Part shown: in pieces, positions 1-64,000 of the stretch
How the letters are laid out: each line of letters begins with the position of its first letter
Position numbering within the stretch: the stretch's first letter is position 1
Source of the DNA: Trueperaceae bacterium
Lineage (GTDB): Bacteria; Deinococcota; Deinococci; Deinococcales; Trueperaceae
NCBI GenBank assembly: GCA_965213705.1
Contig: OZ243913.1
Coordinates: 1,440,001-1,504,000, forward strand
DNA: 64,000 bases
Direction: 5' to 3'
Translations under genes and position numbers: made by a program
Notes under the pieces: model-generated
Database searches by the model: none
What the model saw: only the letters and a program-made list of their open reading frames with translations
Told to the model about the DNA's origin: nothing

Positions 1-143
1 TCGCCGGGCAGCAGCGTGGTAAGTTGGCGCAACACGAACAAACTGCGCTCGCCGAAGGTCGGCAGTCTGAGCAACTTGTCGACGGCCGCCAAGGGGTCGG
101 GCGTCCCAGAGGTCTCACTGCCTGTAAAAAAGCGCTTCAGCAT
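1..143 (-). CDS. 5' part of a gene running off the left edge (MLKRFFTGSETSGTPDPLAAVDKLLRLP...), unknown product
   Basis: Manual translation: ATG at 143, open frame to position 1, divergent from the lipoprotein gene. Confidence 0.45.
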   Translation of the reverse strand, partial: MLKRFFTGSETSGTPDPLAAVDKLLRLPTFGERSLFVLRQLTTLLPG

Positions 144-158
144 ACCCGCCTCGACATA

Positions 159-210
159 GTGTCTCCCAAAACCTGGTGTCTTCCCAAAACCTGGTGTCTC
201 CCAAAACCTG
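159..210. repeat. Three tandem copies of GTGTCT(T)CCCAAAACCTG (17/18/17 bp)
   Basis: Read directly; followed immediately by TCTCGAG. Confidence 0.9.
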
Positions 211-453
211 TCTCGAGAGGCCGACCCGCGCGGGTCGGCCCCGGACGCACCTTACAAACTTCACTTTACTGTCAGGACGTGGGACGCGGCTTTACGAAAC
301 CTAACACCTGCTTTGGCCCGACAACCTCACGTCTTTCGAGGTTTGCTACCAACACCAAACCTCGACCGGGCTGAGCGGGAGCGGATGTTTACCGAAGTGA
401 ACAAGGTGGCTTGGGTCAGTGTGCCGCTTCTCTCGAGCGGGCATGATGACGCC

Positions 454-1947
454 ATGCCGCGTTTGCTGTGGATTGCCGCTCTTTTGGGTCTGGTGAGTTG
501 TCTGCCTATCCCGACGGTGAGGCTGGACGTGGAGCTGCCCCCCGTCACCTACCGCTCGTCCCCCTCAACGGTGCCGACCGACTACGTCACAGTGCCGGGT
601 TTCGACGAAGCCCACACGCCGGACGCGCTCGACCGGAGTTACTACCTCCGCTATTACCACGCCGGAGACACGCCCGACACTGTTTTAATTCTTGTTCCCG
701 GAATTTTCGGCGGCGCGACGAGCATGGACGAACTGGCCCGGCAACTCGTCGCCAGCACGCCGGACTTGGAAGTGTGGGGAGTTGACCGCCGCGCCAACGC
801 GCTCGAGGACAGGAGCGCGTTTTTGAGAAGCTTGCAGAAACGCGACCCGAGCGCCGCCTACCGCTACTACGTCGAAAACGAGGGCAAACCGGGCGGCTTC
901 GTGCCCGTCCCGCCCAAAGACCTGAGTTTTATGGGCTACTGGGGTCTGGACGTCCACCTGCGCGACCTGCACGCGGTCGTGTTGCAGGCGCGGCGGCGCG
1001 CCCCGCGGGTCGTTTTGGGCGGCCACTCGCTCGGCGCGAGCCTTGTCGGGCTCTACGCGGCCTACAACTTCGGTACGCCTAGAAACCCCGACCCCGGTGA
1101 CGACCACGTGGACGGACTGCTGCTCATCGACGGCGCGCTCGGCCGGACGGGCGGTTTCGGAATCGACCCAACCCTGACGACGGTGCTGGGCATTTTGCCG
1201 GACGTGCAGGGGCTCGAGACGGGTACGGACGCGCCTTACCTCGGCCTCGGTTTGGGTCCGACGTTTCAGGCGCAGCGGGAAGTTTTGGCGCTGCTGGCGC
1301 GCTTTGCGCCCAACAGGTTGGCCCCCGACGCCTTTGTGGAGTTTCCGGCCACGAACCGGGCCGCCTTTGGAATTCTCGAGACCGACCGCTACGGCCCGGT
1401 CACGGTATTCACCAGTTCCTTGGGCGAAGCGGTCGGCGCGACGTTCGGCGGCAACCTGACCGCGTTCGTGCTGGGCGGCGCGGACAGCGCCACGAGTCGC
1501 ACGGTGACGGGCGTGGCGAACGGCTTCCACCAAGTCGATTGGGCGCGCGGCGACCCCGCCACGGCGCGCACCGACATCGACGCCCTGACGCGGGGTTGGT
1601 CGACGCCCCAAACCAACCGCAGCGAATGGTACTTTCCGCTGCGCTTGGCCGTCGACGTGGGCGAGGCGGGTTTGCGCTTGGATGACGACCCGGGGTTCGT
1701 CCCCAACGCTTCTGTCACCACCCCGACGCTCGCCGTCGGCGCGGGGCGCGGGCTCGTCAAAGACCTCTCCGGTTTCGAGGCCTACAACAACGTGCGGCCG
1801 GGCTCGCTGTTCTCCACGTACATTCTCCCCGGCCTGACGCACTTAGACATCGTCGAGGCCGAAGACAACCCGCTCGTGTCGTTGTTCAAACTGTGGACGG
1901 TGCAGCTCGAGCGGGTTGGAGGAAAGGTTGAACGAGTAGGGGAATAA
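454..1947 (+). CDS. Alpha/beta-hydrolase fold lipoprotein
   Basis: Signal peptide with lipobox LVSC from ATG 454; oxyanion PG-x-F-GG; nucleophile GHSLG; C-terminal His (THLD). Confidence 0.75.
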   Translation: MPRLLWIAALLGLVSCLPIPTVRLDVELPPVTYRSSPSTVPTDYVTVPGFDEAHTPDALDRSYYLRYYHAGDTPDTVLILVPGIFGGATSMDELARQLVASTPDLEVWGVDRRANALEDRSAFLRSLQKRDPSAAYRYYVENEGKPGGFVPVPPKDLSFMGYWGLDVHLRDLHAVVLQARRRAPRVVLGGHSLGASLVGLYAAYNFGTPRNPDPGDDHVDGLLLIDGALGRTGGFGIDPTLTTVLGILPDVQGLETGTDAPYLGLGLGPTFQAQREVLALLARFAPNRLAPDAFVEFPATNRAAFGILETDRYGPVTVFTSSLGEAVGATFGGNLTAFVLGGADSATSRTVTGVANGFHQVDWARGDPATARTDIDALTRGWSTPQTNRSEWYFPLRLAVDVGEAGLRLDDDPGFVPNASVTTPTLAVGAGRGLVKDLSGFEAYNNVRPGSLFSTYILPGLTHLDIVEAEDNPLVSLFKLWTVQLERVGGKVERVGE

Positions 1948-2102
1948 CACCCTTTTCGGTTCATGACCTCAGTTAACCCGAGCGGAACGAGAAAAACTGT
2001 TGCGGGTTTCGATAAGGAGCCGAAAAACCCCTTTAAGTTTGGTAGGCGTATTACCGGAGCCCGTACAAAACAAAAGGCTCTTACTCCCTACCTCCAACAC
2101 CC

Positions 2103-3647
2103 CTACTTTTTCTCCTTCAGCAACTGCTCTCTGAGGACGTGCTTCTGCACCTTACCGAGCGCGTTGCGGGGCAGCGCGGCGACGAAGTAGACCTCTTTGG
2201 GCTTTTTGAAACCGGCGATGCGCGTTTTTACGTGCTCGAGCAACTTGGCCTCGCTCACCTCACCGACGACCGCCGCCACGACTTTTTCGCCCAGGTCGGG
2301 GTCGGGCAGGCCCAGCACGGCGACCTCGCGCACGCCCACGACCTCGGCCAAAACCTCTTCGACCTCGCGCGGGTAGACGTTGAAACCGCCCGAGATGACG
2401 AGTTCCTTGGCGCGGCCGTTCAGGGTGTAGTAGCCGTCCACGTCCACGAAGCCCAAGTCGCCCGTCTTGAACCAGCCGTCCCCCGTCCAGGCTTCCGCCG
2501 TCGCGTCGGGGCGGTTCCAGTAGCCCTTCATGAGGTTAGGGCCGCGGATTTGGATTTCGCCGCTTTCACCCGTCGCCAAAACCTCGCCCGTTTGGGGGTC
2601 GGCGACACGCGCTTCTATTCCCTCGAACGGAAAGCCGACCGAGCCCGCGCGCCGCTCGCCGTCGTAGGGGTTGCCCATGTTCATCACGGTTTCGGTCATG
2701 CCATAGCGCTCGAGAATCCGCAAGCCAAAAACTTCTTCTACCTCCGCGTGGGTTTGTGGACTTAGGGGAGCCGAGCCCGAGACGAGGAGGCGCAAGCCGT
2801 CGGGTTTCTCATTGCGAGTTCTGGCAACCTCCAGCAGCCGCGTGTACATCGTCGGCACGCCGAAAAACATCGTCACGTCGCCCTGCAGCATCGTGTTGAA
2901 CACGTCCGCCGCGTCGAACTTGCGCCGCAGCGTCAGCGCCGAACCCTGAACGAGCGTGCCGTGAAAACCGACGCCCAGCCCGTGCATGTGAAAGAGCGGC
3001 AGCACCAGCAAGAGGTGGTCGTCGGGCGTCCACGCCCAAGCTTTCGTCAGTGCGACGCTGTTGCTCACAAAGTTGCCGTGCGTGAGCACTGTGCCCTTGC
3101 TGCGCCCGGTAGTGCCGGAGGTGTAGCCGATGACGGCGAGGTCGTCCCGCGTGAGGGACACGGGCTCCGAACGCGGCTCGCCGCCGGCGAGGTCCGCCCA
3201 GGTTGCGCGGTCGGATTCGAGACTTTCCCCAAGCGTCACGACGGCCTCCACGGCAGGCGTGTCTTCTCTGACTTTCTCGACTTCCGCAAGCCCCGCCGCG
3301 TCGGTGATGACGAGTCGGGCGCTCGAGTCGGTGAGTATGTGCCGCAGTTCCGTAAAGCGGTAGCGCGTATTCACCGGCACCACCACGCCGCCGAGCCACT
3401 GCACGCCCAGGTAAGCGGTGATAAAACTCGGCGAGTTTTCCAGATAAAGCGCCACGCGGTCACCTTTGGTGAGACCGTAAGCGGCCAGCGCGCCCGCGAC
3501 AAAACTCACCTGCTCGTGGACTTGCGCGTAGCTGAACGTTTCGCCCTCGAAGTGCAGCAGCGGCTTGTCGGGCGTGGCCTGGACAGTTCTCAAAAAGGCG
3601 TCGGGGAGGGAAGCTATCTCGGTTCGGGTCGTGTCAGTCTGGGTCAT
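2103..3647 (-). CDS. matB: Malonyl-CoA synthetase (MatB-type acyl-CoA synthetase)
   Basis: AMP-binding YTSGTTGRSKG, ERYGMTE motif typical of malonyl-CoA synthetases, PRNALGKVQK; adjacent to malonyl-CoA decarboxylase; likely start ATG 3647. Confidence 0.8.
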   Translation of the reverse strand: MTQTDTTRTEIASLPDAFLRTVQATPDKPLLHFEGETFSYAQVHEQVSFVAGALAAYGLTKGDRVALYLENSPSFITAYLGVQWLGGVVVPVNTRYRFTELRHILTDSSARLVITDAAGLAEVEKVREDTPAVEAVVTLGESLESDRATWADLAGGEPRSEPVSLTRDDLAVIGYTSGTTGRSKGTVLTHGNFVSNSVALTKAWAWTPDDHLLLVLPLFHMHGLGVGFHGTLVQGSALTLRRKFDAADVFNTMLQGDVTMFFGVPTMYTRLLEVARTRNEKPDGLRLLVSGSAPLSPQTHAEVEEVFGLRILERYGMTETVMNMGNPYDGERRAGSVGFPFEGIEARVADPQTGEVLATGESGEIQIRGPNLMKGYWNRPDATAEAWTGDGWFKTGDLGFVDVDGYYTLNGRAKELVISGGFNVYPREVEEVLAEVVGVREVAVLGLPDPDLGEKVVAAVVGEVSEAKLLEHVKTRIAGFKKPKEVYFVAALPRNALGKVQKHVLREQLLKEKK

Positions 3648-3658
3648 AGCGTCACCTG

Positions 3659-5116
3659 TCACAGGGTTTGGGGAAGGGCAGGAACGGGTGGCTCGAGGCT
3701 TTTTTCCCGGTTGCCCGCGTAGCGCCGCAGCGAGGCCGAGGCGGCGACGGTGCCGTCCTGGAAAAACTGTTCGTGGTAGCGTTCCAACTTGCCGGGTTCG
3801 TAAAGGTAGTTGACCATCAGCCCGTAGGACTCCTGCAAGCCGTTCGGCGCGGTGTTGCCCAACCAGTCGAGCCCTTCGACGCGCGCCCCGTTGGTGACGT
3901 GAAAGCGGGCTACCGGGTCCAGCGGCCGCCCGCGCGCGTCCCGCGCCCTGACGAGGTAGTAAGCGCACAGCCCGAGAAAGGGTTTCTGAAGCGCGCTCAC
4001 GCTTTCGAGTCGCCCTGTCCAGTCGTCACGCAGCAGCGCGTCCACCTTGGCTGTCGCAGCGTCGCTCGTCGAGGCGTCCTCCAAACCCTCTTTGTCCACC
4101 GCGCGCGTCAACGCCGCCCATTCCGCCTCGCTGAACAGGGCCGCGCCCTTTTCTTCCCAATGTTCCAGCAGCCAACGCCGGAAACCCGGAATCGGCGACA
4201 GCGTGACGAAGCGCTTTAAGTTCGGCAAACCTTGGGCCAAGTCCTCCATCACCCGCTTGAGCAAAAAACTCCCGAAGCTGATGCCGCGCAAACCGCGCTG
4301 GGTGTTCGAAATCGAGTAAAACACCGCCGTGTCCGCGTCTTCGGGCGTCAGCACCGGGGCGGACTCGTCGAGCAGCTTCTGGACGCTGCCGGGGATGCCG
4401 TGGGTCAGCGCGACCTCGACGAAAATCAGCGGCACGCCCGGCATCTTGGGGTGAAAAAAGGCGTAGCAGCGTCTATCGGCCTCGAGTCGGTTTTTGAGGT
4501 CTTGCCAGGAGCGGATTTCGTGAACCGCCTCGAAGGTGACGAGTTTTTCGAGCAGCGCCGCGGGCGAGTTCCAGCTTATCGCCTCGAAAGTGAGCAGCCC
4601 GACGTCGAACCAGGCTTCGAACAGGCTTTGCAGGTCGGCGTCGAGGGCTGCCAAACCGGGGTCCTCTTTCAAAAACCCGCGCAGGTCGGCCCGCAAGTCG
4701 ACCAAAAAAGTAAAGCCGTCCGGCAGCGCGTTGAAGCGCTTCAAAAGGGTCACCCTGGGCGGCTGCGTCGCCTCTTGCAGCGCGACATAATTTTGCAGCG
4801 TCGGCTCGGCGAGGTACGCTTCCGCGGCGTCGGCCAGCGTTTCGGGGTTCAGGTCGAAACCGTGGGCGAGCAGGCTCAGGAACCGCCGCTTGTCCGCGGC
4901 GTTCAAACTCAGGTACAGGTAGCCGAGTTCGGCGGCCCGCGTTCTGGCCGTCGTCTCGCCGCCCAGGCCGGTCAGGCAAGCCTGCATGAGCGCGAGCACG
5001 TCGTCCTCGACAAGACCGGGGGTGTCCCTGGCAGCGCGGTTGAACGGCAGAAACTCGCGCCAACCGTTCAGGCGCTGCCAGGCGCTGCCGAAAAACCCTG
5101 AGCGGTCCGCGTCCAT
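3659..5116 (-). CDS. matA: Malonyl-CoA decarboxylase
   Basis: EAVHEI, DRRCYAFFHP, FYSISNTQRGLRGISFG, TLSPIPGF, DPVARFH..NGA motifs. Confidence 0.92.
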   Translation of the reverse strand: MDADRSGFFGSAWQRLNGWREFLPFNRAARDTPGLVEDDVLALMQACLTGLGGETTARTRAAELGYLYLSLNAADKRRFLSLLAHGFDLNPETLADAAEAYLAEPTLQNYVALQEATQPPRVTLLKRFNALPDGFTFLVDLRADLRGFLKEDPGLAALDADLQSLFEAWFDVGLLTFEAISWNSPAALLEKLVTFEAVHEIRSWQDLKNRLEADRRCYAFFHPKMPGVPLIFVEVALTHGIPGSVQKLLDESAPVLTPEDADTAVFYSISNTQRGLRGISFGSFLLKRVMEDLAQGLPNLKRFVTLSPIPGFRRWLLEHWEEKGAALFSEAEWAALTRAVDKEGLEDASTSDAATAKVDALLRDDWTGRLESVSALQKPFLGLCAYYLVRARDARGRPLDPVARFHVTNGARVEGLDWLGNTAPNGLQESYGLMVNYLYEPGKLERYHEQFFQDGTVAASASLRRYAGNREKSLEPPVPALPQTL

Positions 5117-5326
5117 CAGCTCATGCCCCGCGCACGGTTCGGCAACGGGCGCAAGCCGAGCCCGAGCAGCCTGTTAAACTACTTGTCAATCGGTTGTTCG
5201 TCGCAAGCCTCCCGGTGTTGGACTCGGCTCTTTAGACACCGCCGTCAAGTCCAGGCTAGGGTAGTCGGAGAGGTTTGTCAACGCGGCGTTCGACGTTTGC
5301 AGGAGGTTTGGGTGGTGGGTATCGGG

Positions 5327-6490
5327 GTGAGTTCGCTGTCTCAGGATGCTACTCGAGTGCAAGCTGGCGTGCCACAGAACCGGCCCGTTTGGGAAGAGGG
5401 TGCGGGTCTGAGCTTGCCGAGGCTCGAGACCGACCTGCACGCCGACGTGTGCGTGGTCGGTCTGGGCGGCTCGGGGCTGGCTTGCGTGCTCGAGCTGCTA
5501 AACCTCGGTCAGAGTGTTGTCGGAATAGACGCCCGCACCATCGCCAGTGGCGCAGCCGGGCGCAACGGCGGCTTTTTGCTGGCGGGACTGTCAGCGTTTT
5601 ATCACGACGCGGCGCGCGGGCTCGGGCGTGAGCGGGCCAAAGCGCTTTACCACCTCACGCTCGCTGAACTCGAGCGCATGTCTGCAGCAACACCCGACGC
5701 GGTTCGCCGCCCCGGTTCGCTGCGGATTGCTGTTTCGGCAGAAGAGGTGGAAGACTGCGAACGGCAGTTCAAAGCCATGCGCGCCGACTCCCTACCCATC
5801 GAACGTTACGAGGGTGTGGAGGGCCGGGGTTTGCTCTTTCCCGGCGACGGCGTGTTCAACCCCCTGGAGCGTTGCCGAACATTGGCGAAAAAAGCCCTCG
5901 CTGAGGGCGCACAACTTTTCGAGAACTCAGCCGCTGTTTCGATTTCCGGGGGCGAGGTTGTCACGCCTCGAGCCCGCATCCGCTGCAAAAACGTCGTCGT
6001 CGCGGTGGACGGACTCCTCGAGCGAATACTGCCCGAACTCGTCGGCAGGGTGCGCACCGCTCGGCTGCAAATGCTCGCCACCGCGCCCACGAACGAGGTT
6101 TCTTTGCCCCGTCCGGTCTACGCCCGTTACGGCTACGAATACTGGCAACAACTTCCCGACGGGCGCATTGCCTTGGGCGGTTTTCGAGACGAGGCCGGGG
6201 AGGGCGAGTGGACACACGACAACGAGCCGGGTGACGAAGTGCAAACACGCCTCACCGCTTTTCTCCGCGACCGTTTAGGCGTGACCGCGCCCGTTACAAA
6301 ACGCTGGGCGGCGTCGGTGGGTTATACCGAAAGTATCCTGCCCTACTTCGGCGAGGTGAGGCCGGATGTCTGGGCGGTCGGCGGTTACAACGGCACGGGC
6401 AACGTCGTTGGGGCGCTCTGCGGTCGGGGCGCGGCGCAGCGCGCGGCGGGGGAAAGCTCACCGATAGCCGACCTTTTCCAAACGCGCTAG
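5327..6490 (+). CDS. FAD-dependent oxidoreductase (DAO/DadA family, gamma-glutamylputrescine oxidase-like); start uncertain
   Basis: VVGLGGSG Rossmann motif, GAAGRNGGF, GGYNGTG. Confidence 0.8.
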   Translation: MSSLSQDATRVQAGVPQNRPVWEEGAGLSLPRLETDLHADVCVVGLGGSGLACVLELLNLGQSVVGIDARTIASGAAGRNGGFLLAGLSAFYHDAARGLGRERAKALYHLTLAELERMSAATPDAVRRPGSLRIAVSAEEVEDCERQFKAMRADSLPIERYEGVEGRGLLFPGDGVFNPLERCRTLAKKALAEGAQLFENSAAVSISGGEVVTPRARIRCKNVVVAVDGLLERILPELVGRVRTARLQMLATAPTNEVSLPRPVYARYGYEYWQQLPDGRIALGGFRDEAGEGEWTHDNEPGDEVQTRLTAFLRDRLGVTAPVTKRWAASVGYTESILPYFGEVRPDVWAVGGYNGTGNVVGALCGRGAAQRAAGESSPIADLFQTR

Positions 6491-6498
6491 AATCCGCT

Positions 6499-7398
6499 AT
6501 GGACAAATCTACAGACCTGGACCGCGACCAACTCCAACGAGACATCACCGACCTATACGTCCGCGAGCACAAGGCGCTGGGTGAAGCGGGGACGCTCTCC
6601 CACTTAGAGCGGGGCAAGGAGCTGTCCCAAAAGTTCGACCTCCCCAAAACCCTGCGCGAGGGCGGCGTCCTGGTCTTTCCCCACGTCGGCGTAGCTGACT
6701 GCGGCTACCAGGTCGCGGCTTGCGTCCACGCCGCCCTCGACAGCGGCGCGGACAAGGTCTTGTTCATCAGCGTGCTTCACGCCTTTACCGAGGCGATGGA
6801 ACAAGCCCGGCGCGGCGTCGCCGTGGGTGAGCCGCCGAGCAACTACGAGTTTTGGGGCGTCCAAGGCCCCGGTTTGGAAGGTCGTAAGGAGTGGTTGGGC
6901 GACCACGCGCCGATGAGCTGGCGCTACTTCTGGGAGGCCGAGACCAAGCGGCGCGGCCTGGACAACCCGCCCGAGGTGCTCGAGCGTTTCCCCTACCTAG
7001 CGGGCGGCAAACCCGAAGACTTACCCGGCATCGAAGAACTCCAAGAAATCGCCAAAGACGCCGTCATCGTCTCGACCGCCGACGCCTTTCACCACGGCGT
7101 CGGCTACGGCGACGCGCCCGAAGACTCGTTCGACCACGACGCCGCGGGGCTCGCCAAGGCTAAAAGAGTTTTGGAGGAGGGCATTGCTATCCTCGAGGAA
7201 GCCGACTATTCGGGCTACAACCAGCACTGCGTCCGGGCTAAGAGCGACGCTCGAGACGCTGGGCAAGTGTTCCGCTACCTGCGCGGTCCCATGAAGGGCC
7301 GCGTCATCGACCTGACTTATAGCGACGCGGGCGAGCTTTATAAGTCGCCCGAGCCGACTTGGGTGGCGTCGGCGCTGTTCGAGTGGAAGAAAATGTAA
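6499..7398 (+). CDS. Hypothetical protein with divergent Memo/LigB-like motifs
   Basis: Host-like codon usage; FPHVG, ISVLH and STADAFHHG motifs; TAGAAT box 5 nt upstream. Confidence 0.6.
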   Translation: MDKSTDLDRDQLQRDITDLYVREHKALGEAGTLSHLERGKELSQKFDLPKTLREGGVLVFPHVGVADCGYQVAACVHAALDSGADKVLFISVLHAFTEAMEQARRGVAVGEPPSNYEFWGVQGPGLEGRKEWLGDHAPMSWRYFWEAETKRRGLDNPPEVLERFPYLAGGKPEDLPGIEELQEIAKDAVIVSTADAFHHGVGYGDAPEDSFDHDAAGLAKAKRVLEEGIAILEEADYSGYNQHCVRAKSDARDAGQVFRYLRGPMKGRVIDLTYSDAGELYKSPEPTWVASALFEWKKM

Positions 7399-7419
7399 GT
7401 TGTTTAGGAGAAAGGTTGC

Positions 7420-7620
7420 GTGATGATAAAGGTCGGCAGTCGTGTTGTACATGATAACGGTCAAAATTCTTTTGGTCACGGCACAGTCCTTCATATCAAC
7501 GAAAAGTTGGACACTGTGCTCGTCAAGTGGGACACGCATGAAGTAACGCGTCAGACAGCAGACTTGGGAACAGACACCTCGCATGTCAGGTTGAGTAGTT
7601 TGAGCCTTGAGCCGATTTGA
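7420..7620 (+). CDS. Small hypothetical protein (beta-rich, SH3-like pattern), lower GC
   Basis: RBS AGGAG upstream; stop overlaps the next ATG. Confidence 0.5.
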   Translation: MMIKVGSRVVHDNGQNSFGHGTVLHINEKLDTVLVKWDTHEVTRQTADLGTDTSHVRLSSLSLEPI

Positions 7621-8153
7621 TGGAGCCCTTGTCTAAGTTGGACGAGACAGTTCTTCCGGCTTTAGAAAATCTGTTTACCTACGTTCAGCGTAGTGGTTGG
7701 CATGGGCGTGAGAATGAGGCGGTGAGCCTATTTGCGTTTTCCCATCTTCTTCCTCTTACCGCACCCGACAAGGTTCTTTATGACCCAGGTCAAATAGCGA
7801 TTGAATGCGCCGTTCTTCAAGTTGACACAGTTTCGCCGAGAAAGAGTGGACGCCACAAAAAGGATGTACGCAAAGACCTCATCCTTTGGCCTAAACCTCA
7901 TCAGACCTACTGGTTTCCCGAAAACAGCTTGCCTCCTCTGGCCGTTATGGAGTGGAAAGTGTTTCGCAGCTCTCCTCGTTCAAGGAAAAAGGATATGGCG
8001 GTCAGCGAGAAAGATGTCGAATGGCTGAAACTCTATTCAAAATACTCGGAGCAAACAGCCTGTTACGCGGTGTCGTTATATCTCGGTGCTCAAACAGGTC
8101 TGTTGTGCTGTAAAGTTCAGAACGGAGATGTTGAAGAACTTTTGCGGCTGTAA
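7620..8153 (+). CDS. Hypothetical protein, possible PD-(D/E)xK nuclease fold
   Basis: E..(ENEAV), IECAV, KDLILW and AVMEWK pattern; lower GC. Confidence 0.5.
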   Translation: MEPLSKLDETVLPALENLFTYVQRSGWHGRENEAVSLFAFSHLLPLTAPDKVLYDPGQIAIECAVLQVDTVSPRKSGRHKKDVRKDLILWPKPHQTYWFPENSLPPLAVMEWKVFRSSPRSRKKDMAVSEKDVEWLKLYSKYSEQTACYAVSLYLGAQTGLLCCKVQNGDVEELLRL

Positions 8154-8216
8154 CGTCTTGAAAAATTGCTTTTTAAGGCCGGAATTGATAGCCGTCACCT
8201 CTGCTATAGTTGGCCT

Positions 8217-8618
8217 GTGTTCCCTCGCGTCCTGGACAAGCACATCGAAATCACCCCCGGCATCGCGGGCGGAAAACCGCGCATCGCAGGACGCCGTATT
8301 ACAGTGCAAAACATCGTCATCTGGCACGAGCGTTTGGGCAAAAGCGCGGACGAAATCAGCAGCGAGTACGACCTGCCTTTGGCGTCTGTCTACGCGGCCT
8401 TAGCTTACTACTTCGACCATGTGGTAAAAATCAACAAAAGTATCAAAGAGGGTGAAGCATTTGCTGAGCAAATGCGCAAGGAGGACGCTTCAGTTCTGAG
8501 TCAAAGGCCGATGGGCTTACATCCGATGAAGCTTTCGGACGAAGCGGTGGCTGAATCCATACGTCCCTTGAGCGACGAAGATTTGGGTTTTTGGCAAGAC
8601 AACGATTTTCCTAAGTGA
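8217..8618 (+). CDS. DUF433 domain protein (putative antitoxin) with C-terminal extension
   Basis: IEITPGIAGGKPRIAGRRITV...VYAALAYY; extended -10 TGcTATAGT 6 nt before GTG 8217. Confidence 0.8.
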   Translation: MFPRVLDKHIEITPGIAGGKPRIAGRRITVQNIVIWHERLGKSADEISSEYDLPLASVYAALAYYFDHVVKINKSIKEGEAFAEQMRKEDASVLSQRPMGLHPMKLSDEAVAESIRPLSDEDLGFWQDNDFPK

Positions 8619-8665
8619 GTTTCCCGTCTGATTATCTCCGCCTGAGACTTGACCCTAAACAGAGT

Positions 8666-10618
8666 TCAAATCAACCACAACCGCTCATAAGGCTTTAACG
8701 ACAGCGTCCCGTTCGCGTCCACAAACCTCTGCTCGAGCTGGTCGTACGGCTCGCCTAAACCGTAAAAGCGCAGCACGTCCGTGGACATTTCCTGCACCTC
8801 TTCGGTGAAGTTGTATATGCCGAGGAAGTTGCCCAAGGGGTGCCGCCGCAGGTAGGTAAACACGTGCGGGTGACCGGTCGTGACGATTTCGGTGTCGTAG
8901 CTTGAATTCAGGTGCGGCGTCCGTTTGCGCGCCCGCACGATGTGGGTGAGCCCGTAAAACAACCTAGCCTCGACCGAGCCTGGCTGGTGGCGCAGCAGCA
9001 CCCTGTCCCAGGGCATTTTGGGCCGGTGTAGCCAGCGGCTGTCCCCGGCCAGCTCGGGGTCGTCGGCGAAGTCATAGTCGTTCAGCAAACCCAGTTCGTC
9101 GCCCATAAAAATCAGCGGGAGACCGCCGAAACCGCAGATGAGCGCGTGGCCTAACAAGATACGCTCGACGGCGAAGGCGACGTCTTTCTGGTCGCGGTTT
9201 TCAACAGCGGTTTCCAACCCCGCCAAACTCGCAAAGGTGCCGGTGATGCGCCGGTCTTGCGTGACCGGGTTGAACTGAAACACGCCGCCCCTCGCGAACG
9301 ACCCCTCGAACCCCCCCGAGTAAAAGTCCGATAAAAACTTGCGGTGCAAGAAGCCGTTCAAACCGAGCGCCGCGGCGTCCTCGTCGGTGACGGCCCAACC
9401 GATGTCGTCGTGGCCGCGAATGTAGGTGCCCCAGGCAATCGAGGTCGGGGTGCGCGGAAACTCGGCGAGGGTGTGGGTCATGAGTCTCGTATCGCGGCTC
9501 GCCAGCGCCGACCAGAACTGCACCATGAGGCTGTTGTGGTAGGCGATGTTCGACACCTTGCCGTAGTGCCGCCCGACGCCGAAGTAGCGTACCAGGTCGT
9601 CCGGCGAGACGATGGCCTCGGCTTTGTGCGCGACCGCGGGCGTGGCGATGCGCGAGCAGGCGCGCAGGGCTTGCAGCAGGTCGTACACCTCCGTCTGGTT
9701 TTGCGAGTTCGTGCCGAGGCGCTTCCACAAAAACGCGACCGCGTCGAGTCGAAACACCTCGACCCCGCGGTTCGCCAGGTAGAACATGATGTCGGCAATC
9801 TCTAAAAAAACCTCGCTGTTACTCCAATTGAGGTCCCACTGGTACTCGTGAAACGTCGTCCAGACCCACTTGCCCATATCCGGGTAGTAGGTGAAGTTGC
9901 CCGGCGCGAAGTCGGGAAAAATCTCCGGCAGGGTTTTCTCAAAAGCGTCGGGTTCGGTTCTGTCGTCGTACATGTAAAAGTAGTCCTGATACTTTTTGTC
10001 GCCCGCTCGAGCCTTCAAAGCCCACTCGTGCTCCTTGGCGCAGTGGTTGAGGACTAAGTCGATGCACACGCTGATGTTGCGTTCGCGCAAACTCTGGCAG
10101 AGGTTTTCCAGGTCGTCAACCGTGCCGAGTTTGGGGTCCACGTCGCGGTAGTCCACCACCGCGTAGCCGCCGTCGTTCTCGCCCGCGCGCGGTTTGATGA
10201 CTTTCATGAGGTGGAGGTACGTCGCGCCGAGTTCTTCGAGGTAGTCGAGGTGGTCTTTAACGCCGTTCAAGGTGCCCGCGAAGCGGTCGACATAAAACAC
10301 GTAGCCCAACATCGACTCGCGCTGAAACCAGTCGGGCGTGAGGTCGCGCTCGATGTCGAGGGCCTTTAAGGTCTCGGGCCGGTCGCGGTAGGTCTCGGCC
10401 ATGCGCAGCAAAAGCTTTTCCATGAACGCTTCAAAGTCGCGTTTGCGGCCGTAAACCGGGTGAAGACCGTCGTAAAGGTTTTGGAAAAAGCGCTCCAAGC
10501 GCAGTGAAAACAGTTGCCGGTCACGGCTGGCGAGTTGGTTTAGGACGGGCTCGAGCGCGGGCAGCAGCGTTTCGTAAAGATGCCGCGCGTTGCGGGTGAA
10601 AAGTTGGACGTTCTGCAC
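8666..10618 (-). CDS. Amylosucrase / GH13 subfamily 4 glucosyltransferase
   Basis: DGGYAV, FRLDAVAFLWK (nucleophile), KAEAIV (acid/base), HDDIGW. Confidence 0.88.
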   Translation of the reverse strand: MQNVQLFTRNARHLYETLLPALEPVLNQLASRDRQLFSLRLERFFQNLYDGLHPVYGRKRDFEAFMEKLLLRMAETYRDRPETLKALDIERDLTPDWFQRESMLGYVFYVDRFAGTLNGVKDHLDYLEELGATYLHLMKVIKPRAGENDGGYAVVDYRDVDPKLGTVDDLENLCQSLRERNISVCIDLVLNHCAKEHEWALKARAGDKKYQDYFYMYDDRTEPDAFEKTLPEIFPDFAPGNFTYYPDMGKWVWTTFHEYQWDLNWSNSEVFLEIADIMFYLANRGVEVFRLDAVAFLWKRLGTNSQNQTEVYDLLQALRACSRIATPAVAHKAEAIVSPDDLVRYFGVGRHYGKVSNIAYHNSLMVQFWSALASRDTRLMTHTLAEFPRTPTSIAWGTYIRGHDDIGWAVTDEDAAALGLNGFLHRKFLSDFYSGGFEGSFARGGVFQFNPVTQDRRITGTFASLAGLETAVENRDQKDVAFAVERILLGHALICGFGGLPLIFMGDELGLLNDYDFADDPELAGDSRWLHRPKMPWDRVLLRHQPGSVEARLFYGLTHIVRARKRTPHLNSSYDTEIVTTGHPHVFTYLRRHPLGNFLGIYNFTEEVQEMSTDVLRFYGLGEPYDQLEQRFVDANGTLSLKPYERLWLI

Positions 10619-10765
10619 AAGGATTTATCATACAAGCTCAGCGCCACACCGCGGCGTGGAGAGTGTCGAAATTTCAGGATTCACATGCGTGACTTGCGAC
10701 GTTTTCGGTTGGGACGCTCGCTTTTGCTGACACTCGCAACTGCACAACATAGAATGGGGGCAGGT

Positions 10766-10991
10766 ATGTCCCAAGACTTCGACACTTACAAAGCGTCTCA
10801 AGAAAGAGATTGACAGTGAAGACGTTGTCGGCGATTTCAGCGAACGGGAAATCTGGTGGTGCCGGATTGGACACAACATCGGCTTTGAAGAAAATGGTAA
10901 AAACCGTCGGTTCTCTCGGCCGGTTCTCGTTTTCCGTAAGTTCAACAAGCGCTTTTTCTACGGATTTCCGTTGAGTACGAAGGGCTCCTTA
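10766..10991 (+). pseudogene. PemK/MazF-family toxin remnant, frameshifted near the N-terminus and cut by IS630
   Basis: MSQDFDTY then shifted frame KRLKKEID...FSEREIWWCRIGHNIGFEENGKNRRFSRPVLVFRKFNKRFFYGFPLSTK up to the IS end. Confidence 0.75.
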
Positions 10992-12107
10992 TACCAAGCT
11001 GCCCAGCTGACGTCACAGTTGCCCCACAGCTTGTTGCCACCAGGGGGAGTTGGTGAGCTTTCGAAGTGCGGCTGGGTTTTGATGGTAAGTGGTGAGCACA
11101 TCTGTCAAAGCGGCTTCCAGCGCGTCGAGGGAGTCGAAGAGGGTGTTGGCAAGGGCACGCCTGAATTCGAGAAACCACCTCTCAGCGGGGTTGAGTTCGG
11201 GACTGTAAGGGGGTAAAGCTACGGGAACAATGTTGGCTGGGATGTTCAAGTTTTGCTTGATATGGGCAGGGGCGTTGTCTCTAATGAGAATGAGGGTGTC
11301 GTCGGGGTTAGTGCCGACTGAGGTGCTGAAGGAAAAGCTCGAAGCAGTCGCCGTCTAAGCGCGGCAGGTATAAGCAGAAGTCTTCGCCCGTGGCAGGTTC
11401 AACTGCAGCATAAAGCCAGGTCCATTCGTACTTACGCCTAACGTTCCAAAGCGGCCTCACCCCTCGCGGACAGTAGCGCCGTTTGTGCCAAGCAATGAGT
11501 CCAAAGCGCGCTTCGTCCATAGCCAACACCCTCACACGCTGCTTTTTGTGGTTCTGAGGTGTTTGCGGCAGTTTCCCCTTCAACGCCTCAGCGAAGTTTT
11601 TTTGAACGTTTCTTGTACTTCGGCATCTGCTTTTTCATGGCGGTAACGGCCGGTCTTGGCTTTGATGTGGTGCCGTTTAAACAAACGAAGCACGCCTGTT
11701 TCGTCTTGGTAGTGAACATCGTGCTCAGCCAGCAGCTCCCGAGCTTGTTTGTAGCTAGCTATCTCGCCTGCTCCGAGTGCCTTTTGTAGCGCTTGCCAAG
11801 CCGCTTCGTTCACCCACTCACGACGCCCCCGCTCAGAAACGCGATTCTCCAGTAGCTCACCGAGTCCGCCCGAGCGGTAAGCGTTCAGCCAGCGGTGACA
11901 CTGCCTATAGCTGTAATTCAACTCAGCTGCTGCCCCCAAACTTCTGCAACGCCCGCTCTTTAGCAGTCGCAACATCTTGACACGCTGGTTCAGGTGACTG
12001 TAACGGTGCTGCTTCTCCAGCTCTAGTAGCTCAGTCTCGCTTTCCCCTATGACTTCTTGATAATTCAGGCGCATGAGCTACTATGACACGAAACGGGCAG
12101 GATGGTA
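10992..12107 (-). mobile_element. IS630-family insertion sequence, probably inactive
   Basis: Imperfect terminal inverted repeats TACCAAGCTGCCC / TACCATCCTGCCC, TA duplication at 10990-10991 and 12108-12109, HTH orfA plus DDE orfB. Confidence 0.9.
11013..12074 (-). pseudogene. IS630 transposase: orfA (11580-12074) and orfB joined by an A7 -1 frameshift; orfB broken by a 1-bp insertion near 11309
   Basis: DEARFG, DNAPAH and LPPYSPELNPAERW motifs; TAACCCCGAC where TAC CCC GAC would keep the frame. Confidence 0.85.
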
Positions 12108-12116
12108 TAAGACGTT

Positions 12117-12680
12117 TTAAGGTGACTCAGGAAATTCGGCAGGGAAAGAAACGAACAAAAGATCTCGCCTCTCTAAGAGCAATGTCTTTAAGGCACTCCA
12201 TTTCAGTTCGACCGTTACCTGCTGAGCTGTAACACCTATAGCATGGACACGTCCGCCCAATAGCTCAATTTGTGCTTTAAGCGGGGCATATACCGGAGAG
12301 CGCAGCTTTGCCACCGAGTCTGCCCAGGCCGCATAATACTCAGCTCGCCAAGCTGGATCGACAAATGTTTCCTGATTTCCAGGAGCTGGATCTATTCTGG
12401 GGTCCGCCAGATAGTCGAGGTAAGCCTGATCCGCCGCGAAGCATTGGGTCAAATCCACTGTAGTCTGGGTATCTTGTTGCGAGCCGGCGAGGTACGCCTG
12501 AAGGTGCTCAGATATTCTTGGGCTTAGTTTGCTTGTGATCGCAGGTGCGGTTACGGCGCAAACAGAAGGAGAATTCACCTTATACCAGCTCGCCTGGTCC
12601 TGGTCCATGTCCTCTAACGAGCTTCCGCACGCACTAAGCAACCCAGAGAGTAGGAGAACCATCACAAATTTATTCACCAC
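12117..12680 (-). CDS. Hypothetical lipoprotein, lower GC
   Basis: Signal peptide with lipobox LSAC. Confidence 0.6.
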   Translation of the reverse strand: MVNKFVMVLLLSGLLSACGSSLEDMDQDQASWYKVNSPSVCAVTAPAITSKLSPRISEHLQAYLAGSQQDTQTTVDLTQCFAADQAYLDYLADPRIDPAPGNQETFVDPAWRAEYYAAWADSVAKLRSPVYAPLKAQIELLGGRVHAIGVTAQQVTVELKWSALKTLLLERRDLLFVSFPAEFPESP

Positions 12681-12890
12681 GGACCATCCGTGCCAGTGTC
12701 TGTCGCAAAGTCGCTGCTCACAACCTCATCCTCTTTCTCTTCAACTAGCACCTGAGGTTAGTATATTCAGTCACTTCGCCAGCGCGAGAGAAATTTCGAA
12801 CGGATTTTGGACTAGTATCGACAACGACGTTATATAGGGTGCCACGGGTTTTCATCAGCCCAACGCCGATGGTATTTGCATAAGACCTGT

Positions 12891-14024
12891 TCATAAACGA
12901 ATGTTCAAAGCCCCTCGAGCCCCCAGCACCTTTTCCCTCGCCTCTTCAGCCGTGTCCCCCAGCGCCGTCACGTGCCCCATCTTCCGCCCGGCTCGGGCTT
13001 CTTTTTTGCTGTAGAGGTGCAGGTGAACATCTCGAGCCAGAACCTCAGCCCAGTTCGGTTCGCCTGTCTGCCACAGGTCGCCCAACAGGTTCGCCATCGC
13101 CGCGGCGCGTAGCGATTCGGTCGAGCCCAAGGGCAAGCCGCAGACCGCGCGGAGTTGCTGCTCGAACTGGCTCGTCGCGTGGGCTTCAATCGTCAGGTGT
13201 CCCGAGTTGTGAGGCCGCGGCGCGAGTTCGTTGACGAGGAGCGTGTCGTCGTGGGTTACAAAAAACTCGGCGCAAAGCACGCCGACGACGTTGAGGGTTT
13301 CCAGGACGGCTCGAGCGGTCTCGAGGGCCGTTTCGGCGACCTTGGGAGACACGTCGGCGGGGGCTGTGGTGACGTCTAAGATGTGGTTTTTGTGCTCGTT
13401 CGCCAGCACGCCGAAGTGATTGAGTGCGCCCGCAGGGTTGCGCGCCGCGACGACGGAAACTTCTTGCTTGAAGTCGATGAACCTCTCGAGAATCGCCTCG
13501 CCGCCGAGGTCGTCGTAGGCTGAGACCAGTTCGGCCAACGACGCCACGCGCCGCTGCCCCTTGCCGTCGTAGCCGAAGCCTGCCGTTTTGAGAACGGCGG
13601 GAGCGCCCACAGCGTCGAACGCGGACGCGAGGTCTTCCGCGCTGCGAACCATCCTGAACGGGACGACGGGAAAGCCGTTTTGCGCCAAAAACGTCTTTTC
13701 CCGCCCCCGGTTTTGGGTGACGTGCAGCACCTCGGGCGAAGGGTGGACGGGTGTCACGGCTTGCGCGGCAGTAAGCGTTGCCGCGGGAATGTTCTCGAAC
13801 TCGACGGTGAGCACGTCCACGCCGTTTGCAAAGGCGCGAACGGCGTCCAGGTCGTCGTAAGAGGAAACCAGCTCCAAGTCGGACACTTGTCCGGCGGGCG
13901 TGTCTTTGCCCGGCGAAAACACGTGGACCCGGTAGCCCATACGCTTCGCTTCAAAAGCGAGCATCCGCCCGAGTTGGCCGCTGCCGAATACGCCGAGGGT
14001 GGAGCCGGGTAAAACGGGGGTCAC
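12891..14024 (-). CDS. purK: N5-carboxyaminoimidazole ribonucleotide synthase
   Basis: [42 protein letters not shown] overlaps the purE stop. Confidence 0.95.
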
Positions 14025-14512
14025 AGGGGAAGGACCGACTCGAGCACGCGCTGCGTTTGCGCTTCTCGGAATGCGCGCAACCGCTCGCGCAGTTCGGGGC
14101 GGGTGTTGGACAAAATAGCGACCGCCAGCAACGCCGCGTTCTTCGCGCCCGCCGCGCCAATTGCCAACGTGCCCACCGGAATACCGGCGGGCATCTGGAC
14201 GATGGAGAGGAGCGAGTCTTGGCCGCTCAGCGCGCGGCTCTGCACCGGCACGCCGAGCACCGGCACGAGCGTTTGCGCCGCGACCATCCCCGGCAGGTGC
14301 GCCGCGCCCCCGGCCCCGGCGATGATGATTTCCAAACCTCGCGTTTCGGCCTCTACGGCAAACTGCGCCAGGCGCTCCGGCGTGCGGTGGGCCGAGACGA
14401 CCGCGCACTCGTGCGGCACGGCGAATTCAATCAACAGCTCGTGCGCGTGCCGCATCGTCTCCCAGTCGGAGGTGCTGCCCATGACGACGGCGACGAGAGA
14501 TTTCGCATTCAT
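14021..14512 (-). CDS. purE: N5-CAIR mutase
   Basis: [29 protein letters not shown]. Confidence 0.96.
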
Positions 14513-15501
14513 CGGCTTTCTACTTCTGCGGCTTCCGGCAGCACGTCTTGCACGGTCGCACGGCGCAAACGGTCGCGTACGGCCAACCACTCGGGTTCCT
14601 CAAGGACTTCTTCGACATAAATGTGTGTCAGGTTACGCGCGTCGAGGTCGCGCAACGCCGCGTAAAGACGGTGAGCGTAGCCCTCGGGGTCGGTGGGCAA
14701 AGTTCGCCACGGCCCTTTGACCCAGGCCGGCTCGAGCCGCTGCGAGAGAAAACCGACGCTCGCCGGCTCGGTGCGGGCAAGGTTGTCGACCTGTTGCGCG
14801 CTCACCAGAAAGCTCGGTGTGGTCGGGGCGTAGTGGCTCGGCAAACCGCCCGAAACCCTTGTCGCCGAGGTCGTGACGACCTCCGGCGCGTAGCCGAGCA
14901 GGTCTGTGAGCCGTTCGACCGAAACGCCGCCGGGCCGCAAGACTTTCGCCGCACCCGTGCTCAGGTCGAGGATGGTCGACTCCAGGCCGACTTCGCACGG
15001 CCCGCCATCGAGCACGAGGTCGACACTGTCCCCCAGTTCCTCAGCAACGTGCTCGGCCCGGGTCGGGCTGATGCGCCCAAAGCGGTTGGCCGACGGCGCG
15101 GCGACGCCCCCGCCAAAAGCGTTTAGCAAGGCCAGCGCTACCCTGTGACTCGGCACGCGCACACCTACCGTGTCCTGAGCGCCGGTGACGGCGTCGGGAA
15201 CCTGCGTGGAGCGTTTCAAAATAAGTGTCAGCGGGCCGGGCCAAAAGGCGTCGGTTAACTTGTAAGTAAGCTCGGGAACGTCTACCGTCCAAGTCTCTAA
15301 GTGCGCCGCGTCCGGCAGGTGGACGATGAGTGGGTGGTCGGCGGGCCGACCCTTCGCCGCGAAAACCTTAGCCACGGCTTCCGGGTTGAGCGCGTCCGCA
15401 CCCAGTCCGTAGACGGTTTCGGTGGGAAAGGCGACGAGCCGGCCCGCCTTCAACAGGTCGGCCGCGCGCGCTACGGCTTGCGGGGTGGGCTCGAGAATCA
15501 T
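14509..15501 (-). CDS. sua5: L-threonylcarbamoyladenylate synthase (Sua5 type)
   Basis: [28 protein letters not shown]-terminal SUA5 domain (HYAP). Confidence 0.93.
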
Positions 15502-15516
15502 CAGGCAAAGCTTACC

Positions 15517-16779
15517 TTAGAGAACGAGGACAATCCGCAGGTCGTTGACGTTCGTGCCCGTCGGCCCGGTGACGAACAAGGTTCGAGCCTCTGCGAAAAA
15601 CGTGTAGCTGTCGTTGCGCGTCAGCAGCTCTCGGGCTCGCGCCCTGCCCACCAAGACCTCAGGCGTCACGAACGCGCCCGCGTTGTTTTCAATCCCGTCA
15701 ATCCCGTCGGTGTCCGCGGCGAGCGCGTAAACGCCCTCTAGGCCGTCCAGCTCCAAGGCCAACGCCAGGGCGAACTCACCGTTGCGCCCGCCGCGGCCCG
15801 GCCCGCGCACCGTCACCGTCGTCTCGCCGCCCGACAAAAGCGCACAGGGTTTGGTAAAGGGTTGTCCGTGCTGCACGACTTGCCGGGCAACAGCCGCGTG
15901 CGTCTTGGCGGCCTCCCGCGCCTCGCCAGTAACGCTGCTGCTCAAGACGTGCGCGGCGACGCCACGGGTCTCGAGAAACCGTGCCGCGGCCTCCAAACTC
16001 CGCTGAGCGTTGCCGACGAGAACGTTGCTCACCCGCTCGAACGCTTCGTCGCCCGGTTTCGGCGTTTCGGGGACCTCGCCCCGCGCGCCGGCCTCGAGAA
16101 AGGCCCTCGCGGCGGGCGCGTTTACGGCGTAGCGGTCCAAGACCTCCAAAGCGTCCGCAAACGTCGTCGCGTCGGGCGCGGTGGGGCCGGAAGCGATTGT
16201 TGAGAAGCTGTCGCCGACCACGTCCGACAAGATGAGCGTCACCACGCGCGCGGGCGCGGCGGCCGCGGCGAGCCTGCCGCCTTTGACGCGTGACAGGTGT
16301 TTTCGCACCGTGTTCATCTCGGCGATGTCGGCCCCCGAGCGGAGCAACTCGTGCGTGAGCGCAGCTTTTTGCGCCAGGGTTATGCCGGCGGGCGCGGTGA
16401 GCAACGCCGAGCCGCCCCCCGAAATAAAGCAGAGCAGCAGGTCGTCCGCGCCCAAGCCTCGAGCCAGCTCCAAAATTCGCTCGGTCGCCCGTCGTCCGGC
16501 CGCGTCCGGAACCGGGTGGGCGGCCTCGACGACCGCTATTTTTTGCGTCGGTACCGCGTGACCGTGGCGGGTGACGACGAGCCCTTCCAAACGCTCCAGC
16601 TCCGGTCCGTAACGCGCCTCGGCCGCCGCCGCCATCCTTGCCGCCGCCTTGCCCGCGCCGACCACGACCACTCGGCCTTTGGGGAGGTCGGGCAAGTACC
16701 CGGCCAGGTGCTTGCCGGGGTGAGCGGCGTCCACCGCGACGAAAAAGGTTTGCTCGAGCAGCTTCAGCGGCGGGGTCAT
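15517..16779 (-). CDS. Glycerate kinase type 2 (MOFRL/TtuD family)
   Basis: GAGKAA, HPVPD, ISGGGSAL, KGGRLA, GGETTV, GGRNGE, DTDGIDG, GPTGTNVND. Confidence 0.9.
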   Translation of the reverse strand: MTPPLKLLEQTFFVAVDAAHPGKHLAGYLPDLPKGRVVVVGAGKAAARMAAAAEARYGPELERLEGLVVTRHGHAVPTQKIAVVEAAHPVPDAAGRRATERILELARGLGADDLLLCFISGGGSALLTAPAGITLAQKAALTHELLRSGADIAEMNTVRKHLSRVKGGRLAAAAAPARVVTLILSDVVGDSFSTIASGPTAPDATTFADALEVLDRYAVNAPAARAFLEAGARGEVPETPKPGDEAFERVSNVLVGNAQRSLEAAARFLETRGVAAHVLSSSVTGEAREAAKTHAAVARQVVQHGQPFTKPCALLSGGETTVTVRGPGRGGRNGEFALALALELDGLEGVYALAADTDGIDGIENNAGAFVTPEVLVGRARARELLTRNDSYTFFAEARTLFVTGPTGTNVNDLRIVLVL

Positions 16780-16806
16780 GGTGGCTCAAGTGTACTTGAA
16801 GGAGGC

Positions 16807-16853
16807 AGTACCGAGTCCTGAGTACCGAGTTGAAAGTAGGTTCACTCGGTACT
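16807..16853. repeat. Heptamer-period palindromic repeat, copy 1
   Basis: AGTACCG AGTCCTG AGTACCG AGT...ACTCGGTACT; 37/41 identical to 51464-51504. Confidence 0.8.
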
Positions 16854-16892
16854 TTCCTCGAGCGCAACCTCGAAGTGCGTTACAATAGTCAC

Positions 16893-17177
16893 ATGTTCGG
16901 ACTTTTCAGCAGGCAAAACCCCAACTTTAAGGACGACGGCAACTTTCTGCTGGCTCGAGTCCGCACCAGCAAAAACGGCGAGACGATTTCCGTGCGCATT
17001 TCCAAAACGAGCGAGATGAGTCCGGCCCAAAACGGCTACTTCGTCCGCAAAGCGCTGGTGGGGCCGGAGACTTTCGACCAGGCCTCGCTGGAAATCACCA
17101 CCAACCGCAGCCACCGCGTCAAAATCGCCACGGTCGACGGTGGCGAGCTTATCCCGGTCAAAGAGTGGCGGGACTGA
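16893..17177 (+). CDS. Small hypothetical protein
   Basis: ATG 16893 preceded by TACAAT at 6 nt; host-like codons. Confidence 0.65.
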   Translation: MFGLFSRQNPNFKDDGNFLLARVRTSKNGETISVRISKTSEMSPAQNGYFVRKALVGPETFDQASLEITTNRSHRVKIATVDGGELIPVKEWRD

Positions 17178-17190
17178 GACAAACCGGTGT

Positions 17191-17670
17191 TCAGGGTGCA
17201 ACGACGCTGAAGTCGAACCCTTGCAACGCAATCCTGTCCGCCACGCGCACCCGGTTGGGGTTCGTTTCACGTCCGCGGTAAAGCTGAATGACGAGGGCGT
17301 AGTCTCCCGGTTTGGCCCGCTCGCGCAGTTTGAAACTCAGACCCGTGCTCACGCCTTCGCGCAGCGCTCGGCCTGAATAAGGAACACGGAACACGCTCTC
17401 TTTTTCCTGCGCCGTCGCAAAGACGAGGTGCGCGGCTTGCGGCCAACCCCGCGCGGCGTCCCGCTCGACGACGTTCAAAAACAAGACGCCCTCGTCAACC
17501 GTCTCCGCCGCGTCGCTCAAGGTGATGACAAAGTCGATGTCGGCGGTTTCGCCTTGGCGGTACGTGGCTTGGACATCTGTGGTGACGTTCAAAGTGACCC
17601 GGGGCGACTGGGCTTGCCCCAGCACGAAAAAAGTCAGGGCAAGGGTCAGACCGTAACGCGTTGGTTTCAC
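17191..17670 (-). CDS. Secreted hypothetical protein
   Basis: Signal peptide (..GQA/QS); beta-rich; TAAACT upstream. Confidence 0.65.
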   Translation of the reverse strand: MKPTRYGLTLALTFFVLGQAQSPRVTLNVTTDVQATYRQGETADIDFVITLSDAAETVDEGVLFLNVVERDAARGWPQAAHLVFATAQEKESVFRVPYSGRALREGVSTGLSFKLRERAKPGDYALVIQLYRGRETNPNRVRVADRIALQGFDFSVVAP

Positions 17671-17750
17671 GCTTAAAAGTTTAACGCGGTCGCGGCTCGA
17701 GAAACGTTAAACCTTGCACGAGCAATCCGCGCTTGAATCTAAGCACAGCG

Positions 17751-17834
17751 GTCATCCTGAACACGGCGCAACGGAGTGAAAGAACTTCGTCTTTGCCGCA
17801 CCGCCGCAAAATTTTCCGCTACCGCTCAGGACCA
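17751..17834. repeat. Degenerate REP-like palindrome (GTCATCCTGA...CTCAGGAC type)
   Basis: Resembles the widespread GTCATCCTGAGCG-AGCGAAGGA...TTCGCT-CGCTCAGGATGAC intergenic palindrome. Confidence 0.5.
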
Positions 17835-17885
17835 TCGGAAGTGTAGACGCAGGTAGCTTGCCTACAATAGCTTACCTACAAAGCG

Positions 17886-18269
17886 TCACTGCGCGCTCAC
17901 TAAGTCGGGCCGCAACCCCTTCGCTTCGCGCAGGTAGACGTGTTTGATGTTGGCCTGGATTTTTTGCGTGTTGACCTGCATGAGCACGCGCACAGCGCGG
18001 GGCAAGCGGCCGGGTACGGGAATTTCCTGGCTGCACATCAGCGGGACTGCGGTCATGCCGAGCCGCCGCGCCGCCTCCGCCGGAAAGGTGCTGGACAGGT
18101 CGGGCGTGGTGGTAAAAAAGACAGCGGCAAGTGTTTCAAAGTCGTCCAAGTCGTTTGCAGCGAGCATTGCTTGCAAAAGTTCTTCGGTAGCGTTCAAGAC
18201 GAGTTCGGCCTCGTCCCGCTCCACCGTCGTCGCCCCGCGGATGCCGCGCAGCCAATAGGGTTTGTCCAT
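17886..18269 (-). CDS. aroH: Chorismate mutase, AroH class
   Basis: RGIRGATTV, FTTTPDL..FPAEAAR, C.QEIPV, HVYLREA..LRPD. Confidence 0.93.
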   Translation of the reverse strand: MDKPYWLRGIRGATTVERDEAELVLNATEELLQAMLAANDLDDFETLAAVFFTTTPDLSSTFPAEAARRLGMTAVPLMCSQEIPVPGRLPRAVRVLMQVNTQKIQANIKHVYLREAKGLRPDLVSAQ

Positions 18270-18372
18270 AGCCGAGTCTACCAAACGCCGACGTTGCCAG
18301 GGGGCTCGAGCTTTATCTTCCTCTCGACGTACACAGCCGCTTTTCGGCCGCGGCACCTGCTAAACTGACCTT

Positions 18373-19566
18373 ATGACCATGACGCTCGACCGCCCCCAGC
18401 AAGACCTCTGGTTCGACCTGAACGCAGACCAAAAAGCCATCCTCGGCCCGCTCCGCGAGTTTTTAACTTCGGAGGTCGCCCCCGGCGCAGTTGCCCGTGA
18501 CAAAACGGGTGAATTCCCGCTCGACATTGTCAAACAGCTCGGTGACATGGGCGTGCTCGGGATGCAGGTGCCGGAGAAATATGGTGGAGCAGCCCTAGAC
18601 ACCGCGACGATGGCCCTCATCATCGAAGAAATCGCTGCGGTGGACGGCTCGCTCTGCTTAACGGTCGCCTCGCACAACTCGCTCTGCACCGGGCACATTC
18701 AAATCGCCGGCAACGAGGCGCAGTATGAACAGTGGTTGCCCGACTTAGCGAGCGGCAAAAAACTCGGCGCTTGGGGCTTGACCGAACCCGGCTCGGGCTC
18801 GGACGCGGCGGGCTTGTCGACCAAGGCCGAGGACAAGGGCGACCACTTCGTCATCAACGGCGCGAAGTCGTTTATCACCCAGGGGACGGTCGGCGGCACC
18901 TACGTCGTCGTCGCCCGCACCGACGCGCCGCGGGAGGGCAAGTCCAAGGCTGACGGCATCAGCGCGTTCGTCTTTGACGGCGAAGCGCAAGGTTTGGTGC
19001 GCGGCAAGCCGGAGGAAAAGCTCGGGCTGCACAGCTCGGACACCACGCCGCTGACCTTTGAAAACCTGGAAGTTCCCGCTGCGAACCTGCTCGGCGAGCG
19101 CGGCGACGGCTTCAAAGACGTGATGGACGTGTTGAACGGCGGGCGCATAGGCATCGGCGCGATGGGCATCGGACTCGGCCGCGGAGCCTTGGAGATTGCC
19201 GCGAAGTACGCCCTCGAGCGCGAACAGTTCAACAAACCTATCGCCACCAACCAGGGTATCAGCTTCAAAATCGCCGAGATGGCGCTCGAGCTGGAAGCCG
19301 CCCGGATGCTCGTCCTCAAAGCCGCCGCCCTGAAAGACGCCGGCCGCGACTTCGCGCTGGCCGCCTCGATGGCGAAGCTGAAAGGCTCGGTCGCCGGGGT
19401 GCAGGCTTGCGACTACGCGATTCAGATTTTGGGCGGCTACGGCTACATCAAAGACTATCAAGTCGAGCGCATGTGGCGCGACGCGCGGCTGACCCGCATC
19501 GGCGAGGGCACGGACGAGGTGCAGCACATGATTATCTCGAGGGCGTACCTGAGCCAGTTCCGCTGA
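18373..19566 (+). CDS. Acyl-CoA dehydrogenase
   Basis: GLTEPGSGSD, NGAKSFIT, KLGLHSSDT, REQFNKPI, QILGGYGY, RIGEGTDEVQ. Confidence 0.93.
   Translation: MTMTLDRPQQDLWFDLNADQKAILGPLREFLTSEVAPGAVARDKTGEFPLDIVKQLGDMGVLGMQVPEKYGGAALDTATMALIIEEIAAVDGSLCLTVASHNSLCTGHIQIAGNEAQYEQWLPDLASGKKLGAWGLTEPGSGSDAAGLSTKAEDKGDHFVINGAKSFITQGTVGGTYVVVARTDAPREGKSKADGISAFVFDGEAQGLVRGKPEEKLGLHSSDTTPLTFENLEVPAANLLGERGDGFKDVMDVLNGGRIGIGAMGIGLGRGALEIAAKYALEREQFNKPIATNQGISFKIAEMALELEAARMLVLKAAALKDAGRDFALAASMAKLKGSVAGVQACDYAIQILGGYGYIKDYQVERMWRDARLTRIGEGTDEVQHMIISRAYLSQFR
19532..19566 (+). repeat. Direct repeat copy 1 (3' end of acyl-CoA dehydrogenase)
   Basis: TTATCTCGAGGGCGTACCTGAGCCAG identical at 20188-20213. Confidence 0.92.
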
Positions 19567-19637
19567 GCGCTCGCGTGCGCCGGATTGAAATGCCCGACAG
19601 AAATCGCTCGGCATCATCACCTTCGGAGGTGACGATT

Positions 19638-19862
19638 GTGAAACGAGAACAAGTCTTGCAGCGTGACCCGGACGTGCTCGGTGGTACGGCTGTCTTTGCA
19701 GGCACACGCGTTCCTGTCCAAACGCTCATGGACTATCTCAAAGCCGGTGAGACGTTGGAAGATTTCCTCGACGGTTTTCCCAGTGTCAGCCGTATGCAAG
19801 CGGAAGCCTTTTTGCAACTCGCTCTGGAATCGGCCATAGGTGAGAATGCGCGTGCTGCTTGA
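19638..19862 (+). CDS. DUF433 antitoxin
   Basis: DPDVLGGTAVFAGTRVPV...FLDGFPSVS; GGAGG RBS. Confidence 0.85.
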   Translation: MKREQVLQRDPDVLGGTAVFAGTRVPVQTLMDYLKAGETLEDFLDGFPSVSRMQAEAFLQLALESAIGENARAA

Positions 19863-20169
19863 TGAGAATATAGACCGGCGGCTGCGCAGGCTGTTCGACC
19901 TCGAGCACGAAGTCGTAAGTGTCGCAGAACACGGCTGGAGTGGCACGAAGAATGGCGACCTGCTTCGCCTTGCAGAGCAAGAATTTGATGCGTTGGTGAC
20001 GATGGACAAAAACATCCAATACCAGCAGCAGTTGGCGAATTTCGATTTGGTAGTCGTGCTGATTACGGCCTGGAGCAACAGGAGACAGGCTGTAGCGCCT
20101 GTCATGCCGGAGGTAAACCGAGCGTTGCGAAAGGGAAAGAAAGGGGAGTTGCAGGTAGTGGCGGCATGA
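19846..20169 (+). CDS. DUF5615 PIN-like toxin
   Basis: MRVLLDEN, GW.G.KNGDLL, LVTMDKN; overlaps DUF433 gene. Confidence 0.85.
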   Translation: MRVLLDENIDRRLRRLFDLEHEVVSVAEHGWSGTKNGDLLRLAEQEFDALVTMDKNIQYQQQLANFDLVVVLITAWSNRRQAVAPVMPEVNRALRKGKKGELQVVAA

Positions 20170-20187
20170 CACGGCAGTTGCGCGATG

Positions 20188-20222
20188 TTATCTCGAGGGC
20201 GTACCTGAGCCAGGTTTGCTGA
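20188..20222 (+). repeat. Direct repeat copy 2 (displaced 3' end of acyl-CoA dehydrogenase)
   Basis: 26 bp exact, 32/35 through the TGA. Confidence 0.92.
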
Positions 20223-20224
20223 AC

Positions 20225-20674
20225 ATGAACATCTCGAAAACTCTGAAACTATTCTTGGCGCAGTGCGGTAGTTGCACCCACTCCTTCGGGTTGCCCCTAC
20301 TGAGCGATTCAGCTTACGGCGAATTCGTCCTTAAAGCTACGGAAGGTCGCTTTGCCTATCTGTCTTTGTTTGATGAGCCCATGTGGCGGAATATCGAGAA
20401 CAGTTTGACTTTAATTCCAAGCTACAGCCAGTTATCAAAAGGTAAACAAGCTCGGGTCTTTCAGGAAGTGCTTGCAAAATGTGCTGACCAAATGAATTCG
20501 TTCGGTTCGTCTCCAATCTGCCCTGTCTGCTCTTCACGAGCTATAACTTAAGGCGACTCAACGCCCCTAGGTGACGAAGAGATTCCCGTTGCCACGCTTG
20601 CCGAATTTCTGTCCTTGTCACCTGAAAGGCAAGTCAACTACCTCGAGCAGTTTGTAGAAAAGAGCCAAATTTAA
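20225..20674 (+). pseudogene. Double-CxxC (zinc-ribbon-like) hypothetical gene with an in-frame TAA at 20549-20551
   Basis: CGSC and CPVC motifs; the same frame continues 40 codons past the stop (GDSTPLGDEEIPVATLAEFLSLS...). Confidence 0.55.
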
Positions 20675-20712
20675 GTGAGTCGTTGGATATGAAACCGAGA
20701 TAGCCCCAGAGC

Positions 20713-20746
20713 TTGCACATCTGTTTTCTGTACATTAAACTGTACT
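20713..20746 (+). promoter_or_regulatory. yefM-yoeB promoter and operator
   Basis: TTGCAC-17-TAAACT; TGTACA (20729) and TGTACT (20741) 12 bp apart. Confidence 0.7.
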
Positions 20747-20747
20747 T

Positions 20748-21005
20748 ATGAGAACCCTGAACTACACAACAGCACGCCAGAACCTAGCCAGCGCGATAGA
20801 CGATGTCATAGACGACCACACGCCTCTTATCATTACTAAAGGGAGCGACAAGGCCGTGGTCATGATGAGCCTGGACGACTGGAATGCTTGGCAAGAAACC
20901 ATGTACTTGCTGCGCAGCCCCGCCAACGCCGAGCGCCTGCTCGACGCCGTCCGCGATTTCGACGAAGGCAAAAACCTTGTTGTCAAAGAGTCGCTGGCTG
21001 AGTGA
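20748..21005 (+). CDS. yefM: YefM/Phd antitoxin
   Basis: YTTARQNLA..ID.V..DH, ETMYLLRSPANAERL. Confidence 0.93.
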   Translation: MRTLNYTTARQNLASAIDDVIDDHTPLIITKGSDKAVVMMSLDDWNAWQETMYLLRSPANAERLLDAVRDFDEGKNLVVKESLAE

Positions 21006-21262
21006 AGTATGTCTTTCACCAAACCGCTTGGGAAGACTATCTCTTCTGGCTAGGGCAAGACAAGAAAATTCTGAAACGTATCAACCTGTTGATTAAAGAC
21101 ATTGAGCGCAGTCCTTACGCGGGAATAGGCAAGCCCGAAGGCCTCAAACATAACTTGTCGGGTTGGTTGTCGCGGCGGATTACTGACGAGCACCGCATCG
21201 TTTACCGTGTCGAGGGTGATGAACTCCATATCGCCACGTTGCGTTACCACTACTCGAGGTAA
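21002..21262 (+). CDS. yoeB: YoeB/Txe toxin
   Basis: AWEDYLFW, GIGKPEGLKHNLSG..SRRITDEHRIVY, RYHY. Confidence 0.93.
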   Translation: MKYVFHQTAWEDYLFWLGQDKKILKRINLLIKDIERSPYAGIGKPEGLKHNLSGWLSRRITDEHRIVYRVEGDELHIATLRYHYSR

Positions 21263-21304
21263 TTCCGACGTGCATCCTTGGGCGCTGCAGAGAAAAGGTT
21301 TTTA

Positions 21305-22123
21305 GTGCAATCCCCTCACCCCACCATCGCCCTGCTTACCGATTTCGGCCTTGCGGACACCTACGTCGGCGCGATGAAAGGCGTCATCGCGGGCATCGCG
21401 CCGAGTGCAAACGTCATCGCCCTGAATCATCACATCCCGCCTCAAGATGTCGCCGCGGGTGCCTACGCGCTGCTGACGAGCTACGCCGACTTTCCAAATC
21501 ACACGGTGTTTTGCTGCGTCGTCGACCCGGAAGTCGGCAGTGGCCGGGACGCGCTCGCCGCTCAGGTCACCGCGCAGGGCGACACCTATTGGTTCGTCTT
21601 TCCAGACAACGGCCTACTCACGCCGCTGTTACAGGAGGTGACGCTCGAGGCCGTCGTCAGCCTCGACAACCCGAAGTACCACCACAAAAAAGCGAGCCGC
21701 ACCTTTCACGGACGCGATATTTTCGCGCCGGTGAGCGCTCACTTGGCGAACGGAGTCGAACTTGCGGCCCTCGGCACTCACCGCGACCCGGACCGAGTGC
21801 GCCGCCTCGAATGGCCGGAAGTCGTGCCGACTGAACACGGTTTCGAGGCTCGCGTCATCCACATTGACCACTTCGGGAACCTGGTAACGAACTTGAAGGG
21901 GCGTCGGCTCGAGCCTGACACTGGCGTCTGGAAGGTCGTCTGTGACAACGTCGTGATAGACGGTATTTCCAGCACTTTCACGGATGTAGAGCTAAACCGA
22001 CCTCTAGCCTACGTCGGCAGCGCGGGGTTTCTCGAGTTGGCGATTCGCCAAGGCAACGCGGCTGCGGCTTGGGGTGTGTCTCGAGGTGAGCGGGTGCGCG
22101 TGGAGCGCTCAAACGACGGTTAG
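21305..22123 (+). CDS. SAM hydroxide adenosyltransferase (DUF62 family)
   Basis: LLTDFG, MKGVI, VVDP.VGSGR, PDNGLL, TFHGRDIFAP, IDHFGN. Confidence 0.88.
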   Translation: MQSPHPTIALLTDFGLADTYVGAMKGVIAGIAPSANVIALNHHIPPQDVAAGAYALLTSYADFPNHTVFCCVVDPEVGSGRDALAAQVTAQGDTYWFVFPDNGLLTPLLQEVTLEAVVSLDNPKYHHKKASRTFHGRDIFAPVSAHLANGVELAALGTHRDPDRVRRLEWPEVVPTEHGFEARVIHIDHFGNLVTNLKGRRLEPDTGVWKVVCDNVVIDGISSTFTDVELNRPLAYVGSAGFLELAIRQGNAAAAWGVSRGERVRVERSNDG

Positions 22124-23140
22124 GTGTTTCATCTGCGGTCGTTCGTCCAGCACCTCGTCCGGCACTTTGTTCAGGGCGTCGAGGACGGTTTCTGCACCCG
22201 CGCCCGGCAAGTGCGCGTTCTCGCTTAAAAAGCGCCGCCACGCTTTCGCGCCGGGCTTTCCAGCGAACAAGCTCAACATGTGGCGCGTGATGTGTTTCAG
22301 GTAGAGCCCTTCGCGCGTTTTCTCTTCGATGTACGGCAGCATCTTTTCGACGACCTCGCGGCGTGTGGGCGGGAGCGTGCTCGAGCCGTAAAAGGTTTGG
22401 TCGGCCGTCGCGAACAGGTAAGGGTTTTCGTAGGCCGCGCGGCCCAGCATCACGCCGTCGACGTGTTGCAAGTGTGTTCGGGCGTCCTCGAGCGCCTTTA
22501 CGCCGCCGTTGAGTTCAATGGTCAAGTGCGGGAACTCTCGTTTCAACCGGTACACGTCTTCATAGCGTAGCGGCGGCACCGTGCGGTTTTCCTTGGGGCT
22601 GAGGCCCTGCAACCACGCCTTGCGCGCGTGAACGCTGAAGCGGTCGGCCCCTGCTTTGGAGACGGTTCGCACAAAGTTTGCCATGTCTTCATAACGGTCG
22701 AGCGCGTCCACCCCGATGCGGTGCTTGACGGTCACGGGGATGCTCACGGCGTTTTTCATCGCCTCGACTGCCCGCGCCACCGTTTCCGGCTGCGCCATGA
22801 GGCAAGCGCCGAAGTTGCCGCTCTGCACCCGATTCGACGGGCAGCCCACGTTCAGGTTGACCTCGCTGTAGCCCCAAGTTTCGGCCATGCGAGCGCACTC
22901 GGCCAACGCCTGCGGGTCGTCGCCGCCGAGCTGGAGGGCGAGCGGCAACTCTTCACGCGAAAATTCTAGGTGCCGCGCCCGGTCGCCGTGCAGCAGCGCG
23001 CCGGTCGTGACCATTTCGGTGTAGAGGAGAGTCTGCTTCGTAAGCCCGCGCATGAAAAAGCGGTAGTGGCGGTCGGTCCAGTCCATCATGGGGGCGACGC
23101 TGAGGGGCAGGTGTCTGGTGTTCTGTGTTTGTTTGCTCAT
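22109..23140 (-). CDS. dusA: tRNA-dihydrouridine synthase A
   Basis: SVAPMMDWTDRH, NLNVGCPS.RVQSG.FGACLM, HARKAWLQGLSPKENR. Confidence 0.93.
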   Translation of the reverse strand: MSKQTQNTRHLPLSVAPMMDWTDRHYRFFMRGLTKQTLLYTEMVTTGALLHGDRARHLEFSREELPLALQLGGDDPQALAECARMAETWGYSEVNLNVGCPSNRVQSGNFGACLMAQPETVARAVEAMKNAVSIPVTVKHRIGVDALDRYEDMANFVRTVSKAGADRFSVHARKAWLQGLSPKENRTVPPLRYEDVYRLKREFPHLTIELNGGVKALEDARTHLQHVDGVMLGRAAYENPYLFATADQTFYGSSTLPPTRREVVEKMLPYIEEKTREGLYLKHITRHMLSLFAGKPGAKAWRRFLSENAHLPGAGAETVLDALNKVPDEVLDERPQMKHLTVV

Positions 23141-23201
23141 AGCAAATTCTCTACTCAAAAGTTGTGTACTTCGACGAGTATGTTTCTCTTCGTGCGTTTC
23201 T

Positions 23202-23390
23202 CTAAAACTTCGGCTCGAGTCCAGCTTGTTTACACATCGCGTTCGCCGTGATTCTGTCTATCGTGCGGTGACGCTTAACAGGTATCGTCTTCTCACCCTT
23301 GACATAAATAGAGTGGTCGGCACCTTCACGAAGCAAACGAAAACCGCTGTCCTCAAAATACCTCACAAGGTCACGCCGCTTGACCGACAA
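23202..23390 (-). CDS. hicA: HicA family toxin
   Basis: KRRDLVR.FE..GF..LREGA.HSIY, PVKRH. Confidence 0.85.
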   Translation of the reverse strand: MSVKRRDLVRYFEDSGFRLLREGADHSIYVKGEKTIPVKRHRTIDRITANAMCKQAGLEPKF

Positions 23391-23610
23391 GACTTGTCTC
23401 TATGGGCAGTTGTTCGATAAAGCCACCGGCCACCGGAATCTGTTTGTTTTGCTGTCGGTACGCCAAAACCATTTCTTGAAGCGCGTCTTTAAGCATAGCC
23501 CGGCAGTCCTCAATATCTTTACCCTCGCTGATAACTTCGGGCCATTCGACAATCTGGCCCATGTAGCCGGAGTCTATTTTCGTGTACTTTGCTGTGTAAC
23601 TGGTCAGCAT
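23371..23610 (-). CDS. hicB: HicB family antitoxin (hicB-hicA order)
   Basis: YMGQIVEWPEVISEG..IEDCR..L.DAL. Confidence 0.85.
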   Translation of the reverse strand: MLTSYTAKYTKIDSGYMGQIVEWPEVISEGKDIEDCRAMLKDALQEMVLAYRQQNKQIPVAGGFIEQLPIETSLVGQAA

Positions 23611-23672
23611 AGGCTTAGTCTAGCACCGCCGGGACGGATATTTCATCATTTGAATAAGGTGTAATATCATCG

Positions 23673-23927
23673 TCAAGCAGCTACATCGTCCGTCAGCGCT
23701 CGAGCCTCTAAATAAAGGGTGTCCGGCCCGAAATCCTGTTCGTGCGGCCACTGAACGCCGCCGAAAAAAGGTCTGACCTGTTTGAAGTAGGCCAGACTTT
23801 GCAACTCTTCAAAAACACCTTTGTCCAGATAAGGACGCACGTCGAACACCTTCTCTTCTCCGTTGTCAAAGGATAAAAACAAGTTGAAATTATCTCGCGC
23901 GGCAACTTCAATTACTTTTGGGCTCAT
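23673..23927 (-). CDS. DUF2442 domain protein
   Basis: L.FDNGE.K.FDV.PYL.KGVF..L, QWP.EQDF.PDTLY. Confidence 0.85.
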   Translation of the reverse strand: MSPKVIEVAARDNFNLFLSFDNGEEKVFDVRPYLDKGVFEELQSLAYFKQVRPFFGGVQWPHEQDFGPDTLYLEARALTDDVAA

Positions 23928-23936
23928 GACGTCTCC

Positions 23937-24206
23937 TTACTTTAAAGGGTCGATTTTGAAAACTTGTTCGCCGTTTACGGCCAATTTCCAGTTCGCCATG
24001 AGTTCGTCACGGTGAATTTCAATCCAGGCTTGAAGAAGCTTCATTTTGGACCTCGGCAAGCCCCCTGCCAAAACTTCTCCGTCAGGAATCGAGAGGATAA
24101 CTTCATCATCTTGATACTGCGCGTGAACGTGGGGTCTGTGGTGCTTTTTGTCGTCAAAGTAATACATCAGCACAATCACGCCGTAAAACATTGAGATGAC
24201 CGGCAC
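23937..24206 (-). CDS. DUF4160 domain protein
   Basis: PVISMFYG..V.MYY, H..PHVHA.Y, AWIEIH..EL.ANW; GTG immediately after the ispH stop. Confidence 0.85.
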   Translation of the reverse strand: MPVISMFYGVIVLMYYFDDKKHHRPHVHAQYQDDEVILSIPDGEVLAGGLPRSKMKLLQAWIEIHRDELMANWKLAVNGEQVFKIDPLK

Positions 24207-24207
24207 C

Positions 24208-25233
24208 TCAGCCGCTCGTAACCGGCGCAGGCACCCGCTTCGCCGGGCGGAAGACGATGTTCTCCCACTCGCCCTCTTCGATAGTTTGCAAATTCGGATT
24301 GCGCGCTTCAAAAAAGGCGCAAATCTCCTGCACGAGGTCGTCCGGCGTGCTCGCCGCCGAGGTCACGCCGACGCTTTTCACGTCCTCCAACCAAGCTTCT
24401 TGAACGTCCTCGACCGTTTCGACTCGGCGGCTGTTGCCCATCAGGTCTTGGGCCAGCTCGACCAGGCGCATCCCGTTCGAGGAGTAGTCCGAAGAGACCA
24501 CCAAAAACAAGTCCACCAGCGGCGCGATTTCTTTGACCGCGTCCTGCCGGTTTTTCGTCGCGTAGCAGAGGTCGTCGGAGGGCGGCGTGTGGAGCTTGGG
24601 AAAACGCTCTCGCAGAATATCAATCGTCTTTTGTACGTCGTCCACACTCAAGGTCGTCTGGGTGAGCACCACGACCTTGTCCGGGTCGGGGACGGTGACG
24701 GTGTAGGGGTCGGCCAAATCGGGGTCGTGCCTGCGGTTGCCGACGACGCTCACGACGGTGGTCGCGTGGGGCGCTTCGCCGCGCGTGCCGATGACTTCCT
24801 GGTGGCGGCTCGAGTCGCCAATCAATAAGACGTGATAGCCCTCGCGCACGTATTTTTTGGCTTCGGTGTGAACTTTTGTGACGAGCGGGCAAGTCGCGTC
24901 GATGGTGGCGAGGCCGAGCTGCGCCGCCCGGTTGCGCACCGCCGGGCTGACGCCGTGGGCGGAGAAGACGACGGTGTCGGAAAGTTTGCCGTTCTGGGCG
25001 TTTACCGCTTCCTCCACACCTTTCAATTCGTCCAAATCCTCGACGAAGTGAACGCCGTGCGACGCTTCCAGACGCTCAATCACAGTGTCGTTGTGGACGA
25101 TAGCGTGGTAGACGCTCAGGTCGCCCTCATTACTTTCCGCCATCTCCTGCGCGGTTTTCTCGACCGCCTCAATCGCCATCACCACACCCGCGCAGTAGCC
25201 GCGCGGTTTGGCGAGGTAAAGCTTTTCAATCAT
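24208..25233 (-). CDS. ispH: 4-hydroxy-3-methylbut-2-enyl diphosphate reductase
   Basis: [45 protein letters not shown]. Confidence 0.95.
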
Positions 25234-25342
25234 GAGGCAAGTATAGCCGGAAGGGGGCTCGAGCTTCGTCGGTCAGCCTGTAGTTTATAGCCGGTAGCTT
25301 GTAAAAAATCCCGTAGGCCATAAACGATAAAGTCCTTACTGC

Positions 25343-25409
25343 TTTGAAAGTAACTTGACTCCGCAACCCACCTGACCTACTCGGTACTTTCCACTCGGTC
25401 CTCGGTACT
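25343..25409. repeat. Heptamer-period palindromic repeat, partial copy 2
   Basis: TTGAAAGTA ... ACTCGGTACTTT CC ACTCGGT CCTCGGT ACT. Confidence 0.7.
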
Positions 25410-25449
25410 TGTCCCCCCGACCTCGAGCCCGTGCCGACGCACCCGCGGC

Positions 25450-26574
25450 CTACAACACCGGCTGCGCCTCGTCCTCGGCTTTTTTCTCTTTGACCTCTTC
25501 GACCCAGTAGGGCGAAATCCAACCCCGCTCGGCGGCGTGGCGCGCGGCCGTTACGGTGTCGGGAACGAGGACGAGTTCGCTGCGGTCGCGCCGCAACTCC
25601 TCAGCGAGTTTTTGAACCTCTTCGTCGCGCGCGGCTTCTTCGCTGACGTCGCGGATGTAGATGCAGAGCACGCGGTCGGGGTGGTCGTGGACGACCTCGT
25701 GGTAAATTTCCGGGTCTTCCTGGCCGCTGTCGCCGATGAGGATGAAGGGCAGGTGCGGGTAGGTCGCGAAGATGTGCTCAATCGCGCCCAGCTTGTGCTC
25801 GCCGTGCGAACTCGCGAACAGCTCGGTCTCGCTGATGCCCCAGTCGCGCAGCATCAGGGGGCCTAAAGGAATCTCGTTGACGTCTAAAAAGTCGACCAAC
25901 AAGTCGTAGAGGTTCCAGGGGCTGCTCGAGACGTAGAACAGCGGGTTCGTGTCGCGGTGCAGCGCCGCGTAAAAGGCCGAGACGCCCTCGAAGGGGAGCC
26001 GGGTGCGGGCGTTGCCGAACAAGGTTTTTTTCGCCATCGACAGCAAACTCGTCGCGCCGGTTTGCAAGACGGTGTCGTCCATGTCGCTGATAATGCCGAA
26101 TTCGGCCCGTTCGGGCGGCACGATGACGGTGCCGGTGAAGCGGGTGCCGGTCTGTTTGGCGGGCAGGGGCGACAACAGTTCGAACTCTAACTCTTGGAGG
26201 TAGTCGGGGTTTTCCAGAGGTGTCTCGAGCTGCAAACGCACGTCGAAATAGCCCTCCTCGTCGGTGAGAAGGTCTTGACTCTGGCCCCGAAAACTTACCC
26301 GGACGCGGGCGTTGGGCGTTTCGTCGCTGTCGAAGCGCTTGTAGGCATCGACTAAGTTTTTCCACAGCGAGGTGTCGTCCTCGGGGTCGCTGATGCCCTT
26401 GTCCTCGAGCACGCGGCCTTTTAGATGCAGTTCGTCAGGCGTGCCGTAGCCGAGGTACGGGAAAATCATCAGCCCGTCGCGCAGGTAGGGGCGCTTGACG
26501 CGGTGCTTGGCGCGGCCCAGACCTCTTTCGGCCTCAAAGGCAAGCTTGTGAAACCTGTCTTTCCATTTGCCCAT
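25450..26574 (-). CDS. App1-family phosphatidate phosphatase (DUF2183)
   Basis: IISDMDDT, YVSSSPWNLY, GP..LRDWG, LIGDSGQEDPEIY, IYIR. Confidence 0.88.
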   Translation of the reverse strand: MGKWKDRFHKLAFEAERGLGRAKHRVKRPYLRDGLMIFPYLGYGTPDELHLKGRVLEDKGISDPEDDTSLWKNLVDAYKRFDSDETPNARVRVSFRGQSQDLLTDEEGYFDVRLQLETPLENPDYLQELEFELLSPLPAKQTGTRFTGTVIVPPERAEFGIISDMDDTVLQTGATSLLSMAKKTLFGNARTRLPFEGVSAFYAALHRDTNPLFYVSSSPWNLYDLLVDFLDVNEIPLGPLMLRDWGISETELFASSHGEHKLGAIEHIFATYPHLPFILIGDSGQEDPEIYHEVVHDHPDRVLCIYIRDVSEEAARDEEVQKLAEELRRDRSELVLVPDTVTAARHAAERGWISPYWVEEVKEKKAEDEAQPVL

Positions 26575-26688
26575 AGCCCGATTATAACAGTCTGGCGGGT
26601 CGGCCTTGCCGGTGGGCAACGTGCTTGACCGCCAACCCAAGTCGGGCACCGGCTCGACGTCTCACTTTCGGCTTGCTAGAATGGGGCC

Positions 26689-28905
26689 GTGAAGTTTCTC
26701 AAGATTCTCCAGGGTTTGTTCCTCACTTTGTTGACGGTGGTCTTGTCGGTGGCCGCCTTGCTGACGGCGTCGGCGTTCAAGTGGGCCGAAGAGTTGCCCA
26801 ACCCCGACAAGCTCGACACCTTCGAATTCACCTCGACCTCACAGATTTTCGCTCGAGACGGCACCACCCAAATCGGTGAGATTTTGCCCTTCACGGGCGA
26901 AGACATCGAAACGAAAAACCGGATTCCCGTAACCTTAGACCAGGTGTCGCCCGCCCTGTTGGAGGCCCTCGTCGCCTCGGAGGACGACCAGTTTTTCAAG
27001 CACTACGGTTTCGACGTGCCCGGCTTACTCAAAGCGACCTATGTGGAGTTTTTGGGTGACGCCGACCGGGGCGGCTCGACGATCACGACGCAGGTCGTCA
27101 AAAACGAACTTCTCAGCGACCTCGCGAGCGAACGGTCTTTGGAGCGCAAGTTCAAAGAACTCATGCTCGCGGTGCAGTTGGAGCGCCGCCTGACCAAGCC
27201 CGAAATTCTGCAGCGCTACGTCAACAGTTCGTTTTGGGGCGGCAACGCCTGGGGCATTCACGCGGCGGCGCGCGCTTATTTCGACAAAGACCCCATCGCC
27301 CTGAGTTTGGCGGAAAGTTTGTACTTGGCGCGCATCGTGCCCGCTCCCAACAGCAACCGTAAAGACTTTTTGGGCGTGCGGGCGGACATGCGCGAAGTCT
27401 TGGACCGCATGGTCGAACGCGGGGCCGTCAGCGCGGCAGCGGCCGAGCGGGCGTGGCTCGAGAAAATCGAGCCGCGCGGCTGGAACGTCACCTACGACGA
27501 CGCGGGCAACGTGCTGAGCGCCGAGCCGACCGGCGAAACGCCCAACACACAAACGAGCGTCAGCTCTAGTTTGTCCGACGAAATTACCTTTGCGGTGCGC
27601 AACTGGCTCACCGAGCGCTACGGCAAAGACCGGGTTTACAACAACGGCGGCTTCAAGGTCTACACGACTTTCGACGTTCAAGCCCAGCGAGCCGCGATGG
27701 AAGCGTCCCGCACCGCCGAAGCGCCCGCGGGCGCACAACTCGCCATCGTGGGTTTAGACCCCGCCACCGGCGAGGTACTGGCGATGGTGGGTGAGCGCAT
27801 CGGTTTGGCCTCCGACGAGACCAGCGATCGCCTCAACCGCGCGTTGCAGTCGTACCGGCAGCCGGGCAGTTCGTTCAAACCCATCGTTTACGCCACCGCC
27901 ATCGAGCAGGCCGGTTTTTCGCAGGCGACGCTTCTGAACGACAAAGAAAGAGTGTTCGAACAGAGAAACCAGCCCAACTACGAACCCTCGAATTCCGACA
28001 AAGAGTATGACGGTCTCAGGACGATTCGCTCGCACATGGACCGCTCGCGCAACATCCCGGCCATCGAGGCGTTGGCAGCAGCCACGCCCGAAGCGGTCGC
28101 GGCGCGGGCGCGCGAACTCGGCTACGGCGACGTGAAGCCCTACTACTCCATCGCCCTTGGCACCACCGAAGCGCGGCCCATCGACCACACGGCGGCCATC
28201 GCGGCGTTCGCCAACGACGGCGTCAAGATGGACCCTTACTTCGTCAGTCGGGTCGAAGACGCGAGCGGCAACGTCGTCTACGAGGCGACCCCGCGCGAGA
28301 CGCGGGTTTGGTCGCCGCAGACCGCCTACATCGTCCTCGACATGATGCACGGCAACGTGACGGACGCTATCGGTTTCAGCAACCGGGCCGGTAAAGAGAT
28401 GGGCGACCGCTGGGTGGCGGGCAAGACGGGCACGACCAGCGACGAGAACAACAACGACAAGGACATCTGGTTCGTCGGCATCACGCCGGGGCTGGTCGCC
28501 TCGGTGTGGATAGGTTACGACGACAACACGCCGTTGCCCAAAAACATGGACGCTGCGTTGACGCGTGAGGGCGGACGCGTGAGCAGTTCGCGGCAACCTA
28601 TCTACGTTTGGAAAGACTTCGTGAAAAACGCGCTCAAGGGCAAACCCAACGCCGAGGGCTTCCCCGTACCTGAAGGCATTGTGTTCAAAACGATGAACCT
28701 AATTACCGGTGTGGTGGGCTCCGGTGGGGTCGAGGCGGCCTTTTTGGCGGACACGGCGCTGCGCAACCGCCCGCTGTCGCCGGAGTTGACGCTGACCATT
28801 CCCGTCGACACCCGCACCGACAAGCGGGCCACAGCCATCACACCGCGCGAGTTTCTCGAGTACCGCGTCATTCGTGCCAACGACATCAGCCGGTACCTGA
28901 ACTGA
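26689..28905 (+). CDS. Class A penicillin-binding protein (PBP1A family)
   Basis: GT51 motifs SEDDQF..H.G, GGSTITTQ, RKFKE; transpeptidase SSFK, SRN, KTGT. Confidence 0.93.
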   Translation: MKFLKILQGLFLTLLTVVLSVAALLTASAFKWAEELPNPDKLDTFEFTSTSQIFARDGTTQIGEILPFTGEDIETKNRIPVTLDQVSPALLEALVASEDDQFFKHYGFDVPGLLKATYVEFLGDADRGGSTITTQVVKNELLSDLASERSLERKFKELMLAVQLERRLTKPEILQRYVNSSFWGGNAWGIHAAARAYFDKDPIALSLAESLYLARIVPAPNSNRKDFLGVRADMREVLDRMVERGAVSAAAAERAWLEKIEPRGWNVTYDDAGNVLSAEPTGETPNTQTSVSSSLSDEITFAVRNWLTERYGKDRVYNNGGFKVYTTFDVQAQRAAMEASRTAEAPAGAQLAIVGLDPATGEVLAMVGERIGLASDETSDRLNRALQSYRQPGSSFKPIVYATAIEQAGFSQATLLNDKERVFEQRNQPNYEPSNSDKEYDGLRTIRSHMDRSRNIPAIEALAAATPEAVAARARELGYGDVKPYYSIALGTTEARPIDHTAAIAAFANDGVKMDPYFVSRVEDASGNVVYEATPRETRVWSPQTAYIVLDMMHGNVTDAIGFSNRAGKEMGDRWVAGKTGTTSDENNNDKDIWFVGITPGLVASVWIGYDDNTPLPKNMDAALTREGGRVSSSRQPIYVWKDFVKNALKGKPNAEGFPVPEGIVFKTMNLITGVVGSGGVEAAFLADTALRNRPLSPELTLTIPVDTRTDKRATAITPREFLEYRVIRANDISRYLN

Positions 28906-28930
28906 CCCCGGTTAAGTCTCGAGCCCTTTC

Positions 28931-29833
28931 GTGACCGGTGAAACTCTTACAGCCGTCGTCGGCTTGAGCGTCGGTCACTGGACGCAACCGGGGGCGGCGA
29001 CCGGCTGCACGGTCATTGTCTGTCCGCCCGAGGGCTGTGTGGCCTCGGGCACGGTGCTGGGCGGCGCGCCGGGCAGCCGCGAGACGGCGCTCCTCGCGCC
29101 GGAAAAAACGGTGCAGCGCGTCCACGCCGTCGTGCTGGCGGGGGGCAGCGCCTTCGGGCTGGACGCCGCGACGGGCGTAGTGCGCTGGCTCGCCGAACAA
29201 GGAAGAGGATTTGACACCCCGTTCGCCCGCGTTCCCATCGTCCCGGCCGCCGTTATTTACGACCTGGGAACGGGCCGCGCCGACGTTTTCCCGGACGCGG
29301 CAGCGGGTTATGCGGCGGCCGAAAACGCGACGACCCGCCCGGTCGAGAGCGGGCGGGTCGGTGTGGGGACGGGCGCGACGGTCGGCAAGTACGCAGGCTT
29401 CGACAAAGCCGCGCCGAGCGGTTTGGGGAGCGCAGCCGTCCGGCTGGGTGGCGCAACGGTCGCGGCTTTGGCGGTCAGCAACGCCCTGGGTGACCTTGTC
29501 GACCCCGACACCGGGCGGCGGGTCGCGGGCTCGAGCGCTCACGCGAACTTTCCGGACGCTGCGAAAACGGTTTTCGACGGCGCGAACACCACGCTCGTCG
29601 TCGTCGCCACCGACGCGGCCCTCAGCAAAACGCAGGCTTACGCTCTTTCGCAGAGCGCCCACGTCGGCATCGCCCGCGTCACGCGGCCGTCGCACACGCC
29701 GGCCGACGGTGACACGGCGTTTGTGTTGAGCACGGCAGCGGGCCCGGAAGTGCCGTTATATAACCTCGCGGCTGCAGTTCAAGAGGTGGTTGCGAGAGCT
29801 ATCCTGAACGGGGCCGGGGCGGTGCGGGGCTGA
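28931..29833 (+). CDS. P1/S58 (DmpA-like) peptidase
   Basis: TGCTV, GGAPGSRET, GGSAFGL, NTTL, DGDT.F. Confidence 0.88.
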   Translation: MTGETLTAVVGLSVGHWTQPGAATGCTVIVCPPEGCVASGTVLGGAPGSRETALLAPEKTVQRVHAVVLAGGSAFGLDAATGVVRWLAEQGRGFDTPFARVPIVPAAVIYDLGTGRADVFPDAAAGYAAAENATTRPVESGRVGVGTGATVGKYAGFDKAAPSGLGSAAVRLGGATVAALAVSNALGDLVDPDTGRRVAGSSAHANFPDAAKTVFDGANTTLVVVATDAALSKTQAYALSQSAHVGIARVTRPSHTPADGDTAFVLSTAAGPEVPLYNLAAAVQEVVARAILNGAGAVRG

Positions 29834-29940
29834 AGTGCAGCTCACTCGCGGACGCATCCGGCGACAAACCCCTTGCCACAGGCTTCGGCGCGGCACGACG
29901 CCATACTTTAGCTTCGGCCGAACTGTGAGAGGATAACGCT

Positions 29941-30513
29941 ATGAAAGTCGGCGTTTTGGCTTTACAGGGAGCTTTTCGAGAACACAGGCAAGCGTTGGAA
30001 CGGCTCGGGGCTGCGGTGACGGAGGTACGCTTGCCCGAACACTTGACGGGTTTGCAGGGCGTCGTCATCCCCGGCGGCGAGTCCACGACGATGGTCAAAC
30101 TGATGAAGGCCTACGGCCTCGACAAAGCCATACCGACCTTTTACGACCGGGGCGGGGCGGTGTGGGGCACTTGTGCGGGCGCTATCGCGGTCGCCAGCGA
30201 CATCGTCGGGCATCCCGAACAGCCGCGTTTGGGCCTGCTCGACATCAGCGTCGAGCGGAACGCTTACGGGCGGCAAGTCGCGTCGTTCGAAACCGAGGTC
30301 GAGGTTACAGGTTTGGACGCGCCCTTTCAAACCGTCTTTATCCGCGCGCCGCGCGTTGCTCGGGTGGGTCCGGGGGTCGAGGTGTGGGCGTCCTTAAACG
30401 GCACCCCGATTATGGTCGCGCAGGCTCGACTGTTGGCGACGGTTTTTCACCCCGAACTCACTGGAGACGACCGCGTCCACGAACTTTTCTTGCGGCGTGT
30501 GGTCGGCGCTTAA
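29941..30513 (+). CDS. pdxT: PLP synthase glutaminase subunit
   Basis: GVLALQGAF.EH, PGGESTT, GTCAG, RNAYGRQ, FIRAP, FHPEL. Confidence 0.95.
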   Translation: MKVGVLALQGAFREHRQALERLGAAVTEVRLPEHLTGLQGVVIPGGESTTMVKLMKAYGLDKAIPTFYDRGGAVWGTCAGAIAVASDIVGHPEQPRLGLLDISVERNAYGRQVASFETEVEVTGLDAPFQTVFIRAPRVARVGPGVEVWASLNGTPIMVAQARLLATVFHPELTGDDRVHELFLRRVVGA

Positions 30514-30525
30514 TGGGGTCGGCGT

Positions 30526-30885
30526 TCAGGTGACGTGAAAAGCAACCCAGCGGCCCAGCAGGACAGCGAGCAGACCCGCCGCGAGGCTACCCAGGCTGTA
30601 GAAGAGGGCGACGTGCCACAGCCCCTTGTCGAACAGCGCGAAGGTCTCGAGTTCAAACGTCGAAAACGTCGTCAGCGCCCCTAAAAAACCGGTGCCGACA
30701 GCCGTCTTGAGTTCGGTAGGCAGGGCCAAAGCCGTGTTGAACAGCAAAAAAGACAGCAAAAACGAACCCAAAATGTTGACTGTAAAGGTGGCGACGGGAA
30801 AAACGCCCAAGCCCTGAAAGCTTACGTTGACCAGGTAGCGGCACACCGCCCCAAGCGCCCCGCCCGCCATCACGCCGAGAATCAT
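30526..30885 (-). CDS. crcB: Fluoride channel Fluc/CrcB
   Basis: GGALGA..RY, T..VNILGS, GFLGALTTFSTF..E. Confidence 0.9.
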   Translation of the reverse strand: MILGVMAGGALGAVCRYLVNVSFQGLGVFPVATFTVNILGSFLLSFLLFNTALALPTELKTAVGTGFLGALTTFSTFELETFALFDKGLWHVALFYSLGSLAAGLLAVLLGRWVAFHVT

Positions 30886-30929
30886 GTTTGGCTGCCGGGA
30901 AACAAGTTCACGCTCGAGAGTTTAGCATC

Positions 30930-30969
30930 CAAAAAGACTGGGAGGTTCGCCTTCCTCCCAGTCTTTTTG
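30930..30969. terminator. Strong bidirectional intrinsic terminator after ugd
   Basis: CAAAAAGACTGGGAGG-8nt-CCTCCCAGTCTTTTTG perfect 16-bp stem. Confidence 0.85.
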
Positions 30970-30984
30970 TTTTCTCTTTCGTTT

Positions 30985-32340
30985 TTAGCGTCCGACGCTG
31001 CCGTAGGTAAAGCCGTGTTTTTTGATGTCCGCCGGGTTGAGCAGGTTGCGGGCGTCGAGCAAGAAGTCGCCGCGCATCCGCGCTTTCATGTCGGCCAGGG
31101 GCAGACGCTTGTACTCTTGCCAGTCGGTGACGACGACAACTGCGTCGCAGCCCAGGGCCAAGCACTGCACGTCCTCGCAGTACTCGACCGGCAAGTCCGG
31201 GTACAGTCTGCGGGCGTTGTCGGTAGCGACGGGGTCGTGGACGCGGATGACCGCGCCCCGGTCGTGCAGCTGCTCGATAAGGGTCAGCGCGGGTGCGTCG
31301 CGCAGGTCGTCGGTGTTGCCTTTGAAAGCGAGCCCCAGCAGACCGATGGTGGTGCCGCGCAGGACCTTGAGGTGAGCCTGCAGCCGGTCGATGATGTGCA
31401 GGCGTTGCCGCTGGTTGACCTCGATGGCGGACTCGACGATTTGCATGGGGTAGTCGTAAGCCTTGGCGGTGGTGATGATTGCGCGCGTGTCTTTGCCAAA
31501 GCAGCTGCCGCCCCAGCCGATGCCCGCTTGCAAGTTCTGTGTGCCGATGCGGTTGTCCAAACCGATGGCCCGCGCGACCTCGGTGATGTCCGCGCCGACG
31601 CGCTCGGCGAGACCCGCAAACTCGTTGATAAAGCTGATTTTGGTTGCCAAAAACGAGTTTGCCGCATATTTGGTGAGTTCGGCGCTCGTCGGGGTGGTGG
31701 TGATGAGGGGCGGCAAGGTGTAGCGCTCGGGCCGCGGCGTTTCCAAAGGCGGCTCGAAGGTTTGCTCGAGCAGTGGCGCGTAGAGTTCGCGCAGCAGTCC
31801 GACCGCCGTCGGGTGGTCCGTGCCGATGACGATGCGGTCGGGGTAGAGCGTGTCGTGAATGGCCCGGCCCTCGGCTAAAAATTCGGGATTGGACGCGACC
31901 CACACCGAGGCCTCTGTTCCGGCTACGGCGAGGCTGCGGTGCAAAATACCCTCGACGTGTTTGGCGCTGCCGATAGGCACGGTGGACTTGTTGACCACCA
32001 CGAGTTCCGCGCCCGGCGCTACGCGCTCAGCGACCTCTTGGGCGGCGGCGTCGACGTACTGCAGGTCTGCGTCGCCGTTGAGTTTCGTCGGCGTGCCGAC
32101 TGCTATCAAGACGACGCCCCGACCCGATAGTTTAGGAATTTCGGTGCTGAAGGTCAGGTTGGGTTTGGCTTTGTTCAACAACTCACCCAAGCCGTCTTCG
32201 TGGATGGTGGGCTCGCCGTTGGACAGTTTTTCGACGATGGTCGGGTTTTTATCGACGCAAGTTACGTCGTGGCCCATAAAAGCGAGCGCCACACCCGTGG
32301 TCAACCCGACATAGCCGGTTCCGATAATGGTCACGTTCAT
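30985..32340 (-). CDS. ugd: UDP-glucose/GDP-mannose dehydrogenase
   Basis: GTGYVG, KSTVP, NPEFL.EG, KYAANSFLATKISF, GWGGSCF.KD. Confidence 0.9.
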   Translation of the reverse strand: MNVTIIGTGYVGLTTGVALAFMGHDVTCVDKNPTIVEKLSNGEPTIHEDGLGELLNKAKPNLTFSTEIPKLSGRGVVLIAVGTPTKLNGDADLQYVDAAAQEVAERVAPGAELVVVNKSTVPIGSAKHVEGILHRSLAVAGTEASVWVASNPEFLAEGRAIHDTLYPDRIVIGTDHPTAVGLLRELYAPLLEQTFEPPLETPRPERYTLPPLITTTPTSAELTKYAANSFLATKISFINEFAGLAERVGADITEVARAIGLDNRIGTQNLQAGIGWGGSCFGKDTRAIITTAKAYDYPMQIVESAIEVNQRQRLHIIDRLQAHLKVLRGTTIGLLGLAFKGNTDDLRDAPALTLIEQLHDRGAVIRVHDPVATDNARRLYPDLPVEYCEDVQCLALGCDAVVVVTDWQEYKRLPLADMKARMRGDFLLDARNLLNPADIKKHGFTYGSVGR

Positions 32341-32461
32341 CTCTCAACCTCAAATCCAGTGTTTGGTCGCCCCACGTCCGGGGCACCAAGTCCAGTGTAG
32401 GGCATGGCAAGATGAGAGGGTTTGTTCCTTATCACATCTTTGAAGTGTCGCGGCCGGCGAC

Positions 32462-33835
32462 CTAGACCGTTCCTTTTTTCTCCGGACGGCTCGGCGCACT
32501 CACGGCCTCTCTCAAAAAAACGAACAGAATCGCGAGGATGAGGGTGAGGACGACGGCCAAGGCGGTGTTGAGCGCGCGGCGCGGCGCGACCGCCCCGGCC
32601 GGTACAGACGCTTCGTTGAGCAGGCGTGCGTTGCCCGGCGTGATGGTCGTGACGTAGGTGATGATAGGCTCGAGCGCGACCACGTTTGTGTAGGCGTCGC
32701 GCGCGTTGGTCAGCTCCAGTTCCAAGCGGTCACGCTCCAAGTTGAGAGCGGCGATGCGGCCCAACAGCGTTTCGACCTGCTGTTGGTAGCCCGTCAGCTG
32801 GGTCTCGATGCGGTTTTGCTCCGCGGTCAGACCGGCCAAGTCGACCGCGGCGTCGCGCAGCTCGGTTTCGTTGAGCAAGGCGACGACGCTGCCGGTGAGG
32901 GCGTCGTCGCCCTGCAAGCGGAGTAAGGAGGCGAGTCTGGCCCGCTCTTGCGGCGTTACGGTGTCCTGGCCGCTTCCGGCGTTGCGCTCGCTGTCCCCGT
33001 CGCTGCCTTCAACGCCGGCGTCCTCGCCGCTCGCCGCGCGGTTTTGAAGGGTCAGGATTTCGGCCAACGTGTCGGCGCGGGCGCTCGAGCCGGCCGCAAC
33101 CTCAGCTTGTGAGAGAAGTTCGGCGCGTGCTTGCGCCGAGGCCAAGTCTCGCGCCAGGGTGTCACGCCGCTCCTCGCTGTCGGCAATGCGCTCGGTCAGC
33201 CGCTGCAAAAGTGCCGTCAACGTTTCACCTTCGTCGGTGCGCTGAAAGGTTTCAAAGCGGGTTTCGACCTCGCTGAGCGCGTCTTTGCGCCGAGCAATCT
33301 CTTCCTCGGTGGCGGCTCGCACCGGGTCCAAACTGGCAAGGAGCGAGGTTTTGACCGCGTCCAGGGTGCTCGCCGCCCAGGCGTTGGCGAGCGCCGCCGC
33401 TCGGGCGGGGCGGGTGTCGCGGACGCTGTGGGTGACTAACAAGGACGCTTGTTGGTTGGTCTGCGGACCGATGAGCAGGTCGACGCTGCCGTTAAAACCG
33501 CTGCCGACGCCCGTTGCGGGGGTGTCACCGACGGCCTCGAGGGTCGCCTCTCGGACCGGGCGACTTCCAGCTAAGGTTTCGTAGGTCTCGAACGACACTT
33601 CGTTGGGCGGGCGAAAACTGAGGTTCTGCGCGCCCTGAACCTGGACGGGCGGGGGGGTAACCAGGGTCGTACTCTGCGCTTCGTAAACTTTGGGCAACAG
33701 GCTCGAGACCAGAAACGTGACGGCCCCGACCAGCAGCGCGCTGAGCAGGATAACGGGTAAGCCCCGGCGCAGCACGAGGTAAAGGTCGCGCAAGGAAATT
33801 TCGTCTTCGTAACTGTAGCGTTCAGGGTCGCTCAA
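32462..33835 (-). CDS. Wzz/GumC-like polysaccharide chain-length determinant
   Basis: DEISLRDL, N- and C-terminal TM helices, coiled coil, P..AV.PRR..N; GGAGG before TTG 33835. Confidence 0.8.
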   Translation of the reverse strand: MSDPERYSYEDEISLRDLYLVLRRGLPVILLSALLVGAVTFLVSSLLPKVYEAQSTTLVTPPPVQVQGAQNLSFRPPNEVSFETYETLAGSRPVREATLEAVGDTPATGVGSGFNGSVDLLIGPQTNQQASLLVTHSVRDTRPARAAALANAWAASTLDAVKTSLLASLDPVRAATEEEIARRKDALSEVETRFETFQRTDEGETLTALLQRLTERIADSEERRDTLARDLASAQARAELLSQAEVAAGSSARADTLAEILTLQNRAASGEDAGVEGSDGDSERNAGSGQDTVTPQERARLASLLRLQGDDALTGSVVALLNETELRDAAVDLAGLTAEQNRIETQLTGYQQQVETLLGRIAALNLERDRLELELTNARDAYTNVVALEPIITYVTTITPGNARLLNEASVPAGAVAPRRALNTALAVVLTLILAILFVFLREAVSAPSRPEKKGTV

Positions 33836-34008
33836 AGTGCCTCCGCCTGAGCGCCGCGGGCCGAGCGGCACGTCAGGACTGTATCTTGGCTTTTCTTCGG
33901 TAGCCAGCACCCGCTACGTCCTACCGCTGTAACCCCCGCGGACTCTGAACAAAAGGCATTCTTAAACCTCTGCGAGGGGCTGTTCTTTAAAAGCCGTTCA
34001 GAAAAAAT

Positions 34009-34126
34009 TCCCGTCAAAAACCTGCCCGTCGGGAGACTGCTCATGAGACCGCTCACCGAGAAACTGCTCATCAAGAGGCCGGCTGTCAAGAGGCTGGCAT
34101 TCAAGAGGCCGGCGTTCAAGAGTCTA
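34009..34126. repeat. Degenerate ~15-bp tandem repeats (..TCAAGAGGCCGGC..)
   Basis: About 8 diverging units read directly. Confidence 0.7.
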
Positions 34127-35234
34127 TGTGACGGATAAAGCCCTCGGTCTCGAGCGCGTCGAGTTGGGGTTTGAAGGCGCTCAGTTCGACGCCCAAGTGC
34201 TGCGACACGCTTTCCACGGTAAAGCCTTGTTTGAGCTGTTCCAACACGCGTTTGCCGCCGTTGCCGTAGGCGTGCCGAAACTGGCTCGAGACTTCGCTCA
34301 TGGGGTTGAGCGCGTCCTTGCCCCGCAAGGTGAGAAGGTAACGCCGGTACTCGAAGCCCGCGGGTTCGTCGGGCAGCTGCAAACCGGGGGGCGTTTGGCA
34401 AAGTGGATAGCGGCCGTCTTGAGCGCGCACGGCTGCAACCCGTAAAACGGCGACGCCTTGGCGAACAAACGTGTAGCCTTGCTCGGAACCCTCGAGCCCG
34501 CTGAAGCTCGTCGGTCGCTCGGTGGAGCGGCCGGCCGGCCGGGTGTCGGCGGGCGGGTCTTGGGGCGACAACGCCAAGCCGAGCAAACACTCCAGCAAAT
34601 AAGGGTTGAACGCGCGCGCGTAGAGGCGCGCCGCCGCGTCGGCGGCGTGAGCGCGGCGCAGGGCCCGCAGGGCGGCGGTGTGTTCGCGCACCCGTCCGTC
34701 CTCTTCGTAAAAAGCGGCCCCGACCTCGCCCCCGTAGAACAACACCAACCCCCTGACCAGGGCCGCTTCTAAAGTAAGACAACCTGTAAACGCCTCACCG
34801 CGCAGCTTTTCCAGCAGGGCGGGCAGCTCCGCGGTGCGCGGCTCGAGCGGCGTGAAAAGGCCGAAACCGGGTAAAGCGCGCAGCGCGGCGACCGGACTGG
34901 TCGGAAAACGGCTGCCGACCTGCGGCAACACGCCGGGTTCGTGAGGTTCAAAGTGAAACTGTAAACCGTCGCTGTCGAGCGGGCTGAAACGGCCGAGCTT
35001 GTGGCTCGCTTCGAGCCTTCCGCGGTTGAGCGAAACGAACAAACTGTTGCTTGCCTGCTCCAAGACGAGCGTACCCGAGCACTCCAGCTTTTCCAGGGCC
35101 TCCAGGAGTTCCAAACCGGTGAGCCCACCGGTTTCACCGCGCAAACCGCCGCGTGACTGCGGGCCACTATAAGCTTCACCGCGCGACTTGCCGCGCAACT
35201 CGCCGGGCAAACCCCCCAACTCACCGCGCGTCAT
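34116..35234 (-). CDS. Hypothetical protein (repeated PATAN/DUF4388-like units, C-terminal wHTH-like)
   Basis: Two LL..L.....(S/T)G.L.L units; ATG overlaps the NUDIX stop. Confidence 0.6.
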   Translation of the reverse strand: MTRGELGGLPGELRGKSRGEAYSGPQSRGGLRGETGGLTGLELLEALEKLECSGTLVLEQASNSLFVSLNRGRLEASHKLGRFSPLDSDGLQFHFEPHEPGVLPQVGSRFPTSPVAALRALPGFGLFTPLEPRTAELPALLEKLRGEAFTGCLTLEAALVRGLVLFYGGEVGAAFYEEDGRVREHTAALRALRRAHAADAAARLYARAFNPYLLECLLGLALSPQDPPADTRPAGRSTERPTSFSGLEGSEQGYTFVRQGVAVLRVAAVRAQDGRYPLCQTPPGLQLPDEPAGFEYRRYLLTLRGKDALNPMSEVSSQFRHAYGNGGKRVLEQLKQGFTVESVSQHLGVELSAFKPQLDALETEGFIRHIDS

Positions 35235-35662
35235 TGCGCCTCCCGGTAGTGTTTCAAAGCGGCGTCTAAAAGGACTTTGTCTTGTTCGAAGCTGAGTAGG
35301 GTTCGCACCTCCGCCGCCGGCAAAAAACGGCCGTCGGGAAAGGTCGCCTCGCGCAGGACGGGTTGAGTCGCCGTCGTCGTCATCAAGAACCAGGTTATCA
35401 GGCGGTCCTGGCCCTGAGCGTTGGTATAACGAGTAGTGTGAGCAGGCAGGTCCAGCGCGGCGGCGACGACGCCGGCCTCCTCTTCGACCTCGCGCAACGC
35501 GGCTTCCAACCCGGTTTCGCCGGGGTCCAAGTGGCCTTTGGGAAAAACCCAAGTGCCGTTGCGGTGTCCAAGCACCAACACGTTGCCCTGAGGGTCGAAG
35601 ACGACCCCCCCTGCCCCCTCGATGCGGTCTTGCACTTCTTTGAGCTTCGTCACGGAGTCCAT
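35231..35662 (-). CDS. NUDIX hydrolase (Ap4A hydrolase-like)
   Basis: WVFPKGH, Nudix box GHLDPGETGLEAALREVEEEAGV. Confidence 0.9.
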   Translation of the reverse strand: MDSVTKLKEVQDRIEGAGGVVFDPQGNVLVLGHRNGTWVFPKGHLDPGETGLEAALREVEEEAGVVAAALDLPAHTTRYTNAQGQDRLITWFLMTTTATQPVLREATFPDGRFLPAAEVRTLLSFEQDKVLLDAALKHYREAQ

Positions 35663-35683
35663 GCTAACAAAAAGCGGCACGCT

Positions 35684-37306
35684 TTAGCGTTGCGCGACCG
35701 GGACGCCCTGGTTTAGAAAAGCTGAAATGCCCTCGGCCAAACCTTGAGCCAGCGCGCCCTGGTAGGCGTCGGACCCCAACTTGGGGCCTTCGTCGGGGTG
35801 GGTGACAAAACCGAGTTCGACCAACACGGCCGGTGTGCGCGCTTGGCGCAGTACCTGGAGCGAGAGTTGGCCGACGCCCCGGTCTTTGGCACCCGTCGCC
35901 GTTATCATGCCCGACTGCACCATCTCGGCGAGTTTCCAGCTGTAAGCGAGCTGGCCTTGGCGAACGATGTCGCCCATCACGCTGCGCGCGTCGGTCAGGG
36001 CTTCTTGCGTGATGGCCTGGCCGACGTCACCACCGCCGTTTTCTTTGATAGCCAGGGCGATGTAAGAGTCGTCGATGGGTTCGCCGAACACCCAGGTTTC
36101 GATGCCTTGGGCCTTGCTGCTGGCGACGGCGTTGGCGTGGATGGAGATAAACAGGTTCGTTTCCGGGCTGGCGAGTGTGCCCCGCGCGCTCAGGTCGGCG
36201 CGGTACTTGACGTCGAGTTCGTGGTCGCTGTCCCGGGTCATCAAAACTTCGATACCCTGGCGCTCGAGAAGCGTCTTGAGCTTTAGGGCGACCTGCAAAA
36301 CGACGTCCTCTTCGGCGACGTAGCCTTGCGCACCGGGAAACTTGCCCCCGTGACCGGGGTCGATAACGACGGTTTTTTTAGCGGCTGCGGGCGCTTTGGT
36401 CGCCGTAACGGTGGCTGTAGCGGCTGACACTGACGTCTGGGGCGGCGTCACGGACCCTGTCAGGGGTGCGGCGGCCCCACTCTGCAAGTTAGGCGCGAAG
36501 TCGATGTACAACACTTCCGTGTCGGGTCGCTCGGCGCTGACGGGCAGCAGACCGACCCGGTAGCCCCGACCGTCCGACGCCAACTCGTAGCGCGTGTCGA
36601 CGACGAGGGCCAAGCTGCCGTCCAACTCGGCAAAGTAGAACGCTTTCAAAAAGGGGTCGTCGACTCCTTGCTGAAACGCGTCCGCCCGCAACCCTTCCAG
36701 TTGTACGGCCAAACGGTCGGCCGCGACGAGCAAACGGTACGAAGTGCCTGCGGGCAAGTTGAGGGCCACGCGGCTCGAGCCTTCTTGCAACCCGTAGCGG
36801 GGCGTGCCGACCGTGGCTGGGGGGTTTGGCGCCTGAACCGGTTGCTGGACCGTGTCGACAAACAGTACCCGACTTTCGGCCTCGAAGTCGCTGCGCCCCC
36901 CGAAAGCCTGCACGACGGGGTCGACCGGCACGTAACTAGAGCCCGCTACGAGAATGCCCATCGGACTGTTGCGCACCTCGTCGTCAACCTGGAGCGTGCC
37001 CGCCCTGGTCTGCAACCCCTGTAGGATGTTGCCCGTCGCCTTTAGGGTGACGCTGAGCGTGCCCTTTGAGAAAACGAGCTGTTTGGAGGTGTCGTCGAAG
37101 GCCAAGTCGACGCCCAACGCCTGCGCGAACAAGTCCGCCCTGGCAAAAGCGTCGCTGCTGTTGCCCTGTTTTATAAAATAGTACGGCCCAACCGCAGCGG
37201 CTTGCGCCTGGCCGTCGACCGCTAAAAAATTGTGCTGTTCTTGCGCGCAGACCGTAGCCGCGCTTGCCAGCAAACTCAGGACAAAGGCTGTGATTCGTCT
37301 TTTCAC
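35684..37306 (-). CDS. N-acetylmuramoyl-L-alanine amidase (Amidase_3)
   Basis: VVIDPGHGG, FISIHAN, PAVLVELGF; signal peptide from GTG 37306. Confidence 0.9.
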   Translation of the reverse strand: MKRRITAFVLSLLASAATVCAQEQHNFLAVDGQAQAAAVGPYYFIKQGNSSDAFARADLFAQALGVDLAFDDTSKQLVFSKGTLSVTLKATGNILQGLQTRAGTLQVDDEVRNSPMGILVAGSSYVPVDPVVQAFGGRSDFEAESRVLFVDTVQQPVQAPNPPATVGTPRYGLQEGSSRVALNLPAGTSYRLLVAADRLAVQLEGLRADAFQQGVDDPFLKAFYFAELDGSLALVVDTRYELASDGRGYRVGLLPVSAERPDTEVLYIDFAPNLQSGAAAPLTGSVTPPQTSVSAATATVTATKAPAAAKKTVVIDPGHGGKFPGAQGYVAEEDVVLQVALKLKTLLERQGIEVLMTRDSDHELDVKYRADLSARGTLASPETNLFISIHANAVASSKAQGIETWVFGEPIDDSYIALAIKENGGGDVGQAITQEALTDARSVMGDIVRQGQLAYSWKLAEMVQSGMITATGAKDRGVGQLSLQVLRQARTPAVLVELGFVTHPDEGPKLGSDAYQGALAQGLAEGISAFLNQGVPVAQR

Positions 37307-37414
37307 TCTGTAAGAGAGTTTAACACGGTTTTTTTGAAGGTTTGCTGAGAGCGTGCGCGCCGCGCTGGTTGCCCGACGGACGCCCGCGCTAGACCGAGGC
37401 CGTAGACTGAGGCC

Positions 37415-38281
37415 GTGACCACTTCTGCCGGCGACCCCTTTGCCCACAAAGTCTACTTGCGTACCTTGGACGACGCCCTACTGCCCACGCGCTATTCTCG
37501 GGGTGCGCAGCGCCGCGCGGCGCAGGTGCAAGGTTTTTTGCGAACCCTGCAACAGCACGTGTCGCAGCAGCACGTGTCACAGCAGTACGTGTCACAGCAC
37601 GTCGGCGGCCGCTCGAGCCTCGCAGCCCCCACGCTGCTCGTCGTTGACCGCGACGACTGGCGAGCGCTTTTTTCTTACCCTTACGGGTTTCCTTTTATCC
37701 GACCCGCTACCCGCAGTGCGCCCGGGGTCACCGTCGTGGTGGCGGCCGGTTATCCCGAACGCTTGCTGCGCCGCTTCGACGAGGTGCTCATACGCGCGGC
37801 GAAGGCCGGCGTGAGCGCGCCCGGCGACCTGCGCGAGTTTTTGGACCTTCTCAGCGGTTTCGAGTGGGGCCACGCCCTTCTTTACCCGGCGGGGCTGCAC
37901 ACAAAAGCAAAGTGGTGCAACGAGTTTCTAGCGGTTTACCTCTACTTGCTGACGCTGCGCGAGACCGGGCAGGGCGACCTGTTTGAGCGCGTCGTAGCTT
38001 GGGCGCGTTTGGGAATCGTCGGCAGCGGTGTGGCTCAGGCGCCGTTGAGCGCGTTCGACTATCCCCGCCTCAAACTGCCCCTGGACACCCTGCTGTGGTT
38101 TCAGGGCGTGTTCACGCTGCGCGCCGCCGAACTCCTCGACCGCCGCGCTTGGGACTTTCCGGCAAGCCTAGCGGCCACCCTGGACGACACGAAACGGCGC
38201 AACGTCAAACCGACGTTGCTCAAGCTCGAGCCCGGTTTTGCCGCCTGGTTAGACCGCTTCGCCCCCGTTGAGACGCCCTGA
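37415..38281 (+). CDS. Hypothetical protein with an internal (QHVSQ)x3 duplication
   Basis: 288-aa ORF, TAGACT 6 nt upstream. Confidence 0.6.
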   Translation: MTTSAGDPFAHKVYLRTLDDALLPTRYSRGAQRRAAQVQGFLRTLQQHVSQQHVSQQYVSQHVGGRSSLAAPTLLVVDRDDWRALFSYPYGFPFIRPATRSAPGVTVVVAAGYPERLLRRFDEVLIRAAKAGVSAPGDLREFLDLLSGFEWGHALLYPAGLHTKAKWCNEFLAVYLYLLTLRETGQGDLFERVVAWARLGIVGSGVAQAPLSAFDYPRLKLPLDTLLWFQGVFTLRAAELLDRRAWDFPASLAATLDDTKRRNVKPTLLKLEPGFAAWLDRFAPVETP

Positions 38282-38299
38282 TTCGGTGCGGGCCGACCT

Positions 38300-38477
38300 C
38301 GGCCGATAAAGTTGGCTGTGTCGTCACCCTCGCTGACTCTCGAAAGGACCGATCCGGGCGTAGAGTTTTGAAGCGCGGAGATTGACTGCGGAAGCCGAGT
38401 GTACGCAAAGCAGAAACGGATAGACCCCTCGAGGCTAGCCACCGGGACCAGCCGCCAGGACACACAGGTTCGCGGCT
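38300..38477 (-). ncRNA. Candidate structured ncRNA, 6S-like rod
   Basis: Nested complementary segments with G-U pairs on the minus strand, found by manual pairing only. Confidence 0.28.
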
Positions 38478-38529
38478 GGGAAGTGAAAAACCGCCGAGCT
38501 GTCCAGCCGTACCGGACTCTGCGGCGGTG

Positions 38530-40665
38530 TCACAGCTTGTCCTGAACCTCGGCGCAAAGTTGCTGGTGGACACCCCGTAGCGCCTCGCGCCCCTCGTTCG
38601 TCGACAACTCTATCCACTGGTCGGCGGCGCTGAGTTGGTCGACGGCGCGGCGCGTCTCGCACGCCCCCAGGGCGGCTTGGGCGTAAACGAGCGCGGCTTG
38701 GGCCAGCAGGTGCGGCGCAGTTTCCAACGCCAGCAGCGTGTCGAAAAGTTGAAAGGCGCGTTCCACTTCGCCCTCGCTCACGGCGAGGTCGGCGGCGGCC
38801 AGGTAGTGAGGATAGGCGGCCTCGGCGGAGCCGCCCTCTTTGAAGTGATAACCCACGAGTTCGCTTAAACTCAAAGGCGCGTGACGCTCCAACCAAGACG
38901 CCAAGTTGAGGTGCAGGAGGGGGCGTTCGCTAAAGGGAATCATGCGCAGCACGGCGCGCCGCACGAGTTCGCTCTGAAAACGGTACTCGTCGAAACCGGG
39001 GATGAGCGAGGTGGGTTCTTTGAAGACGAGTTTTTCACGGGTGAGTTCGCTCAACGGTTCGGCTTCGTCGACCTCGGCGACCTCGGCGACGAGGTCGTTC
39101 CAAAAACGCTCGCCGCTCAGCGCCGCCAAGGCCAACAGTCGCCGCGCGGTGCTGGACAGCATGTCCAGGCGCGCTTGCAACAGCGACGCGAGCGAGCCCG
39201 CAAAAGAACCTTGCGGTGTGATGCTCAAAGCGCGTCCCAGTTCCAGCAAGTTGGCAGGTACACCGCCGACCTGAAACACCAAAGACTCGGTCGCAACCTT
39301 CAAAACGGGGTTGGCAACCTGCTCGACCAAGGCCAGACTTTCTTCTAGGTTCAAAGGCCTCAGGCTGAGTCGGCTCTCTCGAGCGCCCGGTAAGGACGCT
39401 TCTGAAGCGTCGTAACCGCGGCTTATCCTGAGGAGCAACAGGGGCGCGGCGCTTTCGGCGAGCAGCCGCGGGAACGCGCTGAACGCGGTGTTTTGTGAGC
39501 CGTGCTCGACGACGAGGACCAGGCCTTCGCTCGTCAGCCGACTGTTTACAAAAGCCAGCAGCAGGTCGCGCCACGCCACAAAAATTCGGTCGGCCGTGCG
39601 CCGCTCGCGGCGCGTCCACGGCTTGTCCTCGCCCACCCCGAGACTGTTCAGGATATAGGTCTGCCAACGCGGCTCGGCGGGCAAAAGGTCGGCCAGCTGA
39701 GCGCTCACCACGTGCCGCCACTTCCGCTCGTCGTCGCTCAAAGACAGGTCGAACAGCGCCCCTGCCAGCTGCCGCCAGGTCAGGTCCGTGTCGCTGGCTT
39801 TTTCGTCGACCCAAAGCACTTTGGCTCGCCCCGCGGCGGTCAGTTCGCTTGCAAACTCGCGTACCAAGCGCGTTTTGCCGATGCCCGCCTCACCGACCAA
39901 CCACAGGGTCTGGGCGTGGTTGGCTCTTGTGACGCTCTGAAACGCGTCTGTGAGCTGCCGACGTTCCTGCTCGCGGCCGACGAACCTCAGGTTGGCGTAA
40001 GGGTCGCTGTCACCGTCGGCGTTGGTCGAGACAAGTCTGTAGGCCTCGGTGACGTTGGGAAAGCCTGCCAGGGTCAACCCGGACACCGTCTCGAAAGTGA
40101 CACGGTGCCGCGTCGCCTCGAACGTTTCCGGTCCGACCCAGACCTCGCCGGGTGTGGCGGCGGTCTCGAGCCGGGCCGCCAAGTTGACTGCGCTGCCCAT
40201 CACCGTGTAGTCGCGCACCCGTCCCAGACCGATAGACCCGGCGATGACCACGCCGGTATTGACCCCGGCCCGCCCTTTGAGGTCCAAACCCTTGCTCCGG
40301 CCTATAGCCTCGATAGCTTTGAGACCCGCCCGCGCCGCCAGTACCGCCCGGTGCGGGTCGTCCGAATGTGAGCGCGGCGCGCCGAACAGCGCAATCAGCC
40401 CGTCACCCTGAAACGCGTCGACGTACCCGTCGTAGTCTTCGACCACACCTGCGACGACGGTCAAAATCTCGTCGGCTAGGTCGCGAAGCTGTTCGGGTGA
40501 CCAGTCGCGAGTCAGGTTGCTGAAACCGCTCAGGTCTATAAACACGACGCTGACGTTGCGGCGCTCACGGCCGCTGCCTGTACCCCGCAACGGGCTGCCG
40601 CACTTGCCACAAAAGCGCATCCCGCTCGGGTTGGCTGCAGAACAGTTGGAACAGCGCATCGTCAA
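38530..40665 (-). CDS. Zinc ribbon + class III adenylate/guanylate cyclase + AAA/STAND ATPase + TPR protein
   Basis: CSNC..CGKC, FIDLSGF, GDG..ALFGAP, VNLAARL, GEAGIGKT. Confidence 0.85.
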   Translation of the reverse strand: MTMRCSNCSAANPSGMRFCGKCGSPLRGTGSGRERRNVSVVFIDLSGFSNLTRDWSPEQLRDLADEILTVVAGVVEDYDGYVDAFQGDGLIALFGAPRSHSDDPHRAVLAARAGLKAIEAIGRSKGLDLKGRAGVNTGVVIAGSIGLGRVRDYTVMGSAVNLAARLETAATPGEVWVGPETFEATRHRVTFETVSGLTLAGFPNVTEAYRLVSTNADGDSDPYANLRFVGREQERRQLTDAFQSVTRANHAQTLWLVGEAGIGKTRLVREFASELTAAGRAKVLWVDEKASDTDLTWRQLAGALFDLSLSDDERKWRHVVSAQLADLLPAEPRWQTYILNSLGVGEDKPWTRRERRTADRIFVAWRDLLLAFVNSRLTSEGLVLVVEHGSQNTAFSAFPRLLAESAAPLLLLRISRGYDASEASLPGARESRLSLRPLNLEESLALVEQVANPVLKVATESLVFQVGGVPANLLELGRALSITPQGSFAGSLASLLQARLDMLSSTARRLLALAALSGERFWNDLVAEVAEVDEAEPLSELTREKLVFKEPTSLIPGFDEYRFQSELVRRAVLRMIPFSERPLLHLNLASWLERHAPLSLSELVGYHFKEGGSAEAAYPHYLAAADLAVSEGEVERAFQLFDTLLALETAPHLLAQAALVYAQAALGACETRRAVDQLSAADQWIELSTNEGREALRGVHQQLCAEVQDKL

Positions 40666-40747
40666 GTCCTCAGTATCGCCGACTTAGCCAGTCGCCGCCC
40701 CCTTCTTTAGGAGGAGGCGTTCAGGGGCACAAGCGCACCCGCCCAAT

Positions 40748-40810
40748 CTCGTATAACCTACCGGCATAACCTACCAGCCTCGTACAACCTAACGGCCTCG
40801 TATAACCTAG
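40748..40810. repeat. Tandem repeats of ~18-bp ATAACCTACCAGCCTCGT
   Basis: Four ATAACCTA/ACAACCTA units. Confidence 0.8.
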
Positions 40811-40840
40811 AAGTATACGCGGCTCTTTGTCACGACAACG

Positions 40841-42178
40841 TCAAAAACCCAGCAACTGTGCCGGGTCGGTCCAGTCGACCCGGCCGTTTTTAAACCAGCC
40901 GGTATGAAGTTCCAACACGTCGGCTGGGATAAGTACGCCGCCGCCCAAGTAGCCGATAACCTGTCCCTGGGCAACCGCGTCGCCGCGGCTGACCGGCGAC
41001 CCCGACTGTAAGTTGACGTAAGCTGTAATGAGTCCGTCGGCGTGCTGAAGCTGCACGACGTAACCCAGGTTCGAGCCGGCGAAGCCCACGTCGGCGACGA
41101 CCCCGGGCTGCACGGCGACGACCCGCGCCCCCGGCTCACGCGCCTGCAACCTGACTCCCGCGATGCCTTCTTGCCCAAAAGCGCTGACGAGTTTGGGCGT
41201 GTCTACCGGGTAGGCGTACCCCGAAGCGAGCGGCGGCAGTTCCAGGGTGGGGCTGGGTTGCGGCGTCGCGCTCGGCGCGGGTTGTGAGCGGGGTGCGTTG
41301 CGTTCGGCGTTGCGGTTGCTGATGGCGGCCAAAGCCCTGGCTTCCTCGGCCCGGCGTGCCGCCTCGACAGCGCGCGCTGCCTCGGCCCGGCGCGCCTCTT
41401 CGGCCAGGCGCGCTCTTTCTTGCTCGAGGGCGGCGGCTAAGTTGCCGAGCCGCATCTCCAGAGCGGTTTGCTCCTCTAAAAGCGACCCTTGCAGGGCGAG
41501 TTGCCCCTGTCTCGTCGCGCCCAAGTCGGCGATGAGGCCGTCGAGTTCGCTGCGTTTCGCCTCTCTTTCGGCCGCGTTGGCGCGTACTTCTTCCTCTTTG
41601 GCGCTCAGCTCGGCGCGTTGGGTTTGCTGGACGGTTTGCAGCTCGAGCAGGTCCGCGACCGCCGCGTCGAGTTCGTTGATGAGGCCGACGTCTTGCTCGC
41701 TCAGCAGGGACAAGTAGTAGTTTTTGACCTGCAGGTCGTGGTAACTCTCCGCCCGGCTGAGCACGTCGCCAAAGCGGTTGCCGCGCTGGGCGAACAAGTT
41801 GAGCAGCAGGCCCTGCACCCGCAGTTTGAGCGCGTCCAGTTTGCGGTCAAGTTGGGTGATGCGTTCGGTGGTGGCCTCTATTTGCGTTTGCAGCGCCGCC
41901 AAGTCGGCCGCAAGCGCGGTGCGTTCGGTTTGCAAGGCGGCGAGTTCACTGCTGAGCGCGTCGCGTTCGGCGAGCCGCGCCTCCAGAGCCGCGCCCGACT
42001 CGCCCAGGGCCGCGGCGATGTCGGCGGCGTCTTGGCGGCGCTGCTCGAGCAGCGCGTCGTAGCTGCGAATTTCTTGCTCGAGCTGTTGCTGCGTGTCTTG
42101 TTGCTGCGTGTCCTGGGCCAACGTCCCGAAAGGTAAGCTCAAAAAAAAGAGCGAAGCAAAGACCGGCAAGCGCTTCAT
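40841..42178 (-). CDS. envC: EnvC-like murein hydrolase activator (coiled coil + degenerate M23)
   Basis: Signal peptide from ATG 42178, long coiled coil, M23 fold lacking HxxxD/HxH; downstream of ftsX. Confidence 0.75.
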   Translation of the reverse strand: MKRLPVFASLFFLSLPFGTLAQDTQQQDTQQQLEQEIRSYDALLEQRRQDAADIAAALGESGAALEARLAERDALSSELAALQTERTALAADLAALQTQIEATTERITQLDRKLDALKLRVQGLLLNLFAQRGNRFGDVLSRAESYHDLQVKNYYLSLLSEQDVGLINELDAAVADLLELQTVQQTQRAELSAKEEEVRANAAEREAKRSELDGLIADLGATRQGQLALQGSLLEEQTALEMRLGNLAAALEQERARLAEEARRAEAARAVEAARRAEEARALAAISNRNAERNAPRSQPAPSATPQPSPTLELPPLASGYAYPVDTPKLVSAFGQEGIAGVRLQAREPGARVVAVQPGVVADVGFAGSNLGYVVQLQHADGLITAYVNLQSGSPVSRGDAVAQGQVIGYLGGGVLIPADVLELHTGWFKNGRVDWTDPAQLLGF

Positions 42179-43044
42179 CAGTAGTCCTCCCGCAGGTGTT
42201 GGGACACCGAAATCGCGCTGCCGACGAGCCCGACCAGAAGTGCCAGGGCGAACAGCAGCAACGTCACTTGGCCCAGGGACGCCGTGTCGCGCACAAAGGG
42301 GATGAATTTCAAGCGTTCGGCGAGCCGGTTGACCACGTACTGGTAACCGGGCACGGCCAAAGCCAGGCTGATGACGCCGCTGAACAGCCCCAGCAAAAAG
42401 CCTTCGACGAGAAACGGCGCGCGGATAAACGCGCGCGTCGCGCCGACGAGCTTCATCACCTCTATCTCTTTGCGCCGTCCGGTGATGGCCGCGCGAATCG
42501 AGTTGACGATGGCGAGCAGCCCGCTCGTCAAGAGAATCACGATGAGAATTGAACCCACCACGCGCAGCGCGTCGGTAATCGCCAAAAAGGTCTCGACCGC
42601 CTCCGAGCCGTCTTTTAGGCCCGTAACGTCCGGCAACCCCCGCAACTGCGCCGCGACCCTGGGGGTGAGCGCGGGGTCGAGCAGGCGCAAGGTGACGCTG
42701 TCGGGCAGCGGGTTGTCGACGATGTCGGCGGCCAGTTGCAGCGCGGGCAGGTCGGTCACGATGTCCCGCAACGCCTGGTCTTTGGGGACGTAGAGAACCG
42801 AGTTCGGGTCGACCTCGGGCCAACCGCGAATCGCGCCCAAAAGCCGGGTCGGGTCGGCACCGGGGTTCAAAAAAGCCGTCACCTCCAGGTCGTCTTGCAG
42901 GGTACCCAAAAACGCGTTCAGGTTCAAACTCACAAAGCTGAAACCCGCCAGGATGGTCAGCGACAGCGTCATGGTCGTCAGCGTCGCCACACTGGCAATC
43001 CAGTTCGCGCGGATGGCGCGCATCGCTTGTTGCAACGCGTACAC
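42178..43044 (-). CDS. ftsX: Cell division permease FtsX
   Basis: NPLPDS, IVNSIRAAI..RRKEIEVMKLVGAT..FIRAPF..EG. Confidence 0.92.
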   Translation of the reverse strand: MYALQQAMRAIRANWIASVATLTTMTLSLTILAGFSFVSLNLNAFLGTLQDDLEVTAFLNPGADPTRLLGAIRGWPEVDPNSVLYVPKDQALRDIVTDLPALQLAADIVDNPLPDSVTLRLLDPALTPRVAAQLRGLPDVTGLKDGSEAVETFLAITDALRVVGSILIVILLTSGLLAIVNSIRAAITGRRKEIEVMKLVGATRAFIRAPFLVEGFLLGLFSGVISLALAVPGYQYVVNRLAERLKFIPFVRDTASLGQVTLLLFALALLVGLVGSAISVSQHLREDY

Positions 43045-43464
43045 CGGCTACCTCAGCGAGCGGGCGTCGGGGCCGCGCCGAAGAAAAAACCTCGTCATAG
43101 ACCCGCTTCCGTCGTACCGAAAAGCGGGCTCGAGCGTTCAGGACCGTCAGCAGGGTGTCGGTAAAGCCACCCGTTTCGTTGAACACACTCACGCTTTTTT
43201 TCAGCAGCCCAACCCGCTTCGGCTTTTACGGCCGCGGACGCCGAGCCGGCCGCCAGCGCCCACACGGCTGCAGGCTCGACCCGCCCGACGCCGGAACTGG
43301 TGTTAGTCATACATACCTCTCCTCTGCGGACACGCGCTTCCCACAGCGCGCCAAACGGCTTTATAACCAGTTTCAACAAGGTAACACGCCGGTTGGGAAC
43401 CTCGGGCCGAGTATGAAGGACGGTTGAAGACCGGGGTTCTCAACCTTGAAACCGGAGGGCGTTT

Positions 43465-44736
43465 TCAGGGCATCGGATAGCGCTGCGCCAGCGCGACGAC
43501 CTCGCGCTTGACGCTGTCGGTGTCTTCGCCTTGCAGGGCGCGGTCGATGAGTTCGGCGACTTTGGGCATCTCCGCCGGACTGAAACCGCGCGTGGTGACC
43601 GCCGGCGTGCCGACGCGGATGCCCGAGGTGACCCACGGCTTTTCCGGGTCGAAAGGCATCATGCTCTTGCTGATGGTGATGTGGACGGCGTCCAGCAGCT
43701 TCGTCGCCCCATTGCCCTTGATACCTTGCGGACGCAGGTCGACCAAAAAGAGGTGGTTGTCGGTGCCGCCCGAGACGAGCTTGTAACCGCGCGCAGTCAT
43801 CTCGCTCGCCAGGCGCTGCGCGTTGTCGATAATCGCTTGCGAGTAAGTTTTAAATTCGGGCTGCAGCGCCTCGAAAAAAGCCACGGCCTTGCCCGCGATG
43901 ACGTGCTCGAGCGGCCCCCCCTGAGTCCCCGGAAAAATCATCTTGTCGACCTTCTTGCCAATTTCCTCGTCGTCCGACAGGACGATGCCGCTGCGCGGCC
44001 CGCGCAACGTCTTGTGCGTCGTGCTCGTGACCACGTGCGCGTGGGGGATGGGCGACGGGTGCAGCCCCGCCGCGACGAGTCCCGCGATGTGCGCGATGTC
44101 GGCGAGCAGGTACGCCCCGACCTCGTCGGCGATACTGCGAAACTCGGCAAAGTCGAGCGTGCGGCTGTAGGCCGAAGCGCCCGCGATGATGAGTTTGGGT
44201 TTGTGCTCCTTGGCGAGGGCTCGCACCACGTCGTAGTCGACGCGCTCGGTCTCACGGTCGACCGGGTAACCGACCACGCGGTAGTTCATCCCCGAAAAGT
44301 TGACCGGCGAGCCGTGGGTGAGGTGCCCGCCGTGGGCCAAGTCCATGCCCAAGACCGTGTCGCCCGGCTCCAACAGTGCGTAGTAAACGGCTAAGTTTGC
44401 CCCCGAGCCCGAGTGCGGCTGCACGTTTGCCCAGGCGCAGTGAAACAGCTCCTTGGCCCGACTGATTGCGAGCCGCTCGACCTCGTCGACAACTTCGCAG
44501 CCGCCGTAGTAGCGCTTGCCGGGATAGCCTTCGGCGTACTTGTTGGTCAGCACGCTGCCGACGGCCTCCATCACCGCCTGAGAAGTGAAGTTCTCCGAGG
44601 CGATAAGCTCGAGGCCGTCGCGCTGCCGCTCGAACTCCTGCTGGACGAGGCCGAAGAGTTGGTCGTCGCGTTTGTCGGTGTTGAACCTGCTGAAGTTGAC
44701 TTCACCGGTGGCGAATTCGGGTGTGGCGATGGTCAT
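43465..44736 (-). CDS. glyA: Serine hydroxymethyltransferase
   Basis: [39 protein letters not shown]. Confidence 0.97.
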
Positions 44737-44829
44737 GCGGGTTACCTCGTTTTCTGGGACTCGAGAAGGCCGGGCGGCTTTTCCAGCGAGTATAGCAACT
44801 GGGACACGTGCCGAATGCTAGGCTGACCT

Positions 44830-45804
44830 ATGAACTACACCACCCTCGGCCACACCGGCCTCAAAGTTTCGCGCGTCTGCCTCGGCATGATGAGCTACGG
44901 CACGCCCAAGTGGCGCGACTGGGTCCTGAACGAGGACGCCAGCCGCCCGTTCGTGCAGCGCGCGGTCGAATTGGGCATCAACTTCTTCGACACCGCCGAC
45001 ATGTACTCGAAAGGCGTTTCGGAAGAGGTGACGGGCAAGCTGTTAAAAGAGTACACGCGCCGCGACGAAACGGTTATCGCCACCAAAGTCTACATGCCGA
45101 TGAGCGACGCGCCCAACCGGGGCGGCCTGAGCCGCAAACACATTTTCGACGGTGTCGAAGATTCACTTAGGCGGCTCGGCGTGGACTACATCGACCTCTA
45201 CCAAATCCACCGCTACGACTACGACACGCCCCTCGAGGAAACTCTGGAAGCCTTAAACGACGTGGTCAAGGCGGGCTACGTGCGCTACCTGGGCGCGAGC
45301 AGCATGTTCGCGTACCAGTTCGCTCGTGCGCTCTACAAAGCCGAGGCCCACGGCTGGCCGCGGTTCGTGTCGATGCAAAACCACTACAACCTCCTCTACC
45401 GCGAGGAGGAGCGCGAAATGCTACCCCTCTGCCGCGAAGAGGGCGTCGGCGTGCTGCCCTGGAGCCCGCTGGCGCGCGGCTACCTGACCCGCCGCCCTGA
45501 CCAAAAACGCGCCACCACGCGCGGCCGCGACGACGACTTCGCACGGCACCTGTACTCGTTCGAGGCGGCCGACACCGTCATCGACCGGGTGGTCGACCTC
45601 GCCGAGGCGCGTGACGTGAGCCCGGCGCAAATCGCCCTCGCCTGGCTCCTCGCGCAGCCCGGCGTCACCGCGCCCATCGTCGGCGCGACCAAGTTGAAGC
45701 ACTTAGAAGACGCCGTCGCCGCGGTCGAGCTGACCCTGTCCGACGACGAGCGGAAACGCCTCGAGGAGACTTATGAGCCCCGCCCGGTGCTGGGGCACAG
45801 TTGA
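44830..45804 (+). CDS. Aldo/keto reductase
   Basis: GINFFDTADMYS.G.SE, IATK, DYIDLYQIH, PWSPLARG. Confidence 0.93.
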   Translation: MNYTTLGHTGLKVSRVCLGMMSYGTPKWRDWVLNEDASRPFVQRAVELGINFFDTADMYSKGVSEEVTGKLLKEYTRRDETVIATKVYMPMSDAPNRGGLSRKHIFDGVEDSLRRLGVDYIDLYQIHRYDYDTPLEETLEALNDVVKAGYVRYLGASSMFAYQFARALYKAEAHGWPRFVSMQNHYNLLYREEEREMLPLCREEGVGVLPWSPLARGYLTRRPDQKRATTRGRDDDFARHLYSFEAADTVIDRVVDLAEARDVSPAQIALAWLLAQPGVTAPIVGATKLKHLEDAVAAVELTLSDDERKRLEETYEPRPVLGHS

Positions 45805-46320
45805 GGTGGTCGCTGTTGACTGTGGGCTGTTGACCATGAGCTGCCGGTGTTTGAAAATCAAGACGGCACTGCTCGAGCAAGACGGCTGTCGGAAGACTCA
45901 ACTTTGCAACTGGTGAAACCCTCGAGGCTCCGAAGCGAGAAAACTATGGCCGTCGCTCGGCTGACAGGGGACTACCAAGCTACGACGGACGGCAAGCTCG
46001 ACATGAACAAGACACTCGCCGTTTTGGAAGCGGCGGAGAGAGTTTTGGGTACGGCACGCGCCCACGTTTAGAAACCATTTTAAAGATAGAGACCATTTAA
46101 AGACACCGTCGCGCTGCCGCTCGAGCGCCTGCTGAACGAGGCTAAAGGGCTTGTCGCCGCGCTTCACCCGGCGCGAAACGGGTTTGTTTTATAGTTCAGG
46201 CGTGAACGCCTCAGCCGCTTCCGACGCACCCGCCCGCCCCGCGACACTGTCCCCCTTATTGTCCTACAGAGCGCCCTGCAGCGTGTCCGGGCAGTATCGT
46301 TCAGAGCGCCGGGTCACCTG

Positions 46321-46980
46321 ATGGAGCCCGAACGACTTGCCGAGCTTCACCCAACGCTCTATCACATGGCCGACGCGCGCAACTGGACGAGCATCGAGCG
46401 CCACGGTTTGCTCAGCACGAGCGCCCTGCTCGAGCGTTACGCCGTTCCTGCCGCGGAGCGAACAGTTCTCGAGGCCGCGCACCGCCCCGCGACCGTCCCC
46501 GTAACGTCCGCGGCCGGGCCAATTTTCGTCCGCGACCAGCACCCGCTCGACCCGGTGGCGCTGGCGGCGTGTCTGACCGACATGTCGCCCGAGGCGTGGT
46601 ACCGCACGCTGAACGCCCGCGTTTTCTTCTGGCCCACGCGCGACCGCCTGGAGCGGATGCTCAAAGCCTACCGGCGCGAGCCGCAGGCGCTTTTCGAGGT
46701 TGACACCCGCGCATTGCTCGAGCGGCACGCCCACAAGGTCGAGTTGTCCCACATCAACTCGGGCTACGCGAGCGGGCGCTACCCGCCGGCTCGGCGGGGC
46801 CGCCACACGTTCGTGCCGCTGCGCGACTACGCGTACTCGGCCCGCAACAAAATTGCCGAGGTCACGGTGCCGGGCTCGGTCCCGGACATTTTTGCGGTGA
46901 CGCGCCACGTCACGCTGAAAGCGCCGGGGGCGGACGACCGCACGTTGTGGCAAGCGGAGGCTCGAGCCGGGGCGGAGTAG
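46321..46980 (+). CDS. DarT-like (DUF7002-type) putative ADP-ribosyltransferase fold protein
   Basis: LYHMA...NW.SI..HGLLS, VFFW, AEVTV. Confidence 0.6.
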   Translation: MEPERLAELHPTLYHMADARNWTSIERHGLLSTSALLERYAVPAAERTVLEAAHRPATVPVTSAAGPIFVRDQHPLDPVALAACLTDMSPEAWYRTLNARVFFWPTRDRLERMLKAYRREPQALFEVDTRALLERHAHKVELSHINSGYASGRYPPARRGRHTFVPLRDYAYSARNKIAEVTVPGSVPDIFAVTRHVTLKAPGADDRTLWQAEARAGAE

Positions 46981-47024
46981 AGGGATACAGCGGGCTCGAG
47001 CAAACAGGACGTGGACGAACAATT

Positions 47025-47975
47025 TTAAGACAGCAGTTTCTCGAGTTCGCTCTCGAGGTCGGGATAGCGAAACTCGAAACCCTCTTGCTGCAGCTTTTGG
47101 GGAAGCACCTTCGCGCTCGGCAACAGGACGTTGTCGGCCAGCCCTCCGGTGGCAAGCCGCAACAGCGGCGCGGGCGTGGCGATGAGCTTGTGAATACCCA
47201 GACGCGCCGCCACCTTTCGCGCCAACTCCCCCTGCCGCACGGGCTCGGGCGCGGTGAGGTTGTACACACCGCGGCTCGGTTCGTTTTCAATCAGGAACAG
47301 CAAGGCGTGGGCGAGGTCGTCGGCGTCCAGCCAGCTCCACCACTGCTCGCCGTCGCCGTACACCCCGACCCGCAACCGAACCGTCTGCAAGAGTTTTTGC
47401 CAGCCCGGTGCGTCCTGCGCCAGCACAATCCCGATTCGCGCCACGACGAGCCGCGCGCCGCCCGCGTCCGCCGCCGCGGCCTCCCAGCGTTCACAGACGT
47501 CGGCGAAAAAGAGCGTCTCGTCTTTGGGACTCGCCTCGGTCACAACTCCTTCGCCCGCGTCGCCGTAGTAGCCGGTAGCCGAGGCCTGCACCCACACGCG
47601 CGGCGGCCGTTCAGCGTATCGGTAAGCGTGGAGTAGCGCCTGGGCACTGTCCACCCGGCTCGCCACGACGCGCTCGCGGTGTGCTCGCCCGAGACGGCCG
47701 GCCGTCGTCGGGGCACCGGCCAGGTTGACGACGGCGGTCGCGCCGTTCAGAACGTGCGCAATCCGCAGCCGTTCGGCCGCGTCCCCCGCTGCGGCGGCGG
47801 CCGGGTCCCAGAGGGTAGCGGCGACGTCCCGCCCGAAACGAGTCGTAGAGCTGTGGGTCAGGACGCGCAAGGTGTAGCGGTCTGAAGCTGCCGTCAGCAG
47901 GTGTCTACCGACCGGGCCGGACGCGCCCGTAACGACCAGAACCGGCTTGGCGCTCACGCGGGCCTCGGCGTTCAA
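47025..47975 (-). CDS. TIGR01777-family NAD-dependent epimerase (DUF1731)
   Basis: TGASG.VG, VNLAGA, ASATGYYG, CERWE, RIGIVL, P.KL...GF.F.YP. Confidence 0.88.
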   Translation of the reverse strand: MNAEARVSAKPVLVVTGASGPVGRHLLTAASDRYTLRVLTHSSTTRFGRDVAATLWDPAAAAAGDAAERLRIAHVLNGATAVVNLAGAPTTAGRLGRAHRERVVASRVDSAQALLHAYRYAERPPRVWVQASATGYYGDAGEGVVTEASPKDETLFFADVCERWEAAAADAGGARLVVARIGIVLAQDAPGWQKLLQTVRLRVGVYGDGEQWWSWLDADDLAHALLFLIENEPSRGVYNLTAPEPVRQGELARKVAARLGIHKLIATPAPLLRLATGGLADNVLLPSAKVLPQKLQQEGFEFRYPDLESELEKLLS

Positions 47976-47976
47976 T

Positions 47977-48753
47977 TTAGCGTTCGATGGTTTCGTCGAA
48001 AAAGAGCCCGCGCATCTTCAAGCGGTAGCGTTTCTCGTCCACGTCGATGTCTAAGTAACAGTACTCGTCGCCGTGGCCGTTGGTGTCGAGCAGGATGGCC
48101 CTACCCTGCGAGGCGATGTTCACGCCGCCCCGCACCGGCGTGTGGCCGTACACGCCCAAGCGGTACGGCGTGCCTTCTAAAAAGTCCCGGTCGTCGTGAA
48201 TCCAGCGGCGGCGGTTCTCCAGGTAAAAACCGTTGTCATAGGTGTTGTGCTCTTGCAAGGGTCCGACGTGGGCGAAGTGAATGCCCATGATTTCTAAACT
48301 GTAGGGCCAGGCGCGCATCCAGGTAGAAAGCTCCCTGGGAAGCGGCTTGCCGTGCCCTTCTTTCCACTCCAAGTGAACGACGTCGTCGGTGCGCAGCGCG
48401 CCCTGGGCGTGGTTGACGGCGTTGAAGTCGTGGTTGCCCATCAGGATGGTCATGCGCCCGTCCGGTACACAGTCGTGAAACGCTTTGACCTCCCTCAAAA
48501 AAGCAACTTGCTCTGTTTCGGCTTTGCGGACGTGCTCGGGGTTGTACTCGTCGTAGCGCGGCAAACCGGTCAGGCGTGCGTAACGCTCACGGGTTTTGGC
48601 GTGAACAAGGTCACCTAGCAGCACGAGCCGCGCGTCTCCGGCTAAAAAGGTCGGGCTCGGTCGACGCTGTTCGTTGGCGAGTCCCGCCTCGCGCAACATG
48701 CGCCAGAGCTTGCCGGTTTGCGTGTGAATGTCTCCTATGACGACGATGCGCAC
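47977..48753 (-). CDS. Metallophosphoesterase (calcineurin-like)
   Basis: GDIH, LGDLV, GNHD, FAH, GHTP. Confidence 0.88.
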   Translation of the reverse strand: MRIVVIGDIHTQTGKLWRMLREAGLANEQRRPSPTFLAGDARLVLLGDLVHAKTRERYARLTGLPRYDEYNPEHVRKAETEQVAFLREVKAFHDCVPDGRMTILMGNHDFNAVNHAQGALRTDDVVHLEWKEGHGKPLPRELSTWMRAWPYSLEIMGIHFAHVGPLQEHNTYDNGFYLENRRRWIHDDRDFLEGTPYRLGVYGHTPVRGGVNIASQGRAILLDTNGHGDEYCYLDIDVDEKRYRLKMRGLFFDETIER

Positions 48754-48959
48754 GAGTGTCCCTTAGTCAGTGCTTGAGCGGCGGTGCGGTAGTTTGCGAC
48801 CGGACCCCGTCTTCTCCACACTCTGTTTCGCACACTATAGCGTGCGGAGCGAACGGGTTGGGGTGGGTATAAGCGAACAAACTCTTTGCCACGCCGGTTT
48901 GTCGCGCTGGTTCACCGCGCCGGTTTGCCAGACCGCAGCTTGCGCCGTTGCCGACGGCC

Positions 48960-50120
48960 TCAGCGGGTGGCGTACTGCTCGAGCAGCGGCAACGGGTCTA
49001 CGGGCGCGCCGTCCACACGAATTTCGAAGTGCAGGTGCGAACCCGTCGAACGCCCGGTCGAACCGACTTTGGCGATGGGCTGACCGGCGGCGACCGTTTC
49101 ACCCTCGCTCACCAACAGCGCCGAGGCGTGTCCGTAATAGTACTCGGTCGTGTCGAAGCGTACGACGACCAAGTTGCCGTAGCCGCTGCGCCAGCCGCTG
49201 TAGACGACTACCCCCGTCGTCGCCGAAACGACGGGGTCGCCCGTGTCGCCGTCGATGTCCAAACCGGTGTGGAAGTTCGAGCCGCTGATACGGAGTTGCC
49301 GGTAGCCGAACCTTGAGGTGACAGCGCCGTGCAGCGGCCAAAACATAGCGACGGCTGCAGGTGCAGACGCCTCGGCCGGCGACGCCCGAACGATGTCGCT
49401 GTTGGTGACGATGCGCAAAACCTGGCCCGCCTGGAGGCTCTGACTGCTGAGTTCGTTGGCCGCCATGAGGGTGGCGACAGTGGTGTCGTAGCGCTTGGCG
49501 ATGTCCCAGAGCGTGTCGCCCCGCGCGACCGAAATCGTCGGCGGCGTGGTGCCGCCGCGGTCGGCGCTGCTCGGGTCGGCGTAGCGGCCGGGAACGGTAA
49601 GGGCGACGCCCGGATTGATGGTGTCGCCGGTTAAACCGTTGGCCGCACGCAGCGCGGCGGCGGTCGTTCCGGTCGCCGCCGCGATGCTCCACAAGCTGTC
49701 ACCCGGTTGGACGGTTACGACCAGCGGCGCGGGCGGCGCGCTCGAGAGACTTGTGGTCCGCAACACGTCGCCCGGACGAATGATGGCGCCGTCGATGTTG
49801 TTGATAGCCAGCAGCTCGTCTATCGACAAGTGAAAGGCGGCCGCTATGTCGTAAAGGGTGTCGCCCGTTTGCACGGTGTAGGTTTCGGCCGAGGTCGCGC
49901 CCGGCGGAAGTTTGAGAACGGCTCCGGGAAACAGGGCGGTGCCGGTCAGGCCGTTCGTCGCTAAAATGGCTGCGGGCGTCGTGTTGTAGCGTTCGGCAAG
50001 ACCCCACAGGGTGTCGCCCGGAACCACTGTGACCTGCGCTGTAACCTGAGCTAAAGACACCTGAACTAAAGACAAAAGCGTAAGGGACGAAACAATGAAG
50101 AAAGCGTGAAGGCGCGGCAT
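48960..50120 (-). CDS. Four-LysM M23 peptidase
   Basis: Four GD(T/S)L..IA/LA LysM units, HTGLD, HLHFE. Confidence 0.92.
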   Translation of the reverse strand: MPRLHAFFIVSSLTLLSLVQVSLAQVTAQVTVVPGDTLWGLAERYNTTPAAILATNGLTGTALFPGAVLKLPPGATSAETYTVQTGDTLYDIAAAFHLSIDELLAINNIDGAIIRPGDVLRTTSLSSAPPAPLVVTVQPGDSLWSIAAATGTTAAALRAANGLTGDTINPGVALTVPGRYADPSSADRGGTTPPTISVARGDTLWDIAKRYDTTVATLMAANELSSQSLQAGQVLRIVTNSDIVRASPAEASAPAAVAMFWPLHGAVTSRFGYRQLRISGSNFHTGLDIDGDTGDPVVSATTGVVVYSGWRSGYGNLVVVRFDTTEYYYGHASALLVSEGETVAAGQPIAKVGSTGRSTGSHLHFEIRVDGAPVDPLPLLEQYATR

Positions 50121-50213
50121 CGAGGCCCAGTCTAACGATAATGTGGAATAAAACACAACCCTTGTCCCCGCTCGGGTTAGGCCGCAGCCCGATTCCTGCT
50201 ACACTGCTACGCT

Positions 50214-51074
50214 ATGCGCGTCGGTTTTATCACCCAACTTTTGTGGCCCCGTTACGGGGATTTTTGGGCTCGCTTGGTCGACGGTGTGGGTGCCGAGGTT
50301 CGTCTGCCGAATCCCCAGCGCGTGCTCGAGTTCGCCGCCGACGACCGCCTTGTCAACGTCCCCGGCGTCGCGTTTCGCTTGGCCGTAGCGCAAGCGCTCA
50401 GCTTGCAAGACGTCGACCTCGTCGTCGCGCCCGACCTAAATCCGGGCGCGGACGTCGCGCGGGGCGGCGGGCAAGACGCTTGGATAGCAAGTTTCCCGGA
50501 AGCGCTCGCCAGCAGCCTCGGCGGTCTGCCGCCCGTCCTGGCCGTCCCGACCGTGCTGGGCAGTGAACCGGGCGCTGCGCTGGAGACGCACGCCATAGAA
50601 TTTTTGCTGTCGTTGTCACGCGACGCCGCCAAGGTCCGCCGCGTGTGGGAGCGCAACCGCGCGCTCGCGACCGCGGCGCGCTATCCCGAACCCCGCTGGA
50701 CCGTCCCCCCGCTCGAGACGGTGGGAATCGTCGGCCAGCCCTGGCTGTTGTCGAGCGCACTCGTCGAACGGTTGCAGGCCGGGGGCTCGCACGCGGTCTC
50801 TCAGCACAGTTTGGAGCCGGCGACGCTCCGCGCCGAGGGTTGGCGGGCCGAGGCCCGGCTCGTCGCTACCGACGCCGAGGTGTTGGGCGCGGCGCGCCTG
50901 CTGGGGCGCCGGGGGACCGTCGCGCGCTTGAGGTTCGTCGCCGACGCCACCTCGGGCGCGGACGCGTGGCTCGAGGCGCAAGTGACCAAGCTGGTCCATA
51001 AACCCTTGAGCGTGACCTACTTGCAAGACGTTTTGAGCGCCGAAGAACTCGGCACGCTGCTGGCTGCGCCCTAG
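50214..51074 (+). CDS. Hypothetical protein, weakly like acyl-CoA dehydratase activase-associated (DUF2229-like) domains
   Basis: MRVG....L.W.RY..FW...GAEV and VGIVGQPW patterns, without the usual Cys residues. Confidence 0.5.
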   Translation: MRVGFITQLLWPRYGDFWARLVDGVGAEVRLPNPQRVLEFAADDRLVNVPGVAFRLAVAQALSLQDVDLVVAPDLNPGADVARGGGQDAWIASFPEALASSLGGLPPVLAVPTVLGSEPGAALETHAIEFLLSLSRDAAKVRRVWERNRALATAARYPEPRWTVPPLETVGIVGQPWLLSSALVERLQAGGSHAVSQHSLEPATLRAEGWRAEARLVATDAEVLGAARLLGRRGTVARLRFVADATSGADAWLEAQVTKLVHKPLSVTYLQDVLSAEELGTLLAAP

Positions 51075-51079
51075 CCGGC

Positions 51080-51397
51080 ATGCTCGTTTTGGCGGCGTCG
51101 GCGACGCTCCTGTACGCTTTTGTCAACGCCTTTGGCGCCTGGATGGTCGTGCGGCGCAAACCGTGGCTGGCGGGTTTGTTCATGATTGCGGCGTGCCTGC
51201 TCACGGTCGCTTTTGGAGCTTTGGTCTTCGACTTTCCCTATACCCGCGTCATCCTCGTTTTGGGTCTCGTCACCGCTTCGACTGCCTCGTTCGGCAACGC
51301 CCACGTCATGCTGGGGGGCGTCGTGTGGCGCTTTCACCTGTTGCGTGCGGCAGTCGGCCTCGGGATTTACTTGGTGGCGAGTGTCGGTTTGAGGTGA
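51080..51397 (+). CDS. Small membrane protein
   Basis: About four hydrophobic segments; co-oriented 5 nt after the previous gene. Confidence 0.65.
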   Translation: MLVLAASATLLYAFVNAFGAWMVVRRKPWLAGLFMIAACLLTVAFGALVFDFPYTRVILVLGLVTASTASFGNAHVMLGGVVWRFHLLRAAVGLGIYLVASVGLR

Positions 51398-51463
51398 CGG
51401 CCGCGTGACCTGTTTGACCTGTCGGCCTCGGATACCGGTTGGCGAGCGTAGGGCTGGAGATAA

Positions 51464-51527
51464 AGTACCTAGTCCTGAGGACCGAGTTGAAAGTGGTTTC
51501 ACTCCCTTTCACTCGGTCCTCGGTACT
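51464..51527. repeat. Heptamer-period palindromic repeat, copy 3
   Basis: AGTACCT AGTCCTG AGGACCG AGT...ACTCGGT CCTCGGT ACT between convergent genes. Confidence 0.8.
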
Positions 51528-51529
51528 GT

Positions 51530-51772
51530 TTAATCGTCCTTGAACAGCTTTTTCAGGGCGTCTTCTCGGCTTGTCCGTTTGGCGGCGAACCACTTGCCGT
51601 CGGCGAACGTCACGCTGCCCGCCGCGAGCAGCTTCTCGAGCGCGGTTTCGACGGTGTCGACCGCCAACTCTTCAAAGTGGTGTTCGTCGACGTAGCGCTG
51701 AACGGTGCGAACGGTCGCGCCTGCTTTGCCGTGCTGGCCGACGGCCTCGAGAACCCAGTCGTCTACGGTCAT
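51530..51772 (-). CDS. Small hypothetical protein, winged-helix-like
   Basis: Helix-helix-wing pattern, host-like codons. Confidence 0.6.
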   Translation of the reverse strand: MTVDDWVLEAVGQHGKAGATVRTVQRYVDEHHFEELAVDTVETALEKLLAAGSVTFADGKWFAAKRTSREDALKKLFKDD

Positions 51773-51813
51773 GCACCCAGTTTAAAGGAAAAAAGAGCAA
51801 CTTAAAAGTGCGT

Positions 51814-52806
51814 TTAGCGGGCGACGCCGCCCACTTTGGGTTTTTTGGGGTCTTGGTGGTACGCGACCTCCTTGCCGCCCGACAGCTCCCCCCAACTCAC
51901 CTCTTCGTCCAGGGTGATGACCTTGACCGGGCAGGCCGTCACGCAGGCGCTGCAACCGTTGCAGCGTTCGGGCTCGAGCATGAGCGCCGTACCTTCTAAG
52001 TCTTCGGGGTCGAAGTCCCGGCCGAACGCTTTTGTCGGGCACACGTTGGTGCAAACCGGACACATGATGCAGCCGTCCGCGACCCGCGGCAAAATCCAGG
52101 GCACGACGCCGCCCTGTTCCGGGGCCGAGCGCTCGATAAGCCGGTACTGCCGCTGCATCTCTTTCGGCAGCGAGGCGTCGTTTTCGCCGCCCGGGTCGAA
52201 GGGGGCGAGCGCCTCGGCGGCGGACGCCTGCAACCCGCGCCAACCGCCCCGCAACAGCTCGCGGCGGCTCACCGGGTCGGGGTTGTCGACGGCGTCGTAG
52301 CGTTCGGCGACGACGGTCTCGATGCTGAAGTCGCGACCGCGCAGGGCCGCCAAGTCCTGGGCTTCGGCTTGCAAAAGTTCTACGGCCAGCGGCACCGCGG
52401 CGTTGCCTATTTTGCACTCGGCGCAGTCCGAGCGGACCAGCGTGACGCTTTCTTTACGGCCCGCCAAACGCAGCAGGTCGCTCGGTGCGAGGCGGCTCAG
52501 GCACTGCACCGACTGCGCGCCGCCCTTGACTTGCGAACACTTCAGCGGCGCGCCGGGCTGGTAACTCACCTTGGACTCCAGAGCTTGCGACGGACACGCC
52601 TGCACGCACAAACCGCAGCCGGTGCAGTCGACATCGTCGATAGACACCTCTTTACCGCGCACAAAGCTAATAGCCTCGTGCGGACAGGTGTCCCGACAAA
52701 TACTGCAGGCCGACACGCTTTGCTTGTAAGCGAGGCAGTGCTCTTTGGTGTAGTCAGGCTGGACGCTGACCGCTTTGACGAACAAGTTGACAAGGTTGTC
52801 CCACAT
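51814..52806 (-). CDS. Polyferredoxin / 4Fe-4S dicluster protein
   Basis: Multiple CxxCxxCxxxCP motifs. Confidence 0.88.
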   Translation of the reverse strand: MWDNLVNLFVKAVSVQPDYTKEHCLAYKQSVSACSICRDTCPHEAISFVRGKEVSIDDVDCTGCGLCVQACPSQALESKVSYQPGAPLKCSQVKGGAQSVQCLSRLAPSDLLRLAGRKESVTLVRSDCAECKIGNAAVPLAVELLQAEAQDLAALRGRDFSIETVVAERYDAVDNPDPVSRRELLRGGWRGLQASAAEALAPFDPGGENDASLPKEMQRQYRLIERSAPEQGGVVPWILPRVADGCIMCPVCTNVCPTKAFGRDFDPEDLEGTALMLEPERCNGCSACVTACPVKVITLDEEVSWGELSGGKEVAYHQDPKKPKVGGVAR

Positions 52807-52822
52807 GGTTAAGTCAAGTATA

Positions 52823-52852
52823 AACGGCCGGGTGCGAGCAGACCCGGCCGTT
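52823..52852. terminator. Hairpin downstream of DAHP synthase gene
   Basis: AACGGCCGGGT-8nt-ACCCGGCCGTT. Confidence 0.6.
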
Positions 52853-53034
52853 CTTTACAAGGGTTAGGCAGTCACAAAACTGTTAAATCGAGCAAAACCG
52901 TTCGTCGTTGCGGGCGAAGCGCGGCAATCTACGTTTGAAGTGTGCCGGCGTTGAAGTGGTGCAAGGTTACCCGACGTTTCCGCCCCCTCGCTGCGACAAA
53001 GACAACCGACTTCGGGCTTGCGCTGTCATAGGTC

Positions 53035-54138
53035 CTAGAACCCGTAGACTTCGTGCCGCTTGGCCGAGAGCTTTTTGTGGTAGCCGGTTTCTTCTAAGTA
53101 AGTATCGAACTGGTCGAAGTCCATCTGCTGTTTCTGGTCGGACAGGGCGACCGCCGGGTTGGGATGCAGTTCGACCATAACCCCGTCGGCCCCGACCGCG
53201 AGGCCCGCTTTGGTGAGTGGCACCAGCAGGTCGCGCCGACCGCCCGAGTGCGTCACGTCGACCAGCACCGGCAGGTGCGTTTCTTGTTTGGCGAGCGCGA
53301 CCGCCGAGACGTCCAGGGTGTTGCGCGTGTACTGTTCGAAGGTGCGGATGCCGCGCTCGCACAAGATGATGTTCGGGTTGCCCTCGCTCATCAGGTATTC
53401 CGCCGACATCACCCACTCTTCGATGGTGGAACTCAGGCCGCGTTTGAGCAGGACGGGCTTGCTCGTTTTGCCCACGGTTTTGAGCAGCGTGAAGTTTTGC
53501 GAGTTGCGCGCGCCGATTTGGAGCACGTCGACGTACTCCTTGAACAGTTCGATGTCGCTGCCGTCCATAATCTCGGCGACGAACGACAGACCGTGTTTGT
53601 CGCAAGCCTCCCTCGCCCAGACGAGCGCCTCCTCACCGTGCCCCTGAAACGAGTACGGGTTGCTGCGCGGTTTGAACGCGCCGCCGCGAAACAGCTTGAC
53701 GCCGTGACTTGCAATGTGGGCGGCCGTTACCTCGACTTGTTCTTTGGACTCCAGGGCGCACGGCCCCGCGACCAGCACGGGCGCGTGCTTGCCGCCGATG
53801 TCGGTGTCCCCGACGCGCACCACGGTGTCTTCCTGGCGCGTCGCCCGAGAGGTCAAAAATTTGGGCTTGTCCGCCTTTTTACCGACTTCCATGCTCGCTT
53901 GAAAAATGGCCTTGAACAAGCTTTTCAGCGCGCCGTTCTCAAAAGGCCCGGTGTTGGCGGCGGTGAGCGCGTCCAGCATCTCTTTTTCGCGCACCGGGTC
54001 GTACTGCGAACTGCCGTTGCTCGTTTGCAGCGCGCCGATTTCTTTGGCGAGTTTGGCGCGTTTGGAGAGCAGCTCGAGCAAGTCCAAGTTCAAGCTGTCG
54101 ATTTGTCGGCGAAGCTCCACGATTTTTGCGTCAGGCAT
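53035..54138 (-). CDS. Bifunctional chorismate mutase (AroQ) / DAHP synthase type I-beta
   Basis: LR.QID..N, YDPVRE; AGPC, GGAFKPR, QIGARN, LLKRG, CERGIR, VDVTHS. Confidence 0.93.
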   Translation of the reverse strand: MPDAKIVELRRQIDSLNLDLLELLSKRAKLAKEIGALQTSNGSSQYDPVREKEMLDALTAANTGPFENGALKSLFKAIFQASMEVGKKADKPKFLTSRATRQEDTVVRVGDTDIGGKHAPVLVAGPCALESKEQVEVTAAHIASHGVKLFRGGAFKPRSNPYSFQGHGEEALVWAREACDKHGLSFVAEIMDGSDIELFKEYVDVLQIGARNSQNFTLLKTVGKTSKPVLLKRGLSSTIEEWVMSAEYLMSEGNPNIILCERGIRTFEQYTRNTLDVSAVALAKQETHLPVLVDVTHSGGRRDLLVPLTKAGLAVGADGVMVELHPNPAVALSDQKQQMDFDQFDTYLEETGYHKKLSAKRHEVYGF

Positions 54139-54332
54139 AGTTCAGCCTTTCTGTAGACATACAGACACGTCGGGTTGTTTGGTTTCGGTGGGTGTTAGCG
54201 GGGTAAAAAAGGCGACACAAAAACGCACGTCAAAGCTAGCAATATCGTGTGAATCGAGAGTGCATGGTACGCCTTTCAAGTCTGCCCGTGAGCTGCGCGT
54301 GAGCTGCGTTGTCGGCAACGCTGTCAAACGCC

Positions 54333-55061
54333 TCAGGGCGAAGCTGGCTCCTCGCTAACAGGGATGCGCCGCTGCGACAAGCGTACAACAATAATGGTGA
54401 TTTCGTAAAGAATAAGCAGGGGAATGGCGACCAGCGCAAAGTTGACGGGGTCGGCCGTCGGGGTGATAACCGCCGCCAAGACCGCGCCGATAACGACGGC
54501 GTAACGTCTGTGTTGCACCAAAAACTTGGCGTAGACGATGCCCAAACGAGCTAACAAAAAGCCCAACACCGGCATCTCGAAAATCAAGCCAAACACCGCC
54601 ATAATCACGATAACTTTGGAAATATAGTCGCCGATGCTGAGCAGCGTAGTCACTTCTTCTTGCAAAAAGCCGACGATGATGGGCAGCGAAAAGGGCAAAA
54701 TGACGTAACGTCCAAAAATAACCCCCGAGACGAAAGCGAGGGCCGTCAGAAAGATAAAAGGTACCGCCCAACGGCGCTCCTCTTTGTACAAGCCGGGCGC
54801 GATAAACCCCCAGATTTGCCCGATGATGATAGGTAACGCCAAGACGACGCCCGCAAAAGCCGCGATTTGCATACTGACCAAAAACTGCTCGAGCAGTTGG
54901 GTCGAAACGACCGTCACTTCGGGGGCTCCGGCCAGCGGCTCTTTCAGCCAGTCCAAAAGCCGAAGTCGAAAAGCGTAGCTCACGCCCGCCCCGACCAACC
55001 AAGCACCCACCGCGATAAACAGCCGGGTCCTCAGCTCCTCGAAGTGTTCTATCAGGGTCAC
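54333..55061 (-). CDS. tatC: Twin-arginine translocase TatC
   Basis: MTLIEHFEELR.R, QIWGFIAPGLY..E, FEMP, AAVITP..D. Confidence 0.95.
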   Translation of the reverse strand: MTLIEHFEELRTRLFIAVGAWLVGAGVSYAFRLRLLDWLKEPLAGAPEVTVVSTQLLEQFLVSMQIAAFAGVVLALPIIIGQIWGFIAPGLYKEERRWAVPFIFLTALAFVSGVIFGRYVILPFSLPIIVGFLQEEVTTLLSIGDYISKVIVIMAVFGLIFEMPVLGFLLARLGIVYAKFLVQHRRYAVVIGAVLAAVITPTADPVNFALVAIPLLILYEITIIVVRLSQRRIPVSEEPASP

Positions 55062-55147
55062 GCTACGACGTCCTTTTTAAATAGCTAAGTCACGTACCGA
55101 CGACAAAGCCGACAGATAAAGCTCGGCTGTGACAAGCAGCTCGAGCG

Positions 55148-55450
55148 TTACGCGTTCGACTTTTCGCGCTCCAAGCGCACTTTTTCCTGCTCGGCGCGGA
55201 ACGCCTCTTGCTCGGCGCGGAGTTGGGCGCGCTCTTCTTCTAAGGTTTTGGCCGCGACCTTGTCTTTGTCGTCGTCTTTTTTGACCTCTTCTTCGAAGTC
55301 GTCTTTCATGTCGCGGATGCCTTTGCGAAACTCCCGAACCGACTGACCGATGCCTTTCGCCATGTCCGGTAAGCGGCGCGGCCCGAAGATGAGCAGCACG
55401 ACGATGAGGATGATGATGATTTCCGGTAAACCCAAGGGACCGATACGCAT
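55148..55450 (-). CDS. tatA: Twin-arginine translocase TatA
   Basis: E.....LLIFGP.RLP....IG..REF.KG. Confidence 0.93.
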   Translation of the reverse strand: MRIGPLGLPEIIIILIVVLLIFGPRRLPDMAKGIGQSVREFRKGIRDMKDDFEEEVKKDDDKDKVAAKTLEEERAQLRAEQEAFRAEQEKVRLEREKSNA

Positions 55451-55537
55451 GGTAAACCTCCAGTGAGGGCTAGTTTAGCACCTTGCTATGTGAAAAAGTG
55501 TTTGTTGAAGCTGGGTCTGAGAGCCGGGTTCAGCAAG

Positions 55538-55567
55538 TAAAAAGGGTAGGCGTTGCCACCTACCCTT
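55538..55567 (-). terminator. Intrinsic terminator after ferritin-like gene
   Basis: AAGGGTAGG / CCTACCCTT stem with a T-tract on the minus strand. Confidence 0.7.
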
Positions 55568-55579
55568 GTCGGTTACGAC

Positions 55580-56671
55580 TTAAAGGTTGTCGGGAAACGA
55601 GGGGTCGAGCAGGGCGGCCGTTTGCTCTGCAAGGCCGGCGGGAACGCTGAGGCCGTTGGGGAAGAAGCCACCCTTGCCAACCGAAGTGTCGTTGGTCAAC
55701 AAGACGATGTTGGCAACTTGGCGCGGGGTACGGCTTGGTACGATGCCTTTTTGGTTGCCGTTGTTGAACGTGGGAACGACGTTGGCACCACCGTGAGCTT
55801 GCGTTTTGAGGCCGAAGTTGGCTTCTGCAACGATGCCTTGGTCCACAGCGGCGTCGCCGCCACCCAAAGACTCGCGAGCGGCGGAGATTGCGCTGACAAT
55901 GGTCCAGGTGTCCAAGCCGCCGTAAATGTTTGCACGCCGTGTGTCCGCGCCGTAAAGGAAGGTGCGAACCTCGCCCGCGTGGTACGCCTCGACGGCGAGA
56001 ATCCCCGCAGCAGCCTCTAAGGTGTCGGGATTGGTGATGAACTTGGCCGCACCTTTGTACGCCGTCACGCCGACATCTTCAAAGATGAACGCGCCGTGTA
56101 AGAACAGGGCCTCGCTGAGAGGGCCGGTCGAGAGGGGTTCGAAGTTGTCGGGCGTAAAGCCTGCAGGCAGTCCTACGCTGGCAGGGTCGGCAATCAAATT
56201 GAACGCCGCCGCCGCCGCACCTTTGAAGGACGCGTTGAGGTCCAAGGTGGGCAGTTCGCCTGCGCTCGTGCCTAGCGCACTACGCAAAAAGTTGACGTGG
56301 TCGAGTTCGTCTTGCGCGATCTCGTTCGCGTATTCACCGACGGAAGACCTGGCGGCGTTCATTCCATCTGGGCTGGGAAACGGAAGGCCGACTTCCGGAT
56401 TGAAACCTGCAGGAACCAGAACCTTTTCTGGGGTGTAGCCCGGCAGCTCTCTAATACGGCCGACGGCAGCCAGGTAAAAAGCAGCTTCCAAGTATTCCAG
56501 GTTGAGGGCGAAGTTGAGAATGGCGGCGTCGTAGTCTGTAGCTTTGGGGTCGGGCTTTTGACCGATAGCGCCACCGCAAGCGGTGAGCACGGCACCCGCA
56601 CCCATCATACCCAAGTTGCCTAGCATTCTGCGGCGGTCGATTTTGCTGCTAAAAAGCTTTGTTGCGTCCAT
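55580..56671 (-). CDS. Ferritin-like domain Tat lipoprotein (desiccation-related PCC13-62/DR_B0118-like)
   Basis: RRR..L twin-arginine + LTAC lipobox; LNFALNLEYLEA.FY, DE..HV, FEDVGVTAYKGA, ILAVEAYHA. Confidence 0.85.
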   Translation of the reverse strand: MDATKLFSSKIDRRRMLGNLGMMGAGAVLTACGGAIGQKPDPKATDYDAAILNFALNLEYLEAAFYLAAVGRIRELPGYTPEKVLVPAGFNPEVGLPFPSPDGMNAARSSVGEYANEIAQDELDHVNFLRSALGTSAGELPTLDLNASFKGAAAAAFNLIADPASVGLPAGFTPDNFEPLSTGPLSEALFLHGAFIFEDVGVTAYKGAAKFITNPDTLEAAAGILAVEAYHAGEVRTFLYGADTRRANIYGGLDTWTIVSAISAARESLGGGDAAVDQGIVAEANFGLKTQAHGGANVVPTFNNGNQKGIVPSRTPRQVANIVLLTNDTSVGKGGFFPNGLSVPAGLAEQTAALLDPSFPDNL

Positions 56672-56780
56672 TGATTTTTCCTCCTCTACTCGGCTTTCGG
56701 CCCATGTTCCGAGTAATATAGGTTTTGATGTTGGGCCTCCATCAAGCGCTTTACACGTTGGAGAGGGGTTTTGGATGTCG

Positions 56781-56828
56781 AAACCTGGTGTTGGAGACCT
56801 GATTTAGAGACCTAGTGTTGGAGACCTA
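56781..56828. repeat. Short tandem repeats (ACCTGGTGTTGGAG-like)
   Basis: Four ACCT units read directly. Confidence 0.65.
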
Positions 56829-57134
56829 CGTCACCGGTCGGAACCCCAACCTGCAGACCCCCAAGGCTTGAAACCTCCTTTCGGAAAATTTTGTTATCTT
56901 TATAACAGTAAAACATCGTACGCGTCCAGATTATCGGTTCGGCCGCCGGGTACCTTGTGGAAAGCGTCACAGCGGGCTCGGCGTTCGGCGCAGGTTTGTT
57001 TCTCGGGTTTCACGTTCTCCTGACGATTTGGGAGTTTGCGAGCTACCCGAGTTTCGCCATCCCCGGTTCGTCTCTCACTTCATCTGTAGTAGAGAGGTAA
57101 GGTGAGGCGTCGTTTTGAAGACCCGGGATGGCCT

Positions 57135-57164
57135 TTGACAGCCGTTCTGAAACCGTTTTACAAT
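57135..57164 (+). promoter_or_regulatory. Sigma70-type promoter with overlapping LacI-family operator
   Basis: TTGACA-18-TACAAT; TGAAACCGTTTTACA at 57148-57162. Confidence 0.65.
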
Positions 57165-57376
57165 CGCGTCACTGCCGAGTTGAATACAGTGGCGTTGCAA
57201 CGGCGTCCGGTTGGGTCATGATGACGGGGGTCGCTATGACGTGCGTAAACGGTTCGTTCGGTAGACGTTTGACAAGAGGCGGTGCCGAAGTGACGCCCCG
57301 ACGTTCGCCCCGGTAAAGGAGGTTGTAAAAGGCAGTCAAGGTGTAGCAAGCTCGAGGGTTGCAGAAACGCTTCAGG

Positions 57377-57415
57377 ACTCAACTAAGGGATTCAACCAAG
57401 GGACTTGACCAAGGG
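57377..57415. repeat. Three ~12-bp tandem repeats ending at the RBS
   Basis: GACTCAACTAAGG ATTCAACCAAGG ACTTGACCAAGG. Confidence 0.7.
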
Positions 57416-57425
57416 AGGACCACTC

Positions 57426-58880
57426 ATGAAAAACCTGCTGACTATTTTAGTCGCCGCGCTGCTTGCCGGAACTGCGGCGGCGCAGTTTGAAGGCGTCGAG
57501 GCCGACATCGTCACCTTTACCGGCCCGCAAATCGCCGAGCCGCTGCAACGCCGCGCGCCCGAGTTCGAGGCCATGACCGGCGCGAAAATCAACGTCATCA
57601 CCGTACCTTTTCCCGACCTTTACCAACAAATTCTCACCGACGTTTCGACCGGCAGCAACAGCTACGACGGCTTTGTCTTTGCGCCGCAGTGGATGGTGGA
57701 CTACATCGTCCCCGGTTACCTGGAAGACTTGAGCGAGCGCATCGACAACGACGCCGACATCCAGTGGAACGACGTGGGCGCGTTCTTCCGCGACTTTTCC
57801 TCGACTTATCAGGGTTCGACCTACACCATCCCGCTCGACGGCGACTTTCAGATGGTCTACTACCGCACCGACGTGTTGGGCGAACTCGGTATGGAGCCGC
57901 CCCAAACTTGGGACGATTATTTGGCAATCGCCGAGGCCGCCAACGGCATGGACATGAACGGCGACGGTGAAGGCGACTACGGCAGTTGCATCGGCAAGGC
58001 GCGCAACAACCAGGGTTACTGGTTCATCACCTCCATCGCCGCGCCGATGTTGCAGACGCAGGGCACCTCACAGGGCGCATTTTTCGACAACGAAACTCTG
58101 GAGCCGCTGGTCAACAACGCCGCTTTTGAAAGGGCGCTCGAGATTTACAAAGCCACCAACCAGTACGGCCCGCCCGACGAGTTGAACTTGGGCGTCGGCG
58201 ACACGCGCGGCCTGTGGACCGCCGGACGCTGCGCGCTGACCCTCGACTGGGGCGACATCGGCACGCTCGCCATCGAAGAAGGCTCGCAGGTCGCCGACAC
58301 CACGGGCGCGGTTATAAATCCCGGCTCGAGGATGGTCTTGGACCGCGCCACGGGCGAACTCGTCGAATGTACCGAAGACCTTTGCCCCTACGCTGTGGAC
58401 GGCGTCAACTACGCGCCCTTCGCCGCTTTCGGCGGCTGGTCGGGCGGCGTCAACGCTGCTGCCGACCCGCAGGTCAAAGACGCCCTCTACGCCTTTTTCA
58501 GCTACCTGAATCAACCCGCGCAGTCCAACGTGGACGTGACGAGGGGCATCACGGGCTTCAACCCCTACCGCACCTCGCAGTTCGAGAGCACGGACGCCTG
58601 GCTAGAGGCGGGCATGAGCGAAGAGTTCGCCCAAAACTACCTAGGCGCGATAGAGCAAAGCCTGAACAGCCCCAACATGGTGCTCGACCTGCGCATCCCC
58701 TTCAACCAGCGCTACCAACAAAACGTGCTCGACACGGCACTGGCGCAGTACTTGGCCGGTGAAATCGACGTGGAAGAAACGATGGAGCAGGTCTACGACG
58801 GCTGGCAAGAAATCACCGACGAACTCGGACGCGACACCCAAACCGCCGCTTACAACGGCACCCTGGGCGTAGAACGCTGA
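57426..58880 (+). CDS. Carbohydrate ABC transporter solute-binding protein
   Basis: Signal peptide, IPLDGD..MVYYR.D, PPQTWDDY; upstream of two CUT1 permeases. Confidence 0.88.
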   Translation: MKNLLTILVAALLAGTAAAQFEGVEADIVTFTGPQIAEPLQRRAPEFEAMTGAKINVITVPFPDLYQQILTDVSTGSNSYDGFVFAPQWMVDYIVPGYLEDLSERIDNDADIQWNDVGAFFRDFSSTYQGSTYTIPLDGDFQMVYYRTDVLGELGMEPPQTWDDYLAIAEAANGMDMNGDGEGDYGSCIGKARNNQGYWFITSIAAPMLQTQGTSQGAFFDNETLEPLVNNAAFERALEIYKATNQYGPPDELNLGVGDTRGLWTAGRCALTLDWGDIGTLAIEEGSQVADTTGAVINPGSRMVLDRATGELVECTEDLCPYAVDGVNYAPFAAFGGWSGGVNAAADPQVKDALYAFFSYLNQPAQSNVDVTRGITGFNPYRTSQFESTDAWLEAGMSEEFAQNYLGAIEQSLNSPNMVLDLRIPFNQRYQQNVLDTALAQYLAGEIDVEETMEQVYDGWQEITDELGRDTQTAAYNGTLGVER

Positions 58881-58894
58881 GGGCGAGACGTGCC

Positions 58895-58929
58895 GAGGGC
58901 TCGAGTAAGCTCGAGCCCTCTCTTTTTCT
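58895..58929 (+). terminator. Hairpin + T-tract after the SBP gene, built from two CTCGAG
   Basis: GAGGGCTCGAG-TAAG-CTCGAGCCCTC-TCTTTTT. Confidence 0.75.
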
Positions 58930-58949
58930 AACCAACAGAGAGTATTCGA

Positions 58950-60095
58950 ATGGACAAACCCGTTCCCGACTCGAGGCAGACGACCGCCGACAAAATAAGC
59001 GGCAACCGTTTTACGGACTGGCTGAACCGCAGCGCGGGCAACGTGTTCGTCTTGCCGTCGGTCGTCATCGTTTTGCTGCTGTCTATTTTCCCGCTCATCG
59101 TTTCGGCCTACCTCGCCCTGACCCGTGTCAAGTTCGTGCCGGGCGGCTTCGACATCACCTTTGTGGGGCTTAAAAATTTCGACAAGCTCATCAACGGCAG
59201 CGAGAAGCGGCACTTCCGGGGAGACTTAGAAGCCCTCGCGCCGTACCAGTGGGTCGTCGTCGCAGTCGCCCTTCTGCTGCTCGCTTACGCGCTGTGGCGC
59301 TACTTGCGGAGTGGCAACGCCAAACCGGGCGGCGTCGTCTACCGCATCATTACCTTCAGCATCCTCGGTTGGGGCGTTTATTTCGTGATGCAAAACTTGA
59401 GCCCCGAGGGTCGGCCCGGCACTGTCGTCGTGACCCTCATTTACGTGTTCGTGGGGCTGTTTTTGCAATATTTTATCGGGCTGGGATTAGCGCTCCTGAC
59501 CACGCAGAATTTGCCCGGCAAGCGCTTGTTCCGGGTCATTTTTCTACTCCCGATGATGATTACGCCGGTGGGCATCGGCTACACCTTCCGCATGATGACG
59601 GACACGGGCAAGGGGCCGTTTCAACCCCTGTGGGCGCTGCTGGGGCTGCAAAACTTTTCCTGGGTCACCGACCCCTGGGGGGCGCGCTGGGCGGTCATCA
59701 TCACCGACACCTGGCAGTGGACGCCGTTTGTGTTTATCATCCTGCTGGCCGCCATCGAAGGCTTGCCGAACGAACTTTTCGAGGCGGCGCACGTCGACGG
59801 CGCGAGCAAGTGGCAAATTTTCTGGAACATCACCTTGCCGCAAATTATCCCGGTCAGCGCCACGGTGATTTTGATTCGGATGATTGAAGCTTTTAAGATT
59901 GTCGACTTGCCGAACATCCTCACCTTCGGCGGGCCGGGCACGGCGACGGAGTCGTTGACGCTGCACTCGTTTTTCGCCTGGCGCACGCTCGATGTGGGCG
60001 CGTCGGCGGCGGTTGCTTACATGCTGATGTTTTTGTCGCTGTTTGTGTGCATCACCTATGTGAACCTGGTTTATCAGAAGCTGGTGAGGTCGTGA
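58950..60095 (+). CDS. Carbohydrate ABC transporter permease (MalF-like)
   Basis: FVGL.NF, WQWTPF, EAAHVDGA EAA motif. Confidence 0.9.
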   Translation: MDKPVPDSRQTTADKISGNRFTDWLNRSAGNVFVLPSVVIVLLLSIFPLIVSAYLALTRVKFVPGGFDITFVGLKNFDKLINGSEKRHFRGDLEALAPYQWVVVAVALLLLAYALWRYLRSGNAKPGGVVYRIITFSILGWGVYFVMQNLSPEGRPGTVVVTLIYVFVGLFLQYFIGLGLALLTTQNLPGKRLFRVIFLLPMMITPVGIGYTFRMMTDTGKGPFQPLWALLGLQNFSWVTDPWGARWAVIITDTWQWTPFVFIILLAAIEGLPNELFEAAHVDGASKWQIFWNITLPQIIPVSATVILIRMIEAFKIVDLPNILTFGGPGTATESLTLHSFFAWRTLDVGASAAVAYMLMFLSLFVCITYVNLVYQKLVRS

Positions 60096-60114
60096 CGCTC
60101 GAGCGTGCGCGAAG

Positions 60115-60154
60115 ACCCCTCCGCCCTTCGGGCACCTCCCCTGAAAGGGGAGGG
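60115..60154. repeat. REP-like palindrome CCCCTCCGCCCTTCGGGCACCTCCCC..GGGGAGG
   Basis: Double hairpin between the permease genes. Confidence 0.55.
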
Positions 60155-60194
60155 AGAGGCGTGGGGGCGAAGGTGGCTAGGTTCAGGGGCGATT

Positions 60195-61211
60195 ATGTTT
60201 AAGAGTAGAGGCCTCAACCGTCCTTCCGTCGCGGGCGCGATTCTCTCTTACGCGGTGTTGCTGTTTTGGGCCTTCGTCGTGCTGTTTCCGCTGTACTGGC
60301 TGGTGGTAACTTCGTTCAAGCTGCCGTTTCAGGTGAACGAGGGGCCGTTTTATGTTCCCTTTGTGGACTATCAACCTTCCGGGCACGCCTGGCGTTACGT
60401 GTTCGTGGACGTGTTCAGCGACATGGTGCGGCCTTATATAAACACGGTGGTGGTGGCGCTGGCGAGTTCGGTGCTGGCGCTGGTGTTCGGGGGTACGGCG
60501 GCGTACGGCCTGACGCGGTTTCGGTACCGGCCGCGCTTGGTGCTGGTTTTTTTGTTCATCGGACTGGTGGCGCTGGTGATGGTGGGCTCGGGGTTCGGTG
60601 CGCCGCTTCTCTTACTCCTCGCCGTCGCCGCCGCCATCTTTTTTCTGGCGCTCAGACCGCTTGCAAAACGCTTTCCAGCTTCGGCGGGCAACAACGACAT
60701 CGCTTTCTGGCTCATCTCGCAGCGCATTTTGCCGCCCGTGGCCGTGGTCATTCCCATTTACATCATGTTTCAGCAGGTGGGCTTGCTCGACACGAGAGCG
60801 GCCCTCATCATCACCTACATGGCGGTGAACTTGCCCATTGTCGTGTGGCTGATGCGGGACTACTTCGTGAGCATTCCCTTGGAGCTGGAGGAGTCCGCCC
60901 GAGTTGACGGCGCTTCGCCCTACCGCGTGTTCTGGTCCATCGTTTTGCCCCTCGCCACGCCGGGACTCGTCGCTACTTTCTTGTTCGTGCTGGTGTTCGC
61001 CTGGAACGAGTACCTGTTGTCGCTCTTTTTGTCCAAGGCCGACGCGCAAACGATGCCGCTGCTGGTTGCCGCACAAAACGCGACGCGCGGGCCGCAGTGG
61101 TGGTACATGAGCGTGTACATCCTCATCATGATTATTCCGGTGATTATCTTGGCGATTGTTTTGGAGCGTTACATCTCGCGCGGCTTGCTGGTCGGCGCGG
61201 TGAAGGGGTGA
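60195..61211 (+). CDS. Carbohydrate ABC transporter permease (MalG-like)
   Basis: IPLELEESARVDGA, FAWNEY. Confidence 0.9.
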   Translation: MFKSRGLNRPSVAGAILSYAVLLFWAFVVLFPLYWLVVTSFKLPFQVNEGPFYVPFVDYQPSGHAWRYVFVDVFSDMVRPYINTVVVALASSVLALVFGGTAAYGLTRFRYRPRLVLVFLFIGLVALVMVGSGFGAPLLLLLAVAAAIFFLALRPLAKRFPASAGNNDIAFWLISQRILPPVAVVIPIYIMFQQVGLLDTRAALIITYMAVNLPIVVWLMRDYFVSIPLELEESARVDGASPYRVFWSIVLPLATPGLVATFLFVLVFAWNEYLLSLFLSKADAQTMPLLVAAQNATRGPQWWYMSVYILIMIIPVIILAIVLERYISRGLLVGAVKG

Positions 61212-62314
61212 GGGTGAAGGAAACCGTCGTTCATCTCCGGCCGGAAATCTTCGGGGAGCGGGAGCGCGTGTTGCTCGAGCACCCTTCCTTCACCGCCTCG
61301 ACCTTTCGCTATGACAGCGGCGTGGCGGCGCTGCGGCTCGAGAATGAATCCGGCGACATCGTCATGCTGCCGTTTCAAGGCCAGCAAATCTGGTCGGCAC
61401 GTTTCGGCGGGCGCGAGTTGACAATGAAGAGCATGTTCGAGGAGCCGAGGGAGACGGGTGACTATCTGCAGACCTACGGCGGCTTCCTCATCCACTGCGG
61501 CGTCACGGCGATGGGCGTGCCGGGCGCGGGCGACACGCATCCCTTGCACGGCGAGTTGCCTAACGCGCCCTACGGGCAAGCTTACCTGTTTCTCGGTACG
61601 GACGAGCGCGGGGCGTATTTGGGCCTCGGCGGGCGTTACCGGCACACGGCCGCCTTCAGCAGCAACTATGTGGCTGAGCCTCGAGTCAAACTCTACGCGA
61701 ACAGCAGTCTCATCTCGGCCTCCCTCAGCGTCACCAACTTCAAATCCACGCCGATGGAACTGATGTATTTGGCGCACATCAACTTTCGGCCGGTTGACAA
61801 TGGGCGGCTCGTCTACAGCGCCAAAACCGACCCCGAGCACGTGCGCGTCAGAAAAAGTATTCCCTCGCACGTGACGCCCGCACCGGGCTACGCCGAGTTT
61901 TTAGAAGAATTGTCGCAACATCCTGAAAAACATCACGTCTTAACACCCGGCCTCGCCTTCGACCCCGAGGTGGTGTTTTTCATCGACTATTCGACCGACG
62001 AAGACGGCTGGGCTCACACCCTGCAGCTTCACCCGGACGGCGCGGCCGACTACGTGCGCCACCGGCGCGAACAGTTGGACACGGGCGTGCGCTGGATTTG
62101 TAGAACGCCCGACCAGGACGCGCTCGGCATGATAGACCCGGCCACCGCCGAGCCGGAGGGCTACAGCGCCGAAAAGGCCAAGGGCAATCTGAAAACAGTG
62201 CCGCCCGGAGGCGTTTGGCGTTGCGAGTACGACATGGGCGCGCTGAGTGCGCTCGAGGCCGAAAAAATAACCCAGCACATCGAGCACATCACCGAAGGAG
62301 AAACCCGTGGCTGA
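61208..62314 (+). CDS. DUF4432 / aldose epimerase (mutarotase)-like protein
   Basis: [38 protein letters not shown]. Confidence 0.8.
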
Positions 62315-64000
62315 CTTCGAAACCCAAACGCCCCGCAACCGCCTTATCGGCAACTCCCCCAAAGTCGGCATCCGCCCGGCCATCGACGGGCGTTTGGGCG
62401 GCGTGCGGGAATCGTTGGAGGCTCAGACGATGGCCTTGGCCGAGGCCGTCGCCGACCTCATCACCCAAAACCTGCAGCACGCCGACGGCCTGGGGGTCGA
62501 GTGCGTCGTCGCCGACAGCGCCATCGGCGGGGTGGCAGAGGCGGCACGTTGCGCCGAGAAGTTCGCCCGCGCGGGCGTCGGCGTGTCCATCACCGTGACG
62601 CCCTGCTGGTGCTACGGCTCGGAGACGATGGACATGAGTCCGCTGCTGCCCAAAGCGGTGTGGGGCTTCAACGGCACCGAACGCCCCGGCGCGGTCTACT
62701 TAGCGGCGGTGATGGCGGCGCACGCGCAAAAGGGGCTCCCGGCCTTCAGCATCTACGGGCGCGAGGTGCAGGACGCGGGCGACACGAGCATCCCCGACGA
62801 CGTACAGCAAAAACTGTTGCAGTTCACCAAGGCCGCGCTGGCGGTGGCGACGCTGCGCGGCAAAAGTTACCTGTCGGTGGGCGGCGTGTCGATGGGAATT
62901 ATGGGCTCGCTGGTAGACCCCGACTTTTTCGAGGCTTACTTGGGGATGCGTGTCGAAACCGTCGACATGAGCGAGGTGGCGCGGCGCGTGGAGCAAGGCA
63001 TCTTCGACCCGGAGGAGTTCAAACGGGCGCTCGAGTGGACGACCCAAAACTGTCCCGAAGGCGAAGACTACAACCCGGCAGAGGGGCAGCAGAGCCGCGA
63101 AGAAAAAGACGAAACCTGGGCGACGAGCGTCAAAATGGCGCTCGTCATGCGCGACCTCATGGTCGGCAATCCCGCGCTCGCCAAGCTGAGCTACGGCGAA
63201 GAGGCGCTGGGCCACAACGCCATTGCCGCGGGTTTTCAGGGTCAGCGGCAGTGGACGGACTTTCGGCCCAACGGCGACTTTATGGAGGCGATTTTAACGA
63301 GTTCGTTCGATTGGAACGGCGTTCGCCAACCCTTTATGGTCGCGACCGAGAACGACGCCCTGAACGGCGTGACAATGCTGTTCGGGCACCTGCTCACGAA
63401 CAGCGCCCAAATTTTCGCCGACGTGCGCACCCACTGGAGCCCCGAGGCGGTGAAGCGCGTCACCGGGCACACCCTCACGGGCCGTGCCGAGGGCGGCTTG
63501 TTGCACCTCATCAACTCCGGCCCGGCGGCACTCGACGGCACCGGGCAGCAGGAACAGGGCGGCCGGCCCGCCATGAAACCTTTTTGGGACATCACGCCCG
63601 AGGAGGCGACACGCTGTTTGGAGGCGACGACCTGGCACGCCGGGATGCTCGAGTACTTCCGGGGCGGCGGCTGGTCGACGCGCTTCGTGACGAGGGGTGA
63701 CATGCCCGTCACCATGACGCGCCTCAACTTAGTCAAAGGCCTCGGCCCGGCGCTGCAAATTGCCGAGGGTTACACCGTCGGTCTTCCCGAAGAGGTTCAC
63801 GCGACACTAGACGAGCGCACCAACCCGACCTGGCCGACGACCTGGTTCGCACCCAACTTGACCGGCCGCGGCCCCTTCCGTGACGCCTACAGCGTGATGG
63901 CGGCCTGGGGTGCCAACCACGGCGCACTCGCTTACGGGCATATCGGCAGCGACTTGGTAACTCTGGCCTCGCTGCTGCGGATTCCGGTTTACATGCACAA
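62307..64000 (+). CDS. fucI: L-fucose (D-arabinose) isomerase, truncated by the window end; absent from the ORF track
   Basis: Manual translation from GTG 62307: [69 protein letters not shown]. Confidence 0.95.

Follow-up and report, generated by a model that had tools for sequence, protein, structure and literature searches.

Genome-wide enrichment of the palindrome CTCGAG in a Trueperaceae bacterium and its Deinococcales relatives, and its likeness to HIP1

Why should the hexamer CTCGAG, the XhoI/PaeR7I site, recur throughout a 64-kb stretch of DNA (hereafter the window) from an uncultured bacterium of the Trueperaceae? An earlier note, which counted about 127 copies by hand against an expectation of about 20 at roughly 62% GC, had likened the word to the highly iterated palindrome HIP1 (GCGATCGC). 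A recount gave exactly 127 (2.0 per kb; Table 1); zero-order composition at GC 0.615 predicts 21, and 100 dinucleotide shuffles gave a mean of 23.5 (sd 4.5, maximum 34). All 13 positions that the note placed between genes lie outside the gene calls of the present analysis, and all seven that it assigned to frames other than Leu-Glu are in those frames. Both lower-GC inserts that it described as devoid of the site are indeed so, as are comparable stretches of about 2 kb in native DNA (one in Table 1, the other at 55150-57350).

Table 1. Positions of CTCGAG sites and of site-free stretches in the 64-kb window
Feature	Position	Strand	Basis and remarks
CTCGAG, 127 dispersed copies	212..63653		Counted; 72 in-frame Leu-Glu, 14 NCT CGA G, 16 NNC TCG AG, 25 outside called genes
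Intergenic CTCGAG, example	212..217		Likewise 17696, 18305, 25258, 25422, 28918, 44760, 46995, 55140, 57351, 58900, 58910, 60098
GCT CGA G frame, example, rare Arg codon CGA	7250..7255	+	Likewise 16954, 26852; CCT CGA G at 5967, 61680
NNC TCG AGG frame, example	19536..19541	+	Likewise 58325
Site-free low-GC stretch (GC 0.50)	7256..8731		Sequence
Site-free low-GC stretch (GC 0.53), foreign-looking	10556..12913		Includes 5 of the 9 GATC in the window, plus the IS630 fragment of the next row
IS630 transposase fragment	11583-12074	minus	Inside the site-free stretch 10556..12913
Site-free stretch of native GC (0.62)	52000..54070		2-kb gaps occur in ordinary genes too

The 4.25-Mb genome under study (G000) contains 8,868 copies, about one every 480 bases, in genes and between them. 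The observed/expected ratio (O/E) is 6.4, 5.9, 3.7, 2.4 and 1.47 at Markov orders 0 to 4, and remains above 1 throughout, which rules out Markov composition as the cause. Among all 4,096 hexamers CTCGAG has the highest O/E at order 2 and the highest z at order 4 (90, an overestimate because both strands of a palindrome are counted). The other 15 NTCGAN words have O/E values of 0.14-1.17 at order 2, so that only the full hexamer is enriched in G000 and the TaqI core TCGA, raised in the earlier note, is ruled out as the target. As that note had argued, Leu-Glu dicodons are insufficient: against codon-preserving shuffles the excess persists in all three frames (2.55×, 19× and 3.6×), which rules out a codon or dipeptide cause. 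Neither of the outcomes that the note had named as refuting its reading was observed. The frame NNC TCG AG occurs 1,070 times genome-wide versus 300 in the shuffles, and the Arg codon CGA takes a 72% share in the context that forms CTCGAG (n = 1,254) but 5-10% in the other three contexts. Intergenic O/E is 4.4-4.9, or about 5-fold. Of 1,814 intergenic sites, only 11 have a 10-base flank that recurs at least three times, so the sites are not a repeat family, REP and MITE elements included, and flank preference fades after one or two bases. In G000 most of the other six-base palindromes are under-represented; CGATCG is nearly absent (59 sites, O/E 0.03) and GATC has an O/E of 0.10. It is true that 5,048 sites (57%) are in-frame Leu-Glu, that this dipeptide is itself enriched 1.25-fold and that in relatives of 68-74% GC much of the count is background. 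However, the enrichment survives the Markov, codon-shuffle and intergenic tests, is strongest in AT-rich genomes and involves no repeated flanks; an artefact of codons, dipeptides, composition or repeats is refuted, with practically no probability left to it.

The preference is for the exact word. Across 433 kb of intergenic sequence, each of the nine single-base neighbours is disfavoured to a similar degree (odds of 7.8-14.8 for CTCGAG), and by this statistic CTCGAG again ranks first of 4,096 (5.5; next word 2.2, median 0.99). The sites avoid each other within about 100 bp: Leu-Glu positions are less often CTCGAG near another site, with a neighbour ratio of 0.48 within 25 bp and 0.85 at 50-100 bp (control words, 0.95-1.06). 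The coefficient of variation of the spacing is 0.94 versus 1.02-1.27 for eight control words, and the densest 500-bp bin holds seven sites. Density stays at 2.0-2.15 per kb from 50 to 66+% GC, as a control word climbs from 0.62 to 0.90, and at 1.8-2.3 per kb in 200-kb bins along the chromosome. It drops to 1.4 per kb (vs 2.2) in GATC-rich windows and likewise to 1.4 in windows below 50% GC. No kb-scale period was seen in a spectral test simpler than the published method (peak p 0.32 in 1-kb bins, 0.84 in 5-kb bins).

CTCGAG is actively gained and kept in G000. Across 604 orthologue pairs compared with a congener at in-frame positions, its gain was 2.2 times that of control words and its loss 0.25 and 0.08 times (4- to 14-fold lower). 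Selection or drive predicts gain/loss values of 2.5/0.27 and 3.5/0.12, and pure protection a gain of 1.0; the observed gain and losses are near the former. Frame-1 gain estimates (41× and 89×) were set aside, since about 100 sites underlie them and conditioning on shared context makes them too high. The Jaccard index of site conservation is 0.50 for CTCGAG, 0.16-0.45 for eight palindromes and 0.51 for CTCGAC. Divergence at four-fold sites near conserved CTCGAG is not lower than expected (O/E 0.91-1.06 in all ten distance bins, 301 orthologues); it is within the range of three control words and flat out to 500+ bp, in a test that is blind to tracts of a kb or more. This flat profile led us to reject a Dam/MutH-type strand signal with lower mutation nearby. 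Deletion between sites was also rejected, as CTCGAG lies in the junction repeat of only one of 22 clean indels.

We surveyed 161 Deinococcales genomes, a set in which kin are not independent and GC confounds tallies. The word is favoured in many Trueperaceae, in Meiothermus-type genera and in a family denoted f5; Thermus-type genomes merely spare it, and the whole Deinococcus-type family avoids it. Density differs three-fold between families, from about 1-2.5 per kb in Trueperaceae and Meiothermus-type genera to 4-6.5 per kb in f5, the densest. Thermus-type genomes hold 1,455-2,537 CTCGAG versus 5-63 CTCGAC, with inner-position odds of only 0.9-2.0. Of the 27 Trueperaceae genomes that have a candidate methyltransferase, 17 show a CTCGAG/CTCGAC ratio above 2, versus none of the 19 without; the ratio reaches only 1.0-1.8 in ten enzyme-bearing Trueperaceae. 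The genome G061 carries an enzyme as well, yet its odds are 1.1. In enzyme-bearing Trueperaceae at 38-42% GC the odds rise to 20-33 and density is still 0.6-2.7 per kb. GAGCTC tends to be purged where CTCGAG is favoured (rho -0.57, 46 genomes), as expected if both words scale with DNA exchange. The genus g44 is enriched without a methylase (G127), and a 50-kb plasmid of A. silvanus has CTCGAG odds of 3.1.

How far does methylation account for this? Three distantly related families of orphan adenine methyltransferase replace one another across the Deinococcales in a complementary distribution, and two of them match enzymes shown by SMRT sequencing to make CTCGm6AG. In three cultured Thermales this mark is made by the orphan enzymes M.Mru1279II, M.Mch9957IV and M.Mhy14884I (Blow 2016, PMC4752239 table S3), with 94-99.5% of sites modified and no cognate nuclease listed; table S4 of the same work records no CTCGAG methylation in A. 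silvanus. A CTCGAG-type enzyme is kept in 25 of 25 Thermus-type genomes. No orthologue of the two SMRT-tied types was found in G000, which carries the third, a conserved orphan of the Eco57I-C-domain family outside the window (G000:C1:1135939-1137615). This candidate may target CTCGAG. We found no solved close relative of it, and site avoidance gave no specificity signal on eight plasmid stretches with 33-40% identical homologues, which do not avoid CTCGAG (59 seen, 63 expected). None of the methylases we searched for is shared by the members of f5, the densest family: the C5 enzymes of four genomes are only 30-35% alike, an orphan D12 enzyme occurs in 5 of 12 genomes (a separate D12 search covered 3 of 12), and matches to PF01555 and PF02384 are scattered among the 4 of 12 examined. 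Methylation is therefore not a universal cause of the enrichment, and the link drawn in the earlier note is supported in part, by the enzymes of relatives and the orphan candidate of G000, but not by f5. Repair had also been suggested there; a base-specific kind (Vsr type) is not supported: no C5 methylase (PF00145) was found in G000 and no Vsr (PF03852) in any of five genomes including it, and with all nine neighbours disfavoured alike we rejected very-short-patch (Vsr/Dcm) enrichment, which would drain T-to-C neighbours alone. A type II restriction-modification site (XhoI/PaeR7I) was rejected because G000 has no match to the XhoI-type nuclease (PF04555) and the site is enriched, not avoided. 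Among 41 relatives, 3 have an XhoI-family nuclease; in G026 and G038 it adjoins a beta-class methylase.

CTCGAG is a counterpart of HIP1 in another phylum. The behaviour proposed in the earlier note is borne out: it is the top word, in every frame and in non-coding DNA, is thinner in foreign-looking DNA and extends clade-wide. HIP1 and the alternate HIPs of cyanobacteria, as described by Elhai (2015, PMC4390886), Xu et al. (2018, PMC5861425) and Rodriguez-Cruz et al. (2026, PMC13756078), are likewise short palindromes, the top words of their length, over-represented in every frame and outside genes, built by substitution rather than repeats at a density of roughly one to a few per kb, clade-wide with losses and associated with orphan methyltransferases, though not in every genome. 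CTCGAG differs in its six bases, sequence and phylum, in a mark that in relatives is m6A rather than the m5C at GC required by Elhai's model, in having three distantly related enzymes that take turns, and in showing no kb-scale period by the simpler test. HIP1 in the strict sense (GCGATCGC, with GATC/CGATCG methylases) was rejected on the near-absence of CGATCG and GATC and the lack of a C5 methylase. The Thermales enzymes share word and phylum with our case, and the passages of PMC4752239 available to us make no mention of genome-wide CTCGAG enrichment in those hosts; G000, however, carries a third enzyme family in place of theirs. The same hexamer is the target of an orphan enzyme in Nocardia, where, as far as the account in Blow 2016 goes, the mark is m5C, Vsr is a partner and sites cluster at dnaA/origin. 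In contrast, G000 has neither a C5 enzyme nor Vsr, and its sites are evenly spread. The DNA uptake sequences of Neisseriaceae and Pasteurellaceae are also abundant, evenly spread, thinner in foreign DNA and able to bend codon choice; they are asymmetric words of 9-12 bases, and in Neisseria their receptor is known to be a pilin. G000 resembles these hosts in having ComEC and a lower site density in GATC-rich windows. CTCGAG differs from their sequences in being a six-base palindrome with no known receptor and hardly any flank preference.

The neighbour odds, the gain and loss rates, the mutual exclusion, the GC-independent density, the enzyme tally, the purge of GAGCTC, the presence of ComEC and the precedents below together lead us to suggest, at somewhat less than an even chance, that CTCGAG acts as a 'self' tag of the HIP1 kind, with uptake of DNA or recombination as the plausible step at which it is favoured. 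During natural transformation or recombination, some step by which the host handles DNA (its uptake, the shielding of incoming DNA or heteroduplex resolution) would prefer DNA with intact CTCGAG, in most lineages as CTCGm6AG. Site-creating alleles would spread and site-destroying alleles be purged within protein constraint, towards about one site per few hundred bases, where a second nearby site would add little; orphan methyltransferases would be kept and swapped to mark or shield thousands of sites. HIP1 is described as raising transformation 7-fold, and >100-fold when methylated (10.1101/2024.09.10.611283). Campylobacter CtsM/RAm6ATTY, according to PMC8627207, is a precedent for a methylated transformation tag, with an orphan adenine methyltransferase, a very abundant six-base palindromic site and a competent host; there the effect on transformation is shown, whereas for CTCGAG we infer it, and CTCGAG is kept by lineages without a matching enzyme. 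Against the tag stand f5, g44 and the A. silvanus plasmid, the enzyme-bearing Trueperaceae with low ratios, G061, the conservation of CTCGAC equal to that of CTCGAG, and the lack of avoidance on homologue-bearing plasmids. Typical transforming fragments are far longer than the exclusion range (<~100 bp), which also counts against it. No reader protein was found. Nor does competence follow the word: 158 of the 161 genomes have ComEC, those of Deinococcus-type avoiders among them.

The short exclusion range resembles a footprint (about 25-100 bp), and an abundant DNA-binding protein (a nucleoid protein, SMC loader or similar) might bind CTCGAG as a site of chromosome architecture, with selection maintaining about one site per few hundred bases and methylation secondary. 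The preference for the whole hexamer, the even density, an excess of 75-150-bp spacings in f5 and the persistence of the word without a methylase in f5 and g44 fit this idea, and a like role for HIP1 was proposed by Xu et al. (PMC5861425, as summarized in PMC13756078). No such protein was identified, however, and the absent kb-scale period, the three-fold density differences and avoidance by an entire family leave it unlikely, if a serious contender. We give slightly less weight still to a methyl-directed repair ratchet, the Elhai model moved to m6A, in which a nickase would read the methylated strand and mismatches near or within a site would be resolved towards it until tracts are covered, the word being a by-product. 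Saturating density and local exclusion are predictions of that model (PMC4390886 section 3.4), every substitution type is affected alike, and within Trueperaceae enrichment occurs only with the orphan enzyme. The unlowered four-fold divergence near conserved sites, the density of f5 without a shared enzyme, the lack of a C5 methylase or Vsr in G000 and NucS_C matches that do not follow CTCGAG (five genomes) all argue against it.

Apparent enrichment could also arise as a safe haven, if restriction removed other palindromes and an orphan methylase shielded CTCGAG. This fits the Thermus-type genomes, with their retained enzyme, scarce CTCGAC and low inner odds, and agrees with the depletion of most other palindromes in G000 and the XhoI-family nucleases among relatives. 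In G000, however, CTCGAG exceeds its non-palindromic neighbours 8-15-fold, recruits rare codons and is gained faster than controls, none of which sparing can produce; as a full explanation for G000 it is refuted, and we consider it improbable overall. A Chi-like signal for the AddAB helicase-nuclease is more improbable again. One protein of G000 is AddA-like (924 aa, with a UvrD-type start and a RecB-type nuclease motif), and blocks shared with G001 end near CTCGAG in 32 of 358 cases versus 17-21 expected. Yet only 4 of 12 f5 genomes gave a match to the PF12705 nuclease domain (the single-contig G050 gave none), and 43 of 45 Trueperaceae did so, enriched or not. To our knowledge Chi words are asymmetric; the palindromic form of CTCGAG and the f5 count led us to reject it as a member of that class.

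We found no paper on CTCGAG enrichment. Possibly, though we lean against it, CTCGAG is an ancestral word of the whole phylum Deinococcota, with a putative reader that sets its density independently of any one methylase, three methyltransferase families recruited in turn, and a Deinococcus lineage that lost the reader and flipped to avoidance. If true, a HIP system would have arisen independently a second time. For three decades the function of HIP1 has remained an open question, and work on it has been confined to one phylum; CTCGAG provides a second phylum with its own word. Here lineages range from avoidance through sparing to 2 and then 6 copies per kb, their methylases are interchangeable and some have no methylase, and these independent contrasts could tell methylation apart from repair bias, uptake and chromosome structure. 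Hosts that are cultured, transformable and non-pathogenic (Meiothermus, Thermus, Truepera and Marinithermus) permit direct testing, and should the outcome be positive, the genetic handling of these organisms could improve.

CTCGAG occurs exactly 127 times in the window (212–63653), against 23.5 ± 4.5 in dinucleotide shuffles (n = 100); the earlier note's hand count of ~127 and the excess over chance that it proposed are borne out, and the coordinates and reading frames it listed proved correct on re-checking. The window is G000:C1:1440001-1504000. The genome, G000 (one contig of 4,246,949 bases, 98% complete, GC 0.609; GlyA nearest to that of a Trueperaceae MAG at 89%, remaining Deinococcota at 69–79%, and for that reason regarded here as an uncultured member of the Trueperaceae), contains 8,868 sites, or 2.09 per kb, with observed/expected ratios (O/E) of 6.4, 5.9, 3.7, 2.4 and 1.47 at Markov orders 0–4. 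The excess therefore persists under the fourth-order correction that the note had proposed, and CTCGAG ranks first of 4,096 hexamers both by O/E (order 2) and by z (order 4). Nor are other NTCGAN hexamers equally enriched, the remaining 15 lying at O/E 0.14–1.17. The second-highest palindrome reaches 1.67 and the majority are depleted, GAGCTC (73 sites), TGGCCA (41) and CCATGG (27) being nearly erased. GATC has a genome-wide O/E of 0.10, with 9 copies in the window. CTAAGT/ACTTAG, with odds of 2.1 and 1,198 sites, is the strongest CTCGAG-independent word; T-rich codon pairs, TTTAGA and TTTTTG among them, exceed codon shuffles 2.6–4.8-fold. The 16S stretch has no CTCGAG.

Leu-Glu dicodons do not account for all of the excess, as had been claimed: across 3,604 G000 genes (purpose-made caller, ten synonymous shuffles per gene) all three frames exceed the codon-preserving shuffles, with 5,048 versus 1,977 for CTC/GAG, 898 versus 47 for NCT/CGA/G and 1,070 versus 300 for NNC/TCG/AG. 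After CTC, 94% of Glu codons are GAG, against 55% after non-Leu codons. In NCT/Arg/G contexts CGA accounts for 72% of Arg codons, versus 5% where neither flank fits, in agreement with the earlier view that CTCGAG forces rare Arg codons. The Leu-Glu dipeptide is itself enriched 1.25-fold in G000; Ala-Arg, Pro-Arg and Ser-Arg are not. Between genes, where the word had also been noticed, it is the top word in each of three spacer-length classes (2.8, 2.2 and 1.6 per kb). Its flank preference (G before, C after) dies away within two bases, and only 11 of 1,814 intergenic sites have a 10-base flank occurring at least three times; such near-unique flanks rule out a repeat family. The enrichment is real and clade-wide, and that it could be an artefact is hardly credible.

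The entire hexamer is read, rather than one mismatch type. In 433 kb of G000 intergenic DNA, neighbour odds (CTCGAG versus single-base-changed words, relative to matched control contexts) are 7.8–14.8 against each of nine single-base neighbours, transitions and transversions alike, and 2.9–63 at synonymous genic positions. We aligned 604 orthologue pairs with ~800 kb of the congener G001 (4.4 Mb; four-fold sites show a divergence of 0.27 in the first 301 pairs). At the two in-frame positions gain reached 2.2 times the control value and loss 0.25 and 0.08 times, on few changes (41, 17). Selection or conversion of such strength predicts gain/loss of 2.5/0.27 and 3.5/0.12, and protection alone a gain of 1.0 versus the 2.2x observed. 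Frame-2 positions gave 1.6 and 5.7; frame-1 gain values, which are inflated, were excluded. The whole-site Jaccard index is 0.50 for CTCGAG, equal to that of CTCGAC (0.51), with eight palindromes at 0.16–0.45, and four-fold divergence shows no trend with distance from conserved CTCGAG.

Of 10,829 Leu-Glu pairs in G000, 47% are written CTCGAG, a share that is 24% at ≤ 12 bp from another site, 32% at 12–25 bp and 56–57% beyond 600 bp. The neighbour ratio likewise is 0.48 within 25 bp, 0.85–0.90 at 25–100 bp, ~1 at 100–400 bp and 1.02–1.10 at 0.4–3.2 kb, the control being flat; the shortest-range deficit is partly mechanical, because tandem copies would make the avoided GAGCTC. Density is 1.8–2.3 per kb in all 200-kb bins and 2.0–2.15 per kb across 50–66+% GC (2,078 of 2,123 two-kb windows), with 1.4 per kb both in the 45 windows below 50% GC and in 29 windows with at least four GATC. 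A search for long-range periodicity along G000 found none. The pressure is saturating and indifferent to position.

Across 161 genomes of the order, with family labels inferred from GlyA comparison and gene content, we determined the CTCGAG/CTCGAC ratio per genome (see table). Neighbour odds from 55 sampled stretches of 2.5–400 kb plus G000 (short stretches are noisy) are 5–41 in f5, the densest family, 3–7 in g30, g44, g46 and G030, and 0.2–0.8 in the Deinococcus-type f2. In the Thermus-type g27 they are 34–71 at the outer position and 0.9–2.0 at inner positions; these genomes therefore shun TCGA except within CTCGAG, without extra gain, and give a clear example of some restriction sites being spared through a methylase (25/25 keep one orphan methylase). 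Enzyme-bearing Trueperaceae hold 0.6–2.7 CTCGAG per kb over 38%–73% GC while odds fall from 33 to 1.4, and in nine stretches of genomes lacking an enzyme they are 0.4–2.0 (1.0 in G003, 47% GC). The f5 genomes G028, G059 and G050 combine extreme restriction-site avoidance with the densest CTCGAG.

Groups, loci and other features with their locations (ratio, CTCGAG/CTCGAC)
Feature	Location	Description
Deinococcus-type, f2		ratio ≤0.45 in 44/44; up to 0.27 sites per kb
f5		ratio 9–54 in 12/12; 4.3–6.5 sites per kb
Meiothermus-type, g30		ratio about 4.6–19 in 13/13
Thermus-type, g27		1,455–2,537 CTCGAG vs 5–63 CTCGAC in 25/25
Trueperaceae, f1		ratio 0.7–18.8 in 46 genomes
Thermus-type stretches	e.g. 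L188-L189, L297	36/39 TCGA in 40 kb within CTCGAG, mostly CCTCGAGG
f5 stretches	L178-L185, L244-L251	GGCC-containing words absent from G028, G059
f5 genome	G050	GTCGAC, ATCGAC, GAGCTC, CAGCTG absent
Third-type candidate enzyme	G000:C1:1135939-1137615	559 aa, gamma-class, NPPF, Pfam M_Eco57I_C
D12 plus N6/N4 methylase pair	G000, 4.058–4.062 Mb	resembles DpnII-type system
Split third-type gene	G162, L243:5412-15567	8.4-kb insert: two integrase-like genes facing IS4-type transposase ORFs, plus second (PaeR7I-type) methylase
XhoI-family nuclease gene	G024, L064:1408-2099	broken into two frames beside intact PaeR7I-type methylase
XhoI-family nucleases	G026 (L063:1198-3095), G038 (L062)	with beta-class N4/N6 methylase, not usual gamma-class
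Methylase gene near comEC	G039:C28, G117:C8, G120:C11, G132:C28, G150:C147, G162:C4	10–14 kb from comEC
Methylase gene away from comEC	G000, G073, G049	
Phage phiLo methylase	L323:22311-23453	first-type, CTCGAG-type; 51% identity to host's
Near-tandem repeat	window 150-210	short, ~three copies, GTGTCTCCCAAAACCTG-like unit, directly before first CTCGAG
IS630 transposase fragment	window 11583-12074 (-)	inside low-GC stretch
Cyclase-like gene	window 38530-40620 (-)	adenylate/guanylate cyclase-like domain fused to AAA ATPase region; weak matches TIGR03903, LipJ

Three types of orphan adenine methyltransferase bear on the suggested methylation link. The first (TaqI-like) is present in 25/25 g27, in g47 and in g29, and in 0/45 f1, 0/44 f2, 0/12 f5 and 0/13 g30; the second (PaeR7I-like) in 6/45 f1, 3/13 g30, two g46, one f3, one f5 (weak) and 0/44 f2. 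The G049 enzyme is presumably PaeR7I-like, as supported by its homologue, which adjoins an XhoI-family nuclease in G024, a locus that appears to be a restriction system becoming an orphan. In the available part of Blow et al. (2016, PMC4752239), Marinithermus hydrothermalis, Meiothermus chliarophilus and M. ruber are listed with active enzymes that make CTCGm6AG and lack a cognate nuclease, and M. (Allomeiothermus) silvanus with none; we infer that G030's TaqI-like and G049's PaeR7I-like enzymes are orthologues of the published ones.

Neither type was found in G000. The gene for its third-type candidate (Eco57I C-domain) and dnaG lie tail to tail ~300 kb ahead of the window; the enzyme is 26% alike to the second type; no adjoining nuclease was found, and G151 has one possible partner. 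Besides G000, this type occurs in 22/45 f1, 10/13 g30 and 1/44 f2 and in no f3, f5 or g27 genome, often in conserved gene order. The second and third types are exactly complementary in g30 (3 + 10 = 13) and co-occur in 2/27 f1; in G162, one of these two, the third-type gene is split by the insert that brings the second type. Eco57I-family enzymes recognise CT-NN-AG words. Taken with the distribution and complementarity, this makes CTCGAG the probable target of the third type. Plasmids with distant homologues show no CTCGAG avoidance. Further G000 methylases are type I or IIG-sized proteins, a Mod-type protein and the D12 plus N6/N4 pair, which GATC avoidance fits; no C5 methylase was found in G000. 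The proximity of methylase genes to comEC is probably regional synteny, because immediate neighbours differ between genomes. Among phages, the Thermus phage phiLo encodes the first enzyme type, yet has no CTCGAG among 73 TCGA (100 of 178.5 kb examined), temperate IN93 resembles its host (4/4) and P74-26 has 4/26 (50 of 83 kb examined).

Tentatively, the best explanation is that CTCGAG would be a self word that DNA uptake or recombination favours. Such favouring has been shown for HIP1, the cyanobacterial palindrome (available text of 10.1101/2024.09.10.611283), and for Campylobacter RAm6ATTY (accessible part of PMC8627207); gene profiles have also been used to argue for it in the case of HIP1 (PMC13756078, in part). 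It would explain gain with retention, saturation, the lower density in foreign DNA and the tie between CTCGAG favouring and palindrome purging (rho −0.57). Near-universal ComEC (158/161 genomes) and the short exclusion range between sites count against it.

A site for an architectural protein is fairly unlikely. We consider unlikely a methyl-directed ratchet after Elhai (accessible text of PMC4390886). The methylation link itself stands in part: G000 has its orphan candidate and two types are presumably tied to CTCGm6AG in relatives. In f1, ratios exceed 2 in 17/27 genomes with the second or third type versus 0/19 without, a comparison confounded by kinship and GC and qualified by an Eco57I-domain gene of G042 outside the assigned types. 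A methylase as universal cause is counted against by f5, with no common enzyme among the methylase families searched, by G127 (g44, 99% complete, 3.4 CTCGAG per kb), in which no candidate methylase was found, and by ten enzyme-bearing Trueperaceae that are scarcely enriched. A safe-haven word, correct for Thermus-type genomes, is otherwise very unlikely, and a Chi signal for AddAB is highly improbable. No reader protein for CTCGAG was found.

As the earlier note had supposed, CTCGAG behaves like HIP1 on most features tested (all frames, intergenic DNA, clade-wide occurrence), as judged from the available text of Xu et al. (PMC5861425); it is nevertheless not HIP1 itself, differing in word and mark, and in having no detected period. 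We found no literature on genome-wide CTCGAG enrichment in Deinococcota, most subscription papers, older word-frequency surveys and figures being out of reach. New here are the replacement of three methylases by one another, a density that does not depend on GC and the short-range exclusion, together with the separation of gain from loss and the sparing pattern in Thermus-type genomes.
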